Below, in pieces: positions 1 to 64,000 of a DNA stretch of 64,000 nucleotides. The position numbers were made by a program, and so were the translations under genes. The notes below the pieces were generated by a model that was not told the DNA's origin, did not search any database, and saw only the letters and a list, made by a program, of their open reading frames with translations. Each line of letters begins with the position of its first letter. Within the stretch, counting starts at the first letter, position 1. The stretch is from Nitrospirota bacterium (GTDB taxonomy: Bacteria; Nitrospirota; Thermodesulfovibrionia; Thermodesulfovibrionales; Dissulfurispiraceae): positions 192,001 through 256,000 of the forward strand of contig CAVPZX010000004.1 in NCBI GenBank assembly GCA_963710375.1. The letters run 5' to 3'.

Positions 1-1363
1 AATGGTAATCACTGGTTCCAATGCAGGGGGGAAGACCATTGCCATTAAAACAATAGGTCTGCTTCAGATCATGGCGCTGACCGGCATGCCTGTACCTGCT
101 GATTCGGCCTCGAGTTTCCCTCTGTTTGATAAGCTGCTGATCGATATCGGGGACGAACAATCGATCGAAAACAATCTCTCCACTTTTTCAGCGCACATGT
201 CGAATATTTCCAGAATACTGAAAGCGGCTGATGCAAGGGCGTTGGTACTTATTGATGAACTCGGCACCGGGACCGACCCTGACGAGGGGGGCGCCCTCGC
301 ATGCGCTGTCTTAAAAGAACTGAAGGAAAGCAAAGCCCTTGTTTTTGCAACAACGCACCTTACGGAGATAAAAGGATTTGTATACAGGACCGAAGGCATG
401 GTGAACGCCTCCATGGAATTCGATCAGGAAGCCCTGACTCCCTTGTACCGGTTAAGGATAGGTGAACCTGGGCAGTCGCACGCGCTCGAAATAGCCCGGC
501 GATACGGTTTGCCCGACAGTATCGTAGACTCGGCAAAGGCCATGCTCGGCGGGATGAAAGTCGAATTTGACGATCTTATATCCGACCTGAGTGAAAAGAG
601 GGACCATTACGAAAAGGCGCTGGATGATATCACTAAGGAGCGGCTGGTAATAGAGGAAAGGAACAGAGCCCTAGGAATAGCATTATCCGAGGCTGAATCC
701 AGGCAGAAGCAATTGCTTGCAGATGCGTATCGCGAGGCGGCTGAGATTGTTGCCAAGGCAAAAAGAGAGATGCATGCCCTGCTCCAGGAGGCCAGGAAGA
801 TGGACAGGGAGAAAAGCCGCGAGGCGATAAAGCAGGCTGAACTGGCTCAGGAAAGCCTTGTCGGGAAAATAACGGAGTATGAAGGCCCTGCAAACTACAG
901 CGCTCCTTCGATAGACGAAATTATGGAAGGTGACGTGGTATATGTGAAATCACTGGCTGCCGACGCCCCTGTTGTGGAGATCAATCTGAAGCATAACCGC
1001 ATCAAGGTAAAAGCCGGGGGCAAAGAGGTAGAGGTGCCCGCATCTGAAATAGCACACCGCCGGGGCAAGCCGGCAACAGCGCGGCAGGAGCCCGTAACCA
1101 TCCTCAAGCCCGACGATGAGGCTGTTTCACGAATCAATCTTGTGGGCAAGAGGGTTGACGAAGCGCTCTCTCAGCTCGAACCATTTCTAAATCACGCTTC
1201 CCTTGCCGGATTCAGCGAGGTCACTGTTGTCCACGGCATCGGAGCGGGAATACTTCTAAAGGCAGTAAGGGAGCATGTTGAGCACCACCCGCTTGTGAAG
1301 AGTTTCAGAAGAGGAGAGCCCCGGGAAGGCGGCAACGGCGTGACCATATTGACGATGACGTAA
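1..1363 (+). CDS. mutS2: MutS2 family endonuclease/ATPase, C-terminal part (5' truncated by the window)
   Basis: Walker A GSNAGGKT, DELGTGTDP, ATTHL, coiled coil, C-terminal Smr domain (VVHGIGAGILLKAV...GGNGVT). Confidence 0.95.
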   Translation, partial: MVITGSNAGGKTIAIKTIGLLQIMALTGMPVPADSASSFPLFDKLLIDIGDEQSIENNLSTFSAHMSNISRILKAADARALVLIDELGTGTDPDEGGALACAVLKELKESKALVFATTHLTEIKGFVYRTEGMVNASMEFDQEALTPLYRLRIGEPGQSHALEIARRYGLPDSIVDSAKAMLGGMKVEFDDLISDLSEKRDHYEKALDDITKERLVIEERNRALGIALSEAESRQKQLLADAYREAAEIVAKAKREMHALLQEARKMDREKSREAIKQAELAQESLVGKITEYEGPANYSAPSIDEIMEGDVVYVKSLAADAPVVEINLKHNRIKVKAGGKEVEVPASEIAHRRGKPATARQEPVTILKPDDEAVSRINLVGKRVDEALSQLEPFLNHASLAGFSEVTVVHGIGAGILLKAVREHVEHHPLVKSFRRGEPREGGNGVTILTMT

Positions 1364-1425
1364 AGTAAGATGAAGGTTAACGCAGGCACTTTTTTTATCT
1401 TAACCTTAACCTTTACCTCTGCCTG
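1364..1425. repeat. Hexamer (AGGTTA/TAACCT) inverted tandem-repeat element, left arm degenerate
   Basis: aaggttaa...ct taacct taacct ttacct ctgcct directly after the mutS2 stop. Confidence 0.6.
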
Positions 1426-1462
1426 CTTTTAGTAGTAACATAGGTTACTTTTCCAGGAGGGG

Positions 1463-2848
1463 ATGCGGATAAAGCTTATGGCAAGGTGTGAGTACATTAT
1501 GGAGCGCATCGAGAGCAAGAAGAACGATTTCCTCTCCTATGATTTCTCCCAGACAGAAAGCAATGCGTTGGCGGCATTTTTTGATCTGGCACAGGAGTTT
1601 GACGGTATCGAGGATTTTTATTGCCTATGCACTGCCATCCCAAAGGCGTTCTTTGGCCTGGAAGCCAGATTTTATGTTATAGATCCCAAAGTGAATGGTT
1701 TGGCGCTTGTCGCCAAAACCGAAGAGGACGGATCTCCGCTGCGTACAGAGCCCCCTTCTTTTTTGCAGCCGGGCGAACGTCCCTATCATACCGACAGCTC
1801 AAGCCTGGTACTGACGATCCGGGGGAAAGAATTCTTAATTGACCATCTGCCTTTTAAAACTAAGGACAACGTACTCGGACTTCTAGAAATTTATCCCGAT
1901 GCTGGTGTTGACTCCCACCGCGAACTTTTTTTCGAAAAATTTGCCAACAGGATTGGTTTTAATATTCATAACCGTTTTCTTGTCGATAGAAACGTTGAGC
2001 ACCTCAAATTCATCAAGTCTCTCGTTGCAGATATTGAGCACAATATAATCATTCCTAATATGGTATATAAACTTTTTCTGAGACGGCTGAAGGGCAAGAT
2101 CACAAAGAATGTGGAAATAGAGCATCTCCTTTACAGTCTGTCAATTGATGACCCCTGCGACAAGTCCCAAATGGACCTTGCCCTTACAGAGCTTATGGAC
2201 GTTAACCATGGGTTGAATGAGGAGTTTGATAATATTGAAAAGCATTACCGGAATATGAGCCTGTTTCTCGAAACCCTGCTGCGCAGGAGCCATTTTGATC
2301 AGGGTCGCCTTACCTTGCGCACTACACCCTGCAATATAAAGCAGGATGTAGTACAGCCGCAGCTTGAGCGGTTCCTCGATCACTTCAGGGAAATGGGTAT
2401 TGCCATCGATGATAAATTCGGCGGTCTTCCAAGTGAAGAGACCATAAGCGTTGTGGATATCGGGCTTGTCGCCCAGGTGTACGCCAACCTTTTTTCGAAT
2501 GCCCTCAAATATACTGAGGAGGTTGTTACCTCTACCGGCGAAACGAAAAAATACATAGCATACGGACGCGAGATTATCAGGGACTATTTCGGGCCAGGCA
2601 AAGACGGGGTAAAATATAATGTTTTCAGCACGGGGCCGCACATCGACCCGGATGAACGGGAAAAGATATTTGAAGAGGGATACCGGGGATCCAATGCAGT
2701 CAAGAGGCCAGGGACCGGACATGGCCTGGCATTTGTAAAAAATGCCGTTGAGATACACGGAGGCGTGGTCGGATATGAGGCAACCCAATACGGCAATAAC
2801 TTTTATTTTGTCTTCCCCAGAGACAACGATAACGTAACAAGCCTATGA
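1463..2848 (+). CDS. Orphan sensor histidine kinase (HATPase_c), no obvious transmembrane segment; start may be 1499
   Basis: N-box NLFSNALKY, IFEEGY, GTGHGL, HGG; atypical H-box DIEHNIIIP. Confidence 0.85.
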   Translation: MRIKLMARCEYIMERIESKKNDFLSYDFSQTESNALAAFFDLAQEFDGIEDFYCLCTAIPKAFFGLEARFYVIDPKVNGLALVAKTEEDGSPLRTEPPSFLQPGERPYHTDSSSLVLTIRGKEFLIDHLPFKTKDNVLGLLEIYPDAGVDSHRELFFEKFANRIGFNIHNRFLVDRNVEHLKFIKSLVADIEHNIIIPNMVYKLFLRRLKGKITKNVEIEHLLYSLSIDDPCDKSQMDLALTELMDVNHGLNEEFDNIEKHYRNMSLFLETLLRRSHFDQGRLTLRTTPCNIKQDVVQPQLERFLDHFREMGIAIDDKFGGLPSEETISVVDIGLVAQVYANLFSNALKYTEEVVTSTGETKKYIAYGREIIRDYFGPGKDGVKYNVFSTGPHIDPDEREKIFEEGYRGSNAVKRPGTGHGLAFVKNAVEIHGGVVGYEATQYGNNFYFVFPRDNDNVTSL

Positions 2849-2881
2849 AGCAGCGATTGATGGGTAAAGATTGGTGGTCAA

Positions 2882-3355
2882 TTGAAAACTCATGACCGGC
2901 CTTTTGTGGAAATTTATGCGGACGGCGCTTGCAGCGGCAATCCTGGCGTAGGCGGATACGGCGCTATCCTGCGTTCGGGGCAAAAAGAAAAGGAACTGTC
3001 AGGATGCGAACAGATGACAACCAATAATAGGATGGAACTGTTCGGTGTCATTACTGCGCTTGAGCTGCTTAAGAAACCGTGCAGGATAAGGGTGATAACC
3101 GATTCGACTTATGTGGCTAAAGGAATGACCGAATGGGTAAGCGGATGGATCAGGAACAAGTGGAAAACCTCTCAGAAAAAGGATGTGCTCAACAGAGATC
3201 TCTGGGAGAGGCTGCTTAAGGCGGCCGGTCCGCATGAAATAGAATGGACATGGGTCAGGGGACACAACGGGCATTATGAGAATGAGAAATGCGACCGGCT
3301 GGCAAGGAGTGCTATAGAAGCTTGCAGGGAGCGTATAGTCCGTGAAAAAGCCTGA
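2882..3355 (+). CDS. rnhA: Ribonuclease HI
   Basis: [36 protein letters not shown]. Confidence 0.97.
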
Positions 3356-4562
3356 ACTGCTTGCCCCTGCTGGTGATTTCGAGAAACTGAAGACTGCGGT
3401 ACACTATGGGGCTGACGCGGTTTATCTCGGCGATTCGAGATTCAGCCTGAGGGGGAAAGCCGGAAACTTTGCAGGCGAGGAGTTGCGTGCCGCAGTTCAC
3501 TATGCTAGGGCGCATAATGTACGCGCGTATGTAACGGTCAATATTTTTCCTCACAACAGGGACCTGCCTGCCCTAGAAGAGCATATAGAGCAACTTGGCG
3601 AAATAGCACCTGATGCCGTTATCGTATCCGACCCTGGACTTTTTGTACTCGTCAAAAAAAAAGCACCCAATTTACCGCTTCATATCAGCACCCAGGCGAA
3701 CATCACCAATGTTGCTGCCGCGCGGTTCTGGGAGGACAGCGGTGCAAGGCGGCTTGTACTTTCCAGGGAATTGTCGCTGGATGAGATAGGAGAAATCCGT
3801 AAGAAGACTTCTATCGAGCTCGAAATTTTCGTCCACGGCTCAATCTGCATATCCTATTCAGGACGGTGTTATATCAGCAGCTTTCTCGCTTCCCGTGGGG
3901 CCAATACCGGGGAATGCACTAATTCTTGCAGATGGAACTATGCACTGGTGGAGGAAAAGCGCCACGGGGAGTATTTCCCTGTTTTCGAGGACAGCCGTGG
4001 CACGTATCTGATGAGTTCCAAAGACCTGTGTATGCTGCCGCACCTGCCTCTTCTCATGGGCGCGGGCATTGACAGCTTTAAGATAGAAGGGAGGATGAAG
4101 GGGATCAATTATGTTGCGGGGGTTGTGAAGGTCTACAGGGAGGCGATAGATTCGATTAAAGCCGGCGAAGCCTATTGCGTAAAAAAAAGGTGGGCTGACG
4201 AGCTTGCAATGTTCAGCAGCAGGGGGTATACCACCGGAATGTTCTTTGGAAAACAGCCGGACTCCGATTATAATTTTGACGGTGAAAGCTACCGTATGAG
4301 CCATGAACTGGTAGGCGTTGTGTTGGAAGTGAACGATGGGCATGCCAGGATTGCGCTCAGGAACAGGCTTGATAAAGGCGATGTCGTTGAATACCTCACT
4401 CCAGGCCTTGAAGGAACCCCTTTTCCTGTTGATTCGATGCTCGATGAGGAGGGCGCTGCAATAACCTCTGCAAGGAATGAAGATATAATTTCAATCAATG
4501 CTCCAAATGGGATCAGGGGAAATGACCTCATTCGCAGGAAGAAGGTTATTCTGCATACTTAA
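3342..4562 (+). CDS. U32 family peptidase-like protein (TrhP/YegQ-like)
   Basis: [44 protein letters not shown]. Confidence 0.92.
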
Positions 4563-4651
4563 TAATGCTTTCCGGCTTGCGGATGATTATCTGAGGTTTC
4601 GCTGCTGAGGTATCATGATTTGACATGTCTAATCTCCTTTTATTGACTGCA

Positions 4652-5790
4652 TTAAAAATGCCTGTCGGCCTCTTCTCCGGACAGCCTTTTGACCCCCGGC
4701 TCCCAGGCGCTTGTCTGCCAGTTATCTAAGTGGCCCGGCTCGGCGATCCAGGGTGGAACGCCGAGGGAGAGATATCTGGACATGGAATGGATGTAAGGTT
4801 CATACATCTTGCGCAGCTCAATAAGCTGTTTGTCAACGTCGTCTCCCTTCCTGAGGTCTATCCCCACATTCGAGAGTTCAGCGCGAAGACGCACAAGTTC
4901 GGCAGGCGGCAGGCGGTCAACTTTCAGTTTGTGCGGCGGACGGTTGAGTACGAAGGAGAGGTCTACTATCGCGTGCCTCGCGATCGCAAAGGTGAGTTCC
5001 GCCTGTCTTTTGCAGACTGCCTTCCATCCCCGTGATGACAAGAGCGCAGGTGTCCAGAATCGCCGATAGCGCGGCGACCCACGACTGGTTATCGTGCTGT
5101 GATCTGAAATAGACAAGTACGGGATAGGAAAGATGGCTTTCCATTATCTCAGAAGCCCACAGCTCCCACTCGCCGAGGCTGGCGTAGAAGCGCTTCGTTC
5201 ACGTTATGCCGGCATTGCCTGAGAAGCATACCAGCGGCTGTAGGAGGCGAGCCTGCGCGTGCATCGAGGATTGAAATGTTCACCTCACGCCTTGAGAAAG
5301 ATTGGTTAAGAGCCGGGAGGTATCCTATCACAAGGGCCAGCAGACCCAGGCCGATGCCGGATTCGATTACTGTGAGCGCACGCGCGCAGACCGAAACAGG
5401 CCTGACATCTCCGAGCCCGAGTGTGAAAAAGGTGGTCCCGCTCAAATAAAGATCTGTGGCAAAACCTGCCGTCCCTTCAGGGGTGTTGACCGGCGATCCC
5501 ATGCCCCAGTTCAGTAAGGCAAACCCAAAGACAGCCCCTGCAGCCCAGATGCTCAAAAGTACGATAAGCGAAAGAGGGCCATAATAACTCAGATATGTCT
5601 CCTGCCGTTTCCCCTTCACAATATGCCTGATAAGAAAGGACCAGAGCATCCACGTGTAACGATAGAAAAGTCTTGTGAGCCGGTACTTCCGCGTTACTCT
5701 GCGCGGAAGTACTATGGTCTCGAAAGCATCCCAGAGCACGAGAAAGATGATTGCTACACCCAGGATTGCGAAGAGAAAGATCACCCGCAC
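4652..5790 (-). pseudogene. Potassium channel family protein broken by two frameshifts (~5178 and ~5018); pseudogene or sequencing error
   Basis: Pore/filter-like TTFFTLGLGD in ORF 5149-5790. The protein continues as LGEWELWASEIMESHLSYP in a second frame and VCKRQAELTFAIARH in a third. Confidence 0.8.
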
Positions 5791-5875
5791 CTCCGCTGAT
5801 ATTTAGTACCCAAGATATAGAAATCATAGCACTAAAAAAATGGGAAATCTATTATGTGGCAGGCAAAGTTTGTTC

Positions 5876-6109
5876 TCAGTTGTCTTTTTGCAATCTGGGC
5901 TTTGCGCCCAGTTTATACAGGACATTTGCCATCAGGCAGAATCCGGTAAATGCAAACACGATGAGGTTGATGCCTACCAGTGCTGTCAGTATCAGCCAAT
6001 ATGGGCTGTGGACCCATGCCAGTACAGCGCTCGACAGGGAGAATATGCCTGCTATGAGCCAGATAATCCGTTCGAGATACCACGTATCGGTTTTTGCAAT
6101 ATACATCAC
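5876..6109 (-). CDS. DUF2892 (YgaP-like) small membrane protein
   Basis: ERIIWLIAG...[17 protein letters not shown]; overlaps the RND stop. Confidence 0.9.
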
Positions 6110-9100
6110 GTCCTCCTTTTTTTATACATATAATAAAGTACAGGTACCATTGTCCTCGACAGAAATGTCGAGGCAACCTCACCGGCCATAAGCGATATTG
6201 CCATGCCTTGAAATATGGGATCAAACAGAATCACCGACGACCCCACTACTACCGCAGCAGCGGTAAGAAGCATTGGCCTGAACCGTATGACGCCGGCCTG
6301 AACTACGGCTTCTTTGAGTGGCACCCCCTCTGAGAGTTTAAGCTCGATAAAGTCAACCAGTATTATGGAATTTCTGACGACTATTCCGGCCCCTGCAATG
6401 AACCCTATCATGGAGGTTGCTGTAAAGAACGCCCCCATCAGTGCATGGCCCGGCAAGATTCCTACAAGTGAAAGCGGGATCGGGGCCATGATGACAAGCG
6501 GCACCATGAAAGACTTGAACCAGCCTACGACCATTATATAGATCAAAACCAACACCGCCGCGAAGGCGATGCCCAAATCCCTGAAGACCTCATAGGTAAT
6601 GTGCCATTCGCCGTCCCATTTCATGGAATAGGTATTTTCGAGCCAGGGCTGGACAGTGGAATATTGCTTCAGCTCATATCCACCGGGCAATTTAATTTTG
6701 CTCACAGCCTGCTTCATTTTTAATATGGCGTAGACAGGGCTTTCTTCACTTCCGGCAACATCGCCGGTCACATATACAACCCGTTTCAGATTCTTGTGGT
6801 AAATGGTTTTGTCCTCTATCCCGTTCTTTATTTTCACCAGTTCGGAAAGCGGTACCATGGTACCAGAAGGCGAGGGCACTCCAATCTCTCCAAGTTTGTC
6901 AACTCCTGCCCTTTCGGCAAGCGGCGCCCTCATAAAAAGCTGAACAGGCTCCTTATCTTTTTCAATGTGTACCAGCCCCGCAGTCATACCCCCCAGTACC
7001 GCCTTGAGCGTCTGTGATACCGCTTCGGTACTGATGCCGTTGTATGAAGCCTTTTCCTTGTCGACATCAAAGGATATCTTCTGCTGGTCATCCTCAACGG
7101 ACCAATCGGTATCAACTACACCACCCGTTCTGTTGAATATTTCCTTTATCTTCCTTGCAACTGCTATCTGCCCATCGAAATCAGGCCCATAAATTTCAGC
7201 GACGAGAGTGCTCTGCACAGGAGGGCCGGGCGGTATTTCAACTACCTTGATCCTCGCGTTATAACGGTCCGCGATTTTTTTTATTCCCGGCCTTATCCTT
7301 TTTGCTATATCGTGGCTATGTGCCGTTCTTTCATCCCGTGGAACAAAATTGACCTGTATATCGGCTTCGTTCCTTCCCGAACGCAGGTAGTAGTGGCGCA
7401 CCAGACCGTTGAAATTAAACGGCGCCGCAGTGCCGATATAAGACTGATAATTGGTGACCTCCGGTACTGTTTTCAGGTATTCGCCGATCTGCCGTGCCAA
7501 CTCAGCAGTGTCCTCAAGTGCAGCGCTCTCTGGCATGTCGATAATGACCTGAAGTTCGTTCTTGTTGTCAAAAGGCAGCATTTTAACGGTCACAAGCTTC
7601 AGCGGGACAAGTGCGATGGCGCTGCCGAGCATCAGAAGAACGAGGATTATTCCTATAGTTCGCTTCCTGCTGTTTTCGAGCAGCCCCCTTAGATTTTTTT
7701 CATAAACGCGGTTCAGCACAGCAAAGAAGCGGCTTTCCGCTTTTTCTTTCTGCTCCTCACCGCCCCTTTTCGTACCTTTAAGCACGATATAGCTCAACCA
7801 GGGGCTGATAATGAAAGCAATAAGCAGGGAAAGAAGCATGGCGGCTGATGCGCCAACAGGAATAGGCCGCATATAAGGACCCATCAGACCTGACACGAAT
7901 GCCATTGGCAGGAGCGCGGCTATGACCGCAAAGGTGGCCAATATGGTGGGATTCCCCACCTCGTCAACTGCGAGCACCGCAGTTTCCCGGTCAACAGATT
8001 TTGCCCTGAAATGGCGGTGTATGTTCTCGACAACAACAATGGCATCGTCAACCAGAATGCCTATAGAAAAAATGAGGGCGAAGAGTGTGACCCTGTTGAG
8101 TGTATAGCCATGCATATAATTGACCAGGATGGTAAGGGCCAGGGTAACCGGCACTGCAACGCCAACTACTAACGATTCTCTCCATCCCAGGGCGAGCGCG
8201 ATAAGGATTGTTACAGAGATGGCTGCGATGAGCATGTGCTCAAGAAGCTCGTCGGATTTTTCTTTGGCGGTGACTCCATAGTTCCGGGTAGTAGTGATCT
8301 CTACATCCGAGGGGATCACCGTTCCCTTTATTGCAGCTATTTTCCTTAGGGCCCTTTCTGCGATGTGTGTTGCATTGGTCCCTTTTTTCTTTGCTATCGT
8401 AATAGTAACAGCCTCGTATTGCCCTGCGGGGCTGCCCTGATCACCATTCAATGCTTCTTTTTCTTCACGAGCAGCAGCCGGGCCAAAGCCCATAAAAACA
8501 TACTTTGCAGGCTCTTCCGGGCCATCGCTTATACTTGCCACGTCTCTTAAGTACACCGGCCTGATGTTTGAAACTCCTACCACCACATTTCCGACATCCT
8601 GGGCGTTCTTAAGAAATGAGCCTGTTTCAACCAGGAAATCATTATTGCCCGAGGGGAATTCACCTGAGGGCAGCACAAAGTTGGCTTTTTGCAGCGTGCC
8701 GGCAATCTGCAGCGGTGAGAGAGAGTACGCTCTAAGGCGTATTGGATCCATGACTATTTTTAGCTGCCGTTTCTGACCGCCTATAATGGTAGTTTCAGCA
8801 ACGTCGGAATCCTTTTTCAGCTCCCCCGCAACCTCCTGTGCAACCCGCCTCAGCTCATATCCGTTATACCTCCGGCTCCAGAGGGTGAATGTAAGTATGG
8901 GAACTTCGTCAATTGATTTAGGCTTGACCAGAGGTTGAGATACGCCGGGAGGAATTTTGTCGTAATTGGACATTAATTTGTTATAGAGTTTTACAATGCT
9001 GCTCTCCATGTCCTGCCCGACATAAAACCTGACAATCGCCATGCTCATGCCGGGTCTTGAGATGCTATAGATGTATTCGACACCCTTTATTTCCCATAGG

Positions 9101-9327
9101 AACTTCTCCATAGGCCTGGTGACAAGCTCTTCGACTTCTTTTGCAGAGGCGCCGGGGTAGGAGACCATCACATCGATCATCGGGACAACTATCTGCGGCT
9201 CTTCCTCACGCGGCGTTACGACCACTGCAAATACGCCCAGGACCAGCGAGGCAATGACAATCAGGGGAGTCAGCCTGGAGTTGATAAAGGCCCTTGCGAT
9301 GCGGCCTGCCAATCCTAAGTGCTTCAC
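6106..9327 (-). CDS. RND efflux transporter permease (AcrB/AcrD/AcrF family)
   Basis: 1073 aa; [34 protein letters not shown]. Confidence 0.96.
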
Positions 9328-10517
9328 TGTAGCTTCATCCCGGAAACTATGCCGCCATCGACAGCGCTCGATATACTATCAATGATGACCCGGTCATTTG
9401 GATTTATTCCAGAAAGAATTTCGACATTATTGCCGTAATGACTGCCCGGCCTCACGAGACGGAATGAAATGATGCCGCCCTGATCAACCGCGTATACGCC
9501 TGTAAGCTCTCCTTTTTGGACTATTGCCTTGTCCGGTAAGACAATGGCAATCTTCTTACCGGTGGGTATCTTTACGCGGGCGTAAAGTCCTGTCCGTAAT
9601 AAAGGACCTGTGAGAGCAATCTTCGCGATGAACGTTCTTGACAGGGGATCGATTGAGGGGACAATTTCGGTGATCCTTCCTCTCAACTGCTGGTTGGTGG
9701 CGTCAACGGCAATATCGACAGGTGTTCCGGTAGTGACTTTACCGGTGAGATGCTCGTCAAGATTGGCTTCAAGGACAAATGAGGACACATCTTCCACTGT
9801 AAGGAGGGGAACTCCAGGCACAGCCATGCTGCCGCGCTCTGTTTTCTTTTCGGTTATAACGCCTGAGACCGGGGATAATATGGTCGTGAAATCACGATTG
9901 ACCCGCGCCTCGTTGAACAATGCCTTGGACCTCTCGTAATCCAATTCGGCGATTTTTTTCTGTGTCTCTATCTGATCTATCTCCTGTTGTGACAGCGCCT
10001 TCTCGTCATAAAGCTTCCTGTATCTCCCGTATGTTATATCAGCCAGGGATCTGTTTTGCTCTGCAGACTCAACGGCTTTCTCAGCAGCGACAACTCTTTG
10101 CACTGCATCTCTGTCATCGACTGTCAGGAGCACCTGTCCCGCGTGGACCCGGTCGCCTTCTTTCACCCTGAGCGAGGTGACGGCGCCCAGCGTTCTTGAG
10201 GCAATCTGGCTAATGGTTTTCGCCCTGATGGTGCCTGATGTTTCAAAATATTCCTCTACCTCGGATGGGTGCACCTCTGTGACAGTTACCCCATCTACTG
10301 TTTGCCTGCTTACAGCTGCGGGCCCGACCTTTTCCTTGCAGCCGGACAACAAAATGCAAAGAGCAAAGAGCATAGCGGAGATAAAGGCGAGTCCGATGCG
10401 GTTGCCTGAACTTGAGAAGTTGAGAACTTGTGAAGGTGTGAACTTATGAAGGTTTAGTTGCTCAACTTCGCAACTTCCCATCTTCTCACGTTCAATCTTT
10501 CCTTTGTGGTTAGTCAT
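9324..10517 (-). CDS. RND periplasmic adaptor (membrane fusion lipoprotein)
   Basis: Lipobox LLSGC, V.EGDRV..GQ, I.SPVSGVI; GGAGGG SD before the ATG at 10517. Confidence 0.93.
10408..10500. repeat. Octamer (GAAGTTGA/TCAACTTC-like) inverted tandem repeat embedded in frame in the MFP N-terminus
   Basis: Minus strand: gaagatgg gaagttgc gaagttga ... cttcataa gttcacac cttcacaa gttctcaa cttctcaa. Confidence 0.6.
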
Positions 10518-10530
10518 ACTTCCCTCCATT

Positions 10531-11884
10531 TTATTCAATATTCAGGTCTTTCAGAATGGTCCCGCTTTCATAGCAGAGATCGGCTACGGCAACACGGTAT
10601 TGGTTCTCCTGGACAACGAGATTAGTGCGTGCGCGATTCAGAGCCACCTGCGCATCCATGAGGTTGACAAGAGGTGAAAGGGAATTTTCGTAACGAATCT
10701 TCACCAGCCGACGTCCTTCTTCAGCGGTCTTTAACTCTGACTGAGATAGCTCCAGGTTCTTCTTTGCCTCGTCAATGCCAAGGTATGACTCATACACCTT
10801 AAACGACACCATATCGATGAGCCCTTTCAGGCGCTCCTCTGTCTCAGCGGTCCTGTATCGGGCCTGTGCCAGTTCGTGCTCACGCTTAGTGCCGTCGAAG
10901 ATTTCCCACCTGAGGAACGCCGTAACTGTCCAGCTGCTGCCTTCGGACCCGAGAGGGTAGCGTTGGTCATTCAATTGATAAGAACCGCCCACGCCCACAG
11001 TAGGCCAAAAGGCCGCCTCTGAAAGTGCAATGCCGTTTTTCGCGTTCTCATGCATCGCTTCCATAGATTTGATATCTTTCCTTGAGAGCGCTGCATTTTT
11101 GTAGTATTCCATATCCCTGACAGGGATTTCCGGATACACTCCAGCAACATCGACATTATCCTGCACGCCCAGCAGGAGAGAAATATATCTCTTGTCGATG
11201 GCGAGTTTTTTCCGCATGCTGATCAGCTGGCTGCTCAGCTGCAGTGACTGCAGTTGACGCCCTGAGCGTATCGGAGAAAAGGCCAAGGCCGTCCTTAAAA
11301 CGCAATTCTGCTATGCGGAAGTGCTCTCTGGCATCTTCAAGAGTTTTTTCAGCCATTGTGACCTGCTGCCCGGCCATCACCAAGCTGAGATATGCCTGCG
11401 TAACTTTAAAGGCGACCTCCTCTCTTTTCCTCATGTATTCCTCGTTTTTTGCAGTATGCTCCAACCTTGCAATTTTGATCCCGACGTACGCCTTTTTTGA
11501 AAAGAGCGGCTGTTCGAAAGAAAGCGACGTCTGGAAATCGTTGATCGCACTTGGGTTGTTTAATGAATTAATGGCGAAATCAGATTGAGAAAACCGTTCC
11601 TGATTGAGTTTTGCCATAAAAGCATAGGTTGGATTGGTAGTGTCCATAAAGCGCTCTTCAAAATTAAGCTTGGGTAAAAGAAAACTCCGTGCAATACCGA
11701 TGTCTTCGTTGGAGACGGCAAGAGTGTTTTTAAATGCCCGTATCTCGTAGTTGTTTTCAAGGGCGCTTCTGACAGCATCGGTAAGAGAAAGCATGGCTTC
11801 CGCATCGCCGGCCGTAGCTGAAGCCGCATTGAGCAGCAGGAAGACTGTCAGAAGTATACAGAAGTTATAAATTACACTTTTAAT
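10531..11884 (-). pseudogene. TolC family outer membrane efflux protein, frameshifted near 11230; likely ATT start at 11884
   Basis: Two ORFs (11156-11794 and 10531-11286) each carry TolC repeats. The in-frame upstream extension gives a signal peptide behind an AAGGAGG SD. Confidence 0.8.
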
Positions 11885-11896
11885 TGTCTGGCCTCC

Positions 11897-12313
11897 TTAC
11901 CGAGCCGGGCCTGATGATTTCCGCTTTTTATAGCGCATGAAGGCCTTCAGTGTCTCCATATCGCACCTGCCCGTCTGCTTCTGAAATTCAGTGCAGTCCC
12001 GAAGCGAGCGGAGATCTTTTATCAAAGTTGTATCATCTTTAAGAAGCTCGCACAATACGGCAAGGAGTTGCCGGTGTTTTCCCGGCAGCACTCTTCTCAT
12101 GCTGTAGAACATGAGCTTCCCTTCTCTCCTGTCTTTGAGAAAGCCGGCTTTCAGCAGCAGTGAAAGATTTCGTGATACAAGGGGCTGAGACATGTTAAGA
12201 ACGCCCATTATCTGGCATACGCAAAGTTCCTTTTTAGTAAGCAGCATCAGTATTCTCAGACGCGATTCGTCTGAAAGGAGTTTGACAATTTCCAGCACTT
12301 CATGCATAAACAT
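11897..12313 (-). CDS. ArsR/SmtB family transcriptional regulator
   Basis: LSDESRLRIL, ELCVCQI, SQPLVSRNL, REGKLMFY. Confidence 0.95.
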   Translation of the reverse strand: MFMHEVLEIVKLLSDESRLRILMLLTKKELCVCQIMGVLNMSQPLVSRNLSLLLKAGFLKDRREGKLMFYSMRRVLPGKHRQLLAVLCELLKDDTTLIKDLRSLRDCTEFQKQTGRCDMETLKAFMRYKKRKSSGPAR

Positions 12314-12344
12314 ATTTATATATGATTATATGAAAACTTGTCAA
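12306..12344 (-). promoter_or_regulatory. arsR promoter with putative ArsR operator
   Basis: Minus-strand TTGACA (12344-12339) and TATAAA (12320-12315); imperfect palindrome ataaacatat-ttat-atatgattat at 12306-12329 covers the -10 and start codon. Confidence 0.6.
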
Positions 12345-12389
12345 GCAAAAAAAAATAAAGCACTGGCGATAGGCGATGGGCAAGCGGCA

Positions 12390-12419
12390 TTGACAGGACC
12401 GGAATAATCGTTTTACACT
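12390..12419 (+). promoter_or_regulatory. Sigma70-type promoter of the leader ORF/NosL-barrel unit
   Basis: TTGACA-18 nt-TACACT; GTG start follows at 12425. Confidence 0.65.
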
Positions 12420-12424
12420 CTATT

Positions 12425-12724
12425 GTGAAAATGGTAGGAACCTTCATTCTGACCGTCTTTATCGTGACAGCATTTTCAATGCTGAAACCCTCCTTTCCTG
12501 CATCCCACAGCAGTAAATATGCTTCTTTCTTCACACTTGACTTCTGCAACAAGGTCTCTTCGCCTGTACTTTCTGCCCTTGATGTTTCTACTATATGTGA
12601 AAAAAAATGTGAACTATTGGAACCGGTATTTACCGGTCCGCATGCTGTTGCCAAGCCGACATTTTATTTATACCAGTGTGTCAGTCTGATGGATCATCCT
12701 CCCGATGCTGAGTTCTTCCTGTAA
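12425..12724 (+). CDS. Small leader-type protein with signal-like N-terminus, CxxxC and C-terminal HPP (CutF/DUF2946-like architecture)
   Basis: Hydrophobic N-terminus, CEKKC, DHPP five residues before the stop; promoter immediately upstream. Confidence 0.65.
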   Translation: MKMVGTFILTVFIVTAFSMLKPSFPASHSSKYASFFTLDFCNKVSSPVLSALDVSTICEKKCELLEPVFTGPHAVAKPTFYLYQCVSLMDHPPDAEFFL

Positions 12725-12740
12725 TGCCTTAAACACTTGA

Positions 12741-12831
12741 TTCACAGAGTAGAGAATGAGAGCACTGAGACACATCAGCATTACTGATGTGCTGCAAACT
12801 CATTTGTCTAAACTCTGCGTTCATCGTGGTT
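12741..12831. repeat. Degenerate CACAGAG/CTCTGTG inverted repeat element with internal hairpin
   Basis: ttcacagag...gcactgagacac ... ctctgcgttcatcgtggtt; resembles the copy at 18228. Confidence 0.45.
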
Positions 12832-12932
12832 TAAACATTTTTACAGGAGCTACTTGTTTATATCAACGAAAGCCTCTCTGGTTTGCTATGGGTGAGCTTT
12901 GACAATGCGGTCTTTAAAAGGAGAATGTTCTT

Positions 12933-14408
12933 ATGAAGAATAATATTATGAAAAGATTCACAATGTTTCTGGTAATAGGTCTGCTGTTTACCTGCGCTTA
13001 CGCCGGCGCAGCATACGCAGGGGAGAATCCCAAGACTTGTCCGATATGCGCGATGGACTTGTCTGATGTCGCCAATAGCCGTATGACTGTCGTCTTTAGT
13101 GATGGGACCACTGTTGCGGTCTGCAGTCTGCACTGCGCAGTTTGGGAGATGAAACAAAACAAAGACAAGCAAGTTGAATCGATCATGGTCGCAGATTACG
13201 CAACAAAAAAGATGATAGATGCAAGAACTGCAACATGGGTTATCGGCGGTGATGAGATTGGTCTCATGAACGATGTGCCAAAATGGGCCTTTGCCAGTGG
13301 AGAGGATGCTCAGAATTTTGTGAAGGAACACGGCGGCAAAGTGGCTACCTACAACGAAGCGATGAAGGCTGCCGCCGATGAAGTGGCCTTGGAGGGAGGG
13401 CATATTATTCACCATCACCCCGGAGGCTCAATGGTGTTTAATCCGGCCTTTGGCGACGAGCTATACCATACTCACCCCGCCGGCATGTGGATGTTCACTT
13501 ACAAGACCATGTATATGAACATGGGCGGGCTGCGCGCCGGCACTAACAACGTCGATACACACAGTGTCGGTTATAGTAACAGTTCTATGAGCAGCGGTAT
13601 GGGTAGCGGTATGGGCAGCAGCAAGGCTTATAACTATATGATGATACCCACCTATATGGACATGTACATGCACATGTTTATGGCGATGTACGGGGTCACT
13701 GATAGCCTGACCCTGATGGGTATGGCTAACTATGAATATAATAATATGCAGATGGTGATGAATATGGGGCCGGGCATGCCTTACGTGTCCCAATCCCCTA
13801 TGCATACGGAAGGAGTCAGTGACACAGAGCTGCGCGGGCTGTACAAGATCAACAAATACCTGACCGGCAGTCTTGGTCTCAGCATTCCCACCGGCAGTAT
13901 CAAACAGACTGATGTGATGATGGGCAAAGAAGAACGGGCACCCTATGACATGCAACTTGGTTCCGGCACATGGGACCTCAAGCCTGTGCTGACATACAGC
14001 GCCCTCAGCGATAACTACAAATGGAACTGGGGTGCGCAGGCCATGTATACATATCATACAGGCACAAACAGTCAAGGCTATAGCCTCGGGGACGTCTTCA
14101 AGGTGACCAGTTGGCTGCAGCGCGTCTTCGGCCCTTCCACAACATGGTTGCGCCTTGCCTATAGCGATACGGGAAGGATCAGCGGCCAGGACTCCCAGAT
14201 CCAATTAAGCCAAATGTGGGCTCCGGCGCCTGATGGCGATCCCCGCAATTACGGGGGTCAGCGACTTGACGGTCTGATAGGAGTGAATATCGTGGCAGGC
14301 AGACTTACTTTTGGTGTCGAAGGCGGCATCCCACTCTATCAAAACCTGAACGGCCTACAATTGAAAACCCAATTTGTTATCAATACCGGTATTCAGGTAA
14401 TGTTTTAA
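12933..14408 (+). CDS. Fusion of a NosL-like domain, His-rich linker and Met-rich outer-membrane beta-barrel transporter
   Basis: Signal peptide, CPICAM, CSLHC, HIIHHHP, H.HPAG.WM, MQLGSGTWD, terminal QVMF. Confidence 0.85.
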   Translation: MKNNIMKRFTMFLVIGLLFTCAYAGAAYAGENPKTCPICAMDLSDVANSRMTVVFSDGTTVAVCSLHCAVWEMKQNKDKQVESIMVADYATKKMIDARTATWVIGGDEIGLMNDVPKWAFASGEDAQNFVKEHGGKVATYNEAMKAAADEVALEGGHIIHHHPGGSMVFNPAFGDELYHTHPAGMWMFTYKTMYMNMGGLRAGTNNVDTHSVGYSNSSMSSGMGSGMGSSKAYNYMMIPTYMDMYMHMFMAMYGVTDSLTLMGMANYEYNNMQMVMNMGPGMPYVSQSPMHTEGVSDTELRGLYKINKYLTGSLGLSIPTGSIKQTDVMMGKEERAPYDMQLGSGTWDLKPVLTYSALSDNYKWNWGAQAMYTYHTGTNSQGYSLGDVFKVTSWLQRVFGPSTTWLRLAYSDTGRISGQDSQIQLSQMWAPAPDGDPRNYGGQRLDGLIGVNIVAGRLTFGVEGGIPLYQNLNGLQLKTQFVINTGIQVMF

Positions 14409-14501
14409 GTTTACATCTGTTGCAGGATGTGATCGATTACAGTGACCGGCCACGAGGTTGCATGGTGAGAGAGACCTCGTGGCTTTCACTGTTCAGATCC
14501 C

Positions 14502-15503
14502 TTAATACCCTTCGAGCTTGAAGGGCGTGAAAACCATCTTGAACGTCACCATTGCGGTAAAGATCAGGAAGCACACAAGCGCAAATATAATAAGCCTTTT
14601 CTGTATAACCGGGATTATTTCCATCAGGCTGGCCACCTTCCTGAACGGCATCAGCACGCCCGTGCCCATGCCCGCAACGGTCCCCACGAAAAGACACAAA
14701 TACAGCGGATAACCGACGTAGTAGTATTCCTTGTGAAGTATATTGAACGGGCAGTGAAGGGACGGAAGCGCATAGTAATAGAGCGAGAAGAAGGATATTA
14801 TGGAGATTATGGCCATAACAAACGATATGCCGCAGAGGGAGGAAAATACGTAGCCTCCCCTGTCCTTGAGGTAAAAATATAATCCTGATGCAAGGGTCAA
14901 CGCCATTATCGTATAAAACGCGATCTTTCCGGGAATGCTGGGCACCGAGGCCAAATCCGAGGCAACGCCGGTTGAATTGCTGGTGAAGAGGGTGCTGCAG
15001 CACGAGGTAATGACGTCGGGCTTCAGCCCCAGGAAATATTTTGTCTGCAAAAAGGTCTCGGCAACTACTAACGGCGCTATAAAAATAAGCAACTTGTACT
15101 TGCTTTTGATAAGCGGATAGTCGTAGGCCCTGTTATCGGTATGGTTAAGTACGAGCCAGAGCCCGGCGGCTATGAAATTGAATACCTTTAGTATCAGCGT
15201 GGGATAGCCGTAGGAATTAACAGTCAGCGTACCCGAAGCGCACATGGCCCCGACAAAGAGGGGGTGGAGGAGGTCCGCAGTATAAACGTAAAGGAAGAGT
15301 GAAATGAGCTGGAAGCCGAAAACATAGGTGAGGATGGTGGAGATAAGGTAGGTCCTCCTTTCGAGGTCCAGTTGCAGTTCGCTGCCGCTCTTTATGTCCC
15401 ACTTCCTCAATATCAGTATGGCATAATAGGACGAGTAAAGAAGAAGCACGCTCATAAGGACTGAAGATAGAAAGAGGGCGATGATCGAGGGATGCAAGAT
15501 CAT
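14502..15503 (-). CDS. Polytopic membrane protein with MCASG, SCC and HCPF motifs
   Basis: Multiple hydrophobic helices; translationally coupled to the ABC ATPase. Confidence 0.85.
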   Translation of the reverse strand: MILHPSIIALFLSSVLMSVLLLYSSYYAILILRKWDIKSGSELQLDLERRTYLISTILTYVFGFQLISLFLYVYTADLLHPLFVGAMCASGTLTVNSYGYPTLILKVFNFIAAGLWLVLNHTDNRAYDYPLIKSKYKLLIFIAPLVVAETFLQTKYFLGLKPDVITSCCSTLFTSNSTGVASDLASVPSIPGKIAFYTIMALTLASGLYFYLKDRGGYVFSSLCGISFVMAIISIISFFSLYYYALPSLHCPFNILHKEYYYVGYPLYLCLFVGTVAGMGTGVLMPFRKVASLMEIIPVIQKRLIIFALVCFLIFTAMVTFKMVFTPFKLEGY

Positions 15504-16228
15504 GGCTGTTGATGCCCCCTGCTTAGCCTTCCGTCCCTCATCTCCACTATCCGGTCTATGATGGTGGAATCGAAGACAATGGGGTCATGACTGGCAATGA
15601 TAACCGTTTTACCATCCCCCTTCAAACTTTCCAAGATCCCCATGAACTCACCGGATAGTTTGGTGTCCAGGTGAGCGGTAGGCTCATCGGCAATTATTAC
15701 TGCCGGGTCGTTTATAAGTGCCCTGGCTATGCCCACACGCTGCGCCTCCCCGCCGGATAGCCATTCCACCTTTGAAAACAGCTTGCCGGAGAGGTTTAAA
15801 TCGCTTAAAATCCTTGAGGCACGTTCCCTGAGCAGCTTAAAGTCCTCTCCAATCGGATAGGCCGGCAGCATGACATTTTCGAGGACTGTTATGCCCTTGA
15901 TGAGGTTAAACTGCTGGAATATGAAGCCGAAGGCCCGCCTCCTTATCCCGGTGAGGAACCTCTCAGGCAGGCTGGTAACTTCCGCAGCCGCACCTTCGAC
16001 GGCAAGAGTCACGCGCCGCGTCAGTGAACCCGTCAGTTGTATCCTTCCTGAAGTGGGCCTCGCCATACAACCTATAATGCTCAGCAAAGTGGTCTTGCCC
16101 GACCCGCTCGGCCCCTTGAGCACCGTTATCTTGTGAGAATCAATAGACAGTGTTATCCCGTTAACCGCAGTAAACTCGTTAGGCCTGCCGCTGTTAAAGA
16201 CCTTCCTTATGTCTGAAAGCTCTATCAC
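15500..16228 (-). CDS. ABC transporter ATP-binding protein (LolD/MacB-like)
   Basis: GPSGSGKTT, FQQFNLI, LSGGEAQR, ADEPT. Confidence 0.95.
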   Translation of the reverse strand: MIELSDIRKVFNSGRPNEFTAVNGITLSIDSHKITVLKGPSGSGKTTLLSIIGCMARPTSGRIQLTGSLTRRVTLAVEGAAAEVTSLPERFLTGIRRRAFGFIFQQFNLIKGITVLENVMLPAYPIGEDFKLLRERASRILSDLNLSGKLFSKVEWLSGGEAQRVGIARALINDPAVIIADEPTAHLDTKLSGEFMGILESLKGDGKTVIIASHDPIVFDSTIIDRIVEMRDGRLSRGHQQP

Positions 16229-17352
16229 CTCATTACCGAATCCGGATCAACGGATGCGGCCCTCCATGACGGAACAATGGTCGCAACAGTGTAGGGCAGG
16301 ACCGACAGGAAAAAAAGGGTTATCACCTGTGTCTCGTCTATAAATGGGGTAAGCCTGAAGTTGGGGTAAAGAACGGACCATCCTTTAAGCACCGGCTCGA
16401 AAAGTGTTGAAGAGGTGAAGAACACATGGAAATAAGCCAGTATTATTCCGGCAAGGAAAGATGAAAGGGAAATGACCGTCCCCTCCCAGAATTTCATCAG
16501 TATCACATCGGATGTCTCCCAGCCGATGGCCTTCAGAATGCCTATCTCCCTCTTCTCCTCAGCGCTTAGGCCTGACGCCTTGTCCCATGCAAATATGATA
16601 AACGCCAGTCCCGCGCCCGCCATTATCACAAGCAGCAGGCCGCTTCGCCAGTTGAAGATAGAATTGTAGGTCCTCAGTATATCATCCCTGATTATAGGTC
16701 TTGTGTCAGGGTAAAGGTCCTTTATCTTTTGGGCAATGGTGGCAAACTCCCTGGAATTACGTACATGAAGAGTAATGTCGGTGAAGTACCCCTTCGAGAT
16801 TTCAAACACCCTTCTGAAGTCCTCTTCGGAAATCAGTATCAGGTCGGAGGATACTAACTCGGATTCAGACGACAGCGCACCCTTTATCCTCAGGACAACC
16901 GAGTCCCCATTGTAGCTTTTCAGCGAAAGGATGTCACCTTCGGATGCCCTCATGCTCCTGAGAATACCTTTGCCGACCTCGATTTGGCCCTTATCAGCGC
17001 CGCCTTCCGGCACTAATAGGGTAAAATTGGCCCGGGCTGCGGGTTCGAAGTAATACCCCCAAAGCCTTCCACTCGCAGATTGCACTCCTCTTATTTTTTT
17101 TATACCTTCAATATATCCCGCAGGCACCAACTCTTGCCTGCCGGCTACCAACCGTTGAACAGTAATGTCAGGAGAGTCCCGCAGTATTAAGGATGCCTCC
17201 TTCTTTATTGCTTCGGCAAAAAACATGACGGACGCCATCACGAAGACAACCAGCGTATATACAATCATCAGGGCTATGTTCTTGGTTTTTCTCCTCAGTA
17301 GTGAGGAGAGTGTGAAGTCGATGATGTTCCGCTGCCTTTCGAGCCATCTCAT
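16225..17352 (-). CDS. FtsX/MacB-like ABC permease
   Basis: REIGILKAIGW, PSWRAASVDP. Confidence 0.93.
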   Translation of the reverse strand: MRWLERQRNIIDFTLSSLLRRKTKNIALMIVYTLVVFVMASVMFFAEAIKKEASLILRDSPDITVQRLVAGRQELVPAGYIEGIKKIRGVQSASGRLWGYYFEPAARANFTLLVPEGGADKGQIEVGKGILRSMRASEGDILSLKSYNGDSVVLRIKGALSSESELVSSDLILISEEDFRRVFEISKGYFTDITLHVRNSREFATIAQKIKDLYPDTRPIIRDDILRTYNSIFNWRSGLLLVIMAGAGLAFIIFAWDKASGLSAEEKREIGILKAIGWETSDVILMKFWEGTVISLSSFLAGIILAYFHVFFTSSTLFEPVLKGWSVLYPNFRLTPFIDETQVITLFFLSVLPYTVATIVPSWRAASVDPDSVMR

Positions 17353-17371
17353 ATTCTATGCCCCTCCCACT

Positions 17372-17677
17372 TCATAAACGGTCTCCCTTCATTCTCAACT
17401 GGGCCGGCGGTTCCACAATGGAGCCCGATGGAAAGTGTTCAAGGGACATCGGGTGGTCCTCAAAAGGTGTATTAAAATCGGTTTGTGAAAGGTGCCTCGT
17501 ATACCTTGCCTCGGTAAAGAGACAAAGGTCCGTAAGCTGCAGCTTTTTCACCATTTCCGCTTTTAAGCCAAGCCCGGGAGCGGCAGCCTTTACGGCAAGA
17601 AGCGCATGGATGGACAATAAGAATGCCAACGCAAGGTTCACCGCAAGATAGATGAAGTATATACTAGATTTTCTCAT
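17372..17677 (-). CDS. Small membrane-anchored hypothetical protein
   Basis: One hydrophobic helix then LTDLCLFTEARYTRH...DHP..LEHFPSGS; in-operon position. Confidence 0.75.
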   Translation of the reverse strand: MRKSSIYFIYLAVNLALAFLLSIHALLAVKAAAPGLGLKAEMVKKLQLTDLCLFTEARYTRHLSQTDFNTPFEDHPMSLEHFPSGSIVEPPAQLRMKGDRL

Positions 17678-17730
17678 TCGCTCCATGCCATGAAATAAAC
17701 TAATGTTCCAACTGACTGCCACATTAAGGG

Positions 17731-18204
17731 CTATTTAATCGCTTTCATGACCTCTTCAGTTACATCCCCGAATCTCAATATCTTTCCCTTGTGATCATAC
17801 TGGAATGCCGAAGCGTCTTCCTCTGAACGGAACGGTATCAGCTCCCTGCCCATCGGACCGGTGACATTGCTGCCAACGACGTAATATGCCTTGCGGCCGT
17901 CAATAATTTTAAGGTCGTAGTATTCATGCACATATATGGAATCAATGTCATTGATGCTTTTTGAAGGATTGTACTCCTTCATATTCAGGTAATACCTGAA
18001 CATGTCCTTGCAGCCATCGAAGACCGCATATGTGCCGTCCTTGAAAATTATCTCAGCGATGATATCAGGGTACCTTGCTACGAACATGCCGCAAACCGGG
18101 CATTTGTCATTTTTTGCAGGCGTAACCGGCTTTCTTTCAGCAGCAGCCGGAGAAGAAACCAAAACAACAAGACATATGATTGCAAGCATGCGCCTGAAAA
18201 ACAT
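17731..18204 (-). CDS. NosL family (copper chaperone-like) exported protein, copy 2
   Basis: Signal peptide, CPVCGM, FDGCKDMF, GS.V.GPMG.ELIPF. Confidence 0.92.
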   Translation of the reverse strand: MFFRRMLAIICLVVLVSSPAAAERKPVTPAKNDKCPVCGMFVARYPDIIAEIIFKDGTYAVFDGCKDMFRYYLNMKEYNPSKSINDIDSIYVHEYYDLKIIDGRKAYYVVGSNVTGPMGRELIPFRSEEDASAFQYDHKGKILRFGDVTEEVMKAIK

Positions 18205-18227
18205 GACATCTCTCCCTAACAAAAATT

Positions 18228-18330
18228 AACCACGGAGGCACTGAGACACAGAGTTATACATGAGCAAAAAGAAAAAACCCTTTTTTTTATCGGCTGTTAT
18301 CTTTCTCTGTGCCTCTGTGTCTCTGTGGTT
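18228..18330. repeat. Octamer (CACAGAG-type) inverted tandem-repeat element
   Basis: aaccacggag gcactgag acacagag ... ctctgtgc ctctgtgt ctctgtggtt. Confidence 0.85.
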
Positions 18331-18351
18331 TCGCAGCTTTATCTTCTTTTT

Positions 18352-18387
18352 TCATTTTTCCAGCTGTTCCAGCACGATCTACTCAAA
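18352..18387 (-). pseudogene. Remnant of the tlpA 3' end between the two nosL copies
   Basis: Reads FE*IVLEQLEK*, against the TlpA C-terminus FEEFVREQLKRT*; 26 of 31 nt identical by hand alignment. Confidence 0.6.
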
Positions 18388-18395
18388 ATGAAGGT

Positions 18396-18869
18396 CTATT
18401 CAAGTGTCTTCAAGACCGCTTCAGTTACATCCCTGAATCTCAATATCTTTCCCTTGTGGTCTTTTTTGAACGCAGAAGCGTCTGCCTCTTTAAGGAACGG
18501 TATCAGTTCCTTGCCCATCGGACCGTAGACATCGCTGCCCATGACATAATAAGCCTGGCGGCCGTCAATATAGGTAAGGCTGTAGTATTCATGCACATAT
18601 ATGGAATCAATATCCTTGATGTTTTTTGAAGGATTGTACTTCTTCATATTCAGGTAGTACCTGAACATGTCCTTGGGGCCATCGAAGGCCGCATATGTGC
18701 CGTCCTTGAAAATTATCTCCGAGAGCATCTCAGGGTAACCCGCTATGAACATGCCGCATACCGGGCATCTGTCATCTTCCGTAGGCGTAACCGGCTTCCT
18801 TTCGGCGGCTGCGGGAGACGCAGCTAAAACGACAAGACATATTATTGGAACCAGGCGTCTGAAAAACAT
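18396..18869 (-). CDS. NosL family exported protein, copy 1
   Basis: CPVCGM, FDGPKDMF, GSDVYGPMGKELIPF; close paralog of 17731-18204; AGGAGG SD. Confidence 0.92.
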   Translation of the reverse strand: MFFRRLVPIICLVVLAASPAAAERKPVTPTEDDRCPVCGMFIAGYPEMLSEIIFKDGTYAAFDGPKDMFRYYLNMKKYNPSKNIKDIDSIYVHEYYSLTYIDGRQAYYVMGSDVYGPMGKELIPFLKEADASAFKKDHKGKILRFRDVTEAVLKTLE

Positions 18870-18889
18870 AATGTCCCTCCTTTTAAAGA

Positions 18890-18998
18890 ACGTGAACCGT
18901 GAAACGTGAATCGTGAATCGTAACAACCGTGAATCGTGAAAACAGGAAAATTTTTCTTAAAAATCTTTTACTTTTCGTTTCACGATTCACGATTCACG
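18890..18998. repeat. Heptamer (CGTGAAT/ATTCACG) inverted tandem-repeat element
   Basis: About 6 cgtgaa(t) units, AT-rich spacer, then ttcacg attcacg attcacg; supplies the tlpA stop codon. Confidence 0.85.
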
Positions 18999-19548
18999 TT
19001 CTTTTCAGTTGTTCCCGCACGAACTCCTCAAATACCGTCTGGCCGGCTTCACCCAGTATCTTCTGCCTTATGATACCGTCCCCGTCAATTATAAAAGTTA
19101 TAGGCAACCCGGTAACGCCAAAGCGCTTTGTGACCACTGCGCCAGGGTCGAGGAGCACTGGATATGTGATTGTAATACCGTTTACGAACTTCACCACAGG
19201 GGCTTTTTCCTGTCCTATATTGATGGCAAGAATGACCAGCCCCTTGTCCTTGTATTTATCGTATACCTTTTCTATTACTGGCATCTCCTCGGCGCAGGAC
19301 TTGCACCAGTCGGCCCAAAAACGTATGGCGACTACTTTGCCCTTCAGGTCTTCGGGGAATCTCCATGTCTTTCCGTTAATATCCGATAGTGAAAAGGCCG
19401 GGGCAGTCTGGCCGGTACTCAGGATGACCTTTTGGTCGGAACAACCGCAAAACAAACCTACGAGCAGGACAAAAAAAACGGCAAGAAACAAAGTTTGCAA
19501 ATATCCCCTGAAACTTCCCCGAACCATCTCGCCTGTTTTTTTGAACAT
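18994..19548 (-). CDS. TlpA/ResA family thioredoxin-like lipoprotein
   Basis: FWADWCKSC, APAFSL, GLPITFIID, lipobox-like FCGC. Confidence 0.93.
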   Translation of the reverse strand: MFKKTGEMVRGSFRGYLQTLFLAVFFVLLVGLFCGCSDQKVILSTGQTAPAFSLSDINGKTWRFPEDLKGKVVAIRFWADWCKSCAEEMPVIEKVYDKYKDKGLVILAINIGQEKAPVVKFVNGITITYPVLLDPGAVVTKRFGVTGLPITFIIDGDGIIRQKILGEAGQTVFEEFVREQLKRT

Positions 19549-19637
19549 ACTATCCCCTGCCGCTGTCGTTCATATTTTCCGTCCAGAAGGCCATAAAAAA
19601 CCCTTTATTATTATGACATAAACAATTGGCATTTATT

Positions 19638-19825
19638 CAAATTTTTGGTAGTGGGCCAGTTTGTTTTTGCTCTGTATCACCTGGGTTATCAATAGTGGGC
19701 GAGTAACGCCGAGCCCACATATATAGAAGTGGCAACCACAGGTAATTCTCTTTACAGGCCAGTGATTGAATTGAACGGCTAATTGATACAGAGCAAAAAC
19801 AAACTGGCCCACTACCAAAAATTTG
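19638..19825. mobile_element. MITE-like element with perfect 42-bp inverted repeats
   Basis: 19638-19679 is the exact reverse complement of 19784-19825; 104-bp core; no transposase. Confidence 0.7.
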
Positions 19826-19843
19826 GGGATGGGTCAGTACCTG

Positions 19844-19872
19844 TTCACTTTGCCTATCCACTATGTTATGCT
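19844..19872 (+). promoter_or_regulatory. Putative extended -10 promoter for a leaderless transcript
   Basis: TTCACT-17 nt-TATGCT with TG extension; ATG at 19879 has no SD. Confidence 0.45.
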
Positions 19873-19878
19873 TTTTGC

Positions 19879-20265
19879 ATGCCGGTATTTGTTATCCATG
19901 AACACCACGCTAGGCATCTGCATTACGATTTCAGGCTTGAGATGGATGGCGTGCTCAAATCATGGGCGGTGCCCAAAGGGCCTTCAATGAATCCTGCCGA
20001 CAAGCGGCTCGCCATCATGGTCGAGGACCACCCGCTCCATTATGGCTCTTTTGAAGGTACAATACCGGAAGGACTTTACGGGGCCGGAACCGTTGCCATT
20101 TGGGACCATGGAACGTATACCTTGGTTAACGGAGATTTAGCTCAGGGCAAAATAGAACTGCAGCTGGAAGGGGAAAAACTCAGGGGCGTTTTTGTCCTGA
20201 CAAGGATGAAAGGGAAGGACAAGGAGTGGCTGCTGATAAAGAAAAGGGACGCATACGCCCTGTAA
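19879..20265 (+). CDS. Stand-alone LigD 3'-phosphoesterase domain protein
   Basis: [53 protein letters not shown]. Confidence 0.93.
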
Positions 20266-20286
20266 TGAGGAAAGAGTCCCGGTACT

Positions 20287-20976
20287 TTATACCGGATTAA
20301 ATCTGTAGCCCGTACCCCATAGTGTCTCGATGTATTCAGGGTTCGACGGATCTTTTTCGATTTTTTTGCGTATCTTTTGGATATGTACAGCCACAGTTGC
20401 TGTATCGCCGTAATAGTCATCGCCCCATATAGTATTAAATATATGTTCCTTGCTGAAAACGATATTCGGATTCGAAGCCAGGAACACCAGAAGCTCGTAT
20501 TCCTTTGCTGTCAACTGAACTTCCTGTCCACTCACAAGGACCTTGTGCGATGCCGTATTGATTTCCAGGCCCTTGTGCTGAATAACTTCGGATTTGGCCG
20601 TATGACCTTTCAGCCGATTGTATCTCGTTATATGGGCTTTTATCCTGGCAGCAAGTTCGGCAGGGCTGAAGGGTTTTGTCAGATAATCATCAGCGCCGAA
20701 GTCCAGACCCCTGATCTTATCGATATCCTCGTTCTTGGCCGATACCACAATTATGGGGATTTCCATGCTTCTCCTGATCTCCTTGATAATTGCGAATCCA
20801 TCCTTATGCGGCAGCATTAAATCAACGACAACAACATCATACATGCCCGAGACAGCCTTCTTCAGGCCTTGCAGTCCATCCTGAACAATTTCCGCCTTAT
20901 AGCCGTTTAATTGCAGATAATCGCGCTCCAGTTCGGCAATATCCAGGTCGTCTTCAATAATCAGGACGCGCTTCAT
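20287..20976 (-). CDS. OmpR-family response regulator
   Basis: LIIEDD, DLMLP, GADDYLTKPF, winged-helix with TLWGTGYRF. Confidence 0.96.
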   Translation of the reverse strand: MKRVLIIEDDLDIAELERDYLQLNGYKAEIVQDGLQGLKKAVSGMYDVVVVDLMLPHKDGFAIIKEIRRSMEIPIIVVSAKNEDIDKIRGLDFGADDYLTKPFSPAELAARIKAHITRYNRLKGHTAKSEVIQHKGLEINTASHKVLVSGQEVQLTAKEYELLVFLASNPNIVFSKEHIFNTIWGDDYYGDTATVAVHIQKIRKKIEKDPSNPEYIETLWGTGYRFNPV

Positions 20977-22151
20977 CAGCAATTCTCCCCTTCACCGTGG
21001 TGTAAAATAGGGAGCATGATAGTAAAACGGGTATCTCCGATCACGCTCGAAACGGCAATTTTTCCTCCATGGGCTTCTATTAATTCCTTGGCGATCGCAA
21101 GTCCCAATCCAGTACTCTGGAATTCCTTAGGTCGTTCAGTATCGATGCGGTAAAATCGGTCGAAGATAAATGGAAGCTTATCTTCTGGAATCCCTGGTCC
21201 ATTGTCTTTGACGCTTATGCAAATAAAACTGTCCTGCTCGTAAAGTTCAACTTGTATGGACAGATCATTCTCAGGCCCATGCTGGATGGCGTTACTGAGG
21301 ATATTGTTGAAAGCTTGATGGAATCTCTTCCCGTCAAGATTCACCCGATAGTCATGTTCCAACCGGACAATATAGTGAAAGCTGATCTTTCTTTCTTCAA
21401 GATCAAACCTGTATTCTTCCATCAGATCATTCATGAACGCCAGGATCTGCACGTCTTCATAACGCAGCTCCAATTTTTGCATGTCTAACTTCGAAAACAG
21501 GAAAAGGTCGTCAATGAGTTTATTAACATAAACCGTATTATGATGAATTGTTCTGAGGTATTTGTTTCTGTTTTCTGCCTGTGTGACGGTCCCTTCCAAA
21601 AGTGCCTCTATATATCCTTGAATGGCGGTTATCGGCGTTTTCAAGTCGTGGGAAATATTGGCGATGAGTGAGTTTCGATTCTCTTCGTACTCGGCTTGCA
21701 TCTTTTCGTTTTCGTATAATTTTTTAGCCATTTCGTTGAAGGAAGCGATCAGAAAGCCGAGATCGTTCGGCTTATCATACTCCACTGTTATGTTATAGTT
21801 TCCCTTGGCAACTTCATCCAGTCCTTGTTTCAATTTCTCTATAGGCTTGAATATTCTTTTTTCCACGCGCAAAAAAAAGAGAAACTGGAGTATTTCTTTG
21901 ATGACGATTACTGCCGCTAAAAAAATTCCGATCCCCTTGATACCTATCCATCTGAACAGCAGATAGAGGATAACGAGGTTAACCAGTATGACAGCGGGGC
22001 GAATATAGCGGAAATACCTGTAGTGTTGCAAGAACTTATCATGGTGATGATGATGAATAAGGCGGAGTTTTGCATGAAGATGCTGATGGCCCTGTTCATC
22101 CGGGAGGATATCGGTATGCTGCCCGCCCTTACGTCTGAACATAAATATCAC
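20976..22151 (-). CDS. HAMP-domain sensor histidine kinase with His-rich N-terminus
   Basis: Two TM helices, HAMP, ISHDLKTP, NAIQH, DNGPGI, GLGLAI. Confidence 0.95.
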   Translation of the reverse strand: MIFMFRRKGGQHTDILPDEQGHQHLHAKLRLIHHHHHDKFLQHYRYFRYIRPAVILVNLVILYLLFRWIGIKGIGIFLAAVIVIKEILQFLFFLRVEKRIFKPIEKLKQGLDEVAKGNYNITVEYDKPNDLGFLIASFNEMAKKLYENEKMQAEYEENRNSLIANISHDLKTPITAIQGYIEALLEGTVTQAENRNKYLRTIHHNTVYVNKLIDDLFLFSKLDMQKLELRYEDVQILAFMNDLMEEYRFDLEERKISFHYIVRLEHDYRVNLDGKRFHQAFNNILSNAIQHGPENDLSIQVELYEQDSFICISVKDNGPGIPEDKLPFIFDRFYRIDTERPKEFQSTGLGLAIAKELIEAHGGKIAVSSVIGDTRFTIMLPILHHGEGENC

Positions 22152-22270
22152 CTGTCACAAGTTCCCCTTTGGCTGCTTTCTGCCTCATTATTATATTGCA
22201 TAGGGATGCAAGGCGCAAAATATCATATTGATCGCGTCCTGCATCCCTGCAAACAAATATAGCCTGCTCC

Positions 22271-22882
22271 TTACCAGCTGAAGGACAATTCGGCCCTTGC
22301 CTTCAGATCATGCTGTTCATTTTGACTGTCTACTTGGGACCCTCCGAAAGTGATCAGGATTCTCTCAACTTCGGATCTTTTATTTACGAACATCTTAAGC
22401 AATAAAGCGAGTTTATCTACTGTGCAGAACTCTTTTAGGAAGCCGTGCCCACAATGCTCTCCAGAGCCTGCCCCGCTTATTTTATCACGGATCAGCTCTT
22501 TCGCATCTTCGGGGAGATCGTCGGCATTCAACGACATAATTACAGCCTTGCCTTCCTGTTCTTCAACTTGAAGTGCGTTCAAGATGGCAAGGGCCAATGC
22601 AAGTTTGGAAAACATCCCTTTCAGGCCACCGCAATGACCTTTGTGCATGTGGTTTAGGAATTCATGGCGCCTGCTTTCGCCGCAGCAAGGCAGGGTGGAA
22701 TAATCCATTTCCGTACTGATTTTTGCTTTGGTCTGCCGGGTCAGCAGATTTTTTTCGAATTCATTCCGAATGGTGAAAATATTTACCCTGTCTTTTTGCG
22801 CTTCTGCTGTAAGAACACCTTGTAAAGCGTCTTTGTTCCTCATCGCCATCACCACATCATACAACAGTTTGATCTTGTTCAT
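22271..22882 (-). CDS. Hypothetical protein with His/Cys patches
   Basis: 203-aa ORF with AAGGAGG SD; PCC, HMHKGHC, HCGH. Confidence 0.75.
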   Translation of the reverse strand: MNKIKLLYDVVMAMRNKDALQGVLTAEAQKDRVNIFTIRNEFEKNLLTRQTKAKISTEMDYSTLPCCGESRRHEFLNHMHKGHCGGLKGMFSKLALALAILNALQVEEQEGKAVIMSLNADDLPEDAKELIRDKISGAGSGEHCGHGFLKEFCTVDKLALLLKMFVNKRSEVERILITFGGSQVDSQNEQHDLKARAELSFSW

Positions 22883-22916
22883 AAAAAGCCTCCTTGGTAG
22901 TTTTGATGAGATTATT

Positions 22917-22989
22917 TTAAAGGAAGAGTTTAAAGCGGCTTTAAAGCATTTCTAAAATTTATATTAAAGTTATTAAAATTATTTTAAAG
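22917..22989. promoter_or_regulatory. Phased TTAAAG direct repeats (candidate response-regulator sites)
   Basis: TTAAAG-like hexamers at 22917, 22930, 22941, 22952, 22964, 22973, 22984. Confidence 0.5.
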
Positions 22990-23076
22990 CGATGGGTCTT
23001 TATATCGATCAACGGCAAGAGCGCTTCTTTCTGCGGGTTGCTTTTTGTAACGATGTTTTGGTAGATTTCAGGGGCG

Positions 23077-23637
23077 ATGACCGACAAAGATGCGCTTATA
23101 GATATAATCAGGGAGCGTTCCTTTCAATACAACAGCGAGCCTTCATTCAAACTTTCCTCCGGAGGCGTAAGCCATTTTTATTTCAATATGAAAAAAACAA
23201 CGCAGTCCCCTGACGGCATGTACCTTGTCGGCAAGCTGGTATTTGAAAAAATCAAACAACTGGGACTGGCCCCTGATGCCATAGGCGGACTGACTATGGG
23301 AGCCGACCCCATAGCCTATGCAGTTGCCATGCACTCATATTATATGAAAGAACCGATACAGGCATTCGTTATCCGCAAAGAGCCTAAGGAGCATGGCTTA
23401 AAGCTGCCCATTGAAGGCAATATTATGGCGGGAGACCATGTTGTTATAATCGATGATGTAGTAACCACAGGGGGTTCTACAATAAAGGCAATAAACGTAG
23501 CCAAAGAATACGGCCTTATTATTGATGCTGTGATTGTGCTTGTCGACAGGCGTGAACAGAACGGCATACAAAATATTGAGGCCATGGGATATCCTGTATA
23601 CGACATCCTTACCGTCAACGACTTCATGCCAGGATAG
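23077..23637 (+). CDS. pyrE: Orotate phosphoribosyltransferase
   Basis: FKLSSG, GGLTMGADPI, RKEPKEHG, IIDDVVTTGGS. Confidence 0.95.
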   Translation: MTDKDALIDIIRERSFQYNSEPSFKLSSGGVSHFYFNMKKTTQSPDGMYLVGKLVFEKIKQLGLAPDAIGGLTMGADPIAYAVAMHSYYMKEPIQAFVIRKEPKEHGLKLPIEGNIMAGDHVVIIDDVVTTGGSTIKAINVAKEYGLIIDAVIVLVDRREQNGIQNIEAMGYPVYDILTVNDFMPG

Positions 23638-23754
23638 AAAACAGCTTTGCTCGACTGCAGATTGTATGCGGTGACATGGCAACCGTTAGTGTTGACTCCT
23701 GTAAAAATGCATGATAATAATAGGTATTATATATTCTAAACTTATAATTTGAAG

Positions 23755-23783
23755 TTGACATAAAAGATGCCGTACTTTATTAT
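23755..23783 (+). promoter_or_regulatory. Sigma70-type promoter
   Basis: TTGACA-17 nt-TATTAT. Confidence 0.65.
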
Positions 23784-23926
23784 GAAGCTATAAGGTAATA
23801 TAATAAGGAGGAGGTGAGATTCTTTCAATATTCAAGGCTGTGCTCTATTCTTGACATACAGCATGGTAATTTGGGACAGTCAGCACATATGAAAAAAAGT
23901 AAAAGATGCTTGAAAATGGGGGAAAT

Positions 23927-25054
23927 ATGAGGCAAAAACTTACGGTTATAGTATTAGGGTTACTTGTCATAGCAGGGTTTATGTTTTTTGGGAGCGCTCC
24001 GAAGAACAGTATTGCTGCTATTGATATGTCCGGCGAATCGTGTTATACAATTCCTGGTGATTTCATAGACGCCAAGGTGGTCAAGCCGGAGAGTGTCACT
24101 TTTAATGGCATTGCATATATCGCAGGGCATGGCGGGCATATTGCGATTATCGATATGCGGACGATGAAGTCCCCGACTGACATAGAAAAAGACAGAATCG
24201 TACTTACCGAGGCCGGTTCCGAGATGGAAGGAAAGATAGCCGGTATGAGCTTTGAAGAGGTCAAGAAGGCCGGCGGTACACACGGTCAGGCGCTTGTTAC
24301 TGATAAGGGAAAAAAGATAATGATTGCCGGCACATTGGACGGCAATGTTTATAAGATTGACATGGCCACAGGGAAAAAAGAGGGCCCCTTCAAAGTCGGA
24401 GAGAAGTTCTGCGGCACTATCCTAGGTCCTGACGGCAATATCTATTTTGAGGACATGGCTGACGGCAATGTGTATGTGTGGAACGCTAAAAAGCTGAAGA
24501 CAGTAGATAAAATGCCGGTAGGCAAAGCTGTTTGCGGCATTCAGTGGACCAAAAACCATAATAAGGCTTACATAACCGATATGCCTACGGGTGTAGTATA
24601 TGTTTATAACTGGAAGACGAAAAAGGAAATTAAGCAGATTTCTAGTCCTGAGATGACCTTTATTCACCAGACACGCATGACTCCTGACGGGAAATACCTG
24701 TGGGTCAGCGCCCCCAACGAGTACGATCCAGGCCTCAAGCCTGGGACGCATAAGAGCCAGATTATCGTTATCGATACAAAGAAAGATAAGATAATTAAGA
24801 GGATCGTACTGCCTGATAATATAAGGCCCCACGACTTTGCATTTACCAAGGACGGCAAATATGCATTGCTTGCGTCCCGGACATATGGCGACGATAGCAA
24901 ACTTGTTGTAATGGATTTGAGGAATGCCGATATCGTTCGGGAGGTTTCGGCTTGTGCCAGCTGCCATAAGGCAGCAGGTGTAGAGGTCAAGATTGATAAG
25001 GGCTCACCTCTGCTTTGCGGATTGGAAGTAGATTGGCATCCAGGCAAAAAATAG
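23927..25054 (+). CDS. Exported YVTN/YncE-like beta-propeller with C-terminal CxxCH
   Basis: Signal peptide; about 40-aa blade repeats (VG..xG....DG..Y); CASCH. Confidence 0.85.
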   Translation: MRQKLTVIVLGLLVIAGFMFFGSAPKNSIAAIDMSGESCYTIPGDFIDAKVVKPESVTFNGIAYIAGHGGHIAIIDMRTMKSPTDIEKDRIVLTEAGSEMEGKIAGMSFEEVKKAGGTHGQALVTDKGKKIMIAGTLDGNVYKIDMATGKKEGPFKVGEKFCGTILGPDGNIYFEDMADGNVYVWNAKKLKTVDKMPVGKAVCGIQWTKNHNKAYITDMPTGVVYVYNWKTKKEIKQISSPEMTFIHQTRMTPDGKYLWVSAPNEYDPGLKPGTHKSQIIVIDTKKDKIIKRIVLPDNIRPHDFAFTKDGKYALLASRTYGDDSKLVVMDLRNADIVREVSACASCHKAAGVEVKIDKGSPLLCGLEVDWHPGKK

Positions 25055-25083
25055 CCTGATCAACATTTATTGACATTTATTGT

Positions 25084-25119
25084 AAAAAAGGGGCAGACTT
25101 ATTTATGCCCCTTTTTTTT
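25084..25119 (+). terminator. Intrinsic terminator between propeller and permease genes
   Basis: aaaaaa ggggca-loop-tgcccc followed by a T-run. Confidence 0.75.
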
Positions 25120-25143
25120 ACTATTGAAGGCTAAAGCTCCCTA

Positions 25144-26352
25144 ATGAAGACAAGACTTAACATAGTTTCAATTGCGGTCAAAAACCTGAGCAGAAAAATC
25201 GTCAGGACAGTATTGCTGCTCCTGGCGGTTACGGTGGTCACCGGGACCATTTTTTTTGCAACTCTCTTCATATCCAGTATGCAGAACGCGCTGAAAATCG
25301 GCACATACCGGCTCGGCGCGGACATCCTTGTCGTGCCTGCAAAGAATGCCGCAGAAGCCCGTTCGGCCTTGCTCTCAGGGGAACCGGCCAGTTTTTACAT
25401 GGACAATTCCGTGCTCGAGAAAGTGAGACGTATTGAAGGCGTGAAGGAGGCGACGCCCCAGCTTTTTATCAAGCCGTCCTCCTTTGCGTGCTGTTTCAAT
25501 GTTGATGTCTTTCTAATGGCATTTGATCCGCTTACGGATTTTACCGTCACACCGTGGCTCGAAAAAAATATTAAAAAACCTCTGAGCGGCAACGAGGTGA
25601 TAACGGGCAGGAACATACCTGTAGTAACAGGTGATACGCTCCCCTTTTACGGCACGCCATTTACAGTTGTAGGGACACTTGAACCCACCGGCATGAAACT
25701 TTTTGACCAGGCCGTTTTTATGACCCTGGACGCTGCTTATGAGATGGCTGCAAATTCAAAGGCGAAAGCGATGCAGCCGATCACTATAGGCAGGAACGAG
25801 ATATCGGCGGTGCTGACAAGGGTTAAGAGTGATTATGCTCCCGACAGGGTAGCCCTCAGGATAGAGAACGACATCGACGGTGTCAAGGCGATTGTTTCGG
25901 ATGAAGTGTTGAACACGGTCAGAAAACAGTTGAACGGCCTTTTGAACGGCATTCTTCTTATAAGCGCTGTCGTATGGGTACTGGCCCTTTTGATGATGGG
26001 GTTTGCATTTTATATGATAGTGAATGAGCGGCAGCGTGAAGTGGGTTTGTTGAGAGCGATGGGAGCAAGGAAAATGCACATTTTCAGGCTTATAATAACG
26101 GAAGCCGTTATTATATCCACAGCAGGCGGCGTATGCGGGTTGATTGGCGGCTCGGCTATCCTGCTGACATTCAAGGGTCTGATTTTGCACAGCCTTAAAT
26201 TGCCGTATCTTCTGCCCCCACCGGGATTGCTCGCTGAACTGGTGGCTGGTACGCTGCTGTTTTCCATGCTGACGGGACTCCTTTCTTCCCTGTTGCCGGC
26301 TATTTCCGCGAGCAGGATGGAACCATATGAAGCGATTCGCAAAGGAGAGTGA
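25144..26352 (+). CDS. FtsX/MacB-like ABC permease with periplasmic ACC motif
   Basis: RLGADILVVP, ERQREVGLLRAMGA, PAISASRMEPYEAIR. Confidence 0.93.
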   Translation: MKTRLNIVSIAVKNLSRKIVRTVLLLLAVTVVTGTIFFATLFISSMQNALKIGTYRLGADILVVPAKNAAEARSALLSGEPASFYMDNSVLEKVRRIEGVKEATPQLFIKPSSFACCFNVDVFLMAFDPLTDFTVTPWLEKNIKKPLSGNEVITGRNIPVVTGDTLPFYGTPFTVVGTLEPTGMKLFDQAVFMTLDAAYEMAANSKAKAMQPITIGRNEISAVLTRVKSDYAPDRVALRIENDIDGVKAIVSDEVLNTVRKQLNGLLNGILLISAVVWVLALLMMGFAFYMIVNERQREVGLLRAMGARKMHIFRLIITEAVIISTAGGVCGLIGGSAILLTFKGLILHSLKLPYLLPPPGLLAELVAGTLLFSMLTGLLSSLLPAISASRMEPYEAIRKGE

Positions 26353-26353
26353 G

Positions 26354-27028
26354 ATGAGAAAAGGTATAGGTAGAGGTAAAGGTTTAGGCTTAGGTAAACA
26401 TAGGTTTTTTTTATTTTTTTTCTTAACCTTAACCTATACCTTTGCCTTGTTTTGCCTCTTTTCATGCAAGGGAAAAGAAACAACACAGGCAGGAAAGCAG
26501 GGTCCGGTATATAACCCCTATTCGACCGAATCGGTATATCTTGAAACAAGGCAAAGGGTGGAAGCTCATCCGGAAGATGCTGAGGCCTGGTTTCATCTCG
26601 CTAATTTATATGAAAGCAACGGGCAATATGCCGAAGCGATTGACGCTTATAAGAAGGTTGCGAAGCTGAGGCCTAAACAGGGATTCGTGTATGTCAAAAT
26701 AGGGACCTCTTATGACCAGATCGGGAAGCCCCGGGAAGCGGTGGAGGCATTTAAAAAGGCGGTGCATTTTATGCCGGGCTACGCGGTGGCATACAATAAC
26801 CTGGGGATAGCTTACGGAAAACTTGGCAGGAACCGCGAGGAAATAGCTGCGCTGAAGAAGGCTTTGCAGCTTCGTCCGCGATATGTCACCGCACGGTACA
26901 ATCTGGGAATTGCGTATCTGAGAGTTAAAGACAGGAAGGCGGCGCTGCAGCAATATGAGTTTTTAAAGGATGTCGAAACTGGGGCAGCAGAGGCGCTGAA
27001 AAAAGAGATCGACAGCAGTGGAAACTGA
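26354..27028 (+). CDS. TPR-repeat lipoprotein
   Basis: Lipobox LFSC; TPR motifs AYNNLGIAY, ARYNLGIAY. Confidence 0.88.
   Translation: MRKGIGRGKGLGLGKHRFFLFFFLTLTYTFALFCLFSCKGKETTQAGKQGPVYNPYSTESVYLETRQRVEAHPEDAEAWFHLANLYESNGQYAEAIDAYKKVAKLRPKQGFVYVKIGTSYDQIGKPREAVEAFKKAVHFMPGYAVAYNNLGIAYGKLGRNREEIAALKKALQLRPRYVTARYNLGIAYLRVKDRKAALQQYEFLKDVETGAAEALKKEIDSSGN
26362..26447. repeat. Hexamer AGGTTA/TAACCT element embedded in the TPR signal peptide coding region
   Basis: aggtat aggtag aggtaa aggttt aggctt aggtaa ... taacct taacct atacct ttgcct. Confidence 0.75.
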
Positions 27029-27031
27029 ATA

Positions 27032-27697
27032 ATGATAGAAATTAAGGACATTACCAAGACTTATACAATTGACGGGAAAAAAATCAAGGCGGTCGATAAT
27101 GCAAGCTTTTCGGTGAGCGCAGGTGAAATCTTATCTGTCATCGGTCATTCGGGAAGCGGGAAGACAACCCTCCTGAGTTTGATCGGAGGGCTGACAAAAC
27201 CGGATTCAGGCTCTGTCTTTATCAATGGAAGCGATATATGGTCAATGAATGATGACGATCTTTCGGGTTTCAGAAATAAAACTATCAGTTTTATTTTCCA
27301 GTTTTCGAGTCTTATCCCGACCCTTACGGCATTTGAAAATATCATTCTCCCGGTCACTTTCGGCATGCACGGCGGAGACACCGGCAGCTACGCAGAGCAG
27401 CTCTGTGAAGCTGTAGGCCTTAGTGATAAAATGCGCTCTTACCCTTCACAGCTTTCAGGTGGCCAGCAGAGGAGAGTTGCCATTGCGAGGGCCTTTATAA
27501 CCAAGCCTGCTATTGTCCTTGCCGATGAGCCTACCGGAGATCTTGATGAAGAGACCGAAGCTGAAATGATCAGTTTATTTAAAAAGTTCAACGAAGAAAA
27601 CGGCACTGTTTTTATTATCGTTACTCATAATACAGACCTTGCAAAACAGACCGGACGTCAGTTGAAAATGAGCAACGGTGTTATTATGCCTGTTTAG
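27032..27697 (+). CDS. ABC transporter ATP-binding protein (LolD-like)
   Basis: [26 protein letters not shown]. Confidence 0.95.
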
Positions 27698-28470
27698 GAG
27701 TATCTGAGGGCATAAAGGATGTCTGCGAGTGCTGCGAACTCCTCTATCGTTAAGGTTTCCGCCCTTCTGCGCGGGTCTATCCCCGCGTCAATCAGTTGAT
27801 CCCTGATATCCGGCGATAGCTTCTTCAGAGCGTTTGAAAGTGTTTTTCTGCGCTGTGAAAAGGCGGTCCTTACAACAGTGAAAAATAATTTTTCGTCCTT
27901 TACCGCGACTTTCGGCTTATTGCGCATTGTGAGGTGGACTACGGCGGAGTCAACTTTAGGAACAGGTTTGAATGCTACACGCGGAATAATGAATCCCATT
28001 TCCGGTGCTGCCGCATATTGGACCGATATTGACAGGACGCCGTAGTCCTTTGTATTCGGCCCCGCGACAATCCTTTCCGCAACTTCTTTCTGGATTGTCA
28101 AAGTCATTGACTGCAGCCGCTTTCCCGCTTCCATAAGCCTGAAGATGAGCGGAGTGGTGATATAATATGGAATGTTGGCCACTACCTTGAATGTTTCCAG
28201 AGTTTCATAAGCATAGGTGAGGGCATCGCCCTGGATGAGCACTACATTGCCGGAGCCAGCAAACCTATCCTGCAGTTTGGTGAACAGATCGTTATCAAGC
28301 TCTATGGCGATCACCTTTTTGGCAATTCCCGACAGGATTGCCGTAAGACTGCCGTGGCCGGGCCCTATCTCTACTACCGTATCGTGCGTAGTAACATTGG
28401 AGATTCCAACGAGTCTGCGAAGAATCGAGGGGTCGAAGAGAAAGTTCTGGCCTAGATGCTTTTTCGCCAT
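27694..28470 (-). CDS. rsmA: 16S rRNA m6,2A dimethyltransferase
   Basis: AKKHLGQNFL, EIGPGHG, ANIPYYIT, PVPKVDS. Confidence 0.96.
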   Translation of the reverse strand: MAKKHLGQNFLFDPSILRRLVGISNVTTHDTVVEIGPGHGSLTAILSGIAKKVIAIELDNDLFTKLQDRFAGSGNVVLIQGDALTYAYETLETFKVVANIPYYITTPLIFRLMEAGKRLQSMTLTIQKEVAERIVAGPNTKDYGVLSISVQYAAAPEMGFIIPRVAFKPVPKVDSAVVHLTMRNKPKVAVKDEKLFFTVVRTAFSQRRKTLSNALKKLSPDIRDQLIDAGIDPRRRAETLTIEEFAALADILYALRYS

Positions 28471-28483
28471 TGAAAACACATGA

Positions 28484-29614
28484 TCAGAACCTGAAAAAGT
28501 GTCTGAACGTCTTGATATAGTCTATAAGGATTCTGTTTCTGTCCTGTTTCTTATTAAGCCATAACTCTATCGCAAGTGCCTGCACCTCGGAGCTTTTATG
28601 GAGTTGAACCCATTTTTCTATATTTTCGTTATTCCTGAAGAGATACTTTTTGATTGTGCGCATAAGCAGAAATCTCCTGCGAAACCTGCTTTCCCAGAGT
28701 TTTTTGTATGCGTCAGGGCTGCTTTCTATGAGCGCTCGCGCTGCCAATTCGCCGGATTTCATTGCATAGTATATCCCCTCATAGATCACGGGCATTACCA
28801 TGCCCGCCGCATCTCCGGTAAAGAGGACATTACCCCTGTTAAACAGTGTGCCTGTCCATTCCGGCATTTTAAACGCGCGGGTCTTGCCGAGAAGTTCTTG
28901 CCCGTTTAATTCAGCGAGAGGGGTGTTGAACCTTCTTCTGGCAAAGGTATCGAGAAAGGCGGTAAGGTTTCGGGGCGTGGAACTGCCGGTGCCGATCGAA
29001 GCATATCCCCTTGAAGGGAAAACCCAGGAGTAGAAGCTCGAAGCATGTTCCGTCCCGAACCAGAATTCGCACACATCGTAATCAGCGGGTTTTATAAGGG
29101 CGCTGATGGTACTGATGGCGCGCGGTCTCGGCACCTGCAACGACGCAGCGACTTTGGACGTTATGCCGTCTGCGGCAATGACATAGTCTGATTTAATACG
29201 CATTTCCTCGCGTGTCGGCTTCCCGGTGATGACCGAAGTGACGGTACTTCCCGTCTCCTCGAACCTGTTGAACATGCCCTCTATTACTGAAGCGCCCTGC
29301 GCGACAGCCAATTCTCTTAAATGTGTATCGAACGCCCCTCTTTCCGTGATGAAAAGAGATCCCCCCGAAAGCTCAACATCGATCTTTTCGCTGCAAGGAG
29401 AAACAATGCGGACCTTTTTAACTTTCTTTATAACGGTGTTTTCAGGTATGTCCAGCTCATCGAATGCGGAAGAGGGAATGCCGCCGCCGCACGGTTTTAC
29501 ATATGAGAGGTCACGTTCGACAAGTGTTGTCTCGATCTTGTTTCTTGCCAGTATTCTTGCAGCAGTAGCTCCGGCAGGCCCACCGCCGATGATAAGGACA
29601 TTAGTGCGTAACAT
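28484..29614 (-). CDS. Geranylgeranyl reductase family flavoprotein (BchP/ChlP-like)
   Basis: GGGPAGA, KPCGGGI, ADG, FYSWVFP, GDAAG, EGIYYAM. Confidence 0.9.
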   Translation of the reverse strand: MLRTNVLIIGGGPAGATAARILARNKIETTLVERDLSYVKPCGGGIPSSAFDELDIPENTVIKKVKKVRIVSPCSEKIDVELSGGSLFITERGAFDTHLRELAVAQGASVIEGMFNRFEETGSTVTSVITGKPTREEMRIKSDYVIAADGITSKVAASLQVPRPRAISTISALIKPADYDVCEFWFGTEHASSFYSWVFPSRGYASIGTGSSTPRNLTAFLDTFARRRFNTPLAELNGQELLGKTRAFKMPEWTGTLFNRGNVLFTGDAAGMVMPVIYEGIYYAMKSGELAARALIESSPDAYKKLWESRFRRRFLLMRTIKKYLFRNNENIEKWVQLHKSSEVQALAIELWLNKKQDRNRILIDYIKTFRHFFRF

Positions 29615-29627
29615 GACAAATTAGAAT

Positions 29628-29715
29628 CAGGTCAAGGTTGAGGTTAAGGTTAAGAGAGAGTCTTCTTTGGCTGTTTTTCAATTTTAACCTTAACCTCAAC
29701 CTTAACCTTAACCTG
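29628..29715. repeat. Hexamer AGGTTA/TAACCT inverted tandem-repeat element
   Basis: caggtc aaggtt gaggtt aaggtt ... taacct taacct caacct taacct taacct g. Confidence 0.9.
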
Positions 29716-29722
29716 TCCTTTT

Positions 29723-30160
29723 TTACCCCCTAACAGTCAGAACAGGGCATGGGGCATAGCGAACTACCTTCTCTGCAGTGCTCCCGAATAAAAAACGGTC
29801 CAGCCCTTTTCTGCCGTGCGTTCCTATGACGATAATGTCGATATTTTTTTCCTTGGCAAATTTCAGTATCTCATCATAGGGAATTCCGCGTAAGACTGTA
29901 TATTCCACATCCTTTAAATCCTTCAGCTCTTCACAGCCGAATTTTTCAAGCTCCTTTTGAGCGCTTTTCCCGAGGTCTTTGTACATTTCATCAAAAGAAA
30001 CGTGAGGTACGTAGAGTCCTGATGCTGTTGCGACATCATAGATTACATGGATCATATACAGCTTGGCATTGCAACTCTTTGCCATATCCAATGCATAAGG
30101 CAGGGCATACAGCGCTCCTTCGGAAAAGTCAGTAGGGAAAAGAATCCGTTTTGTCAACAT
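29723..30160 (-). CDS. Universal stress protein
   Basis: ILFPTDFS, VIGTHGRKG, FGSTAEKVVRYAPCPVL. Confidence 0.95.
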   Translation of the reverse strand: MLTKRILFPTDFSEGALYALPYALDMAKSCNAKLYMIHVIYDVATASGLYVPHVSFDEMYKDLGKSAQKELEKFGCEELKDLKDVEYTVLRGIPYDEILKFAKEKNIDIIVIGTHGRKGLDRFLFGSTAEKVVRYAPCPVLTVRG

Positions 30161-30181
30161 GATGATAAGCCTCCTTTTCTT

Positions 30182-30267
30182 AATTAAGAATTACGAATTA
30201 AGAATTAAGAATTGTGGAAAACATTTTGCTCATTTATTCCTAATTCCTAATTCCTAATTCCTAATTC
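30182..30267. repeat. Heptamer (AATTAAG/CCTAATT) inverted tandem-repeat element
   Basis: aattaag aattacg aattaag aattaag aatt gtggaa ... (aattcct)n; supplies the coaX stop. Confidence 0.9.
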
Positions 30268-31037
30268 TTTAGGTATATCAAACGCAGTCCCTCAAACGTC
30301 AAATGGGGGCGATGAATAAAAGCCCTGTTTATAAAAGATGAAACTAATGGTGCGTTCCCTCCAGTCAGGACTAATTGTAACTTAATTTTAAGCTCTTTCT
30401 CCATCATTATTATGAGTTTTTCCACCGCACCGGCTGTTCCGTATACAATGCCGGATATAATGGATGACGCTGTATCTGTCCCGAGGGCCTTTTCCAGTGC
30501 ATCGGTGGAGACGAGAGGCAATTTTGCCGTTCCTGAGTTCAACGCTTTCAGCATCAGATAGATGCCGGGGGAAATGGCGCCTCCGAGAAGCGCGGACTTT
30601 TTCCCTACAACCGTGATAGTGGTTGCTGAGCCGAAATCCAAAACCGCTGTCGGCCGCCCCTTATTACAGTTAATCCCTGCAACGGCATTTGCGATCCTGT
30701 CGGCCCCGAGCTTGAACGGTTCTTTTACGCTAAAGGTAAGACCGCTGTTTGTTCCTGCGCTGACATATAGCGGACGTTTTCTGCAGAAAGAGGCGAGTGG
30801 CTTGTTTATTGCAGCGTTTCGGGCCGGGACCACTGAAGCAACAATCGCGGAAATGGACCTGGGTATGTTCTCAGTATGCGTCTCTTTTATCATTTGAGAG
30901 ATAATCTTTTTATAGAAGCCTGATGTTCGGGCAGGATGAGTCGGAACTTTTCTGACGATCAGAGATGTGCTATGTAACGGATCAGGGAATAAACCGAAAC
31001 CGATATTGGAATTTCCGATATTAACAGCAATCAACAT
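30261..31037 (-). CDS. coaX: Type III pantothenate kinase
   Basis: NIGNSN, LGADR, DFGSATT, GGAISPG, LTGG. Confidence 0.92.
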   Translation of the reverse strand: MLIAVNIGNSNIGFGLFPDPLHSTSLIVRKVPTHPARTSGFYKKIISQMIKETHTENIPRSISAIVASVVPARNAAINKPLASFCRKRPLYVSAGTNSGLTFSVKEPFKLGADRIANAVAGINCNKGRPTAVLDFGSATTITVVGKKSALLGGAISPGIYLMLKALNSGTAKLPLVSTDALEKALGTDTASSIISGIVYGTAGAVEKLIIMMEKELKIKLQLVLTGGNAPLVSSFINRAFIHRPHLTFEGLRLIYLKN

Positions 31038-31843
31038 CCTTGCCTCAGTATGGTAACATCTCCCGCATTTATTTTCACAACGGAACTGTCCTGGAGTCTA
31101 AGTATAAGCAGCCCTTCATTGTCAATGCCCTCTGCCAGGCCGGTGAGTTTCATTTCTCCTGTAGTGGCAGTAACAGTGCGGCCTATAGTGGAGGATAGGC
31201 TTTTCCATTTGTCAATGACAGGACCCTTTCCTGACTGCAGAAGAGTAGTGTACCAGTAGTCCAGAGATTTTATTATTTCGAGCGCGTACAGAGTCCTTGA
31301 TTGAGGATGTCCGGTTTGAAGCATGACCGACGTTGCAGTTTCCCGGATATTGTCCGGCATGTCGGAACTGTCGAGGTTTAGGTTGATCCCGATGCCGATC
31401 ACGGCATAATCAATGCTATCGGCGTCCGCCTTCATTTCGGTAAGGATGCCTCCTATTTTTTTGTCCGCCACCATTAAATCATTAGGCCATTTAATAGATA
31501 CTGGGACAGAAGAGAGACTTTGTATTGCTGACGTGCATGCAACAGCGGACATAAGAGTGAGTATTGATGCATCCTTCGGTGGTATGCCGGGCCGCACTAT
31601 GATACTGAGATACAAATTTTTCCCGGCCGGAGATACCCATGTTCTCCCTCGCCTTCCTCTTCCTTCTGTCTGGCTGTCGGCTATGATGACAGTACCTTCC
31701 CGCTGCCCTTTTGCGGCGAGTCCGACTGCCTCTGTGTTGGTCGAACCGGTTAGCGGGAAAAAAACTATTTCACTGCCGATTGTTACATTCTGATTTGAAA
31801 GGCCGTCTCTGATTTCCTTGACAGAGAGTTCAGCGCTCCGCAT
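31031..31843 (-). CDS. birA: Biotin--[acetyl-CoA-carboxylase] ligase (no N-terminal HTH)
   Basis: STN, QTEGRGRRGRTW, KWPND, KIGGIL. Confidence 0.93.
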   Translation of the reverse strand: MRSAELSVKEIRDGLSNQNVTIGSEIVFFPLTGSTNTEAVGLAAKGQREGTVIIADSQTEGRGRRGRTWVSPAGKNLYLSIIVRPGIPPKDASILTLMSAVACTSAIQSLSSVPVSIKWPNDLMVADKKIGGILTEMKADADSIDYAVIGIGINLNLDSSDMPDNIRETATSVMLQTGHPQSRTLYALEIIKSLDYWYTTLLQSGKGPVIDKWKSLSSTIGRTVTATTGEMKLTGLAEGIDNEGLLILRLQDSSVVKINAGDVTILRQGC

Positions 31844-32480
31844 TTTGTTTCTTTTCGGGCCACGCGCAATCTGTGTATAAAACGCAAATAGAGCAGCTCG
31901 GATTCTTAGCCGTACAGGTTTCCCTTCCGTGCAGGATAAGGGCGAGACTGAAGCGTGTCCACTTATCCTGCGGTATTTCCTGCATAAGCTCCAGTTCCAT
32001 CTTGTCGGCATTTTTTGAATATGAAAGCCCGAGGCGGCTTGCCACCCTCAGTACATGAGTGTCCACGGCTATTGCCTGCTGTCCGAAAGCGCATCCGAGT
32101 ATAACGTTAGCGGTCTTTCTTCCAACGCCCGGAAGGGTAATAAGCTGATCCATGGTCTGAGGGACACCCTCATGAAAGTCGCTTACCAATTTTCTGCAAC
32201 ACTCGATAATCGTCTTTGCCTTGCTCCGGTAATAGGTTATGCTGGAGATTTCACGCTCGAGTTCTTCGCTATCTGATTGAGCGAAGTGTTCAGCGGTCTG
32301 GTATCTCCTGAAGAGCGTTTCAGTAACCTGATTCACACGTTTATCAGGACACTGAGCGGAGAGGATGGTTGCGATAAGGAGCTCGAAAGGATTCCTGAAA
32401 CGGAGGGCGATTGTGGGGTCAGGATATTTTTTGAACAGCTTGGTTATGATTTTTTTTGCCGAAGCTTTAGCGTCAGGCAT
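31830..32480 (-). CDS. nth: Endonuclease III
   Basis: LLIATILSAQ, LPGVGRKTAN, AVDTH, C-x6-C-x2-C-x5-C. Confidence 0.95.
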   Translation of the reverse strand: MPDAKASAKKIITKLFKKYPDPTIALRFRNPFELLIATILSAQCPDKRVNQVTETLFRRYQTAEHFAQSDSEELEREISSITYYRSKAKTIIECCRKLVSDFHEGVPQTMDQLITLPGVGRKTANVILGCAFGQQAIAVDTHVLRVASRLGLSYSKNADKMELELMQEIPQDKWTRFSLALILHGRETCTAKNPSCSICVLYTDCAWPEKKQNAER

Positions 32481-32587
32481 AATCGAAATTATATCACAAA
32501 AATCAGCTTTATTTTTTTTCGAGACTTATGTTATGATTTTCTTTCCTGGTGTATCGGGAAGGTTGTAATGGAAGACTGCCTGATGAC

Positions 32588-32616
32588 TTGACAAGAGAAT
32601 ATTTCTCTGGTACACT
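32588..32616 (+). promoter_or_regulatory. Promoter of the ribosomal protein cluster
   Basis: TTGACA-17 nt-TACACT with TG extension. Confidence 0.75.
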
Positions 32617-32677
32617 TAACGGGTTTTCCGGTAAATCGGAGCTTTTCATTAATCATTAGTTAATGTGTGGAGGAAAA

Positions 32678-33049
32678 GTGCCTACAATCGCACAGTTAGT
32701 CAGGAACGGACGAAAGAAAGTTGAGAGGAAGACCAAGAGCCCGGCGCTCAAGAGCTGTCCGCAAAAGCGCGGAGTGTGTGTAAGGGTTTATACTACAACG
32801 CCTAAAAAGCCGAACTCGGCTTTGAGGAAGGTGGCCAGGGTCAGGCTTACAAACGGGATGGAGGTAACCGCCTACATTCCGGGTGTCGGACATAACCTTC
32901 AGGAGCATTCAATCGTCCTGATCAGAGGCGGCAGGGTCAAGGATCTTCCTGGTGTGAGATACCACATTCTGAGGGGGGCGCTTGATTGTGCAGGCGTAGC
33001 TGACAGGCGTCAGGGCAGGTCTAAGTACGGTGCAAAGAGACCCAAGTAA
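32678..33049 (+). CDS. rpsL: 30S ribosomal protein S12
   Basis: [24 protein letters not shown] start after GGAGG. Confidence 0.99.
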
Positions 33050-33089
33050 GCAACAAAACAAAATTTAAACATAAACCGGAGTACTATAT

Positions 33090-33560
33090 ATGGCAAGAAG
33101 AAGAGTAGCTGAAAAAAGAGAGATTTTACCTGACCCGAAATACAGCAGCAAGCTTGTGAGCAGGTTTATGACCGTTCTGCTGAAGGATGGCAAAATGTCT
33201 ACTGCCGAGTCTATATGTTACGGTGCTTTCGATATTCTTAAGGACAAGACCGGCTCGGACCCGCTCAAGGTTTTCAAGGCTGCGGTTGAAAATGTGAAGC
33301 CTCTTCTCGAGGTGAAGCCGAGGAGGGTGGGTGGCGCGACTTACCAGGTCCCGATGGAGGTCAGGCCGCAGAGGAAAATTGCGCTAGCGCTTAGGTGGAT
33401 AGTAAGCTATGCCAGGCTCCGCAAGGAAAAAACAATGAGGGAGAGGATTGCCGCCGAATTGCTGGATGCATACAACAACACAGGCACTTCCATAAAGAAA
33501 AAAGAAGACACTCATAAAATGGCTGAGGCGAACAGAGCCTTTGCCCATTACCGTTGGTAA
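33090..33560 (+). CDS. rpsG: 30S ribosomal protein S7
   Basis: [23 protein letters not shown]. Confidence 0.99.
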
Positions 33561-33568
33561 GGAGGAAT

Positions 33569-33600
33569 GGGGTCCGCGAAAAGTAGAAGACTTTTTGGGG
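33569..33600. repeat. About 33-bp REP-like hairpin, copy 1
   Basis: ggggtccgcgaaaagt-agaa-gactttttgggg; related copies at 49954 and 51978. Confidence 0.7.
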
Positions 33601-33614
33601 CTTGTTAGAACTGT

Positions 33615-35693
33615 ATGGCAAGAGCTGGTTTAGAAAAGACCCGTAATATAGGCATAATGGCTCACATCGATGCCGGAAAGACGACAACGACAGAGCGCAT
33701 ACTTTACTATACGGGTGTTACCTATAAGATCGGCGAAGTGCATGAAGGCACTGCTGTAATGGACTGGATGGTCCAGGAGCAGGAGCGGGGAATAACCATA
33801 ACCTCGGCTGCCACCACGTGCTTATGGAGAGATCACGTTATTAACATAATAGATACACCTGGTCATGTTGACTTTACCATAGAGGTCGAGCGTTCCCTGA
33901 GAGTGCTTGATGGCGCTGTCGCGGTATTTGATGCCGTGGCCGGCGTTGAGCCTCAATCCGAGACGGTATGGAGACAGGCCAATAAATACGAAGTGCCGAG
34001 GATCGCCTTTATGAACAAGATGGACAGGGTGGGAGCTGATTTTTTCCAGTCTGTTGAAAGCATGGTGCAGAGGTTGGGCGCCAATCCGGTCCCCGTCCAA
34101 ATACCTATAGGCAGCGAAGATAAATTGAGAGGCTCTATAGACCTTGTAACAATGAGGGCCTTCCTCTTCGATGATGAAACGCTCGGAGCAAAGTATGTCG
34201 AGGATGAGATTCCTGCCGAACTTGCAGCCAAGGCCAAGGAGTTCAGGGAAAAGATGATCGAGGCACTCGCCGATGTCGATGAGAAAATAATGGACAGGTA
34301 TCTCTCCGGAGAAGAAATTCCGGCAGCAGAGATCAGGAGTGCCCTTCGCCGGGGTACTATAGAGATGAAGCTTACCCCGGTGCTGTGCGGTTCCGCCTTT
34401 AAGAATAAGGGAGTACAGTTGCTGCTTGATGCAATTGTCGACTACCTGCCTTCTCCTTTGGATGTGCCCCCTATAGTGGGAAAACTGCCGTCCGATAGCA
34501 CCGAGGTTATAAGAAAGGCTTCTGACAGTGAGCCTTTTGCCGCTCTGGCGTTCAAAATAATGGCTGATAGCTTTGTCGGGCAGCTAACATTTGTAAGAGT
34601 GTACTCTGGAGTGCTTAGCGCGGGCTCTTATGTCTATAATTCTACAAAGGATGTGAAGGAAAGAATAGGCAGGATGGTCAAGATGCATGCAAATAAGAGA
34701 GAGGAAATAAAGGAGGTCAGGGCCGGCGATATAGCGGCAGTGGTTGGATTGAAGAGTACCCTGACCGGAGATACCCTCTGCGATGAGGACAACCCTGTCA
34801 TCCTCGAATCTATGGAGTTTCCGGATCCTGTCATATCAGTTGCGATTGAGCCAAAGACAAAGGCTGATCAGGAAAAACTTTCACACTCTATGGTAAAACT
34901 TGCACAGGAAGACCCTTCATTCAGGGTTTCCTATAATGAGGAGACCGGCCAGACTATTATTTCAGGCATGGGTGAACTCCATCTGGAAATAATAGTTGAC
35001 AGGTTATTAAGAGAATTCAAAGTCGGCGCCAATGTGGGCAAACCACAGGTGGCATACAAGGAAACGATAAAGGGCAACGCCAGGGTCGAAGGCAAATTTG
35101 TGCGTCAGTCAGGCGGCCGCGGCCAGTACGGTCATATATGGATTGATCTAGAGCCGCTTGAGCGTGGCCAGGGGTTTGAATTTGCAAACAAGATCGTGGG
35201 AGGCGCAATACCGAGAGAGTATGTCCCGGCTGTTGAAAAAGGAGTAAAAGAGGCCATGGTGGGCGGCGTGCTTGCAGGCTATCCACTTGTCGATGCAAAG
35301 GTATCGCTGATTGATGGATCGTATCATGAAGTCGATTCCTCTGAGATGGCTTTTAAAATAGCTGGATCCATGGCTTTGAAAGATGGAGCAAAAAAGGCGC
35401 AGTTAATTTTAATAGAGCCTATCATGAGCGTGGAAGTCGTTACTCCCGAGGAATATATGGGTGACGTCATCGGGGACTTGAATTCACGGCGGGGCAAAAT
35501 CCAGTCGATGGAACAAAGGTCAGGTGCTCAAGTGATAAAGGCGATGGTCCCCCTGGCTGAAATGTTCGGTTATTCTACAGACCTCAGATCAAAGACCCAG
35601 GGAAGGGCGACCTATACCATGCAATTTTCGAGTTATGAAGAAGTGCCGAAGAATATTATGGAAGGGATTGTAGCCAAAGTAAAGGGCGAATAG
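33615..35693 (+). CDS. fusA: Elongation factor G
   Basis: [25 protein letters not shown]. Confidence 0.99.
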
Positions 35694-35701
35694 GAGGAGA
35701 A

Positions 35702-36901
35702 ATGGCTAAGGCGAAATTTGAGAGGGTAAAGCCGCACGCGAACGTGGGGACGATAGGGCATGTTGACCATGGCAAGACGACATTGACGGCGGCGATAACC
35801 AAGGTATTAGCGATGAAGGGCCTGGCACAGTACAAGGCATATGATCAGATAGACAACGCGCCTGAAGAGAAGGCTCGTGGTATAACGATAGCGACAGCGC
35901 ATGTGGAGTACGAGACAGAGAAGCGTCACTATGCACATGTAGACTGTCCGGGGCATGCCGACTATGTAAAGAACATGATCACCGGTGCAGCGCAGATGGA
36001 CGGCGCGATATTGGTAGTGAGCGCAGCGGACGGGCCGATGCCGCAGACAAGGGAGCACATACTGCTGGCGCGTCAGGTAGGGGTGCCGTACATGGTGGTA
36101 TTTATGAATAAAGTGGACATGGTGGATGACCCTGAGCTATTGGACCTGGTGGAGCTTGAAGTAAGGGAGTTGTTGGTGAAGTACGGATTTCCGGGCAATG
36201 AGATACCTATAATAAGGGGCAGCGCGCTGAAGGCGATGGAGAGCCCGAGCAATGATCCCAATGCGCCTGAGTACAAGTGCATACTTGAGCTTGGCGATGC
36301 TGTTGACAGTTACATACCGACGCCAGAGCGGCCTGTGGACAAGCCGTTCATCATGCCGATAGAGGATGTATTTTCGATATCTGGAAGGGGCACGGTAGTG
36401 ACAGGAAGGGTAGAGCGCGGGATAGTGAAGGTAGGAGAGGAAGTAGAGATAGTGGGGTTGAGGGAGACGAGGAAGACAGTGGCTACCGGGGTGGAGATGT
36501 TCAGGAAGCTGCTGGATGAAGGGCGTGCCGGAGACAATATAGGGGTACTGCTCAGGGGAACAGGGAAGGACGAAGTGGAGAGGGGCATGGTGCTGGCAAA
36601 GCCGGGCAGTATAACCCCGCACACGAAGTTCAAGGCAGAGGCGTACATACTGACGAAGGAAGAGGGGGGCAGACACACCCCGTTTTTCAACGGATATCGT
36701 CCGCAGTTCTATTTCAGGACAACGGACGTGACAGGGGTGGCGACGTTGCCTGAGGGGATAGAGATGGTAATGCCTGGCGACAATGTAACGATATCGGTAG
36801 AGATGATAGCGCCCATAGCGATGGAGAAGGAACTGCGGTTTGCCATACGCGAGGGCGGCAGGACAGTTGGCGCCGGTGTTGTTACGGAAATACTGGAGTA
36901 A
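35702..36901 (+). CDS. tuf: Elongation factor Tu
   Basis: [29 protein letters not shown]. Confidence 0.99.
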
Positions 36902-36903
36902 TT

Positions 36904-37212
36904 GTGGTGAATCAAAAAATAAGAATAAAATTGAAAGCGTATGACCACAGGCTGCTTGACCAGTCTGTAAAGGAAATTGTTGATACTGCGCAGAGGACAG
37001 GCGCCAGGGTTTCGGGACCGGTGCCTTTACCGACCCAGATCAGCAAATATACCGTACTGAGGTCGCCTCATGTTGACAAGAAGTCCAGAGAACAATTCGA
37101 GATACGGACACATAAACGGCTTGTCGATATTTATGATCCTACCCCGGATACTGTGGACGCGTTGATGAAGCTTGAGCTTGCCTCAGGGGTAGATGTGGAG
37201 ATAAAGCTATGA
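36904..37212 (+). CDS. rpsJ: 30S ribosomal protein S10
   Basis: [23 protein letters not shown]. Confidence 0.99.
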
Positions 37213-37823
37213 CAGGAATCCTTGGCAAGAAACTCGGAATGACACAGGTATTTACCGAAGATGGAAGGTTGATACCTGTGACTGTAGTTGAGGCGGGTCC
37301 GTGCTGCGTTGTGCAGGTCAAGACATCTGAAAAGGACGGCTATGAGGCGGTCAAACTCGGGTTTGTCGAAGAGCGGAAGGCGAAGAACGTTGGTAAGCCT
37401 ATGGCAGGCGTTTTTAAAAAGGCCGGGACCGCTGCCTTTAAAGTGCTGAAAGAGTTTCCAATGACCGGGCTTAAGGTCGGCGATATGATAAAGTCGGAGA
37501 GCTTTGCCAAGGGCGACATTGTATCGGTATCGGGCATATCAAAGGGCAAAGGGTTTCAGGGTGTCATGAAGCGGCACAATTTTAAAGGCGGGCCGGGCTC
37601 ACATGGTTCAATGTTCAACAGAGCGCCTGGCTCGATCGGCGGGAGCTCTTACCCTTCGAGAGTGTGGAAGGGAATGAGGATGGCAGGGCATATGGGGTGC
37701 GACCGGGTGACTGTTCAGAACATGACTGTTGTTGATGTGCGTCCTGAGCAGAACCTCTTGCTTATAAAAGGCGCCATACCCGGGTCTGCGAATACGATAA
37801 TAGAGATTCGAAAGGGAAGATAA
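37209..37823 (+). CDS. rplC: 50S ribosomal protein L3
   Basis: [16 protein letters not shown]. Confidence 0.99.
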
Positions 37824-37824
37824 G

Positions 37825-38466
37825 ATGCAGCCAGATAACATGAGTATTGAAATTAAGGACGTTAATAATAAGGTCAAGGGTACTATGAACCTTGCCGGCT
37901 CGGTTTTTGCCAATGAAGCTTCCGATTCAGTGGTGCATACATCCGTTGTAACGTTCCTTGCTAATCAGAGGCAGGGGACCCATGCTACCAAGACAAGGGG
38001 GATGGTGAGCGGTGGCGGCAAGAAGCCCTGGAAGCAGAAACATACAGGAAGGGCCAGGCAGGGCAGCACGAGGGCCCCTCAATGGCGGAGTGGAGGCATT
38101 GCTTTTGGCCCTCAGCCTCGGGACTATTCAGTAAGGCTTCCGAAGCAGTTGAGGAAGGTAGCCCTCTTTAAGGCATTGACAATGAAACTTGCAGATGGCC
38201 AGGTGGTGCTGCTTGATGCCTTATCACTCGATAAGCCGAAGACAAAGGATATGATACAAGTTCTCAGCAATCTCGGTTTGGCCGACAAAACGGTGCTCAT
38301 AGTATTGCCTGAAAGCGATAAAAATATAATATGCTCGACAAGGAACATTCCCGGAGTTGATGTTGTCAGGGCGTCCGATCTTAATGCGTACGCGGTGGCA
38401 GTATATGATAATGTTGTTTTTACTGCTGATGCGCTGGCGAAACTGTCCGCCCGGGCGGATGAATAA
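37825..38466 (+). CDS. rplD: 50S ribosomal protein L4
   Basis: RQGTHATKTR, KPWKQKHTGRARQGS. Confidence 0.98.
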   Translation: MQPDNMSIEIKDVNNKVKGTMNLAGSVFANEASDSVVHTSVVTFLANQRQGTHATKTRGMVSGGGKKPWKQKHTGRARQGSTRAPQWRSGGIAFGPQPRDYSVRLPKQLRKVALFKALTMKLADGQVVLLDALSLDKPKTKDMIQVLSNLGLADKTVLIVLPESDKNIICSTRNIPGVDVVRASDLNAYAVAVYDNVVFTADALAKLSARADE

Positions 38467-38475
38467 GGAGTTGCT

Positions 38476-38766
38476 ATGAAGAGAATTTACGACATTATAA
38501 AAAAACCTCTCTTTAATGAGAAAGGCATGGACATGAAAGAGAGGGAGAATAAAATTCTTGTTGAAATCGATCCAAGGGCCAATAAGCATGAAGTAAAGAA
38601 AGCCATGGAAGAAATATTTAAGGTAAAGGTCGAAAAGGTTGCCACGATAAATGTCAGTGGAAAACTAAAACGGTTCGGAAAGTCTATCGGCAGAAGGTCC
38701 GACAGGAAGAAGGCCATAATCACATTGAAACAGGGTGAAAAGCTCGACTTTATTGAGGGTGCGTAA
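38476..38766 (+). CDS. rplW: 50S ribosomal protein L23
   Basis: ANKHEVK, KKAIITL; operon position. Confidence 0.98.
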   Translation: MKRIYDIIKKPLFNEKGMDMKERENKILVEIDPRANKHEVKKAMEEIFKVKVEKVATINVSGKLKRFGKSIGRRSDRKKAIITLKQGEKLDFIEGA

Positions 38767-39585
38767 ATGGGAATAAGAAAGTTTAATCCGACATCTGCCG
38801 GCAGAAGGTTCCAGAGTTCATCAGATTACAGCGACATAACAACCGATAGACCTCATAAACCTCTTACAGCGCCACTCAGGAAGAGCGGCGGCAGGAACAA
38901 TACCGGCGAGGTTACAAGCTGGCAGAGGGGAGGGGGCAACAAGCGGCAGTACAGGATTATTGATTTTAACCGTAATAAGATCGGCATTCCGGCAACGGTT
39001 GCAACTATAGAGTATGACCCCAACAGGTCTGCCCGCATCGCGCTTCTGAAGTATAAGGATGGCGAGTACCGCTACATCCTGGCGCCTGTCGGGCTGAGTG
39101 TGGGAGATAGCGTTATGTCGGGGCCGAATGCCGAAATTAAAGCTGGCAATGCATTAACTATAAAGGGAATACCTCTCGGTACCATGATACATAACATTGA
39201 GTTGAATCCCGGCCAGGGCGCCAAACTTGTCAGAGGCGCAGGGGCCGCTGCTCAACTGGTTGCCAAAGAGGGGGAATATGCCCAGATAAAGCTGCCATCA
39301 GGCGAGGCGAGGTATGTGATGGCCTCTTGCATGGCAACAATCGGCCAGGTGGGGAATGTCGAGTATGAAAATATTTCTTACGGAAAGGCCGGCAGGAAAC
39401 GCTATCTGGGGAAAAGGCCTCATGTGAGAGGAGTAGTTATGAACCCTCATGATCATCCGCTCGGCGGCGGAGAAGGCAGAACTTCCGGCGGCAGGCCTCC
39501 ATGCTCACCTTGGGGAAAGCCGGAAGGTGTAAAGACAAGACACAATAAGAAGACTGATAGATTGATAGTGAAAAGAAGAAAATAA
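38767..39585 (+). CDS. rplB: 50S ribosomal protein L2
   Basis: [21 protein letters not shown]. Confidence 0.99.
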
Positions 39586-39588
39586 GAA

Positions 39589-39705
39589 CGTGAATGGTGA
39601 ATCGTGAATAGTGAATGGCAAAACATAAAGACTGTTAATAATACTGACTGTATGACGCTCTTATACAAGCCGTCACGATTCACTATTCACGATTCACCAT
39701 TCACG
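39589..39705. repeat. Heptamer (NGTGAAT/ATTCACN) element with a perfect 28-bp stem
   Basis: 39589-39616 is the exact reverse complement of 39678-39705. Confidence 0.92.
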
Positions 39706-39722
39706 AATTAAAGGAGGATTAC

Positions 39723-40010
39723 GTGCCACGATCCTTAAAAAAGGGGCCATTTGTTGAGCCCAAACTGCTGAAAAAAGTCTTGTTGGTGACAGGCGCTGGT
39801 GACAAGAGGATGATTAAGACATGGTCAAGGCGTTCTACGATTGTGCCTGAATTTATAGGGCTGACTTTTGCTGTTCATAACGGTAAAAAATTTATCCCGG
39901 TTTATGTCACTGAGAACATGGTGGGACACAAACTAGGTGAATTTTCGCCAACAAGGACATTTAGAGGGCATTCGGGCTCAGCAGCTAAGGCTGCTGCGAC
40001 GAAAGGTTAA
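39723..40010 (+). CDS. rpsS: 30S ribosomal protein S19
   Basis: [26 protein letters not shown]. Confidence 0.99.
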
Positions 40011-40016
40011 TTGATT

Positions 40017-40352
40017 ATGCTATCGAAAGCGATATTGCGACATGCGAAAATGACCCCGCGGAAAGCCAGAAGGGTAGTGGACCTTATCAGGGGCAAGAGG
40101 GCAGCCGATGCGCTGGTTTCACTCAGATTTATGCCATACAGAGGGGCACGCTCTGTTGAAAAGCTTCTGAAGTCCGCAATGGCAAACGCAGAACAAAAAG
40201 ACACTCAGGTAGACATCGACAAATTGAAAATTAAGACGGCTTTTGTAGATAATGGTCCTTTTATGAAACGGATGGAGCCGAGATCTATGGGAAGAGCCAA
40301 TGTCATTAAGAAGAGATCTTGTCATATAACCATTATTCTTTCGGAGGAATGA
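40017..40352 (+). CDS. rplV: 50S ribosomal protein L22
   Basis: PRKARRVVDLIRGK, SAMANAE. Confidence 0.98.
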   Translation: MLSKAILRHAKMTPRKARRVVDLIRGKRAADALVSLRFMPYRGARSVEKLLKSAMANAEQKDTQVDIDKLKIKTAFVDNGPFMKRMEPRSMGRANVIKKRSCHITIILSEE

Positions 40353-40388
40353 AAATGAAGTATTGTCATATGGACTGGGGGTGCTGAT

Positions 40389-41045
40389 TTGGGTCAGAAG
40401 ACGAATCCTATAGGTAATAGACTGGGCATTATACGGACCTGGGAATCAAGGTGGTTTCTTAAAAAGGGATACCAGCATCAGCTCCTGGAAGACATAGAGG
40501 TGCGCAAGTCAATAAAGAAGAAGCTCTTCCACGCAGGTGTCTCAAGAATAGAGATAGAACGGCCTGGTCAAAAACTGAAGGTCATAATACATACCGCCCG
40601 GCCTGGCATTATTATCGGCAAAAAGGGCGCTGAAGTTGAAAAGCTGAAGAAGGAACTGGAAGATGCAACGAAAAAACAGGTTGCAATCGATATAAAAGAG
40701 ATCAGGAAACCGGAAGTGGATGCGCAGCTTGTGTCCGAGAATATAGCGCTTCAGCTGGAAAAGAGGGTCGCATTCAGGAGGGCGCTCAAGCGGGCGGTGG
40801 CCTCAGCTGTCAGGTTCGGTGCGCTGGGTATCAAGGTCCAGTGTTCGGGGAGGCTGGCCGGTGCTGAAATTGCCAGAACGGAGTGGTATAGAGAAGGAAG
40901 GGTGCCTCTAAGCACCTTCAGGGCAAATATAGATTACGGATTTGCGGAAGCACGGACGACATTCGGCGCAATTGGTATAAAGGTATGGCTTTATCATGGC
41001 GATATACTCGCTGAACCACCGGTTGCCGCCTTATTAAGCGAATAA
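40389..41045 (+). CDS. rpsC: 30S ribosomal protein S3
   Basis: [26 protein letters not shown]. Confidence 0.99.
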
Positions 41046-41060
41046 TCAGGAGAGTAAGAT

Positions 41061-41480
41061 ATGCTGGCACCAAAAAAAGTTAAATTTAGAAAAATGATGA
41101 AAGGCAATATGAACGGCAAGGCATACCGTGGCTCGGACGTCAGCTTTGGTGAGTTCGCTATGAAAGCTACGGAGCCTGGCTGGATAACGAGCCGCCAGAT
41201 AGAGGCCGCCAGGGTTGCCATAACTCGACATGCCAAGAAAGGCTGCAAGGTATGGATAAGGATTTTCCCGGATAAGCCTATAACCAAGAAGCCCGCCGAA
41301 ACAAGAATGGGTAAAGGCAAAGGCAATCCGGAGTACTGGGTTGCGGTTGTCAGTCCCGGAAGAATACTGTATGAGGTTTCAGGGGTTTCAGAAGATATTG
41401 CAAAAGAGGCATTCAAGCTTGCATCAAGGAAACTGTCTATTGCTACAAAATTTGTCGCTAGAGAGGTGGCAGTGTTATGA
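41061..41480 (+). CDS. rplP: 50S ribosomal protein L16
   Basis: RQIEAAR, RMGKGKG. Confidence 0.99.
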
Positions 41481-41701
41481 AACCTTCTGAAGTAAGGGCG
41501 TTATCTATAGAGGAATTGAGGCAGAAAGAGATGGACTTGCGGAAGGAGCTGTTCAACCTCAGGTTTCAGCTTTCGAAGGGTGAATTGCAGAACAATAGCA
41601 GAGTACTTGCAGTGCGCAAGGACATAGCGAAAGTGCTGACGGTCATTACTGAAAAGGAGCCTCATGCGGAGACCGGCAAAGGAGGCGCCAAAAATGCCTA
41701 A
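41477..41701 (+). CDS. rpmC: 50S ribosomal protein L29
   Basis: [17 protein letters not shown]. Confidence 0.97.
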
Positions 41702-41942
41702 GAAGACATACACAGGTAAAGTAGTCAGCGATAAGATGGACAAGACGGTTGTGGTAGCGGTTACCAGGACTTTTCAACACCCGATCTATCTTAAAACTGT
41801 CAAGAAGGTCACCAAGCTCAAAGCTCACGACGAGGAGAATAAATGTAAGGCGGGCGATGTGGTCGAGATTGTTGAAAGCAGGCCGCTTAGTGCGGACAAA
41901 CGGTGGCAGGTGATCAAAATCGTTAAAGGCGAGGGTAAGTAA
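41694..41942 (+). CDS. rpsQ: 30S ribosomal protein S17
   Basis: [23 protein letters not shown]. Confidence 0.98.
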
Positions 41943-42311
41943 ATGATACAAAATTTAAGCATCCTTGAGGTGGCGGACAACTCGGGTGCCAAGAGGGTCC
42001 AGTGCATAAGAGTCCTCGGGGGGTCCAATAGAAGGTATGCCCGGCTTGGCGATATCATAGTGGTGAGCGTTAAAGAAGCGATTCCCGAAGGCAATGTGAA
42101 AAAGGGCGCCGTGTCCAAGGCTGTTGTGGTGAGGACTAAAAAAGAAACGAAACGTCCTGACGGCTCATACATAAGGTTTGACCAGAATGCTGTTGTGCTT
42201 TTAAACCCACAGATGGAACCCGTTGGAACGAGAATTTTCGGACCGGTTGCTCGAGAGCTTAGATGGAAGGAATTCATGAAGATAATATCGCTTGCTCCCG
42301 AGGTACTATAA
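41943..42311 (+). CDS. rplN: 50S ribosomal protein L14
   Basis: [16 protein letters not shown]. Confidence 0.99.
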
Positions 42312-42327
42312 TAGTGAGGAGGATACA

Positions 42328-42645
42328 GTGGGGTTAGGAATAAAAAAGGGCGATACCGCCATGGTGACGACCGGAAAAAATAGGGGCAAAAAGGGAAGAG
42401 TGCTTTCAGTGTCCCGGGCTGCTGAAAAGGTTACGATTGAAGGTATAAATATTGTTAAAAGGCATACCAAGCCCAACAAGAAATATGCTCAAGGCGGCAT
42501 CATCGAAAAAGAAGGTCCCATTCATATATCAAACGTGATGTTCTTATGCCCGAAATGCGGCAAGCCGACAAGGATAGGCAATACAGTCCTTGATAACGGC
42601 AGTAAGCTCAGGACATGCAAAAAGTGCAAGGAGGTTTTAGATTAG
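42328..42645 (+). CDS. rplX: 50S ribosomal protein L24
   Basis: [28 protein letters not shown]. Confidence 0.98.
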
Positions 42646-42647
42646 TC

Positions 42648-43190
42648 ATGGCGCCGCGTCTTATGGAAAAATATGCAACGGAAGTAATACCTGTGATCAT
42701 GAAGGAGTTTTCATATAAAAATATTATGCAGGTCCCTAAACTGCAGAAGATTGTCGTTCATGTTACTCTTGGCGAAGCCACTCAGAACATCAAGCTTCTC
42801 GAAGCAGCTGAAAAGGAACTTGCTGCTATTACCGGGCAGAAGCCGCTGGTCACGAAATCAAAGAAGGCCATCGCAGGTTTCAAGCTCAAGGAGGGCGTTC
42901 CGCTCGGTTGCAAGGTCACGCTGCGGGGAGAGCGGATGTATGAATTTTTTGACAGGTTGATCAATGTTGCTTTGCCGAGAATCAGAGATTTCAGGGGGCT
43001 GTCTACAAAATCCTTTGACGGAAGGGGAAATTATTCTTTCGGCCTGAAGGAGCAGTACATATTTCCTGAGATCGATTACGATAAAGTTGAGATGGTGCAT
43101 GGGCTCGACATAACCATGTGCACTTCAGCAAAAAACGATACCGAATGCAAATCGTTGCTCAGGCATATGGGTATCCCTTTCAGAAAGTAA
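42648..43190 (+). CDS. rplE: 50S ribosomal protein L5
   Basis: [22 protein letters not shown]. Confidence 0.99.
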
Positions 43191-43199
43191 AGGAGGAGT

Positions 43200-43388
43200 T
43201 TGGTGGCAAAGACATGTTTAATTGAGAAAAGCAACAGGGCGCCCAAGTTTAAGGTACGGGCCTATAACCGGTGCAAGTCATGCGGTAGACCGAGAGGCTA
43301 CTTAAGGAAGTTCGGACTTTGCAGGATATGCTTCAGGACATTAGCCCTCAGGGGATTCATCCCCGGGGTTACAAAATCGAGCTGGTAG
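43200..43388 (+). CDS. rpsN: 30S ribosomal protein S14 (type Z, Zn-binding)
   Basis: [20 protein letters not shown]. Confidence 0.98.
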
Positions 43389-43398
43389 GGGTGCAGGC

Positions 43399-43794
43399 AT
43401 GATGACCGATCCGATTGCTGATATGCTGACCAGAATGAGGAACACCCTCCTTATCAGGACAGAGAAGGTAGATATTCCGGCCTCTAGGATGAAGGTGGAA
43501 TTGGCAAAGATTTTAAAAGAAGAGGGTTTTATAAAATCATATAAAATTATAAAAGACAAAAAACAGGGCATGCTGCGGGTGACCCTTAAATATACGACAG
43601 ATAATAGTCCGGTTATCAGCGGCCTGAAGAGGATCAGTAAACCCGGCAGGAGAGTATATGCCGGCAAAGATGAGGTCCCAAAGGTCATGGACGGTGTTGG
43701 GATCGCTATCCTTACTACCTCGATGGGAGTCCTCAGCGATAAGTCATGTCGCCGGGAAGGTGTTGGCGGAGAGGTGCTCTGTTATGTTTGGTAA
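43399..43794 (+). CDS. rpsH: 30S ribosomal protein S8
   Basis: [28 protein letters not shown]. Confidence 0.99.
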
Positions 43795-43800
43795 TGAGTA

Positions 43801-43893
43801 CAGGTTAAGGCTGAGGCTGAGGTTAAGGAAAAAAGACTAAATGAGCGAGAATTGCTTGCCCTAACCCTAACCCTTAACCTTAACCTAAACCTG
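43801..43893. repeat. Hexamer AGGTTA/TAACCT element between rpsH and rplF
   Basis: caggtt aaggct gaggct gaggtt aagg ... ccctaa ccctaa cccttaa ccttaa cctaaa cctg. Confidence 0.88.
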
Positions 43894-43912
43894 TTTTTTG
43901 GAGGAGAAATAG

Positions 43913-44455
43913 ATGTCACGAATAGGTAAAAAGCCCATTACTATTCCGCAGGGAATAAACGTTGAAGTCAATCAGGACGTTATTAAAGTTAAAGGGAAGA
44001 AGGGCGAACTGAACTATACCTTCCCCGAAGGCATCAAGATATCAGTTGCCGATGGGAAGATCATTATTGAGAGGAGTAGTGATTCAAAGTCGCACAGGTC
44101 ACTCCACGGCCTTGCCAGAAGCCTTGTGTCTAACATGGTGAACGGTGTATCGCAGGGATATACAAGGGTACTGGAAATAACCGGCATTGGTTACCGGTCC
44201 CAGGTGAAGGGGACCAAACTTGCGTTTACATTGGGGTATTCTCATCCAATTGAATATCAGCTTCCCGAGGGGATAAAGGCTGCTGTTGATGAGAAGCAGA
44301 CGACTATCACATTGACCGGCATGGATAAACAACTGCTTGGTCAGGTTGCTGCCAATGTAAGGGAGTTAAGGCTGCCCGATGCCTATAAAGGCAAGGGAGT
44401 CAGGTATCAAGGTGAGCGGATCAAATTGAAGGCTGGAAAGACGGGTAAAAAATAG
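43913..44455 (+). CDS. rplF: 50S ribosomal protein L6
   Basis: MSRIGKKPI, LGYSHP, YKGKGV. Confidence 0.99.
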   Translation: MSRIGKKPITIPQGINVEVNQDVIKVKGKKGELNYTFPEGIKISVADGKIIIERSSDSKSHRSLHGLARSLVSNMVNGVSQGYTRVLEITGIGYRSQVKGTKLAFTLGYSHPIEYQLPEGIKAAVDEKQTTITLTGMDKQLLGQVAANVRELRLPDAYKGKGVRYQGERIKLKAGKTGKK

Positions 44456-44522
44456 GCTAAGGCTAAGGTTAAGGTTGAGAAAAAAGACTTAACGGGTTTT
44501 TCTTAACCTTAACCTTAACCTG
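44453..44522. repeat. Hexamer AGGTTA/TAACCT element between rplF and rplR
   Basis: taggct aaggct aaggtt aaggtt gag ... ct taacct taacct taacct g. Confidence 0.88.
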
Positions 44523-44542
44523 TATTCTTGAAGGAGGATGTC

Positions 44543-44902
44543 GTGATTGTAAAGGAAGAGGCGAGGCAAAGGCGCCACAAAAGATTGAGGAAAAAGGTAT
44601 CCGGCAGCGTTGAGCGGCCGAGACTCTGCATTTACAAGAGCCTCAACCATATATATGCGCAGATTATCGACGATACGAAAGGTCATACTCTTATTACCGC
44701 ATCCTCGCTCGATAAGGAGTTGAAGGATGAAGGGGGACACAAGGGCAACACAGCCATGGCCAGACGGGTGGGTTTGCTGATAGCGTCGCGGGCGGTTCCT
44801 CTGGGAGTTAAAAAGATCGTATTTGACCGCGGTGGTTATAAATATCATGGTCGCATGAAAGCCCTCGCTGACGGTGCACGCGAAGGCGGCTTGGAATTTT
44901 AA
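44543..44902 (+). CDS. rplR: 50S ribosomal protein L18
   Basis: [24 protein letters not shown]. Confidence 0.98.
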
Positions 44903-44908
44903 GTTGAT

Positions 44909-44994
44909 AATTACGAATTACGAATTAGGAATTACGAATTGTGGAAGAACATTATGGTCATTCATTGTTAATTCTTAATTCTTAATTCGTAATT
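44909..44994. repeat. Heptamer (AATTACG/CTTAATT) element between rplR and rpsE
   Basis: aattacg aattacg aattagg aattacg aatt gtggaa ... cttaatt cttaatt cgtaatt. Confidence 0.9.
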
Positions 44995-45006
44995 AAAAAA
45001 GGAGGT

Positions 45007-45546
45007 ATGGTGAAAACCGAAAGGATCGACGCTGAGGGGCTTAATTTAAAAGACAAGGTGGTCTATATAAACAGAGTTGCGAAGGTTGTTAAGGGAGGAA
45101 GGAGATTTTCCTTCAGCGCCCTTGTTGTCGTCGGCAGCGGAGACGGCATTGTCGGTGTTGGCAAGGGAAAGGCTTCAGAAGTGCCGGAAGCAATACGAAA
45201 GGCAGTGGAACAGGCCAAAAAACGCCTCATGCGGTTTGCCTTAAAAGAGGGAACCATTACGCACAAAATTATTGGAAAGTACGGTTCCAATGCAGTTGTC
45301 ATGAATCCGGCACCCAAGGGGACCGGCCTGATTGCAGGCGGCGCAGTCCGCGCGGTCTTTGAGGTTTCCGGTATCCACGATATTGTTGCAAAGGCGCTTG
45401 GCGGCCACAACCCTTTCAACACTGTTAGAGCGACACTGGATGGGCTCAGCCATTTAATGGACCCTGATGTTGTCAATAGACTAAGAGGCAAGGCCGAAGG
45501 GGAAGCCGTTGTGGAGGAAGAGAGCGAACAGGAGGTCAAAAGTTAA
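45007..45546 (+). CDS. rpsE: 30S ribosomal protein S5
   Basis: [23 protein letters not shown]. Confidence 0.99.
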
Positions 45547-45549
45547 CCA

Positions 45550-45993
45550 ATGAAAATAGAGAATTTGTCACCGGCCCCAGGGAGCAGAAAAAAGCCAAAG
45601 AGAATAGGCAGGGGCATGGGTTCCGGACACGGAAAGACTGCTACCAAGGGACATAAAGGACAGAAAGCGCGCTCCGGCGGCAACAAAGGGCCGGCCTTTG
45701 AAGGTGGACAGACGCCGCTCCAGAGAAGGCTTCCCAAGAGGGGATTCTCGAATAGGCCCTTCAAGAAAGAATACTCAATTGTGAACCTGGACGATATCGC
45801 AAAGCTTGCCGATATCGACACAGTAACGCCCGAAATCCTGATTAAACACAAGATTATAAGAGAATTGAAGGATGGTCTTAAAGTTCTGGGCGATGGTGAC
45901 ATAACCAGGCCTATTATTATTAAGGCACATGCATTCAGCGCTTCTGCGGTATCCAAAATAACTGCAGCCGGCGGCAAGTCCGAGGTATTATAG
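45550..45993 (+). CDS. rplO: 50S ribosomal protein L15
   Basis: [27 protein letters not shown]. Confidence 0.99.
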
Positions 45994-45995
45994 CT

Positions 45996-47303
45996 TTGGG
46001 CTTACTGGCCAGCATTCAAAACATCTTTAAAATCGCCGAATTAAAAAACAGGGTGCTGTTTACGCTCAGTCTGCTCGCAGTTTACAGAATGGGCGCGCAT
46101 ATCCCTACGCCAGGCATCAATAGTGAGGCGCTGAGCAAGTTCCTTACTGAAAAGGGCGGGGCGATGATGGGCTTTTTTGATATGTTCTCAGGCGGCGCCC
46201 TTTCGAGGGTCACGATTTTTGCACTGGGAATCATGCCGTATATCAGCGCTTCGATTATCTTTCAGCTCCTTACAGTGGTTATCCCCAGCCTGGGCAAACT
46301 TGCAAAAGAAGGAGAGTCCGGCAGGAAAAGGATCGTCAAATATACCAGATTCGCCACAGTTGGTATCGGCGCTATACAGTCTTTCGGCATAGCTGTCGGC
46401 CTGGAAGGAATGGCTGGAGGACAATTCATTCAGAACCCTGGCTGGAGCTTCAGAATTATGACTATGATCACCCTTACCTCCGGGACTGCATTTCTTATGT
46501 GGCTTGGAGAACAGATAACGGAGAGAGGTATTGGAAATGGCATTTCCCTCATCATTTTTGCAGGCATAGCTGCCCGGTTTCCTAACGCTGTATTCAGCAC
46601 ATTCAGTTTGGTAAGGGCCGGTGAGCTATCGATATTCTTCGTCATTTTGCTTACAGTAATTATGGTGGCGGTTATCGGCGGCATCATCTTTATCGAGAGG
46701 GGGCAGAGGAAGATTCCGGTCCAGTATGCAAAGCGGGTGATTGGCAGGAAAGTTTTCGGCGGTCAGAGCACTCATCTTCCCTTAAAGGTAAACACCGCTG
46801 GAGTTATTCCCCCCATCTTTGCTTCTTCTATAATTATGTTCCCGGCAACGGTTGCCGGATTCATTGCAGTGCCATGGGTGCAGGCCATTGCCAAACAGTT
46901 GGCTCCAGGTACGCCGACTTACACCCTTCTATATGTAGGTATGATTTTCTTTTTCAGTTATTTTTATACAGCGGTGATATTCAACCCGGTCGATATTGCC
47001 GAAAACCTGCAAAAGCATGGAGGCTTCATTCCCGGTATCAGACCGGGACAGAAGACAACTGAATACATCTACCGTGTACTTACGCGTTTGACTTTTGTGG
47101 GGGCTCTTTACCTTGCCATAGTGTGTGTAATGCCGGAGCTGCTCATCAAACGGTTCAATGTACCTTTTTACTTTGGCGGAACATCTCTCCTGATAGCCGT
47201 AGGCGTTGCCCTCGACACAGTCTCACAGATAGAATCTCACTTGTTAACCAGGTCTTACGAGGGTTTTCTCCAGAGAGGTAAATTGAAAGGCAGAAGAGAT
47301 TAA
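45996..47303 (+). CDS. secY: Preprotein translocase SecY
   Basis: IFALGIMPYISASII, GIGNGISL, GGTSLLI. Confidence 0.99.
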   Translation: MGLLASIQNIFKIAELKNRVLFTLSLLAVYRMGAHIPTPGINSEALSKFLTEKGGAMMGFFDMFSGGALSRVTIFALGIMPYISASIIFQLLTVVIPSLGKLAKEGESGRKRIVKYTRFATVGIGAIQSFGIAVGLEGMAGGQFIQNPGWSFRIMTMITLTSGTAFLMWLGEQITERGIGNGISLIIFAGIAARFPNAVFSTFSLVRAGELSIFFVILLTVIMVAVIGGIIFIERGQRKIPVQYAKRVIGRKVFGGQSTHLPLKVNTAGVIPPIFASSIIMFPATVAGFIAVPWVQAIAKQLAPGTPTYTLLYVGMIFFFSYFYTAVIFNPVDIAENLQKHGGFIPGIRPGQKTTEYIYRVLTRLTFVGALYLAIVCVMPELLIKRFNVPFYFGGTSLLIAVGVALDTVSQIESHLLTRSYEGFLQRGKLKGRRD

Positions 47304-47315
47304 CATTACTGCACT

Positions 47316-48065
47316 GTGATAATCGTAAAGTCCAAAAGAGAGATAGAAAAAATTGCAGCTGCGTGCCGTATCGTAGCAGAGATTCTGAAGAACCTGAAGT
47401 CCTTTATTGCGGTGGATATAACGACTGCCGACATAGAAGCGTACGTGAAGGACCAGATAAAGAAGCGGAACGCAATTTCGGCCTTTATGGGATATAGGGG
47501 GTATCCGGCAAGCACGTGCACATCGGTCAATGACCAGGTGGTGCATGGCATCCCGTCCCGGATGTCCAGATTGAAAAGCGGCGACATAATTAGTATTGAT
47601 TTGGGCGTTGTCCTGGAAGGGTTTTACGGCGACGCAGCTCTGACTTTTCCAGTTGGCGTTGTGGATGATGAGGCACGGAAGTTGATGTCGGTAACCGAAG
47701 AGGCCCTATATGCAGGGATAAAGAATGCTGTGGTGGGAAACAGGGTCTCGGACATTTCGGCTGCCATTCAGCAGCATGTAGAGTCCAACGGTTTTTCTGT
47801 CGTGAGGGCATTTGTCGGACATGGAATCGGGCGCTCTTTGCATGAGGATCCCCAAGTGCCGAACTTTGGTGAATCCGGCCGGGGGCCTCGACTTAAGGAG
47901 GGAATGACCTTGGCAATTGAGCCTATGGTTAACGCCGGTTGTGCGGACGTTAACATACTCGATGACGGATGGACAGCCGTTACTGCTGATGGCCGGTTGT
48001 CCGCTCACTTTGAACATACTATTGCTATAACTAAAAGTGTTCCGGTAATCTTGACTAAAATTTAG
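47316..48065 (+). CDS. map: Methionine aminopeptidase type I
   Basis: VVHGIP, GHGIG..LHEDP, AIEPMV, SAHFEHT. Confidence 0.98.
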   Translation: MIIVKSKREIEKIAAACRIVAEILKNLKSFIAVDITTADIEAYVKDQIKKRNAISAFMGYRGYPASTCTSVNDQVVHGIPSRMSRLKSGDIISIDLGVVLEGFYGDAALTFPVGVVDDEARKLMSVTEEALYAGIKNAVVGNRVSDISAAIQQHVESNGFSVVRAFVGHGIGRSLHEDPQVPNFGESGRGPRLKEGMTLAIEPMVNAGCADVNILDDGWTAVTADGRLSAHFEHTIAITKSVPVILTKI

Positions 48066-48079
48066 TATACAGGTATAAT
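48051..48079 (+). promoter_or_regulatory. Internal promoter upstream of infA
   Basis: TTGACT-17 nt-TATAAT. Confidence 0.7.
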
Positions 48080-48092
48080 GATAGGCTTACGC

Positions 48093-48311
48093 ATGGCGAA
48101 AGAAGAAAATATTGAAGTGTCGGGAACAATCGTCGAAACTCTGCCAAACGCGATGTTCAGGGTTGCTCTCGAAAACGGCCAAATTATACTTGCATACGTA
48201 TCCGGCAAGATGCGGATGCATTTTATAAAGATATTGCCTGGGGACAAAGTTACTATCGAGCTTTCCCCATATGATCTGACTAAGGGCCGTATAACGTATA
48301 GATTCAAATAG
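48093..48311 (+). CDS. infA: Translation initiation factor IF-1
   Basis: [24 protein letters not shown]. Confidence 0.99.
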
Positions 48312-48374
48312 TGAACGGCGGTTTGCAGTACGTGCCTACTGCCTGCTGTTTAGTATCTTTTAGGGGGATGAATT

Positions 48375-48488
48375 ATGAAGGTAAAGCCTTCTGTAAAACC
48401 GGTATGTTCCAAGTGTAAGATAGTGAAGAGAAAAGGCGTTGTCAGGATCCTCTGTGAAAACCCGAGGCATAAGCAGAGGCAGGGATAG
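48375..48488 (+). CDS. rpmJ: 50S ribosomal protein L36 (below the ORF-track cutoff)
   Basis: Hand translation: [37 protein letters not shown]. Confidence 0.98.
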
Positions 48489-48549
48489 CGACAAGGCTTG
48501 TTGTACATGGTATTATTTAACAATTTTATGGATGACAAAGGAGTAGAGC

Positions 48550-48918
48550 ATGGCAAGAATTGCTGGCGTTGATCTGCCGAAGAATGAGCGCGTCGAGATT
48601 GGGCTTACGCGCATATTTGGCATTGGAAGGGCTTTATCGAATAAGATATTAAAAGAGATCAATGTAAATCCCGATATACGCGTCAAGGACCTTACTGACG
48701 CGGATGTCGTTAAGATCAGGAGCAGCATAGAAAAAGAGTATAAGGTCGAGGGCGATCTCAGGCGCGAAGTTGGGATGAATGTAAAGAGGCTCACCGATAT
48801 TGGATGTTATAGGGGAACGAGGCATTCTGCACATTTGCCGGTGAGAGGCCAAAGGACAAAGACCAATGCGCGGACCCGCCGTGGCCCGCGGAAGCTTGTG
48901 CTGAGGAAAAAGTCATAA
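48550..48918 (+). CDS. rpsM: 30S ribosomal protein S13
   Basis: [25 protein letters not shown]. Confidence 0.99.
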
Positions 48919-48934
48919 GGAGGACTGGTATATA

Positions 48935-49321
48935 ATGGCGCAGAAGAAGAGAGTCGGCAAGAAAGTCAAGAAGCATATTGCAAACGGCACTGCTCATATA
49001 CAGACTACTTTTAACAATACGATTATCACTATAACCGATACCACTGGCAATGTTATTGCCTGGTCAAGTGCGGGAAGTCTCGGATTCAAGGGGTCGCGGA
49101 AGGGCACGCCTTTTGCCGCTCAGATAGCATCCGAGACAGCAGCCAAAAAGGCCATGGAAGTGGGCCTCAGGCAGGTTGACGTGTTCGTCAAAGGTCCGGG
49201 GGCTGGAAGAGAGACGGCAATCAGGGCCTTGCAAGCGGCGGGACTGGAAATTACGCTGATTAAGGATGTTACCCCGGTGCCCCATAACGGTTGCAGGCCG
49301 CCTAAAAGGAGGAGAGTGTAA
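48935..49321 (+). CDS. rpsK: 30S ribosomal protein S11
   Basis: [23 protein letters not shown]. Confidence 0.99.
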
Positions 49322-49948
49322 ATGGCTAGATACACGGGCCCGTTGTGCAGGCTTTGCAGAAGAGAGGGAGAAAAACTCTTTTTAAAGGGCACAAGGTGCT
49401 ATACCGAGAAATGTGGCGTGGAACGGAGGAAATACCCTCCAGGACAGCATGGCCAGAGCAGGGGTAAACTCTCCGATTATGGGATGCAGTTGAGGGAGAA
49501 ACAGAAAGTCAGAAGAGTATACTGGATAATGGAGGACCAGTTCAGGAATTATTTTGAGAAGGCTTCCAGGCTGAAGGGCATCACAGGTGAAGTATTACTT
49601 CAATTATTGGAAAGCAGGCTCGATAATGTGGTGTATAGGATGGGCTTTGCTCTTAATAGAAGAGAGTCAAGACAACTTGTCAGGCATGGTCATTTTACTG
49701 TGAACGGAAAGAAAGTTGATATACCATCATATATTTTAAAGGACGGCGATATAGTTGCAGTTGCTGAACAGAGCAGGGAACTCCAGGCTATCACGGAGAG
49801 CTTATCTATTGCTGAACACAGAGGATTCCCTGAATGGGTTGAGGTTGATACCAAAAACCTGACCGGAAAGTTTGCAAGGGTGCCTTCCCGTGATGAAATA
49901 CAATTACCGGTACAGGAGCAGCTCATAGTCGAGCTTTACTCAAAGTAA
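49322..49948 (+). CDS. rpsD: 30S ribosomal protein S4
   Basis: [23 protein letters not shown]. Confidence 0.99.
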
Positions 49949-49953
49949 CGGAA

Positions 49954-49985
49954 TCCCCGAAAAGTCGTCAGACTTTTTTGGGGTG
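49954..49985. repeat. REP-like hairpin, copy 2
   Basis: tccccgaaaagtc-gtca-gac(t)nggggt. Confidence 0.7.
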
Positions 49986-50078
49986 TAAAGTAGCCGGGTG
50001 CGTCCGAAGGATATCTGAAAAGAGTTCCTCGGTAATAATTTATGAAACATAGAAAATAAAGGCATAGGAGACCGTATT

Positions 50079-51086
50079 ATGGATCTTGTAAAAAAAGGCT
50101 TTCAACTGCCTCAAAAGATTATTTTTGAAGAAGAGACCCTTACGGATTATTATGGAAAGCTTGTTGCCGAGCCGCTTGAGCGTGGATATGGAACGACCAT
50201 TGGTAATTCGCTTCGCAGGGTTTTGCTTTCCTCGATAGAAGGTGCGGCTGTTACCGGAATCAGGATGCCCGGTGTCTTGCATGAGTTTTCTGCCATAAAA
50301 TCAGTAAAAGAAGATGTTGTTGACATTGTGCTTAATGTAAAAAAGCTTAGGTTCAAGGTGTACTCAGAAGGAACAAGTATTGTTTCGATAAAGGTAAAAG
50401 GGCCCAAAGTGGTTACCGCCGCTGATATAGAGACTGATGCCAATGTCGAGGTCTTGAATAACGACTGTTATATTGCAACGGTAGACAACAATGCCACATT
50501 CGAGATGGAATTGTATGTCAGGAAGGGCAAGGGCTATGTGGCCGCAGAGTTAAATAAGGAGCAAGATCTGCCGATTGATGTGATTGCGGTGGATTCCATT
50601 TACAGTCCAGTAAAGAAGGTGAATTTCTGGGTTGAAAAAGCGAGGGTTGGACGTTCGACTGATTATGACCGGCTTGTATTGGAGCTATGGACTGATAGTG
50701 GTATAACTCCTGAAAAGGCGGTCAGCGATGCTGCTTCAATATTGATGGACCACCTCGACCTGTTTATTTTTCTTGAGGAGGAAAATATTACTGAAGAGTC
50801 ACCCCGGACAGCAGCCGTTGTTGACTTGACAAGAATATCTAATGAGAACCTGCTGAAGAGCATTGATGAGCTTGAACTATCAGTTAGGTCGTATAATTGC
50901 CTGAAAAATGCTAATATCAAGACCATTTCCGATCTTGTGCAAAGGACCGAACATGAAATGCTCAAGACCAAGAATTTCGGCCGTAAGTCACTCAATGAAA
51001 TAAAGAATATCCTTAATTCGATGGGATTGAGTTTCGGCATGCGGATTGATATGAATGAGTTTGAAGGCAGTGCTTCAAAATCTTAG
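50079..51086 (+). CDS. rpoA: RNA polymerase alpha subunit
   Basis: [27 protein letters not shown]. Confidence 0.99.
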
Positions 51087-51104
51087 AGGAGGTACTGAGC
51101 AACG

Positions 51105-51506
51105 ATGAACCATAAAGTCGCAGGCAGGCATTTTGGAAGAACGGCGAACCAGAGAAAGGCATTACTCCGCGGCCTCGTATCGTCTCTTTTTGAGCACCAG
51201 AGAATCGAAACAACACTCGCGAGGGCCAAGGCTATTAAAAGCATAGCTGAAGAGCTGGTAACCTTTGGCAAGCGTGGCGACCTTCATTCAAAAAGAATGG
51301 TGCTGTCCTATATACCTAACAGAACGGTGGTATCTAAGCTTTTTTCCGATATAGCCCCCAGATTTACCGATAAGAATGGCGGTTATTTAAGGATTGTGCA
51401 GACCCGGCAAAGGGTCAATGACCGTGCCCCTATGGCCATCGTAGAGTTTGTTGATTATGAAAATATCGCTCCCAAGAAAGAGGGTAAGGCTGAGGCGAAG
51501 AAATGA
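51105..51506 (+). CDS. rplQ: 50S ribosomal protein L17
   Basis: IETTLARAK, GGYLRI. Confidence 0.98.
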   Translation: MNHKVAGRHFGRTANQRKALLRGLVSSLFEHQRIETTLARAKAIKSIAEELVTFGKRGDLHSKRMVLSYIPNRTVVSKLFSDIAPRFTDKNGGYLRIVQTRQRVNDRAPMAIVEFVDYENIAPKKEGKAEAKK

Positions 51507-51637
51507 ATGATATCGTTATTGGTGCTCTCATCCTTGTTGTCTTGGTAATACTCCAGTTGTTCATATTCCCAAGACTTGGAGTTAACACCTGAATCGTGTC
51601 CCGCAAGGGTTCGGGGAAATCCAAAAAATGTAAATGA
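51503..51637 (+). CDS. Single-TM microprotein: 29 aa to TGA at 51590, or 44 aa if that UGA is recoded
   Basis: ATGA overlap with the rplQ stop; MNDIVIGALILVVLVILQLFIFPRLGVNT(TGA)IVSRKGSGKSKKCK*. Confidence 0.65.
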
Positions 51638-51638
51638 G

Positions 51639-51662
51639 GCGGCCCATTCGGCCGCTTTTTTT
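51639..51662 (+). terminator. Intrinsic terminator ending the alpha operon
   Basis: gcggcc-cattc-ggccgc followed by a T-run. Confidence 0.85.
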
Positions 51663-51712
51663 ATGGCTTTTTTATGGCCATGAGTCCTAAGGCATAGGTT
51701 ATAATAACTATA

Positions 51713-51973
51713 ATGCAATTTGACGGTATTACGCTAATCGGATTAGTAGCAGCCGTGCTCACGACCTCATCATTGGTTCCCCAGGTGATAAAGACTTGGA
51801 AGCTGAAAGAGACGAGGGACATCTCTCTTTTGATGTTTATTTTCATGGGGGCCGGTTTGTTTCTGTGGATGATATATGGTTTTTTTTTGCACAACCTGCC
51901 GATTATTGCAGCAAACGGCGTATCTTTTACTTTTGTTTTGATAATCCTCTTCTTTAAAGCCAAATACGGGTAA
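51713..51973 (+). CDS. SemiSWEET (PQ-loop) transporter
   Basis: 86 aa, 3 TM, LVPQVIKTWK, DIS, LWMIYG, PIIAAN. Confidence 0.93.
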   Translation: MQFDGITLIGLVAAVLTTSSLVPQVIKTWKLKETRDISLLMFIFMGAGLFLWMIYGFFLHNLPIIAANGVSFTFVLIILFFKAKYG

Positions 51974-51977
51974 CCTG

Positions 51978-52011
51978 CACCCCAGAAAATCTTTGACTTT
52001 TTGGGGACCCC
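51978..52011. repeat. REP-like hairpin, copy 3 (opposite orientation)
   Basis: Reverse complement reads ggggtccccaaaaagtcaaagattttctggggtg. Confidence 0.7.
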
Positions 52012-52062
52012 GTGCGCTGACCTACTACCTATTAGTCTTTCTTATTTAGGCTATTCGTATAG

Positions 52063-52130
52063 TTGACATCAAAGCCTTTGTTTGCTAGAGTTTGATTGAA
52101 AGCCAGAAAAAAAAGAGTTGCACTATGCAA
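52063..52130 (+). promoter_or_regulatory. Hydrogenase operon promoter and downstream palindrome
   Basis: TTGACA-17 nt-TAGAGT (TG extension); GTTGCA-cta-TGCAAC at 52116-52130. Confidence 0.6.
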
Positions 52131-52188
52131 CCATGGACTTCCTAATGAAACATATAGTCATAACAGCAGGTGATTTAAAGAGGAATAT

Positions 52189-53265
52189 ATGAAAGACGTG
52201 CAATATGTTGTGCTGAGAAAAGAGCAGTTTGACGGTTTTATTTCAAGGCTGTCAAAATTGCAGAAGGTAGTTGCGCCTGTATCCAGGGGGTACAATAATT
52301 TTTCCTTTGAAGAGGTAACCGCAGGGGACAGCGTAGCTCTTAAATATATTCCGACCATATTACCTCCTAAAAAATTTTTCATGCCTAGGCGTGAGACTCT
52401 GCTAGAGTTTGATACAAGCGAGGGACTGAATGCCCAGGCGGTTGTAGAATATGAAAAAATGACAATCTTCGGGGTCCATACCTGTGACCTTGCCGGAATC
52501 CAGTGCCTGAACATGGTATTTTCGGAGCGTCCCAGAGATTACAATTACCTAATGCACAAACGGAAAATAAATATCATTGGTTTGGAATGCAATGAATATT
52601 GCGATGAATATGCGAGCTGCGCTCTTGTGAACGCAAACATGCCCAGCGGCGGCTATGATCTGTTTTTTACCGATCTTGGTGACTGTTTCATTGTGCATAT
52701 TAATACCCAAATGGGGGAGGATATCATTGAGACAGCCAAGGTTTTTGAGAGCGCCGATACGACCCATCTGGAAGAATTGGCCGGATTGAGGAAAAGGAAA
52801 AGGGCCCTTTTCAGGAATGAAGTCCCTGTTGAGTCGAGATATATACCGGAGCTTTTTGACCGGTCTTATAATAGCGGTGTGTGGGATGAGTTGAATGAAA
52901 GATGTCTGGCATGCGGGAACTGCACGAATGTTTGCCCGACATGCTATTGTTTTGATATAAAAGATGAAATGAACCTGGACCTCAAGACAGGAACGCGATA
53001 CAGGGTATGGGATTCTTGTCAGCTTGAGACATTTGCCAAGATAGCGGGAGGAGAAAATTTCAGAAAGGAACGCTCCTTAAGACAGAAGCACCGTTATTAC
53101 CGAAAATTCAGATATCCGGTTGACAGGTTTTCAAGATTTTTTTGTACGGGGTGCGGCAGGTGCAGCCGTACCTGCATGGCAGGCATTAGGCTTAAGGACA
53201 CCCTGAATACTTTAATAGAAGAGTTTGAGGGGACGGTCAGCACTATAATGAAGGGGAACTATTAG
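52189..53265 (+). CDS. Group 3b [NiFe]-hydrogenase beta subunit (AsrA-like Fe-S)
   Basis: CLACGNCTNVCPTCYC, WDSC, CTGCGRCSRTC. Confidence 0.92.
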   Translation: MKDVQYVVLRKEQFDGFISRLSKLQKVVAPVSRGYNNFSFEEVTAGDSVALKYIPTILPPKKFFMPRRETLLEFDTSEGLNAQAVVEYEKMTIFGVHTCDLAGIQCLNMVFSERPRDYNYLMHKRKINIIGLECNEYCDEYASCALVNANMPSGGYDLFFTDLGDCFIVHINTQMGEDIIETAKVFESADTTHLEELAGLRKRKRALFRNEVPVESRYIPELFDRSYNSGVWDELNERCLACGNCTNVCPTCYCFDIKDEMNLDLKTGTRYRVWDSCQLETFAKIAGGENFRKERSLRQKHRYYRKFRYPVDRFSRFFCTGCGRCSRTCMAGIRLKDTLNTLIEEFEGTVSTIMKGNY

Positions 53266-53268
53266 GCT

Positions 53269-54108
53269 ATGAAAAAACTAGCTTTGGCAGAGTCTCGCTA
53301 TAACGTGAGAAAGGGTAAAATTGTTCGTACGAAACAGATGACAGCATATGAAAAGTTGTTCGAAATAGTACTGGAAGGAGCTGGAAGGCTCGACCACGAA
53401 CCAGGGCAGTTCATAATGCTGTCCCTGTTCGGTGTGGGCGAGATCCCCATATCCATATCTTCTTCTCCGACAAACGTCAGCGACTCTTTTGAGATATGCG
53501 TTAGGGCTGTCGGAAAGGTCACGAACGCCCTGCACAAACTGGAGGCTGGAGATGAGGTCGGTATCAGGGGGCCGTTAGGCAAAGGCTTTCCTATCAGAAT
53601 ATTTGAAGGGAATGACCTGTTAATTGTGGCTGGAGGGTTGGGTATAGCACCCTTGCGTTCTTTGATTAAGTATGTATTTGACAACCGGAGGGATTTTGGG
53701 AAAGTTCATATATTGCTGGGCTGCAAAAGCCCCAGTGATATACTTTTCTTTGACGAGATCGAACAATGGAATAAGCGAATGGATGTTCATTATGAATGTA
53801 CTGTAGACCGTGCCGTTCCGGAATGGCAGGGGCACGTAGGACTTATTACAACGCTTATACCTGGCGTTGACATTGAACCGGAAAGGACCTTTGCCGTAGT
53901 GGTCGGTCCGCCGGTCATGTATAAGTTTGTGATAAGGGAACTTCTGGCAAAGAACATACCCGGGCGTCAGATACTGTTATCCTTTGAGCGGCACATGAAA
54001 TGCGGCCTCGGTAAATGCGGTCACTGCCAGATTCAGCATGTATATGCCTGCCAGGATGGTCCGGTATTTAGTTACGAAGAAATCAAATATTTACAAGAGA
54101 CCTATTGA
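53269..54108 (+). CDS. Group 3b hydrogenase gamma subunit (FAD/NAD(P)-binding, 2Fe-2S)
   Basis: PGQF, GEIPISISS, AGGLGIAPLR, MKCGLGKCGHC, CQDGPVF. Confidence 0.92.
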   Translation: MKKLALAESRYNVRKGKIVRTKQMTAYEKLFEIVLEGAGRLDHEPGQFIMLSLFGVGEIPISISSSPTNVSDSFEICVRAVGKVTNALHKLEAGDEVGIRGPLGKGFPIRIFEGNDLLIVAGGLGIAPLRSLIKYVFDNRRDFGKVHILLGCKSPSDILFFDEIEQWNKRMDVHYECTVDRAVPEWQGHVGLITTLIPGVDIEPERTFAVVVGPPVMYKFVIRELLAKNIPGRQILLSFERHMKCGLGKCGHCQIQHVYACQDGPVFSYEEIKYLQETY

Positions 54109-54109
54109 T

Positions 54110-54865
54110 ATGAAAAGACCGAGGGCGGCTTTTTTTGATTTTGCATGCTGTGAGGGGTGTCAGCTCCAGGTTGCCAACATGGGCGAGACGTTGCTGGATG
54201 TTCTGGACCTGGTCGATGTGGCGGAGTTCCGTGAGGTGATGTCCGAGCGTTGGGACGGCCCGCTTGATGTTGCAATAATTGAAGGTAGCATTACCAACCA
54301 GCATGCTGTTGAACGGATAAAACAGATACGGGACAGGGCGGTGGTACTGGTTGCATACGGCTCGTGCGCTACGATCGGAGGTGTGAACGGTATAAAAAAC
54401 GGCTTTGACCTTGAGGATATTCGGCGTTACGTTTACGGGGCTGACTACCGGTCCTTCCCCAGTGCAAAGACCCGGGCTGTGCACCAGGTGGTGCGGGTTG
54501 ATTATTTCGTAAACGGATGTCCGGTCTATATACCTGAATTTGTTGGGGTGCTGAAAGCGATCTTGAAGGGCATAGCCTATAATGTTCCCGATTACGCTGT
54601 TTGCGTGGAATGCAAAATGAATGAAAATGTCTGCATGTACGACAGGGGAGTGACCTGCCTTGGGCCGGTAACAAAGGCCGGTTGCAATTCGTGGTGCATT
54701 AATAATGGAAATATATGCTACGGCTGCAGGGGAATGCTGAGTAAGCCGAACGAGAAGGGAGCACAGGATGTGCTACGCAAGTACGGCATTCCTCTGGATA
54801 TGGTCATCAAGAAGATGGACATGTACAACGTTTGCAGGGAGTTGGATAAGAATGAACAAGCGTAG
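54110..54865 (+). CDS. Group 3b hydrogenase delta (small) subunit
   Basis: CCEGCQ, EGS, GSCA..GG, GCP, VCVEC, CLGPVT.AGC, CYGCRG. Confidence 0.92.
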   Translation: MKRPRAAFFDFACCEGCQLQVANMGETLLDVLDLVDVAEFREVMSERWDGPLDVAIIEGSITNQHAVERIKQIRDRAVVLVAYGSCATIGGVNGIKNGFDLEDIRRYVYGADYRSFPSAKTRAVHQVVRVDYFVNGCPVYIPEFVGVLKAILKGIAYNVPDYAVCVECKMNENVCMYDRGVTCLGPVTKAGCNSWCINNGNICYGCRGMLSKPNEKGAQDVLRKYGIPLDMVIKKMDMYNVCRELDKNEQA

Positions 54866-56189
54866 CGTGAATATCAATGTGGAATATTTAACAAGAGTCG
54901 AGGGACACGGCAATATCGTGGTCAACGTGAAAGAGGGAAGGATGGAGGCCTGCCGACTCGATATTGTCGAGGCTCCGCGTTTTTTTGAAGGTATCCTCAG
55001 GGGGCGGTCAGTTTTCGAAGCCCAGCACATTACATCACGGATATGCGGCATCTGCTCCTGCGGACACACGCTGGCGTCGATCCAGGCTGCCGAGGACGCG
55101 CTGGGGATTACTCCCTCTGACCAGACGGTGAGGCTGAGAAAACTCCTTCTGCATTTAGAGATGCTCGACAGCCACATTCTGCATATTTACCTACTTGCGG
55201 CACCCGATTTGCTGGGTGTTAAAAGTTTTGTACCGATGATTGACAGTCATTCAAAGGTTGTCCGCAGGGCTTTAAGGATGAAGAAGACCTGCAATGAAGT
55301 TTGTACCATACTGGTGGGCCGCCATGTTCATCCCATATCCGCCATAGTGGGCGGTTTTACAAAACTACCCGGCGAGCCTGACCTCGATGACATGCTTGAC
55401 CTACTGCGGGGAATGAGACCTGACATTAATGCTACAGTCGAGCTGGCGGCCTCGCTGAAATTTCCGGAATTTGAACGCGATACAGAATATGTTGCATTGG
55501 TCAGTGATGATGGCGAATACCCGTTCCTTATGGGCGATATCGGCTCGACGGACGGCGTCAGAATGAACAAGCGGGATTATAGGAAGGCGACCAATGAATT
55601 TATCGTGGCCCACTCTTCTGCAAAACATACAAAACTTAGCCGGGATTCATACGCAGTGGGCTCCCTTGCGCGATTTAACCTGAATTATGAAAAACTTCAT
55701 CCCAAAGCCAGGAATGTTGCCGCTGCCATAAACCTCAAGCCGAAGTGCATCAATCCTTACCTGAATACAGCAGCACAGCTTATTGAATCGGTACACTGTC
55801 TCGAAGAAGCTATCGGGATATTGGAATATTTTAAGAGTCATGGCATTAATTACGATGAAGTAATGCTAGTCGGGTTGAATGAACAATCGAAGATTCCGGT
55901 AAAGGCCGGCAGCGGGGTGGGCGCCGTGGAAGTGCCGCGCGGCGTGCTGTTCCATCAATACGATATAGATGAAAAGGGCGTTATAATAAATGCCAACTGC
56001 ATTATCCCCACAAACCAGAACCTCAACAATATTGAGCGTGATATGGTGAAACTTGTTCCGGAAATTATTACCGGAACTGATGACGAAATAACGCTTGGCC
56101 TCGAGATGCTGGTAAGGGCATACGACCCGTGCATCTCCTGCTCAACGCATATGCTGAATGTGGAATTCAAAAACCGTGCGGCACTATAA
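54852..56189 (+). CDS. Group 3b [NiFe]-hydrogenase alpha (large) subunit
   Basis: RVEGHG, L1 SRICGIC, EVPRG, L2 YDPCISCSTH plus C-terminal extension. Confidence 0.95.
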   Translation: MNKRSVNINVEYLTRVEGHGNIVVNVKEGRMEACRLDIVEAPRFFEGILRGRSVFEAQHITSRICGICSCGHTLASIQAAEDALGITPSDQTVRLRKLLLHLEMLDSHILHIYLLAAPDLLGVKSFVPMIDSHSKVVRRALRMKKTCNEVCTILVGRHVHPISAIVGGFTKLPGEPDLDDMLDLLRGMRPDINATVELAASLKFPEFERDTEYVALVSDDGEYPFLMGDIGSTDGVRMNKRDYRKATNEFIVAHSSAKHTKLSRDSYAVGSLARFNLNYEKLHPKARNVAAAINLKPKCINPYLNTAAQLIESVHCLEEAIGILEYFKSHGINYDEVMLVGLNEQSKIPVKAGSGVGAVEVPRGVLFHQYDIDEKGVIINANCIIPTNQNLNNIERDMVKLVPEIITGTDDEITLGLEMLVRAYDPCISCSTHMLNVEFKNRAAL

Positions 56190-56650
56190 GTAGTTTCAAC
56201 TCGTCGAAGAATAAATGCTCCACTTCTCCTGCTTTCCCTATTATGTTAGGTGCAACTTTTTTTGCTCCTGCCACTAAGGGCGACATGCTGTCTATGTTGT
56301 TCAACTCATTGATTATTTGTATTTTCATTATTGAATAGGTGATTACTGTAAATATTTGTTGACAGCAACGGACTAAATGTATTATCGACAGTCAACATCT
56401 CGAAAGGCTTTTGAGGTCTCAAAAAATGTCATTTAGAAAGAGGCGAAGTAATTTCGTACTTGCTAACAAGTTGATTTCTAAAGATTGCCTGGTCGCTCCA
56501 CTCACCGCAATGGCATTGTAACATACTGTTTGTTGTAGGCACATCCTTTTTATAGGTTAATCAGGCATTTTTTTTGCAACCTTTAATGTCTGAATGGGAC
56601 CTCTAAAAAAACAGTGATAACTATAATGGTTAGGGGAGCGGGACTCAGAG

Positions 56651-57601
56651 ATGTCACTTAATGATCTTACTGCTGTAGTGGTCGATGATACTGAAGAATG
56701 CCGCACCTTAATCGAAGAAGTAACAAGGATGGCCGGTTTTAAGGTATCAAGTTTCTCGTGTCCGTTAGAGGCTTTGAACTACGTGGCTGAGCATCAGATA
56801 GACATGGTTTTCACGGACTTCAGGATGCCGAAAATGGATGGCCTGACCTTTATGCGGGAAGCGCGCAAGTTACACCGTGATATACCTATTTTTATTATAA
56901 CGGGGGAGCCTAACGCTAAAGAACTGAAGGACCTTTCGCTGGAGGACCCAGCCTCGGAATTATTTGTCAAACCATTTTCTCCTCTGGATTTCTTGGAGCG
57001 GGTAAAACCTCTGGCCCTGCGCCGTCAGTTCATTAAATTTATTGGCGCGTACCGCCTGAAAGAGAACGTATTCGAGAACCACTGCGTACGGGTAGGACTA
57101 TACTCGAAAATTATAGCAGCCGGGTTGAACTGGGACAAAAATGAGCAGGATTTGATCTATCACGCTGCCCAGTCGCATGACATAGGCATGATCAGCATCC
57201 CGGACCATATTTTCTTTAAGTCGGAACGACTGACGCGCGACGAAATGGAGATGGTCAGGAAGCACAGCAGCATTGGCTCCAGTATACTGCCAAAGAACTC
57301 GAACCCCTATTTTGCGACAGCTTCCATCGTTTCGCTGACGCACCACGAGAGGGTCAACGGCAGCGGCTACCCGTCCGGACTTGCAGGAGATGCTATTTCG
57401 GTCTACGGAAGGATTACTGCCCTGTCCGATGTTTTCGACGTTCTGACGTCCACAAGGCCTTATAAGGCAGCATGGGACTTCAAAAAATCGCTCTCTTTTG
57501 TCAGCGACAACAGGGACATGAATTTTGATCCCGTGCTAGTCAACGTTTTTGTCAGGAATGTCAACAGAATAGAGGAGATTTACACCAGACTCGCGGACTG
57601 A
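56651..57601 (+). CDS. Response regulator with HD-GYP phosphodiesterase domain
   Basis: VVDD, DFRMPKMDG, KPF; HDIG, HHERVNGSGYP, DVFD, RPYK. Confidence 0.92.
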   Translation: MSLNDLTAVVVDDTEECRTLIEEVTRMAGFKVSSFSCPLEALNYVAEHQIDMVFTDFRMPKMDGLTFMREARKLHRDIPIFIITGEPNAKELKDLSLEDPASELFVKPFSPLDFLERVKPLALRRQFIKFIGAYRLKENVFENHCVRVGLYSKIIAAGLNWDKNEQDLIYHAAQSHDIGMISIPDHIFFKSERLTRDEMEMVRKHSSIGSSILPKNSNPYFATASIVSLTHHERVNGSGYPSGLAGDAISVYGRITALSDVFDVLTSTRPYKAAWDFKKSLSFVSDNRDMNFDPVLVNVFVRNVNRIEEIYTRLAD

Positions 57602-57657
57602 AGCACCGGAATATATATATGATAATTTTACAATCTCTTTGATAAGGAGGAACATGT

Positions 57658-58026
57658 ATGAAGGTAGGTATATTTTTTTCTCTTGGTGGAGAAATTATCT
57701 CGGATTCAGTACATGTCGAAGACGGCGAGGCTGTTGGTGACGCAATTCAGTACGGGAACCACTATGAGTTCTGGAAGGCACTTAAACCGAGGACATCCAC
57801 GGAGCATTCATTCAAAGTATGGCCCTATTATGCATTTCCGCGCGGTAAAGTTGTTTGCATACCAGGAGAGCGTGTGTGTCGCATTTATGCAGACCCCTGT
57901 CTGAAACGCAGGGATATCGCATCAGTCATAAAGCACTTTGGCAACAGAGACTTTGCAATAGAGGTCAAAAATGACAAGCAATATCAATGCGCCAAATGCA
58001 ACAAATATTTTGCTCTTGTCGCCTAA
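57658..58026 (+). CDS. Hypothetical protein (PRG.V motif, C-terminal CxxC)
   Basis: AAGGAGG SD; 122-aa ORF. Confidence 0.7.
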   Translation: MKVGIFFSLGGEIISDSVHVEDGEAVGDAIQYGNHYEFWKALKPRTSTEHSFKVWPYYAFPRGKVVCIPGERVCRIYADPCLKRRDIASVIKHFGNRDFAIEVKNDKQYQCAKCNKYFALVA

Positions 58027-58089
58027 CCAGCACTCCGGTAGATAACCTGCCCCTGCCGCTACCATCCTTATGCCACAACCCAGCTTAAA

Positions 58090-58118
58090 TTGACAAAGCT
58101 CAGGGGTTAAGTTAAACT
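58090..58118 (+). promoter_or_regulatory. tig-clpPX promoter
   Basis: TTGACA-17 nt-TAAACT. Confidence 0.7.
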
Positions 58119-58163
58119 AAAATGTTACATATCAAGCACTAATTGCAGAAGGAGAATTGTAAA

Positions 58164-59405
58164 TTGTTAAAGGCACTTGAAGACATATCATCAACCAAAA
58201 AACGGCTCAAAATAGAAATTCCGGCTGATTCCATAGAAGGTGAAATCAGGAAAGGTCTCATGGATGCTCAGAAGAAGGCAAAATTTCCGGGTTTTAGGCA
58301 AGGCAAGGCGCCGATGACGCTGGTCGAGAAGAAATTCAGCAAGGATATCGAGACGGAAGTTTTGAAAAACATGGTTTCTGAATATTATCTGCAGGCGGTC
58401 AAGGAGGCTGACATAAAACCGGTTTCGCGGCCTGCCTTGGAAGAATCTTTTGATTTTAAGAGGAATTCGGATCTTTCTATGACCATGACGGTAGAGGTCA
58501 TGCCTCAAATAGACAACCTGTCGTATGAGAATATACCTGTCAAGAATGTTCCGGTCGAAATAACGGACGAGGAAGTAGACACCGTTATGAGCAATCTTGC
58601 TGACGAGCGGGCAACCTATGAAGCATCGGACAGTCCGATACAGGCAGGTGACCTGGTGACTATTGATTATACTGTCAGGGAGGACAACGCTTTAGTCAAA
58701 GACGTGGTCCTCAAAGTCGGCAGTGGCCCCTACCCAAAGGAGTTTTTTGACGGTCTCGAGGGCAGAAAGAAGGATGACGAGATCGAAATTGAAGCCGCTT
58801 TTCCAGAGGACATGCAATCACCCTATGCCGGTAAAAAACACTCTTTTATCATCAAGATCAGAGAGGTGAAAAAAAAGACAATCCCTGCTCTTGATGACGA
58901 ATTTGCAAAGGATATAGGGCTTGAGAACCTGGAGCAGGTGAAAGAAAGGGTCAGGGGAAATCTCTTAAATGCCAAAAACGGACAGGCTGAAAAGGCCATG
59001 CAGCGTGAAATCCTCGACAAGCTGCTTGACGCCCATCAGTTTGAAATTCCGGAAAGCATGCTTAATCACGAGCTTGCCGGCATTATAAGCGAAATACGGG
59101 CATCTGGAAAAGATGACAGGTCCGATGAGGCGTTGATTCAAGAATTAAGGCCTGGCGCCGAAAAGAGTGTTAAGGCGTCCGTTCTATTGGAAATGATCGG
59201 AGAAAAGGAAGGGACAGCTGTTTCAGAAGATGAAGTCAGGGAGGAAATTGCGGCTATGGCGCAAAGATTTCGTATTACTCCTGAAAACATTATAAAATAT
59301 TATGTAACCAGAGACGGCTCGCTGGAGGGATTGCGGCATTCCCTTTTTGAGAGAAAGGTCCTTGCACTTCTGCTTGCCAAAGCTAAAATTGAAAAAGGAG
59401 ACTAA
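58164..59405 (+). CDS. tig: Trigger factor
   Basis: PGFRQGKAP, GDLVTIDY, LDDEFAK; TTG start after AAGGAG. Confidence 0.96.
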   Translation: MLKALEDISSTKKRLKIEIPADSIEGEIRKGLMDAQKKAKFPGFRQGKAPMTLVEKKFSKDIETEVLKNMVSEYYLQAVKEADIKPVSRPALEESFDFKRNSDLSMTMTVEVMPQIDNLSYENIPVKNVPVEITDEEVDTVMSNLADERATYEASDSPIQAGDLVTIDYTVREDNALVKDVVLKVGSGPYPKEFFDGLEGRKKDDEIEIEAAFPEDMQSPYAGKKHSFIIKIREVKKKTIPALDDEFAKDIGLENLEQVKERVRGNLLNAKNGQAEKAMQREILDKLLDAHQFEIPESMLNHELAGIISEIRASGKDDRSDEALIQELRPGAEKSVKASVLLEMIGEKEGTAVSEDEVREEIAAMAQRFRITPENIIKYYVTRDGSLEGLRHSLFERKVLALLLAKAKIEKGD

Positions 59406-59408
59406 GGG

Positions 59409-60011
59409 ATGAGCATAGTTCCAATTGTAATTGAACAGACCGGGCGGACCGAGAGGGTATATGACATATATTCAAGACTGCTTAAGGACAGGATAATTTT
59501 TATTGGGATGCCTATAGATGACAACGTAGCAAATGTGGTTATTGCTCAGCTGCTCTTTCTGCAGACTGAAGACCCTGAGAAAGATATCCATATATATATC
59601 AATTCACCAGGCGGTGTTGTTTCTGCGGGCCTGGCAATGTACGATACCATGCAGTTTGTAAAGCCGGACATTGCAACTTACTGCATTGGCCAGGCCGCGA
59701 GCATGGGCGCGCTGCTTTTATGCGCCGGCACAAAGGGCAAGCGTTTTGCACTGCCCCATTCGAGGATTATGATTCATCAGCCTACTGCGGGATTTTATGG
59801 ACAGGCAACGGACATAGAAATCCAGGCCAAAGAGATTTTGAAAATGAAAGAGACACTGAACAATATTATGGCTAACCATACCGGACAGTCGTATGAGAAG
59901 GTCCATGACGATACCGAGAGAGATTATTTTATGTCTGGGGATGATGCCAAGGCATACGGCATTGTGGATGAGGTAATAGATTCGGCTAAACTTAAAAAGA
60001 AGGACCAATAG
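59409..60011 (+). CDS. clpP: ATP-dependent Clp protease proteolytic subunit
   Basis: [27 protein letters not shown]. Confidence 0.99.
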
Positions 60012-60059
60012 TCGGTCGATAACTGTTCGTTGTGAACGGTTGACGGAGTCGGAGGTTTT

Positions 60060-61298
60060 ATGGCACGGAAGATTAATGACGCGCTGCTTAAATGCTCTTT
60101 TTGCGGCAAGGGACAGGATGAGGTCAAGAAGCTTATTGCCGGTCCTACGGTTTATATTTGTGACGAGTGTGTCGGGCTATGCAATGAGATAATAGATGAG
60201 GAGTTGCATGTTCTCGATAAAGATTTTTCGAGGAAGCTTCCTGCCCCAAGCGAGATACATAAATTTTTGAACGATTATGTGATAGGACAGGAAAAGGCAA
60301 AAAGGGTGCTGTCCGTTGCTGTTCACAACCATTATAAAAGGATATTCCGGGGCTCTAAATCCGATGTTGAGCTTCAGAAAAGCAACATTCTGCTGATAGG
60401 CCCGACAGGAACGGGAAAGACGCTCCTTGCGCAGATACTTGCCAGGTTCCTCGATGTGCCCTTCACCATAGCTGATGCGACAACGCTGACCGAGGCAGGC
60501 TATGTAGGCGAGGATGTTGAAAATGTGCTCCTGAAATTACTGCAGGCAGCCGACTATGATGTGGAACGGGCCCAGAGGGGAATCATCTATATCGACGAGA
60601 TAGATAAGATAAGCAGGAAATCGGACAGCCCTTCAATAACGAGAGATGTATCAGGAGAGGGTGTCCAGCAGGCGCTTCTCAAGATAATCGAAGGCACTGT
60701 AGCCAATATCCCCCCGCAAGGCGGCAGAAAGCATCCTCAGCAGGAATACATACAGCTCGACACCTCTAACATCCTCTTTATGTGCGGCGGTGCATTTGTG
60801 GGGCTTAATGACATTATAGAGCGCAGGACGGGCAAAGGGAGAATAGGCTTCGGGTCCGGGGTGGTTGTCAAAAAAGACAAGGGAGCGGATGTGCTCGGCC
60901 TTGTTGAACCTGAGGACCTGATGCGCTACGGACTTATCCCAGAATTCGTAGGCCGTCTGCCTGTTATCGCAACTCTGGTGGAGCTGGATGAGGCCGCGCT
61001 GATAACGATATTGACTCAGCCCAAAAATGCGTTGGTAAAGCAGTACCAGAAACTATTTATGATGGACAATGTGAGGCTGAAATTTACCGATGGGGCGCTT
61101 GCCGCCATAGCGAAGAAAGCCGTTGAGAGAAAAACCGGCGCTCGCGGTCTAAGGGCTATCCTTGAAGACGTAATGCTTGATGTGATGTACGAGATACCCT
61201 CAAAGAGGGGTGTTGCAGAGTGTATTATAAACGAGGAGGCCATCTCACAGAAGGACCGGGCTATTCTCGTGTACGAAGATCAGGCTGAATCGGCATAA
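60060..61298 (+). CDS. clpX: Clp protease ATP-binding subunit
   Basis: [28 protein letters not shown]. Confidence 0.99.
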
Positions 61299-61303
61299 AT
61301 TAG

Positions 61304-61392
61304 AGTGAGCAGTTGGCAGAAAGCAGTAAATGACATACCTTATACAGACGATTTAACTTGTAGCTTGCTTTTCTTACTGCCTATTGCTTACT
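61304..61392. repeat. Degenerate heptamer (AGTAAGC/GCTTACT) inverted tandem-repeat element
   Basis: agtgagc agttggc agaaagc agtaa ... ttact gcctatt gcttact; overlaps the DUF721 stop. Confidence 0.6.
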
Positions 61393-61852
61393 TGTCCTTC
61401 AGCAGTGCTTTTTCGAGCACGTTTCTTATGCTGTCCTGTACTCCGGGGTCATTTACCGCCGCGAGGGTTTGATCTATCCATTCGACATCTGCATCGGCAA
61501 GTGTTTTTTGGGGTTGAGAAGTTTGCTCACAGTTGTTCATGCCTGGCTGAATACCGGAGTGCTTGAAGCGTGACGGATTTGTCCTGCCATGCCTGAAGTC
61601 GATGGCATTTATCCCGTATGCCTCAAGTTTCTTCAGAATAGCCTGTTTAAAAAACTTCAGTTGCTGCAGCCACAGGGGAGAATCGACATTGACCACAAGC
61701 ACGCCATTATTGAGGCTTACCGGATAGATATGCACTGAGAGCGGTTCATCAAACAGCGTGGCCCATTCCCTTTGCAAACGAGCGAGAGTCAGACCGTCTT
61801 CCATGCCGATATTTTTGAAAATAGAGGCTAAGATCGATCCGGCGTTTTCCAC
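61388..61852 (-). CDS. DUF721 / DciA family protein
   Basis: W..LF...LS.H..P.....GVLVVNVDSPLWLQQL. Confidence 0.85.
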   Translation of the reverse strand: MENAGSILASIFKNIGMEDGLTLARLQREWATLFDEPLSVHIYPVSLNNGVLVVNVDSPLWLQQLKFFKQAILKKLEAYGINAIDFRHGRTNPSRFKHSGIQPGMNNCEQTSQPQKTLADADVEWIDQTLAAVNDPGVQDSIRNVLEKALLKDK

Positions 61853-61856
61853 GCAG

Positions 61857-62045
61857 CTATGTTGCTTTGACTACTTTCCTGGAGCGAATGCATCTGGTAC
61901 AAACATATGACCTTTTACTGCCGCTGTCTGTAACAATCTTGATTTTCTGGATGTTCGGCATAATTGTACGCTTTGTTCTATTATTAGCGTGGCTTACATT
62001 ATTTCCGACGGCTCTTTGCTTGCCACAAATTGAACAGGCTGCCAT
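61857..62045 (-). CDS. rpmB: 50S ribosomal protein L28
   Basis: CSICGK, GNNVSHANNRTKR, CTRC. Confidence 0.98.
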   Translation of the reverse strand: MAACSICGKQRAVGNNVSHANNRTKRTIMPNIQKIKIVTDSGSKRSYVCTRCIRSRKVVKAT

Positions 62046-62153
62046 GATCTTCCTCCTTTGTTCGTTGCATTAAAAAAGTCTTTTATGATAACATTTCAAG
62101 ACCAATGTTACAAGGTAAAATTAAAGTAAGAAGAATGGAAGGAGCATACGCGG

Positions 62154-64000
62154 ATGTCGGGCAGTGAGACAAAGAGCCTTGAACTTGCAAAGGAACTGGA
62201 TCTGAAGCCTTCTGAAGTTGTGAAGCGGGTTGAGCGGATCAGGGGTGTAGAATTTAAAAAAGGCACTTCGAATGTAAAGATCACCGCTGAAGAAGCGGCT
62301 AAGATCAGGGCTCAAGAAGCGGGTAAAGCGGCGGAGTTAGCCGGTAAGAAGAAAAAAGCTCCGGAAGTGCGCGAAAGACCCTCTGCAGAGACCCAGCCTA
62401 AGAAAAAGCCTGAGGGCGGTGCGCCAAAGGCGGAACCTGTTAAAAAGAAAGTTCACAAGGCCCATGAGCCTGCAGTGGCTGACCTTGAAAAGCCCACTGA
62501 GAGCAAACAAGAAGTGTATGCAGAGGTGGAGGCAGAGGAAGTGGGTTTGGCTGTAGCTGCACCTCCTGTTGCTGCTGAAGAGGATGAAGAGGTTAAAGTT
62601 CCTGACCGGTTCAAGAAAGAGATAGAAGTAGAAAAGGTCGAAAAGATCAAGGTCAAGCCGACAATGCAGAAGGCCTTCCAGGCAATAAAGAAGATCGAAC
62701 CGAAGAAATGGGTTGATCAGAAGTCGATGAAAAGGCCGAAGGACAGGATGAGGAGGCCCGAGGCTGAGCAGCAACCACAGATCACTGCGCCAAGAAAGAA
62801 ATCGATCAAGTTTGAAGAAGGGACAACGGTCAAGGCGTTTGCTGAACTGATAGGACTTAAAATACCTGATGTGATAAAGAAACTAATGGAACTTGGGTAT
62901 ATGGCAACCGTTAACCAGCCGATTGATTCCGATGCGGCACTCCTTGTTGCCGACAGCTTCGGGATAAAGGCCGAATCGGTGTCCGCCGAACAGTTCGATG
63001 TTGTGGAAGAGGCTGCTGAAAATGCTGTCAACCGTATTTTCCGTCCACCGGTTGTTACAATAATGGGCCACGTCGATCATGGAAAGACCTCACTGCTGGA
63101 TGCGATAAGAGAAACTAAAGTGACAGAAACGGAAGCCGGCGGTATTACGCAGCACATTGGCGCATACAAGGTTTCGCTTCAGGGTAAAGATATTACGTTC
63201 CTTGACACCCCAGGTCACGAGGCCTTTACCGCCTTGAGGGCAAGGGGGGCAAAAGTGACGGACATCGTTGTTCTGGTTGTTGCTGCGGATGACGGCGTTA
63301 TGCCCCAGACTATTGAGGCTATAGACCATTCAAAGGCGGCGAATGTGCCTATTGTCGTTGCCATAAATAAAATAGACAAACCGGAAGCGAACCAGACCAG
63401 GGTCAGGAATGAACTTGCCGAACACGGCGTGGTGTCCGAGGAGTGGGGCGGTCAGAATATTTTTGTAGAAGTCTCGGCCAAGAAACGTATCGGCATTGAG
63501 CACTTGCTTGAAATGATCCTGTTGCAGTCCGAAGTGATGGAGCTCAAGGCCAACCCTAATAAACCCGCCCGCGGCACGATCATCGAAGCGAAGCTTGACA
63601 GGGGCCGGGGACCGGTGGCAACGGTGCTTATTCAGTCTGGCACATTAAAAATAGGAGATGCCTTTGTTGCAGGGGCCGCATCAGGCAGGGTCAGGGCGCT
63701 TATTAACGACACAGGGAAAAAGATCCAGGAAGCGCTCCCTTCGACACCTGTCGAGGTTATCGGTTTTTCTGAAGTCCCGACTGCAGGCGATGTTTTTACC
63801 TGCGTGGAGGATGAAAAGAGGGCCCGCCAGGTGGCCCTTGCACGTTCGCAGAAGCAGCGTCTTGTCGAAATATCGCGTCACAGGAAACTAACTCTAGATG
63901 AGCTTTATGCCAGGATAAAAGAAGGGCAGATAAGAGAGCTGAACATCATTATTAAAGGCGATGTCCAGGGCTCTGTTGAAGCTCTCAAGCAATCACTAGA
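62154..64000 (+). CDS. infB: Translation initiation factor IF-2 (3' truncated; absent from the ORF track)
   Basis: Hand translation: [52 protein letters not shown]. Confidence 0.97.

Follow-up and report, generated by a model that had tools for sequence, protein, structure and literature searches.

Short repeats arranged around genes and insertions within rRNA have each been described before. Single repeat families were published for Xanthomonas and Nostoc (Rehm et al. 2015, PMC4692102) and for Beggiatoaceae (MacGregor 2015, PMC4679880), and rRNA intervening sequences for Coxiella burnetii (PMC4990558). According to the available parts of these papers, the Xanthomonas and Nostoc pairs form one family per genome, were read as G-quadruplexes and are 83% conserved between two species, while MacGregor suggested that a repeat-binding protein may itself be the mobile element. 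The function of the TIGR02436/S23p protein is called unknown in the accessible text of PMC4990558, where the structure 2GSC is given as a homopentamer. Avd of the diversity-generating retroelements is a nucleic-acid-binding pentamer (PMC6182149; 10.1101/2023.10.23.563531), and one RNA stem-loop is contacted by all five of its protomers (10.1101/2023.10.23.563531, accessible part). The available text of Rehm et al. names no partner gene, and the terms 'xcc0516' and 'four helix' do not occur in it; nor do four-helix-bundle, S23 or 'intervening' in that of MacGregor. We found no link between gene and repeat in print, within a coverage that excludes supplements and most subscription journals. Here, we analysed a 64,000-nt stretch of DNA from a Nitrospirota bacterium (referred to as the window), its genome and related genomes.

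Repeat-armed hairpins occupy gene junctions of the window

The original prediction, made from this DNA alone, listed 13 inverted repeat elements, and all of its coordinates hold the content described (Table 1). Eleven of them fold as long hairpins (z = -3.3 to -11.3 against 100 dinucleotide shuffles) and two are worn. As predicted, arms lie at stop codons or supply them: the overlap amounts to 5 nt in the thioredoxin-like gene, 7 nt in coaX and 2 nt in rplF, and the DciA/DUF721 stop, read from the sequence, falls within the arm of the 61304 element. The four elements expected within the S10/spc operons are present as well, at the rplB-rpsS, rpsH-rplF, rplF-rplR and rplR-rpsE junctions, where a role as intrinsic terminators seems unlikely. 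The proposed targeting of junctions holds insofar as tight junctions are favoured, but the 10408 element, inserted in frame into an efflux adaptor gene, is no junction element. We infer that the element at 26362..26443, when read on the plus strand, encodes the lipoprotein-signal-like N-terminus of the TPR gene. Rfam gave no match within the window.

Table 1. Repeat elements of the window and the state of the same sites in congeners (G003 and G005 to G008)
Position	Element	Location	Congeners	z
1364..1424	AGGTTA family, worn; clear only in pyrimidine arm 1399-1424	after mutS2 stop		-0.6
10350..10375	solo GCAAAGA-family arm	in frame, signal-peptide region of efflux adaptor gene (- strand)		
10408..10488	GAAGTTGA family	in frame, N-terminus of HlyD-type efflux adaptor gene (9324-10517, - strand)		
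12741..12815	CACAGAG type, worn			-2.1
18231..18327	CACAGAGA family	between two NosL-like genes		-7.9
18891..18998	GTGAAT family	supplies stop of thioredoxin-like gene	G007, G008 empty; G003 CACAGAG-type	
26362..26443	AGGTTA/AGGTAT family	putative N-terminus of TPR gene, read on +		
29629..29714	AGGTTA family	after usp	G005 same family; G006 AAGGCTA heptamer	
30182..30267	AATTA[ACG]G family	supplies coaX stop	G003, G005, G008 AGG[CT][AT]AT-type; G006 empty	
39590..39704	GTGAAT family	rplB-rpsS	G003, G005, G008 AGGCTAT-type; G007 AGGTTA; G006 empty	
43802..43892	AGGTTA family	rpsH-rplF	G003 AGGCAAT-type; G005, G008 22-nt short junction	
44454..44521	AGGTTA family	rplF-rplR, overlaps rplF stop	other families, remnants or empty sites	
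44901..44998	98-bp insertion, AATTACG arms 44909-44994	between rplR stop and GGAGGT of rpsE		
61304..61392	AGTAAGC family	convergent clpX / dciA (DUF721) junction		-3.3

Elements are abundant in the genome and concentrate at stop codons

A detector scan, which recovers 9 of the 13 listed elements, found 238 repeat-armed inverted elements genome-wide, whereas three block-wise triplet shuffles gave 0 each. Only the shuffles are a valid null for this detector; the 'rev' (18) and 'comp' (69) pairings fail as independent controls, since units that are nearly symmetric also match real elements. The elements fall into about a dozen sequence families, with 11 named unit families, and share one architecture: same-family arms inverted around a variable spacer, in many copies and mostly extragenic (222/238 outside gene calls). 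The arms consist of tandem 6-8-nt direct repeats, not of imperfect palindromes, and the 5' arm is the purine-rich one in 234 cases. The number of cores per arm peaks at 4-5, with few arms above; the mode is 4 in the AGGTTA, GTGAAT and GAAGTTGA families and 3 in the CACAGAGA family, and in none of them 5. Unit profiles hold no conserved GGG, and most units here lack GGG altogether.

Placement is concentrated at tight gene junctions, and strongly at stop codons and ribosome-binding sites, which extends to the whole genome the non-random placement claimed for the window. Long co-directional gaps are poor in elements (7 observed vs 61 expected). In most purine arms, about 2-3 of the reading frames contain stop codons. 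The stop codon is nevertheless probably a survival site rather than a recognised target, since other elements occupy a 23S rRNA loop, the space between two tRNAs and divergent regions, or are inserted in frame into genes, those of conserved enzymes included.

Selection on a hairpin in the sense strand of the mRNA was not detected, either by a wobble test (175 G.U vs 154 A.C, p 0.27) or by folding energy (86/169). The arms vary unit by unit, independently of the partner arm, and in 6 of 7 families an arm pairs with its own partner no better than with another family member. The spacers are A-rich in the first half and T-rich in the second, and own halves pair no better than swapped ones, with no element-specific pairing. 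Hybrid arm pairs also exist.

Elements are gained, lost and exchanged among close relatives

At orthologous junctions the congeners are empty, filled, or filled by a different unit family, and the same three states are seen in one 23S rRNA loop. Ribosomal-protein junctions are among those that stand empty in close relatives. The 98-bp insertion at rplR-rpsE, whose ends carry a 3-nt AAG repeat, is absent in all seven congeners that have the junction and in contigs from two other studies. A MITE of a DDE insertion sequence would carry a target-site duplication of fixed length; of four clean or near-clean empty/filled pairs, few and diverged and judged by eye, three show end repeats of 3 nt, 1 nt and about 8 nt including a mismatch, and the fourth shows no repeat. 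In G003, 15/25 junctions filled in our genome are occupied, vs 4/66 of those unfilled here. The two rRNA operons, at C2:686597 and C2:1070228, carry gene-less insertions in which 138 nt replace 6 model positions of 23S rRNA near position 283, with complementary ends predicted to form a long stem; the elements of the window lie outside rRNA. At about 90% identity between genomes, the elements change the ends of genes, an rRNA loop and signal peptides at high rates; this is relevant to annotation as well as to operon evolution.

Shared spacers point to copying of gene-less elements

Fifty-six spacer pairs score at least 16, vs 1 in the shuffled null, and spacer subfamilies of 8, 2, 2 and 2 copies have unrelated flanks; most spacers have no close relative. 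Segmental duplication was ruled out for the spacer-sharing pairs, as their flanks differ, with the exception of the pair in the two rRNA operons. Gene-less copies with common spacers occur at unrelated loci in both orientations relative to transcription. The spacer sharing noted within the window was upheld for the start 'aattgtgga', which occurs nine times in co-directional elements (5 sense, 4 antisense), but the match 'gaaaaaagact' between 43801 and 44453 is only about 10 A-rich nt and is weak on its own. Together with the presence/absence differences among congeners, this copying supports the predicted mobility.

The gene-less element at C5:278.3 kb still contains about 21 codons from the start of its cognate gene and is the sole deletion intermediate found. 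In three rare families, elements are clustered, with 4/4, 7/19 and 3/8 of them lying no more than 60 kb from the cognate gene, where overall element density predicts 0.3, 1.3 and 0.5; the abundant AGGTTA, GTGAAT and AGGCAAT families show no clustering near their own gene.

Four-helix-bundle genes sit between the repeat arms

All six TIGR02436/PF05635 four-helix-bundle genes of the genome, each above cut-off in the profile search, sit between repeat arms, with six different units, so the ORF-bearing versions that had been foreseen do exist. Neither fixation at orthologous sites, nor a lack of such versions, nor random placement at stop codons was found. Each of the six loaded cassettes consists of a purine arm, the gene and a pyrimidine arm and lies in sense orientation within an operon, between protein genes; in several of them the purine arm abuts or overlaps the start codon. 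Besides the remnant at C5:278.3 kb, the genome holds no further four-helix-bundle genes or remnants, and no other recognisable gene family was found between paired solo arms.

The unit follows the protein. AG[GA]-type hexamer doublets stand on both sides of 59/74 homologues at least 45% identical to the AGGTTA-type protein, vs 0/54 other family members, in untruncated loci from many phyla in which kin are not independent. The GTGAAT, GAAGTTGA and AGGC[AT]A[AT] unit types likewise form supported protein clades. The families described as unrelated each match a clade of one protein family; co-inheritance could account for part of this agreement. No single residue separates AGA from AGG units within the AGGTTA clade. 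The best column, F/L36 (14/14 vs 17/45), was rejected as a specificity residue and looks like a subclade marker. The AGGTTA-clade gene is present in 6/41 genomes, all with hexamer elements, and 27 have neither.

The assembly is 98.8% complete, and no match in it was found for the GxxExxY gene, the other partner proposed originally, or for a reverse transcriptase (RVT_1). The ORFs around the six cassettes include no reverse transcriptase, no polymerase is linked to the cassettes, and we found no catalytic partner of the four-helix-bundle genes.

In a model-based fold search, the nearest folds to the partner protein are XCC0516, BT_0352 and Avd (Z 19.7 against 2GSC, 16.5 against 2RLD and 14.9-15.1 against Avd, rmsd 1.5-2.3 A), with nothing else above common helical bundles. 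The PDB entries 2GSC and 2RLD each hold 5 chains. The partner is small, is predicted to have five subunits, and likely recognises the repeats and likely helps them to spread. We know of no catalytic role for this four-helix-bundle protein, one of the two candidate autonomous partners proposed originally.

A repeat-binding partner as the favoured explanation

With about even confidence, we regard the elements as REPIN-like and non-autonomous, their partner being a four-helix-bundle protein that is no transposase, with putative clade-specific recognition and with copying by another enzyme. Each unit family would likely rely on its matching TIGR02436/S23p protein, whose predicted five-subunit ring likely binds the 4-5 repeat cores of an arm; the bound element is then likely copied into transcribed DNA by an enzyme that is probably the host's. 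Gene-less elements may derive from loaded cassettes by deletion and, by analogy with REPINs, may then spread at the DNA level. They would survive where harm is small: in the last codons of a gene, between a gene and the following ribosome-binding site, or on an rRNA helix whose tip the hairpin lengthens. Later insertions would find a neutral landing site in a resident element, which would account for the replacement of one family by another at the same position. RNA hairpins are probably trimmed by RNase III, by analogy with the Coxiella intervening sequence. Several observations count against this explanation, among them core modes of 3 or 4 instead of 5, the unclustered abundant families, the lack of a specificity residue, the possible share of co-inheritance, the single deletion intermediate and the many spacers without a close relative. 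Hexamer elements occur in 8 of the 35 genomes without the AGGTTA-clade gene, and are many in three of these. Moreover, for 5 of the 11 named families (46 elements) our assembly contains no cognate gene, among them the AATTACG family of the recent rplR-rpsE insertion; an AATTACG-armed homologue (L108) is present in a congener.

The elements could instead be regulatory or RNA-processing sites kept by the host. Selection would then maintain the arms as RNase III stems or as binding sites, the arm that covers the start codon of the gene would let the protein regulate itself, and gene conversion or ordinary recombination would be the only means by which copies move. Such sites would account for the marked preference for stop codons and ribosome-binding sites, the frequent occupancy of the same junctions in congeners such as G003 and the purine arms at cassette gene starts; RNase III is encoded in the genome, and a translational role was proposed for the TAACTGA repeats (PMC4679880, accessible part). 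We nevertheless consider this rather unlikely, as ribosomal-protein junctions can work empty in close relatives, families are freely swapped at one site, conserved enzymes carry in-frame insertions, and neither the wobble test nor the pairing of own partners betrays selection on the stem. Movement through RNA is also unlikely: RNase III would excise the hairpin or cassette RNA, an Avd-like ring would protect it and a reverse transcriptase supplied in trans would copy it into DNA. The common fold with Avd, the elements within 23S rRNA, the depletion in long and probably untranscribed co-directional gaps, and the excision of the Coxiella intervening sequence by RNase III, with heptamer repeats before its ORF (PMC4990558, available text), all fit such a route; the missing RVT_1 match, spacer subfamilies lying in both orientations to transcription and the unbiased wobble pairs do not.

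It is improbable that a HUH (Y1) transposase or another nuclease moves the elements in trans as REPINs, with the four-helix-bundle gene as a passenger. An inverted arm pair around variable, unique spacers is indeed the REPIN build (PMC3337134, as far as available), the target duplication has no fixed length in the few, diverged pairs, and the genome has one Y1_Tnp gene. This gene, however, is without repeat arrays within the 1.9 kb scanned, about a dozen units would all depend on one enzyme, the unit around a mere passenger gene would have no need to follow the clade of that gene, and no other gene family was found within paired solo arms. Very improbable, finally, is de novo synthesis, in which an arm and an A-rich tail are polymerised onto a broken DNA end in a telomerase-like, protein-controlled manner and two such ends are joined. 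Partner-independent arms, hybrid pairs and A-rich then T-rich spacer halves that lack element-specific pairing would suit it, whereas near-identical spacers at unrelated loci show copying and the cassettes have no linked polymerase or reverse transcriptase.

A bolder reading, which we offer tentatively and hold to be possible but doubtful, is a widespread class of transposase-free mobile elements, in which a pentameric four-helix-bundle ring reads about 5 cores per arm by a clade-specific code and itself drives insertion, possibly via the invariant Q39/N50/E53/E76. S23p intervening sequences, rRNA insertions without a gene and the unexplained 6-8-nt repeat families in many bacterial phyla would then all derive from this class. 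Three puzzles, the function of TIGR02436/S23p, the origin of rRNA intervening sequences and over-represented heptamer repeats, would join in one testable system. Six protein-unit pairs side by side in this genome allow a direct test of recognition, and, if binding is confirmed, its clade-specific reading of repeats could make such a small ring protein useful as a programmable binder.

Comparison with known systems

The partner protein has the fold of Avd but only 10% identity to it, with Pfam bAvd matches below cut-off and no reverse transcriptase in this genome. The remaining comparisons hold for the available parts of the cited papers. The Xanthomonas GGGAATC and Nostoc GGGGA(C/T)T heptamer pairs (PMC4692102) resemble our elements in their short unit, a preference for about 4 units, inverted pairing and a purine strand soon after stop codons, between aligned genes; here, in contrast, most units are without GGG, turnover is rapid and there is a cognate gene. 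The Beggiatoaceae TAACTGA repeats (PMC4679880) are likewise heptamer arrays of 2-6 units in ribosomal-protein operons, although they were described as direct repeats upstream of start codons, with S1, Csp and Csr as candidates. REPIN-RAYT systems (Bertels and Rainey, PMC3337134) share the inverted family-specific arms, the variable spacer, several gene-tied families and a mostly extragenic location; our arms, however, are tandem direct repeats and not palindromic REPs, and a single arm pair encloses the cognate gene, whose product is a four-helix bundle instead of a tyrosine transposase. The 23S rRNA intervening sequence of Coxiella burnetii (PMC4990558) has a complementary stem around an S23p/PF05635 ORF with adjoining heptamer repeats, and the gene-less elements described here also enter a 23S rRNA helix loop. 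Unlike in Coxiella, our rRNA copies lack the ORF, the six ORF cassettes lie between protein genes, and there are about 40 gene-less copies per gene, with about a dozen units matched to protein clades.

Paired-arm elements recur throughout the source genome
The window corresponds to C4:192001-256000 of the source Nitrospirota genome (G000; 3.19 Mb, 9 contigs). This genome was subjected to a periodicity scan, in which arrays of 6-9-nt units were paired with inverted arrays at most 130 nt away. The scan returned 238 elements, which is a lower bound, and three shuffles gave 0, 0 and 0. The purine-rich arm formed the 5' side in 234 of the 238. Thirteen elements of the window had been proposed to be hairpins, and this was confirmed by 11 long folds among the 13 (z -3.3 to -11.3); two elements are worn. 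The number of cores per arm was bounded, as seen in the families listed below.

Element families in the source genome (labels heuristic, a few of them wrong; AGGCAAT and AGGCAAA merged as one family in later analyses)
Family	Elements	Cores per arm
AGGTTA	71	4 in 84/142
GTGAAT	53	4 or 5 in 88/100
AGGCAAT	23	5 in 21/44
GAAGTTGA	19	4 in 28/38
AATTAAG	17	exactly 5 in 23/34
AATGTTG	13	exactly 5 in 22/26
AGGCAAA	12	5 in 15/24
GCAAAGA	8	
AGTAAGC	6	
CACAGAGA	6	3 in 11/12
GAATCGGA	4	
AGGACTG	4	
Other units	2	

The original observation that copies share spacers also held: a subfamily of eight and several pairs have common spacers within unrelated flanks, both along and against the direction of transcription. 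When 214 spacers were compared, 56 pairs scored at least 16, versus 1 in a composition-matched null. In one element, some 21 codons of the cognate gene are retained.

Elements are concentrated in tight gene junctions
Placement was assessed against our own uncurated prediction of 3219 genes. The 238 elements were distributed over co-directional (169), convergent (29) and divergent (24) gaps, with 16 inside gene calls. After element removal, co-directional gaps of at most 40 nt contained 114 elements and tight convergent gaps 23, where gap length predicts 8.5 and 1.7, respectively; long co-directional gaps held just 7 versus 61 expected. Across 43 long gaps, 24 elements began within 20 nt of the stop (5.7 expected). 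An arm overlapped the upstream stop in 62 of the 169 co-directional elements, and in most heptamer families the purine arm closes about two to three reading frames. Tight gaps and stops are enriched, but stop codons are not the exclusive sites: one element lies between tRNA-Ile and tRNA-Ala, both 23S rRNA genes carry one (within a helix loop, where 138 nt stand in place of 6 model positions), and others form in-frame insertions of 25-35 codons in conserved-looking genes for enzymes which presumably resemble NadD, KdsB, RfbG, RfbH and RimO.

Some elements or pyrimidine arms encode hydrophobic, signal-peptide-like N-termini, which may represent exaptation or tolerated insertion. The neighbourhood also holds a distinct MITE-like element, with 19 near-full genome copies and many in congeners, and a further family of short hairpins, of the CCCC.AAAA...TTTT.GGGG type. 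These follow rpsG, rpsD and the gene at 51713, and they vary between congeners.

Coordinates of individual features (C, contigs of the source genome)
Location	Feature	Remark
window 1364	element	worn
window 12741	element	worn
window 48311-48350	probable collapsed AGTAGGC-type remnant	downstream of infA; site occupied in congeners by complete elements from several families
C3:148470-148556	hybrid pair	purine arm of one family, then pyrimidine arm of another
C5:212712-212767	hybrid pair	same order
C5:318588-318833	higher-order tandem duplication containing an arm	~50-70 bp; one of the two also takes in the next gene's start
C5:267795-270480	higher-order tandem duplication containing an arm	~50-70 bp
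C2:426695	in-frame insertion	
C2:993057	in-frame insertion	
C5:208999	in-frame insertion	
C5:210276	in-frame insertion	
C6:63351	in-frame insertion	
C4:31266	in-frame insertion	
window 26354-26480	signal-peptide-like N-terminus	
window 10350-10375	signal-peptide-like N-terminus	
C8:168705	signal-peptide-like N-terminus	
C8:187470	signal-peptide-like N-terminus	
C7:73981	signal-peptide-like N-terminus	
window 19638-19825	MITE-like element	42-nt perfect inverted repeats
window 33561-33614	short hairpin	
window 49949-50000	short hairpin	
window 51974-52015	short hairpin	
window 19879-20265	LigD 3'-phosphoesterase domain gene	stand-alone (PF13298)

Four-helix-bundle genes carry matching arms
Of the two partner genes suggested earlier, GxxExxY was not found in the source genome, while a profile search placed six TIGR02436/PF05635 genes above the cut-off. 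Each lies in sense behind an upstream gene, with a purine arm upstream and the complementary arm downstream, and the six genes have six different arm units. Of 145 loci that gave a hit, the query locus and 5 duplicates were removed, and 11 further loci were excluded as truncated. In the remainder, hexamer doublets occurred on both sides of 59/74 homologues of the AGGTTA-type protein, from many phyla, versus 0/54 other family members, 39 of which had some other inverted pair. In an 83-row tree, built from every non-clade row and one clade row in three, units group by protein clade, with many deep forks unresolved. No single-residue code for unit choice was recovered. The protein model (pLDDT 94.6) matches the folds of 2GSC and 2RLD, each with five chains, and of Avd; Q39, N50, A52, E53 and E76 are invariant across 50 sequences.

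Among 41 genomes surveyed, hexamer elements were present in all six with an AGGTTA-clade gene and in eight where none was detected; 27 held neither. Within the source genome the cognate gene was not found for 5 of 11 families, which counts against strict gene dependence.

Many four-helix-bundle copies (loci L078, L085, L099, L110, L136, L172 and L183) have internal stops, consistent with high turnover. A divergent, Avd-looking member (L124) has no arm pair, and the gene at L120 continues into an extended array of GATACC units that codes for DT repeats.

Orthologous sites differ among congeners
Empty and filled orthologous sites were found at rplR-rpsE, rplB-rpsS and the 23S loop. The rplR-rpsE junction reads TAA-GGAGGT-ATG in all seven congeners with the junction and is 98 bases longer in the window; contigs from sequencing runs of two other studies (X7, X8; about 95% identical) lack precisely this stretch, whose ends are ambiguous by 3 nt. 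Over six genomes of the genus, rplB-rpsS holds GTGAAT, AGGCTAT-type (three) or AGGTTA elements or is empty. An AGGTTA element occupies the 23S loop of G000, G005 and G007. G003, whose assembly has 6% contamination, carries AGTAAGT in one of its copies and a GAAGTTG-type element in the other; the latter type is also present in G002. The insert of G006 is worn, and in G001 and G018 the helix is empty and 18 nt long.

In five regions with flanking genes about 90% identical, G003 was filled at 15/25 junctions filled in G000, ten by another family, and at 4/66 empty ones. The corresponding values were 11/20 versus 4/59 for G005 and 1/11 versus 0/44 for G008. Clean empty/filled pairs, few in number, had end repeats of 3, about 8, 1 and 0 nt, thus no fixed target duplication is evident.

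A proposed REPIN-like system and its alternatives
We give roughly even credence to a REPIN-like system with a cognate ring protein. The ring would bind the arms, loaded cassettes (arm, gene, arm) would lose the gene, and the resulting gene-less copies would spread at the DNA level, probably entering transcribed regions and surviving where stop-rich arms or helix extension render them harmless. That the elements are instead regulatory or RNase III sites maintained by the host seems unlikely; site occupancy changes between congeners, no sense-strand G.U bias was seen in the arms, and the pairing of an arm with its own partner did not exceed that with another member of its family (p 0.03, uncorrected, in one family out of seven).

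Movement by an RNA/RT route, for which the Avd-like fold may be considered, is quite improbable, and no reverse transcriptase gene was found in the source genome. Mobilisation in trans by an HUH transposase appears very doubtful; the sole Y1 transposase gene of this genome has no arms. De novo synthesis, against which the shared spacers speak, is the least probable of these readings.

Comparison with known systems
Cyanobacterial STRRs are among the known repeats of related interest. The system is real and dynamic, and its pieces are partly known; as a whole it is undescribed in the literature searched. The gene-repeat link was not found there; the gene lists of Rehm et al. could bear on it. 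Published work covers gene-less elements of this layout, with a single unit, in Xanthomonas (Rehm et al., PMC4692102), heptamers inside ribosomal operons with a suggested mobile binding protein (MacGregor, PMC4679880), the Coxiella IVS, in which heptamers precede S23p and RNase III excises (PMC4990558), REPINs (PMC3337134), Avd (PMC6182149, 10.1101/2023.10.23.563531) and IVP ORFs within CPR rRNA insertions (10.1101/2024.02.27.582315). To these the present analysis adds that a single genome has six matched protein-unit pairs, that families replace one another at ribosomal junctions and in one 23S loop, and that gene-less elements are copied.

Follow-up and report, generated by a model that had tools for sequence, protein, structure and literature searches.

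A predicted six-bladed propeller with a His/Cys ring and a CxxCH motif

The window analysed here is a 64,000-nucleotide stretch of Nitrospirota DNA, and the gene under study occupies positions 23927..25054 of its + strand. The gene is an intact open reading frame (ORF) encoding a 375-aa protein with a Sec-type N-terminal signal or anchor, a predicted six-bladed beta-propeller, a ring of His and Cys residues, and a CxxCH motif. Genes for an ABC permease, a TPR lipoprotein, and an ABC ATPase lie downstream, and a promoter and a conserved upstream element lie ahead of it. A previous, sequence-only reading had listed eight motifs in this protein, and all of them are where it placed them in the translated ORF: GHGGH at residues 67-71, THG at 118, FCG at 161, VCG at 202, IHQ at 246, PHD at 301, CASCH at 343-347, and LCG at 363. 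The same reading had claimed that six of these motifs place a His or Cys at a blade entry, and had proposed structure prediction and homolog conservation as checks.

We examined an AF2 model of the propeller (mean pLDDT 89.9, from a 66-row alignment). DSSP assigned six four-stranded blades to this model, with a C-terminal strand (363-369) closing the propeller. The blade-entry residues in the AF2 model and DSSP assignment are H119, C162, C203, H247, H302, and C364, whose codons begin at 24281, 24410, 24533, 24665, 24830, and 25016 (24281..25018, + strand). Five of them start the first strand of their own blade, C364 doing so on the C-terminal closure strand, and H247 is at the equivalent sequence position, just ahead of a shorter DSSP strand (249-251). 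The claim about the blade entries is therefore borne out in the model, where the six positions turn out to be every blade, the propeller being six-bladed; a model of a second clade, described below, agrees. The model does not show the seven blades that the YVTN and YncE labels imply. The best structural match is the six-bladed nidogen 1npe_A (Z 24.6, rmsd 2.9, 254 aligned residues). With His and Cys making up 15 of the 375 residues, the chance of finding one at six of six entries is ~4e-9, or 2e-6 when a slack of +-1 is allowed. Among non-family propeller matches, His or Cys fills 101 of 1498 cells (6.7%) at the same columns.

M177, M219, E265, D303, and R318 are expected on the same face as the ring residues. 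From standard propeller topology, we infer that the face of the blade entries also bears the loop with the CxxCH helix and the b-c loops (H68/H71, M177, M219, E265, R318), and the blade register in the model suggests that the ring residues would converge on the pore. The CxxCH motif itself (C343-A-S-C346-H347; 24953..24967, + strand), a predicted c-type heme attachment site, is found on a helix (344-350) in the loop that closes blade 6 onto blade 1 in the model.

Searches by sequence and by fold found no solved homolog of the family. Thiocyanate dehydrogenase (TcDH) was not among the best 50 VIA rows, which excludes nothing. The ESM Atlas returned clusters with automatic "cytochrome D1", "YncE", or "hypothetical" names only, and a plasmid search with the relative P0271 gave no match.

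Conservation of the ring across two clades

With the window protein as the query, we found 573 relatives. A second query, P0222, gave 744 matches centred on a second clade, B, which matches the clade of the window protein with an hhalign probability of 99.8 and whose members are 18-29% identical to the window protein. Reduction to 80% identity gave 205 rows: 59 from clade A1, 109 from clade B, and 37 divergent. Ten of the divergent rows were non-family YVTN proteins and were dropped before later counts.

All of the ring residues, along with M177, M219, E265, D303, R318, and CxxCH, are present in 59/59 clade A1 rows. Clade B, in its own alignment, has H88 (108/110), C148 (109/110), M162 (108/110), H197, R264, H304, C370, and CxxCH (each 110/110). 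It thereby keeps the equivalents of H119, C162, H302, C364, M177, and CxxCH, with C203 replaced by His and H247 by Arg, and its model is also six-bladed with the equivalent residues at blade entries. The ring is thus invariant in A1 and largely kept in clade B, and conservation of the ligand columns is 0.93-0.95, compared to a median of 0.45. The N-terminal GHGGH fared less uniformly: the motif is present, and of its two His residues H71 is fixed, but H68 varies (H/E/R/M). As judged from the alignment, the ring is not fixed across the whole family, given that H119 is absent in 12/24 divergent heme-bearing clade A rows; five rows lose both H302 and C364. Structural disulfides, which the earlier reading had named as a refuting outcome, are unlikely: C162 and C364 remain where C203 becomes His, which argues against a C162-C203 disulfide.

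The family belongs to anaerobes of the sulfur cycle and is found in 68/121 genomes of the window's order. A clade B profile at E<=1e-8 detects it in 66/221 genomes of the phylum, and in the phylum of a Desulfobulbia-labelled record it is found in 6/301 genomes, the record at the centre included. It also occurs in Myxococcota-labelled loci and in one Euryarchaeota-labelled protein. Named close relatives are "YncE family" entries from Nitrospirota/Dissulfurispiraceae.

Circularly permuted and tandem members exist. Of the longer forms, three are double propellers in tandem with circular permutation and one is a WD40 bystander, and no new partner domain was found among them. In P0127, the propeller is part of an archaeal-type surface protein of 2470 aa that is annotated with S-layer and PGF-pre-PGF. 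Several divergent members (P0122, P0123, P0133, P0141, P0396) end in a Gly-Cys tail (GC, GCG, GCM, GCI), which may supply a further ligand or reflect an ORF cut short at a Sec codon. Other divergent, permuted or tandem propellers (L146:9352-11097, L150:9626-11395, L133:9122-11377, L138:9387-10571) are encoded behind a phosphate-porin-O/P-like gene, some with CX6CH and Ig-like repeats, in a setting that recalls the ExtI porin of the Geobacter ext operon.

The ring and the heme motif appear to be separable

Across the alignment, the two residues between the cysteines of CxxCH form at least 40 different dipeptides, with C, C, and H fixed; outlying forms are CX3CH in P0143 and CX6CH in L146 and L150. 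The window's genome encodes three CcsA-family heme-attachment genes. At the sequence level, then, the protein qualifies as a c-type cytochrome, having CxxCH in an exported protein from a genome with heme-attachment genes. H71 (codon at 24137..24139, + strand) is found in 190/190 aligned rows with a C-terminal CxxCH and in 0/3 heme-less rows, with two rows gapped at this position; the heme-less rows are a single branch, so this co-variation represents few independent events. H71 is the likely sixth (distal) heme ligand by this pattern, and H71 and H347 could be the axial ligands of an electron-transfer heme next to an independent pore site.

Four relatives (P0154, P0169, P0195, P0270) keep the H-C-C-H-H-C ring, M177, and M219, and have neither CxxCH nor H71. 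Four others (P0159, P0166, P0217, P0402) keep CxxCH and H71 and have lost C364 and H302. Ring and heme thus appear to be cleanly separable modules. In P0125, a loop on the same face contains an additional class I cytochrome c domain (PF13442 31.4 bits, cut-off 27), as expected for an electron-transfer entry point. None of the 205 family rows has a Tat signal, which argues against a cytoplasm-built Fe-S cofactor.

The propeller is encoded with a Cys-Cys permease and copper chaperones

Downstream of the propeller gene is an FtsX/MacB-type (type VII) ABC permease (25144..26352, + strand; Pfam FtsX and MacB_PCD) with a periplasmic Cys116-Cys117 pair. A permease starts at most 1.7 kb downstream of the propeller in 118/133 loci (clade A 99/109, clade B 19/24). 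C116 and C117 are invariant in 48/48 aligned rows, which had been pre-chosen for CC, and CC is found in 91/96 unselected members of the permease cluster. An ATPase follows the permease, here a LolD-like ABC ATPase (27032..27697, + strand). Clade A operons also encode a TPR lipoprotein (26327..27028, + strand), whose cluster is found in 58/81 loci. Between propeller and permease is a terminator-like hairpin with a U-run (25084..25117, + strand; -16.7 kcal/mol, z -4.1). Such a hairpin occurs at this place in 76/118 loci, compared to ~1% of shuffles, and suggests an abundant propeller and scarcer helpers. A complex prediction of the propeller, two FtsX periplasmic domains, and heme scored 0.00, which weighs neither way. 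The SaoP selenoprotein permease was rejected as a relative of the Cys-Cys permease, SaoP being MetI-type.

In loci not chosen for linkage, clade A operons encode NosL on the same strand in 28/73 cases and DUF4418 in 24/73, and clade B operons encode PCuAC in 6/24. Two unrelated copper chaperones have joined the operon in different lineages. NosL and PCuAC are described as Cu chaperones for CuZ and CuA/CuB in the accessible part of the source (PMC7558416). YeeE/YedE-like genes lie directly upstream of the propeller in several loci; among loci not chosen for linkage, YeeE is nearby in 5/97.

Near the main operon, L299:3264-5927, L300:468-3455, and L306:6131-7837 encode degenerate propeller paralogs that retain only the heme motif, together with extended FtsX permeases of ~567 aa whose N-terminal membrane part bears Cys and His. 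The window also contains a separate cluster (12933-19548), ~4 kb upstream of the propeller. Its first gene (12933-14408) encodes a NosL fused to a MetA-pathway-type barrel through a His/Met-rich linker, and the others encode two NosL proteins, an FtsX permease without Cys-Cys, an ATPase, a TSCC-motif membrane protein, and a TlpA-like thioredoxin.

An upstream element is common to propeller operons and MccSep/ExtKL genes

The propeller gene is preceded by a sigma-70-type promoter, TTGACA-17-TATTAT (23755..23783, + strand), which makes 11/12 consensus matches and is the region's best site. Its -35 box is the 3' end of a conserved upstream element (23737..23760, + strand) with the consensus TAAANTTANAATTTGAAGTTGACA. 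A Shine-Dalgarno-like GGAGGTG (23810..23816, + strand) that is a perfect anti-SD complement is located ~110 nt upstream of the start codon. A distal site of this kind is found in 117/164 upstream regions, and we take GGAGGTG here to be possibly mRNA-stabilising (the STAB-SD idea).

The 24-bp element is present in 75/164 upstream regions, from both clades, and in none of the shuffles; another count, 81/160, leaves out the window's own site. Where PCuAC is inserted upstream of the propeller (5 genomes), the element sits ahead of PCuAC, and where a porin gene is inserted first, it is likewise found ahead of that gene. The element is likely the operator of a regulator. In the window's genome, the site at 23737-23760 is the only one of at least 15 bits, and a single site in a genome would be unusual for a global regulator.

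An exact pattern search of the order found 53 element sites in 42/121 genomes, with a single site for the reversed-pattern control. Thirty-two of the 53 head propeller operons, which is expected, the pattern being derived from such operons. Of the 21 others, seven head MccSep/ExtKL genes (above the NF040886 cut-off), six head split-Soret-like C_GCAxxG genes (one of which was scored, at 152 bits against a cut-off of 400), three head rhodanese, ArsR-DsrE/F, or YeiH genes, and two head metal-uptake genes (NosL with an FtrD-like gene; a TonB receptor). The remaining three are at a YVTN/transglutaminase/ArsS-ArsM cluster, at one other place, and at a contig end. According to the accessible parts of two reports, MccSep is a periplasmic polysulfide reductase that is needed for S0 respiration, is S0-induced, and is common in Thermodesulfovibrionia (10.1101/2025.11.18.688581; PMC13510729).

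Propeller and MccSep genes lie on one strand within 0.3-6.5 kb of each other in 8/42 genomes with both, spanning five families and both clades. Among loci not chosen for linkage, MccSep is near in 2/97. By genome, 42 have both, 26 the propeller only, 20 MccSep only, and 33 neither (OR 2.7, where kin are not independent). The window's genome has no MccSep. It also has no dsrA at 98.8% completeness, though 115/121 genomes of the order do, and a YeeE/YedE gene is present. A tie between the propeller and dsrA was rejected: families f5 and f11 have dsrA in 20/22 genomes and the propeller in 0/22, and the window's genome shows the opposite. This genome further encodes a caa3-type oxidase cluster, a NorC-like gene, and several octaheme proteins.

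At some sites, unannotated leader ORFs of ~90-115 aa with a conserved D-V/I-C-like motif immediately follow the element and precede genes of the MccSep, split-Soret-like, NosL, or TonB type (L259:1538-1819, L263:1556-1822, L278:5675-5977, L289:387-707, L294:9190-9492, L247:1178-1510). They matched no Pfam family, may resemble CruR/DUF2946, and are possibly metal- or sulfur-sensing upstream ORFs. Element-headed clusters with split-Soret-like and MccSep genes also encode a second, distinct YVTN propeller of ~405 aa, which scores 86.9 bits against L-NosZ (L275:3276-4487, L278:4262-5479).

Comparison with known propellers and sulfur enzymes

The sequence-only reading had concluded that the protein is neither NosZ nor a typical cd1 nitrite reductase, and this holds on the NCBIfam and Pfam scores, the absence of CuA, and the six blades. 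The match to L-NosZ (NF052460) reaches 44.7 bits against a cut-off of 700, over profile positions 88-232 of 480 only. The protein ends at 375 aa with the blade closure and without a C-terminal CuA cupredoxin domain, and it has six blades with 3 His and 3 Cys at their entries, not seven blades with seven CuZ His. Seven His ligands are given for CuZ in the accessible part of PMC7558416. The family resembles NosZ and L-NosZ in having His at blade entries, predicted to line the pore, and NosL and an ABC transporter in the operon. It differs in that the transporter is FtsX/MacB-type, not NosFY, and in that NosD is not among the conserved neighbours.

YVTN-like blades are shared with cd1, NirN, and the YncE-YVTN proteins, and PF02239 matches with 36.1 bits (cut-off 25.5) over residues 203-340 only. 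Cytochrome cd1 has eight blades, and its class I cytochrome forms a domain of its own. The propeller studied here has six blades, its CxxCH is on a short helix of a blade-linking loop, and the PF02239 match is partial, so a cd1 nitrite reductase was rejected. The seven-bladed YncE (NF052280) was likewise rejected, at 28 bits against a cut-off of 400 and with six blades; the automatic "YncE family" names are misleading.

TcDH is described, in the accessible parts of two papers, as a seven-bladed tricopper propeller that oxidises the sulfur of thiocyanate to S0 and donates the electrons to cytochrome c552 (PMC9456337, PMC6504805). TcDH (PDB 5F75, 8Q9X) is periplasmic and binds a Cu cluster in its central tunnel through blade-entry His, and it carries out a two-electron oxidation of sulfur with a c-type cytochrome acceptor and Cu genes nearby (PMC9456337, PMC6504805), features that would be mirrored in the enzyme we propose below. 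The family profile matches TcDH at E ~1e-8 over ~100 C-terminal positions with a blade-entry His in register, and the spacing of TcDH His528-Asp529...Arg544 equals that of H302-D303...R318. Generic YVTN propellers nevertheless outscore TcDH with this profile, which indicates shared blades, not shared chemistry. TcDH is seven-bladed, ~470-550 aa, and Tat-exported, with His/Lys/Asp ligands, a separate cytochrome, and no Cys in its listed active site, whereas the family has six blades, 3 His, 3 Cys and Met, a Sec-type signal, a built-in CxxCH, and a dedicated FtsX-type ABC transporter. Membership in TcDH was therefore rejected (six blades, 375 aa, and no Tat motif in 205 rows, against seven blades and ~500 aa with Tat). 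The active site given for TcDH in PMC6504805, as far as that source is accessible, is Lys103, His135/136, His206, Glu288, Asp314, His381, His437, His482, His528, Asp529, and Arg544. The propeller does not have this set: ~100 C-terminal positions align, and three entry positions are Cys.

Two multiheme sulfur enzymes also invite comparison. The MccSep/ExtKL multiheme selenoprotein (NF040886) is, like the proposed propeller enzyme, a periplasmic sulfur enzyme with heme c, and it has the same upstream element and is often linked. Its fold is unrelated, with five hemes, Sec/Cys catalysis, and no Cu, making it a regulon partner and not a homolog. MccA, a heme c-copper sulfite reductase, likewise combines heme c and Cu to act on sulfur. 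It has a Cys-bound Cu site and a NosL-like chaperone, MccL, but differs from the propeller in its octaheme fold, single Cu, and lack of a propeller. By analogy, the family would work most like the TcDH/NosZ-type copper propellers, differing in its thiolate-rich ligands, six blades, built-in heme, and own transporter.

A candidate copper-thiolate/heme c oxidoreductase

Altogether, these data point to a real, conserved, uncharacterised metalloprotein system, as far as sequences and models allow. A metal ring wired to a c-type heme, which the earlier reading had proposed, is supported by conservation in two clades, the six-blade register in two independent models, co-transcribed copper chaperones, and H71/CxxCH co-variation. 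The operon, the regulon, and the sulfur link are new beyond that first reading of the motifs.

Our best explanation, to which we assign a little less than an even chance, is that the propeller is a periplasmic oxidoreductase with a Cu-thiolate site and heme c whose substrate is sulfide or polysulfide, TcDH-like with a built-in cytochrome. The protein would be exported unfolded by Sec, and C343/C346 would then take up the heme, axially ligated by H347 and H71. Cu(I) would come from NosL or PCuAC, and the Cys-Cys FtsX/ATPase with its TPR and DUF4418 helpers would load or mature the ring, as NosDFYL does for CuZ. HS- or polysulfide would undergo two-electron redox on at least two Cu ions in the pore, and electrons would leave via the heme to periplasmic cytochromes; oxidation to sulfane sulfur is slightly favoured as the direction by analogy to TcDH. 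The copper reading rests on NosL and PCuAC in the operon. The sulfur substrate is suggested by the element common to MccSep/ExtKL, rhodanese, DsrE/F, YeiH, and split-Soret-like genes, and by the MccSep linkage. Several results weigh against the proposal: the window's genome has neither MccSep nor dsrA, genome co-occurrence with MccSep is loose, MccSep and YeeE are rarely near the propeller in loci not chosen for linkage, the regulon includes metal-uptake genes, and H119 is not kept throughout the divergent rows. Taken step by step, we regard the metal ring as highly probable, the c-type heme as nearly as safe, copper as probable, a catalyst over a carrier as fairly probable, and a sulfur substrate as somewhat better than even. 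These estimates are correlated, and jointly they leave the full proposal just short of an even chance.

The most serious alternative, although in our view unlikely, is that the propeller handles metal for the type VII ABC transporter, as a periplasmic binder of Cu (or Fe, Se, or a heavy metal) whose heme tunes the redox state of the metal before uptake, delivery, or export. The model for such a role is the P19/FetP protein with its FtsX-type Fet iron system. The permease, with its own Cys-Cys, is 3' of the gene in 118/133 loci from both clades, the hairpin, which would leave less permease than propeller mRNA, is likewise characteristic of genes for binding proteins, and the regulon holds TonB receptor, NosL, PCuAC, and FtrD-like genes. 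Geobacter extH/extKL are reported to be Fur-regulated, according to the accessible part of PMC5877670, and the element could therefore answer to metal and not to sulfur. Against this, a global regulator such as Fur would be expected to have many sites, and the window's genome has one of at least 15 bits; 10/21 non-propeller sites head MccSep or sulfur carrier or transport genes; and the extra cytochrome c domain of P0125, together with the fixed Asp-Arg pair and the Glu around the pore, suits catalysis.

It is less probable still that the propeller is a copper-free sulfur enzyme, with C162 or C364 as the distal heme ligand or a persulfide carrier and a pore holding Fe, Zn, Ni, or no metal. The regulon evidence fits it exactly as it fits the Cu-thiolate oxidoreductase, C162 and C364 are the Cys retained in both clades, and several sulfur cytochromes, TsdA, SoxA, and MccSep among them, use His/Cys-ligated hemes for catalysis (10.1101/2025.11.18.688581, in its accessible part). 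However, the ring persists in heme-less members, it is H71 and no ring Cys that tracks CxxCH, the operons have taken up two unrelated Cu chaperones, and the His/Cys/Met set is typical of Cu(I).

An N-oxide or oxygen reductase, in which a NosZ-like Cu ring with Cys thiolates for the mu-sulfide and heme c for CuA would reduce N2O, NO, or O2, is improbable. L-NosZ is the top NCBIfam match at 44.7 bits, but that score is far under the cut-off and falls on generic blades. NosL is the dedicated CuZ chaperone (PMC7558416, in its accessible part), and clade III nosZ is reported to adjoin transporter and cytochrome genes in Nitrospirota (PMC13477213), yet the propeller has six blades with 3 blade-entry His against 7 for CuZ, and no nos, nor, or nir genes are found among its conserved neighbours or at the 53 element sites. 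A non-catalytic secreted scaffold with disulfide-bonded Cys and structural His is very improbable: by geometric estimate the neighbouring entry residues C162 and C203 could be near enough to pair, and a degenerate subgroup loses ring residues, but the C162 and C364 equivalents are kept (109-110/110) where C203 is His, and the 0.93-0.95 conservation of the ligand columns (median 0.45) and the chaperone and CxxCH evidence speak against it.

Implications

We found no description of the propeller family in the literature searched, nor of beta-propeller, CxxCH, NosL, periplasmic, and copper in combination; subscription work on L-NosZ and on the S0 transcriptome may bear on novelty. The family is undescribed in PMC13477213 and in the accessible parts of 10.1101/2022.07.06.499078, PMC4794192, and PMC12998232, and the supplements of the last make no mention of YncE, YVTN, propeller, FtsX, NosL, or ExtKL. 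The mechanism of sulfur disproportionation is described there, in its accessible part, as enigmatic (PMC12998232). The anaerobic activation, reduction, and disproportionation of elemental sulfur and polysulfide are still largely open, with MccSep shown only in 2025-26, and the family, labelled "YncE" or "hypothetical", occurs in 68 of 121 genomes sampled from an order that is prominent in sediments and aquifers. For experiments, the propeller offers a compact, soluble protein that can be expressed, with its ligands named, its heme predicted, and its promoter defined, and its upstream element predicts a directly testable regulon.

A Cu ring of protein thiolates with a built-in heme, if true, would give the copper enzymes of the propeller type a new arrangement of cofactors. 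We tentatively raise, as a rather unlikely outcome, that a six-bladed propeller with a polynuclear Cu-thiolate ring, its own heme c, and a dedicated Cys-Cys ABC transporter is a new class of metalloenzyme for a missing sulfide/polysulfide step. If so, it would perform this periplasmic step in more than half of the Thermodesulfovibrionales-type genomes, for instance as the oxidative half of S0 disproportionation or as a route of sulfide oxidation that needs neither SQR nor FccAB, and would belong to a new sulfur regulon shared with MccSep.
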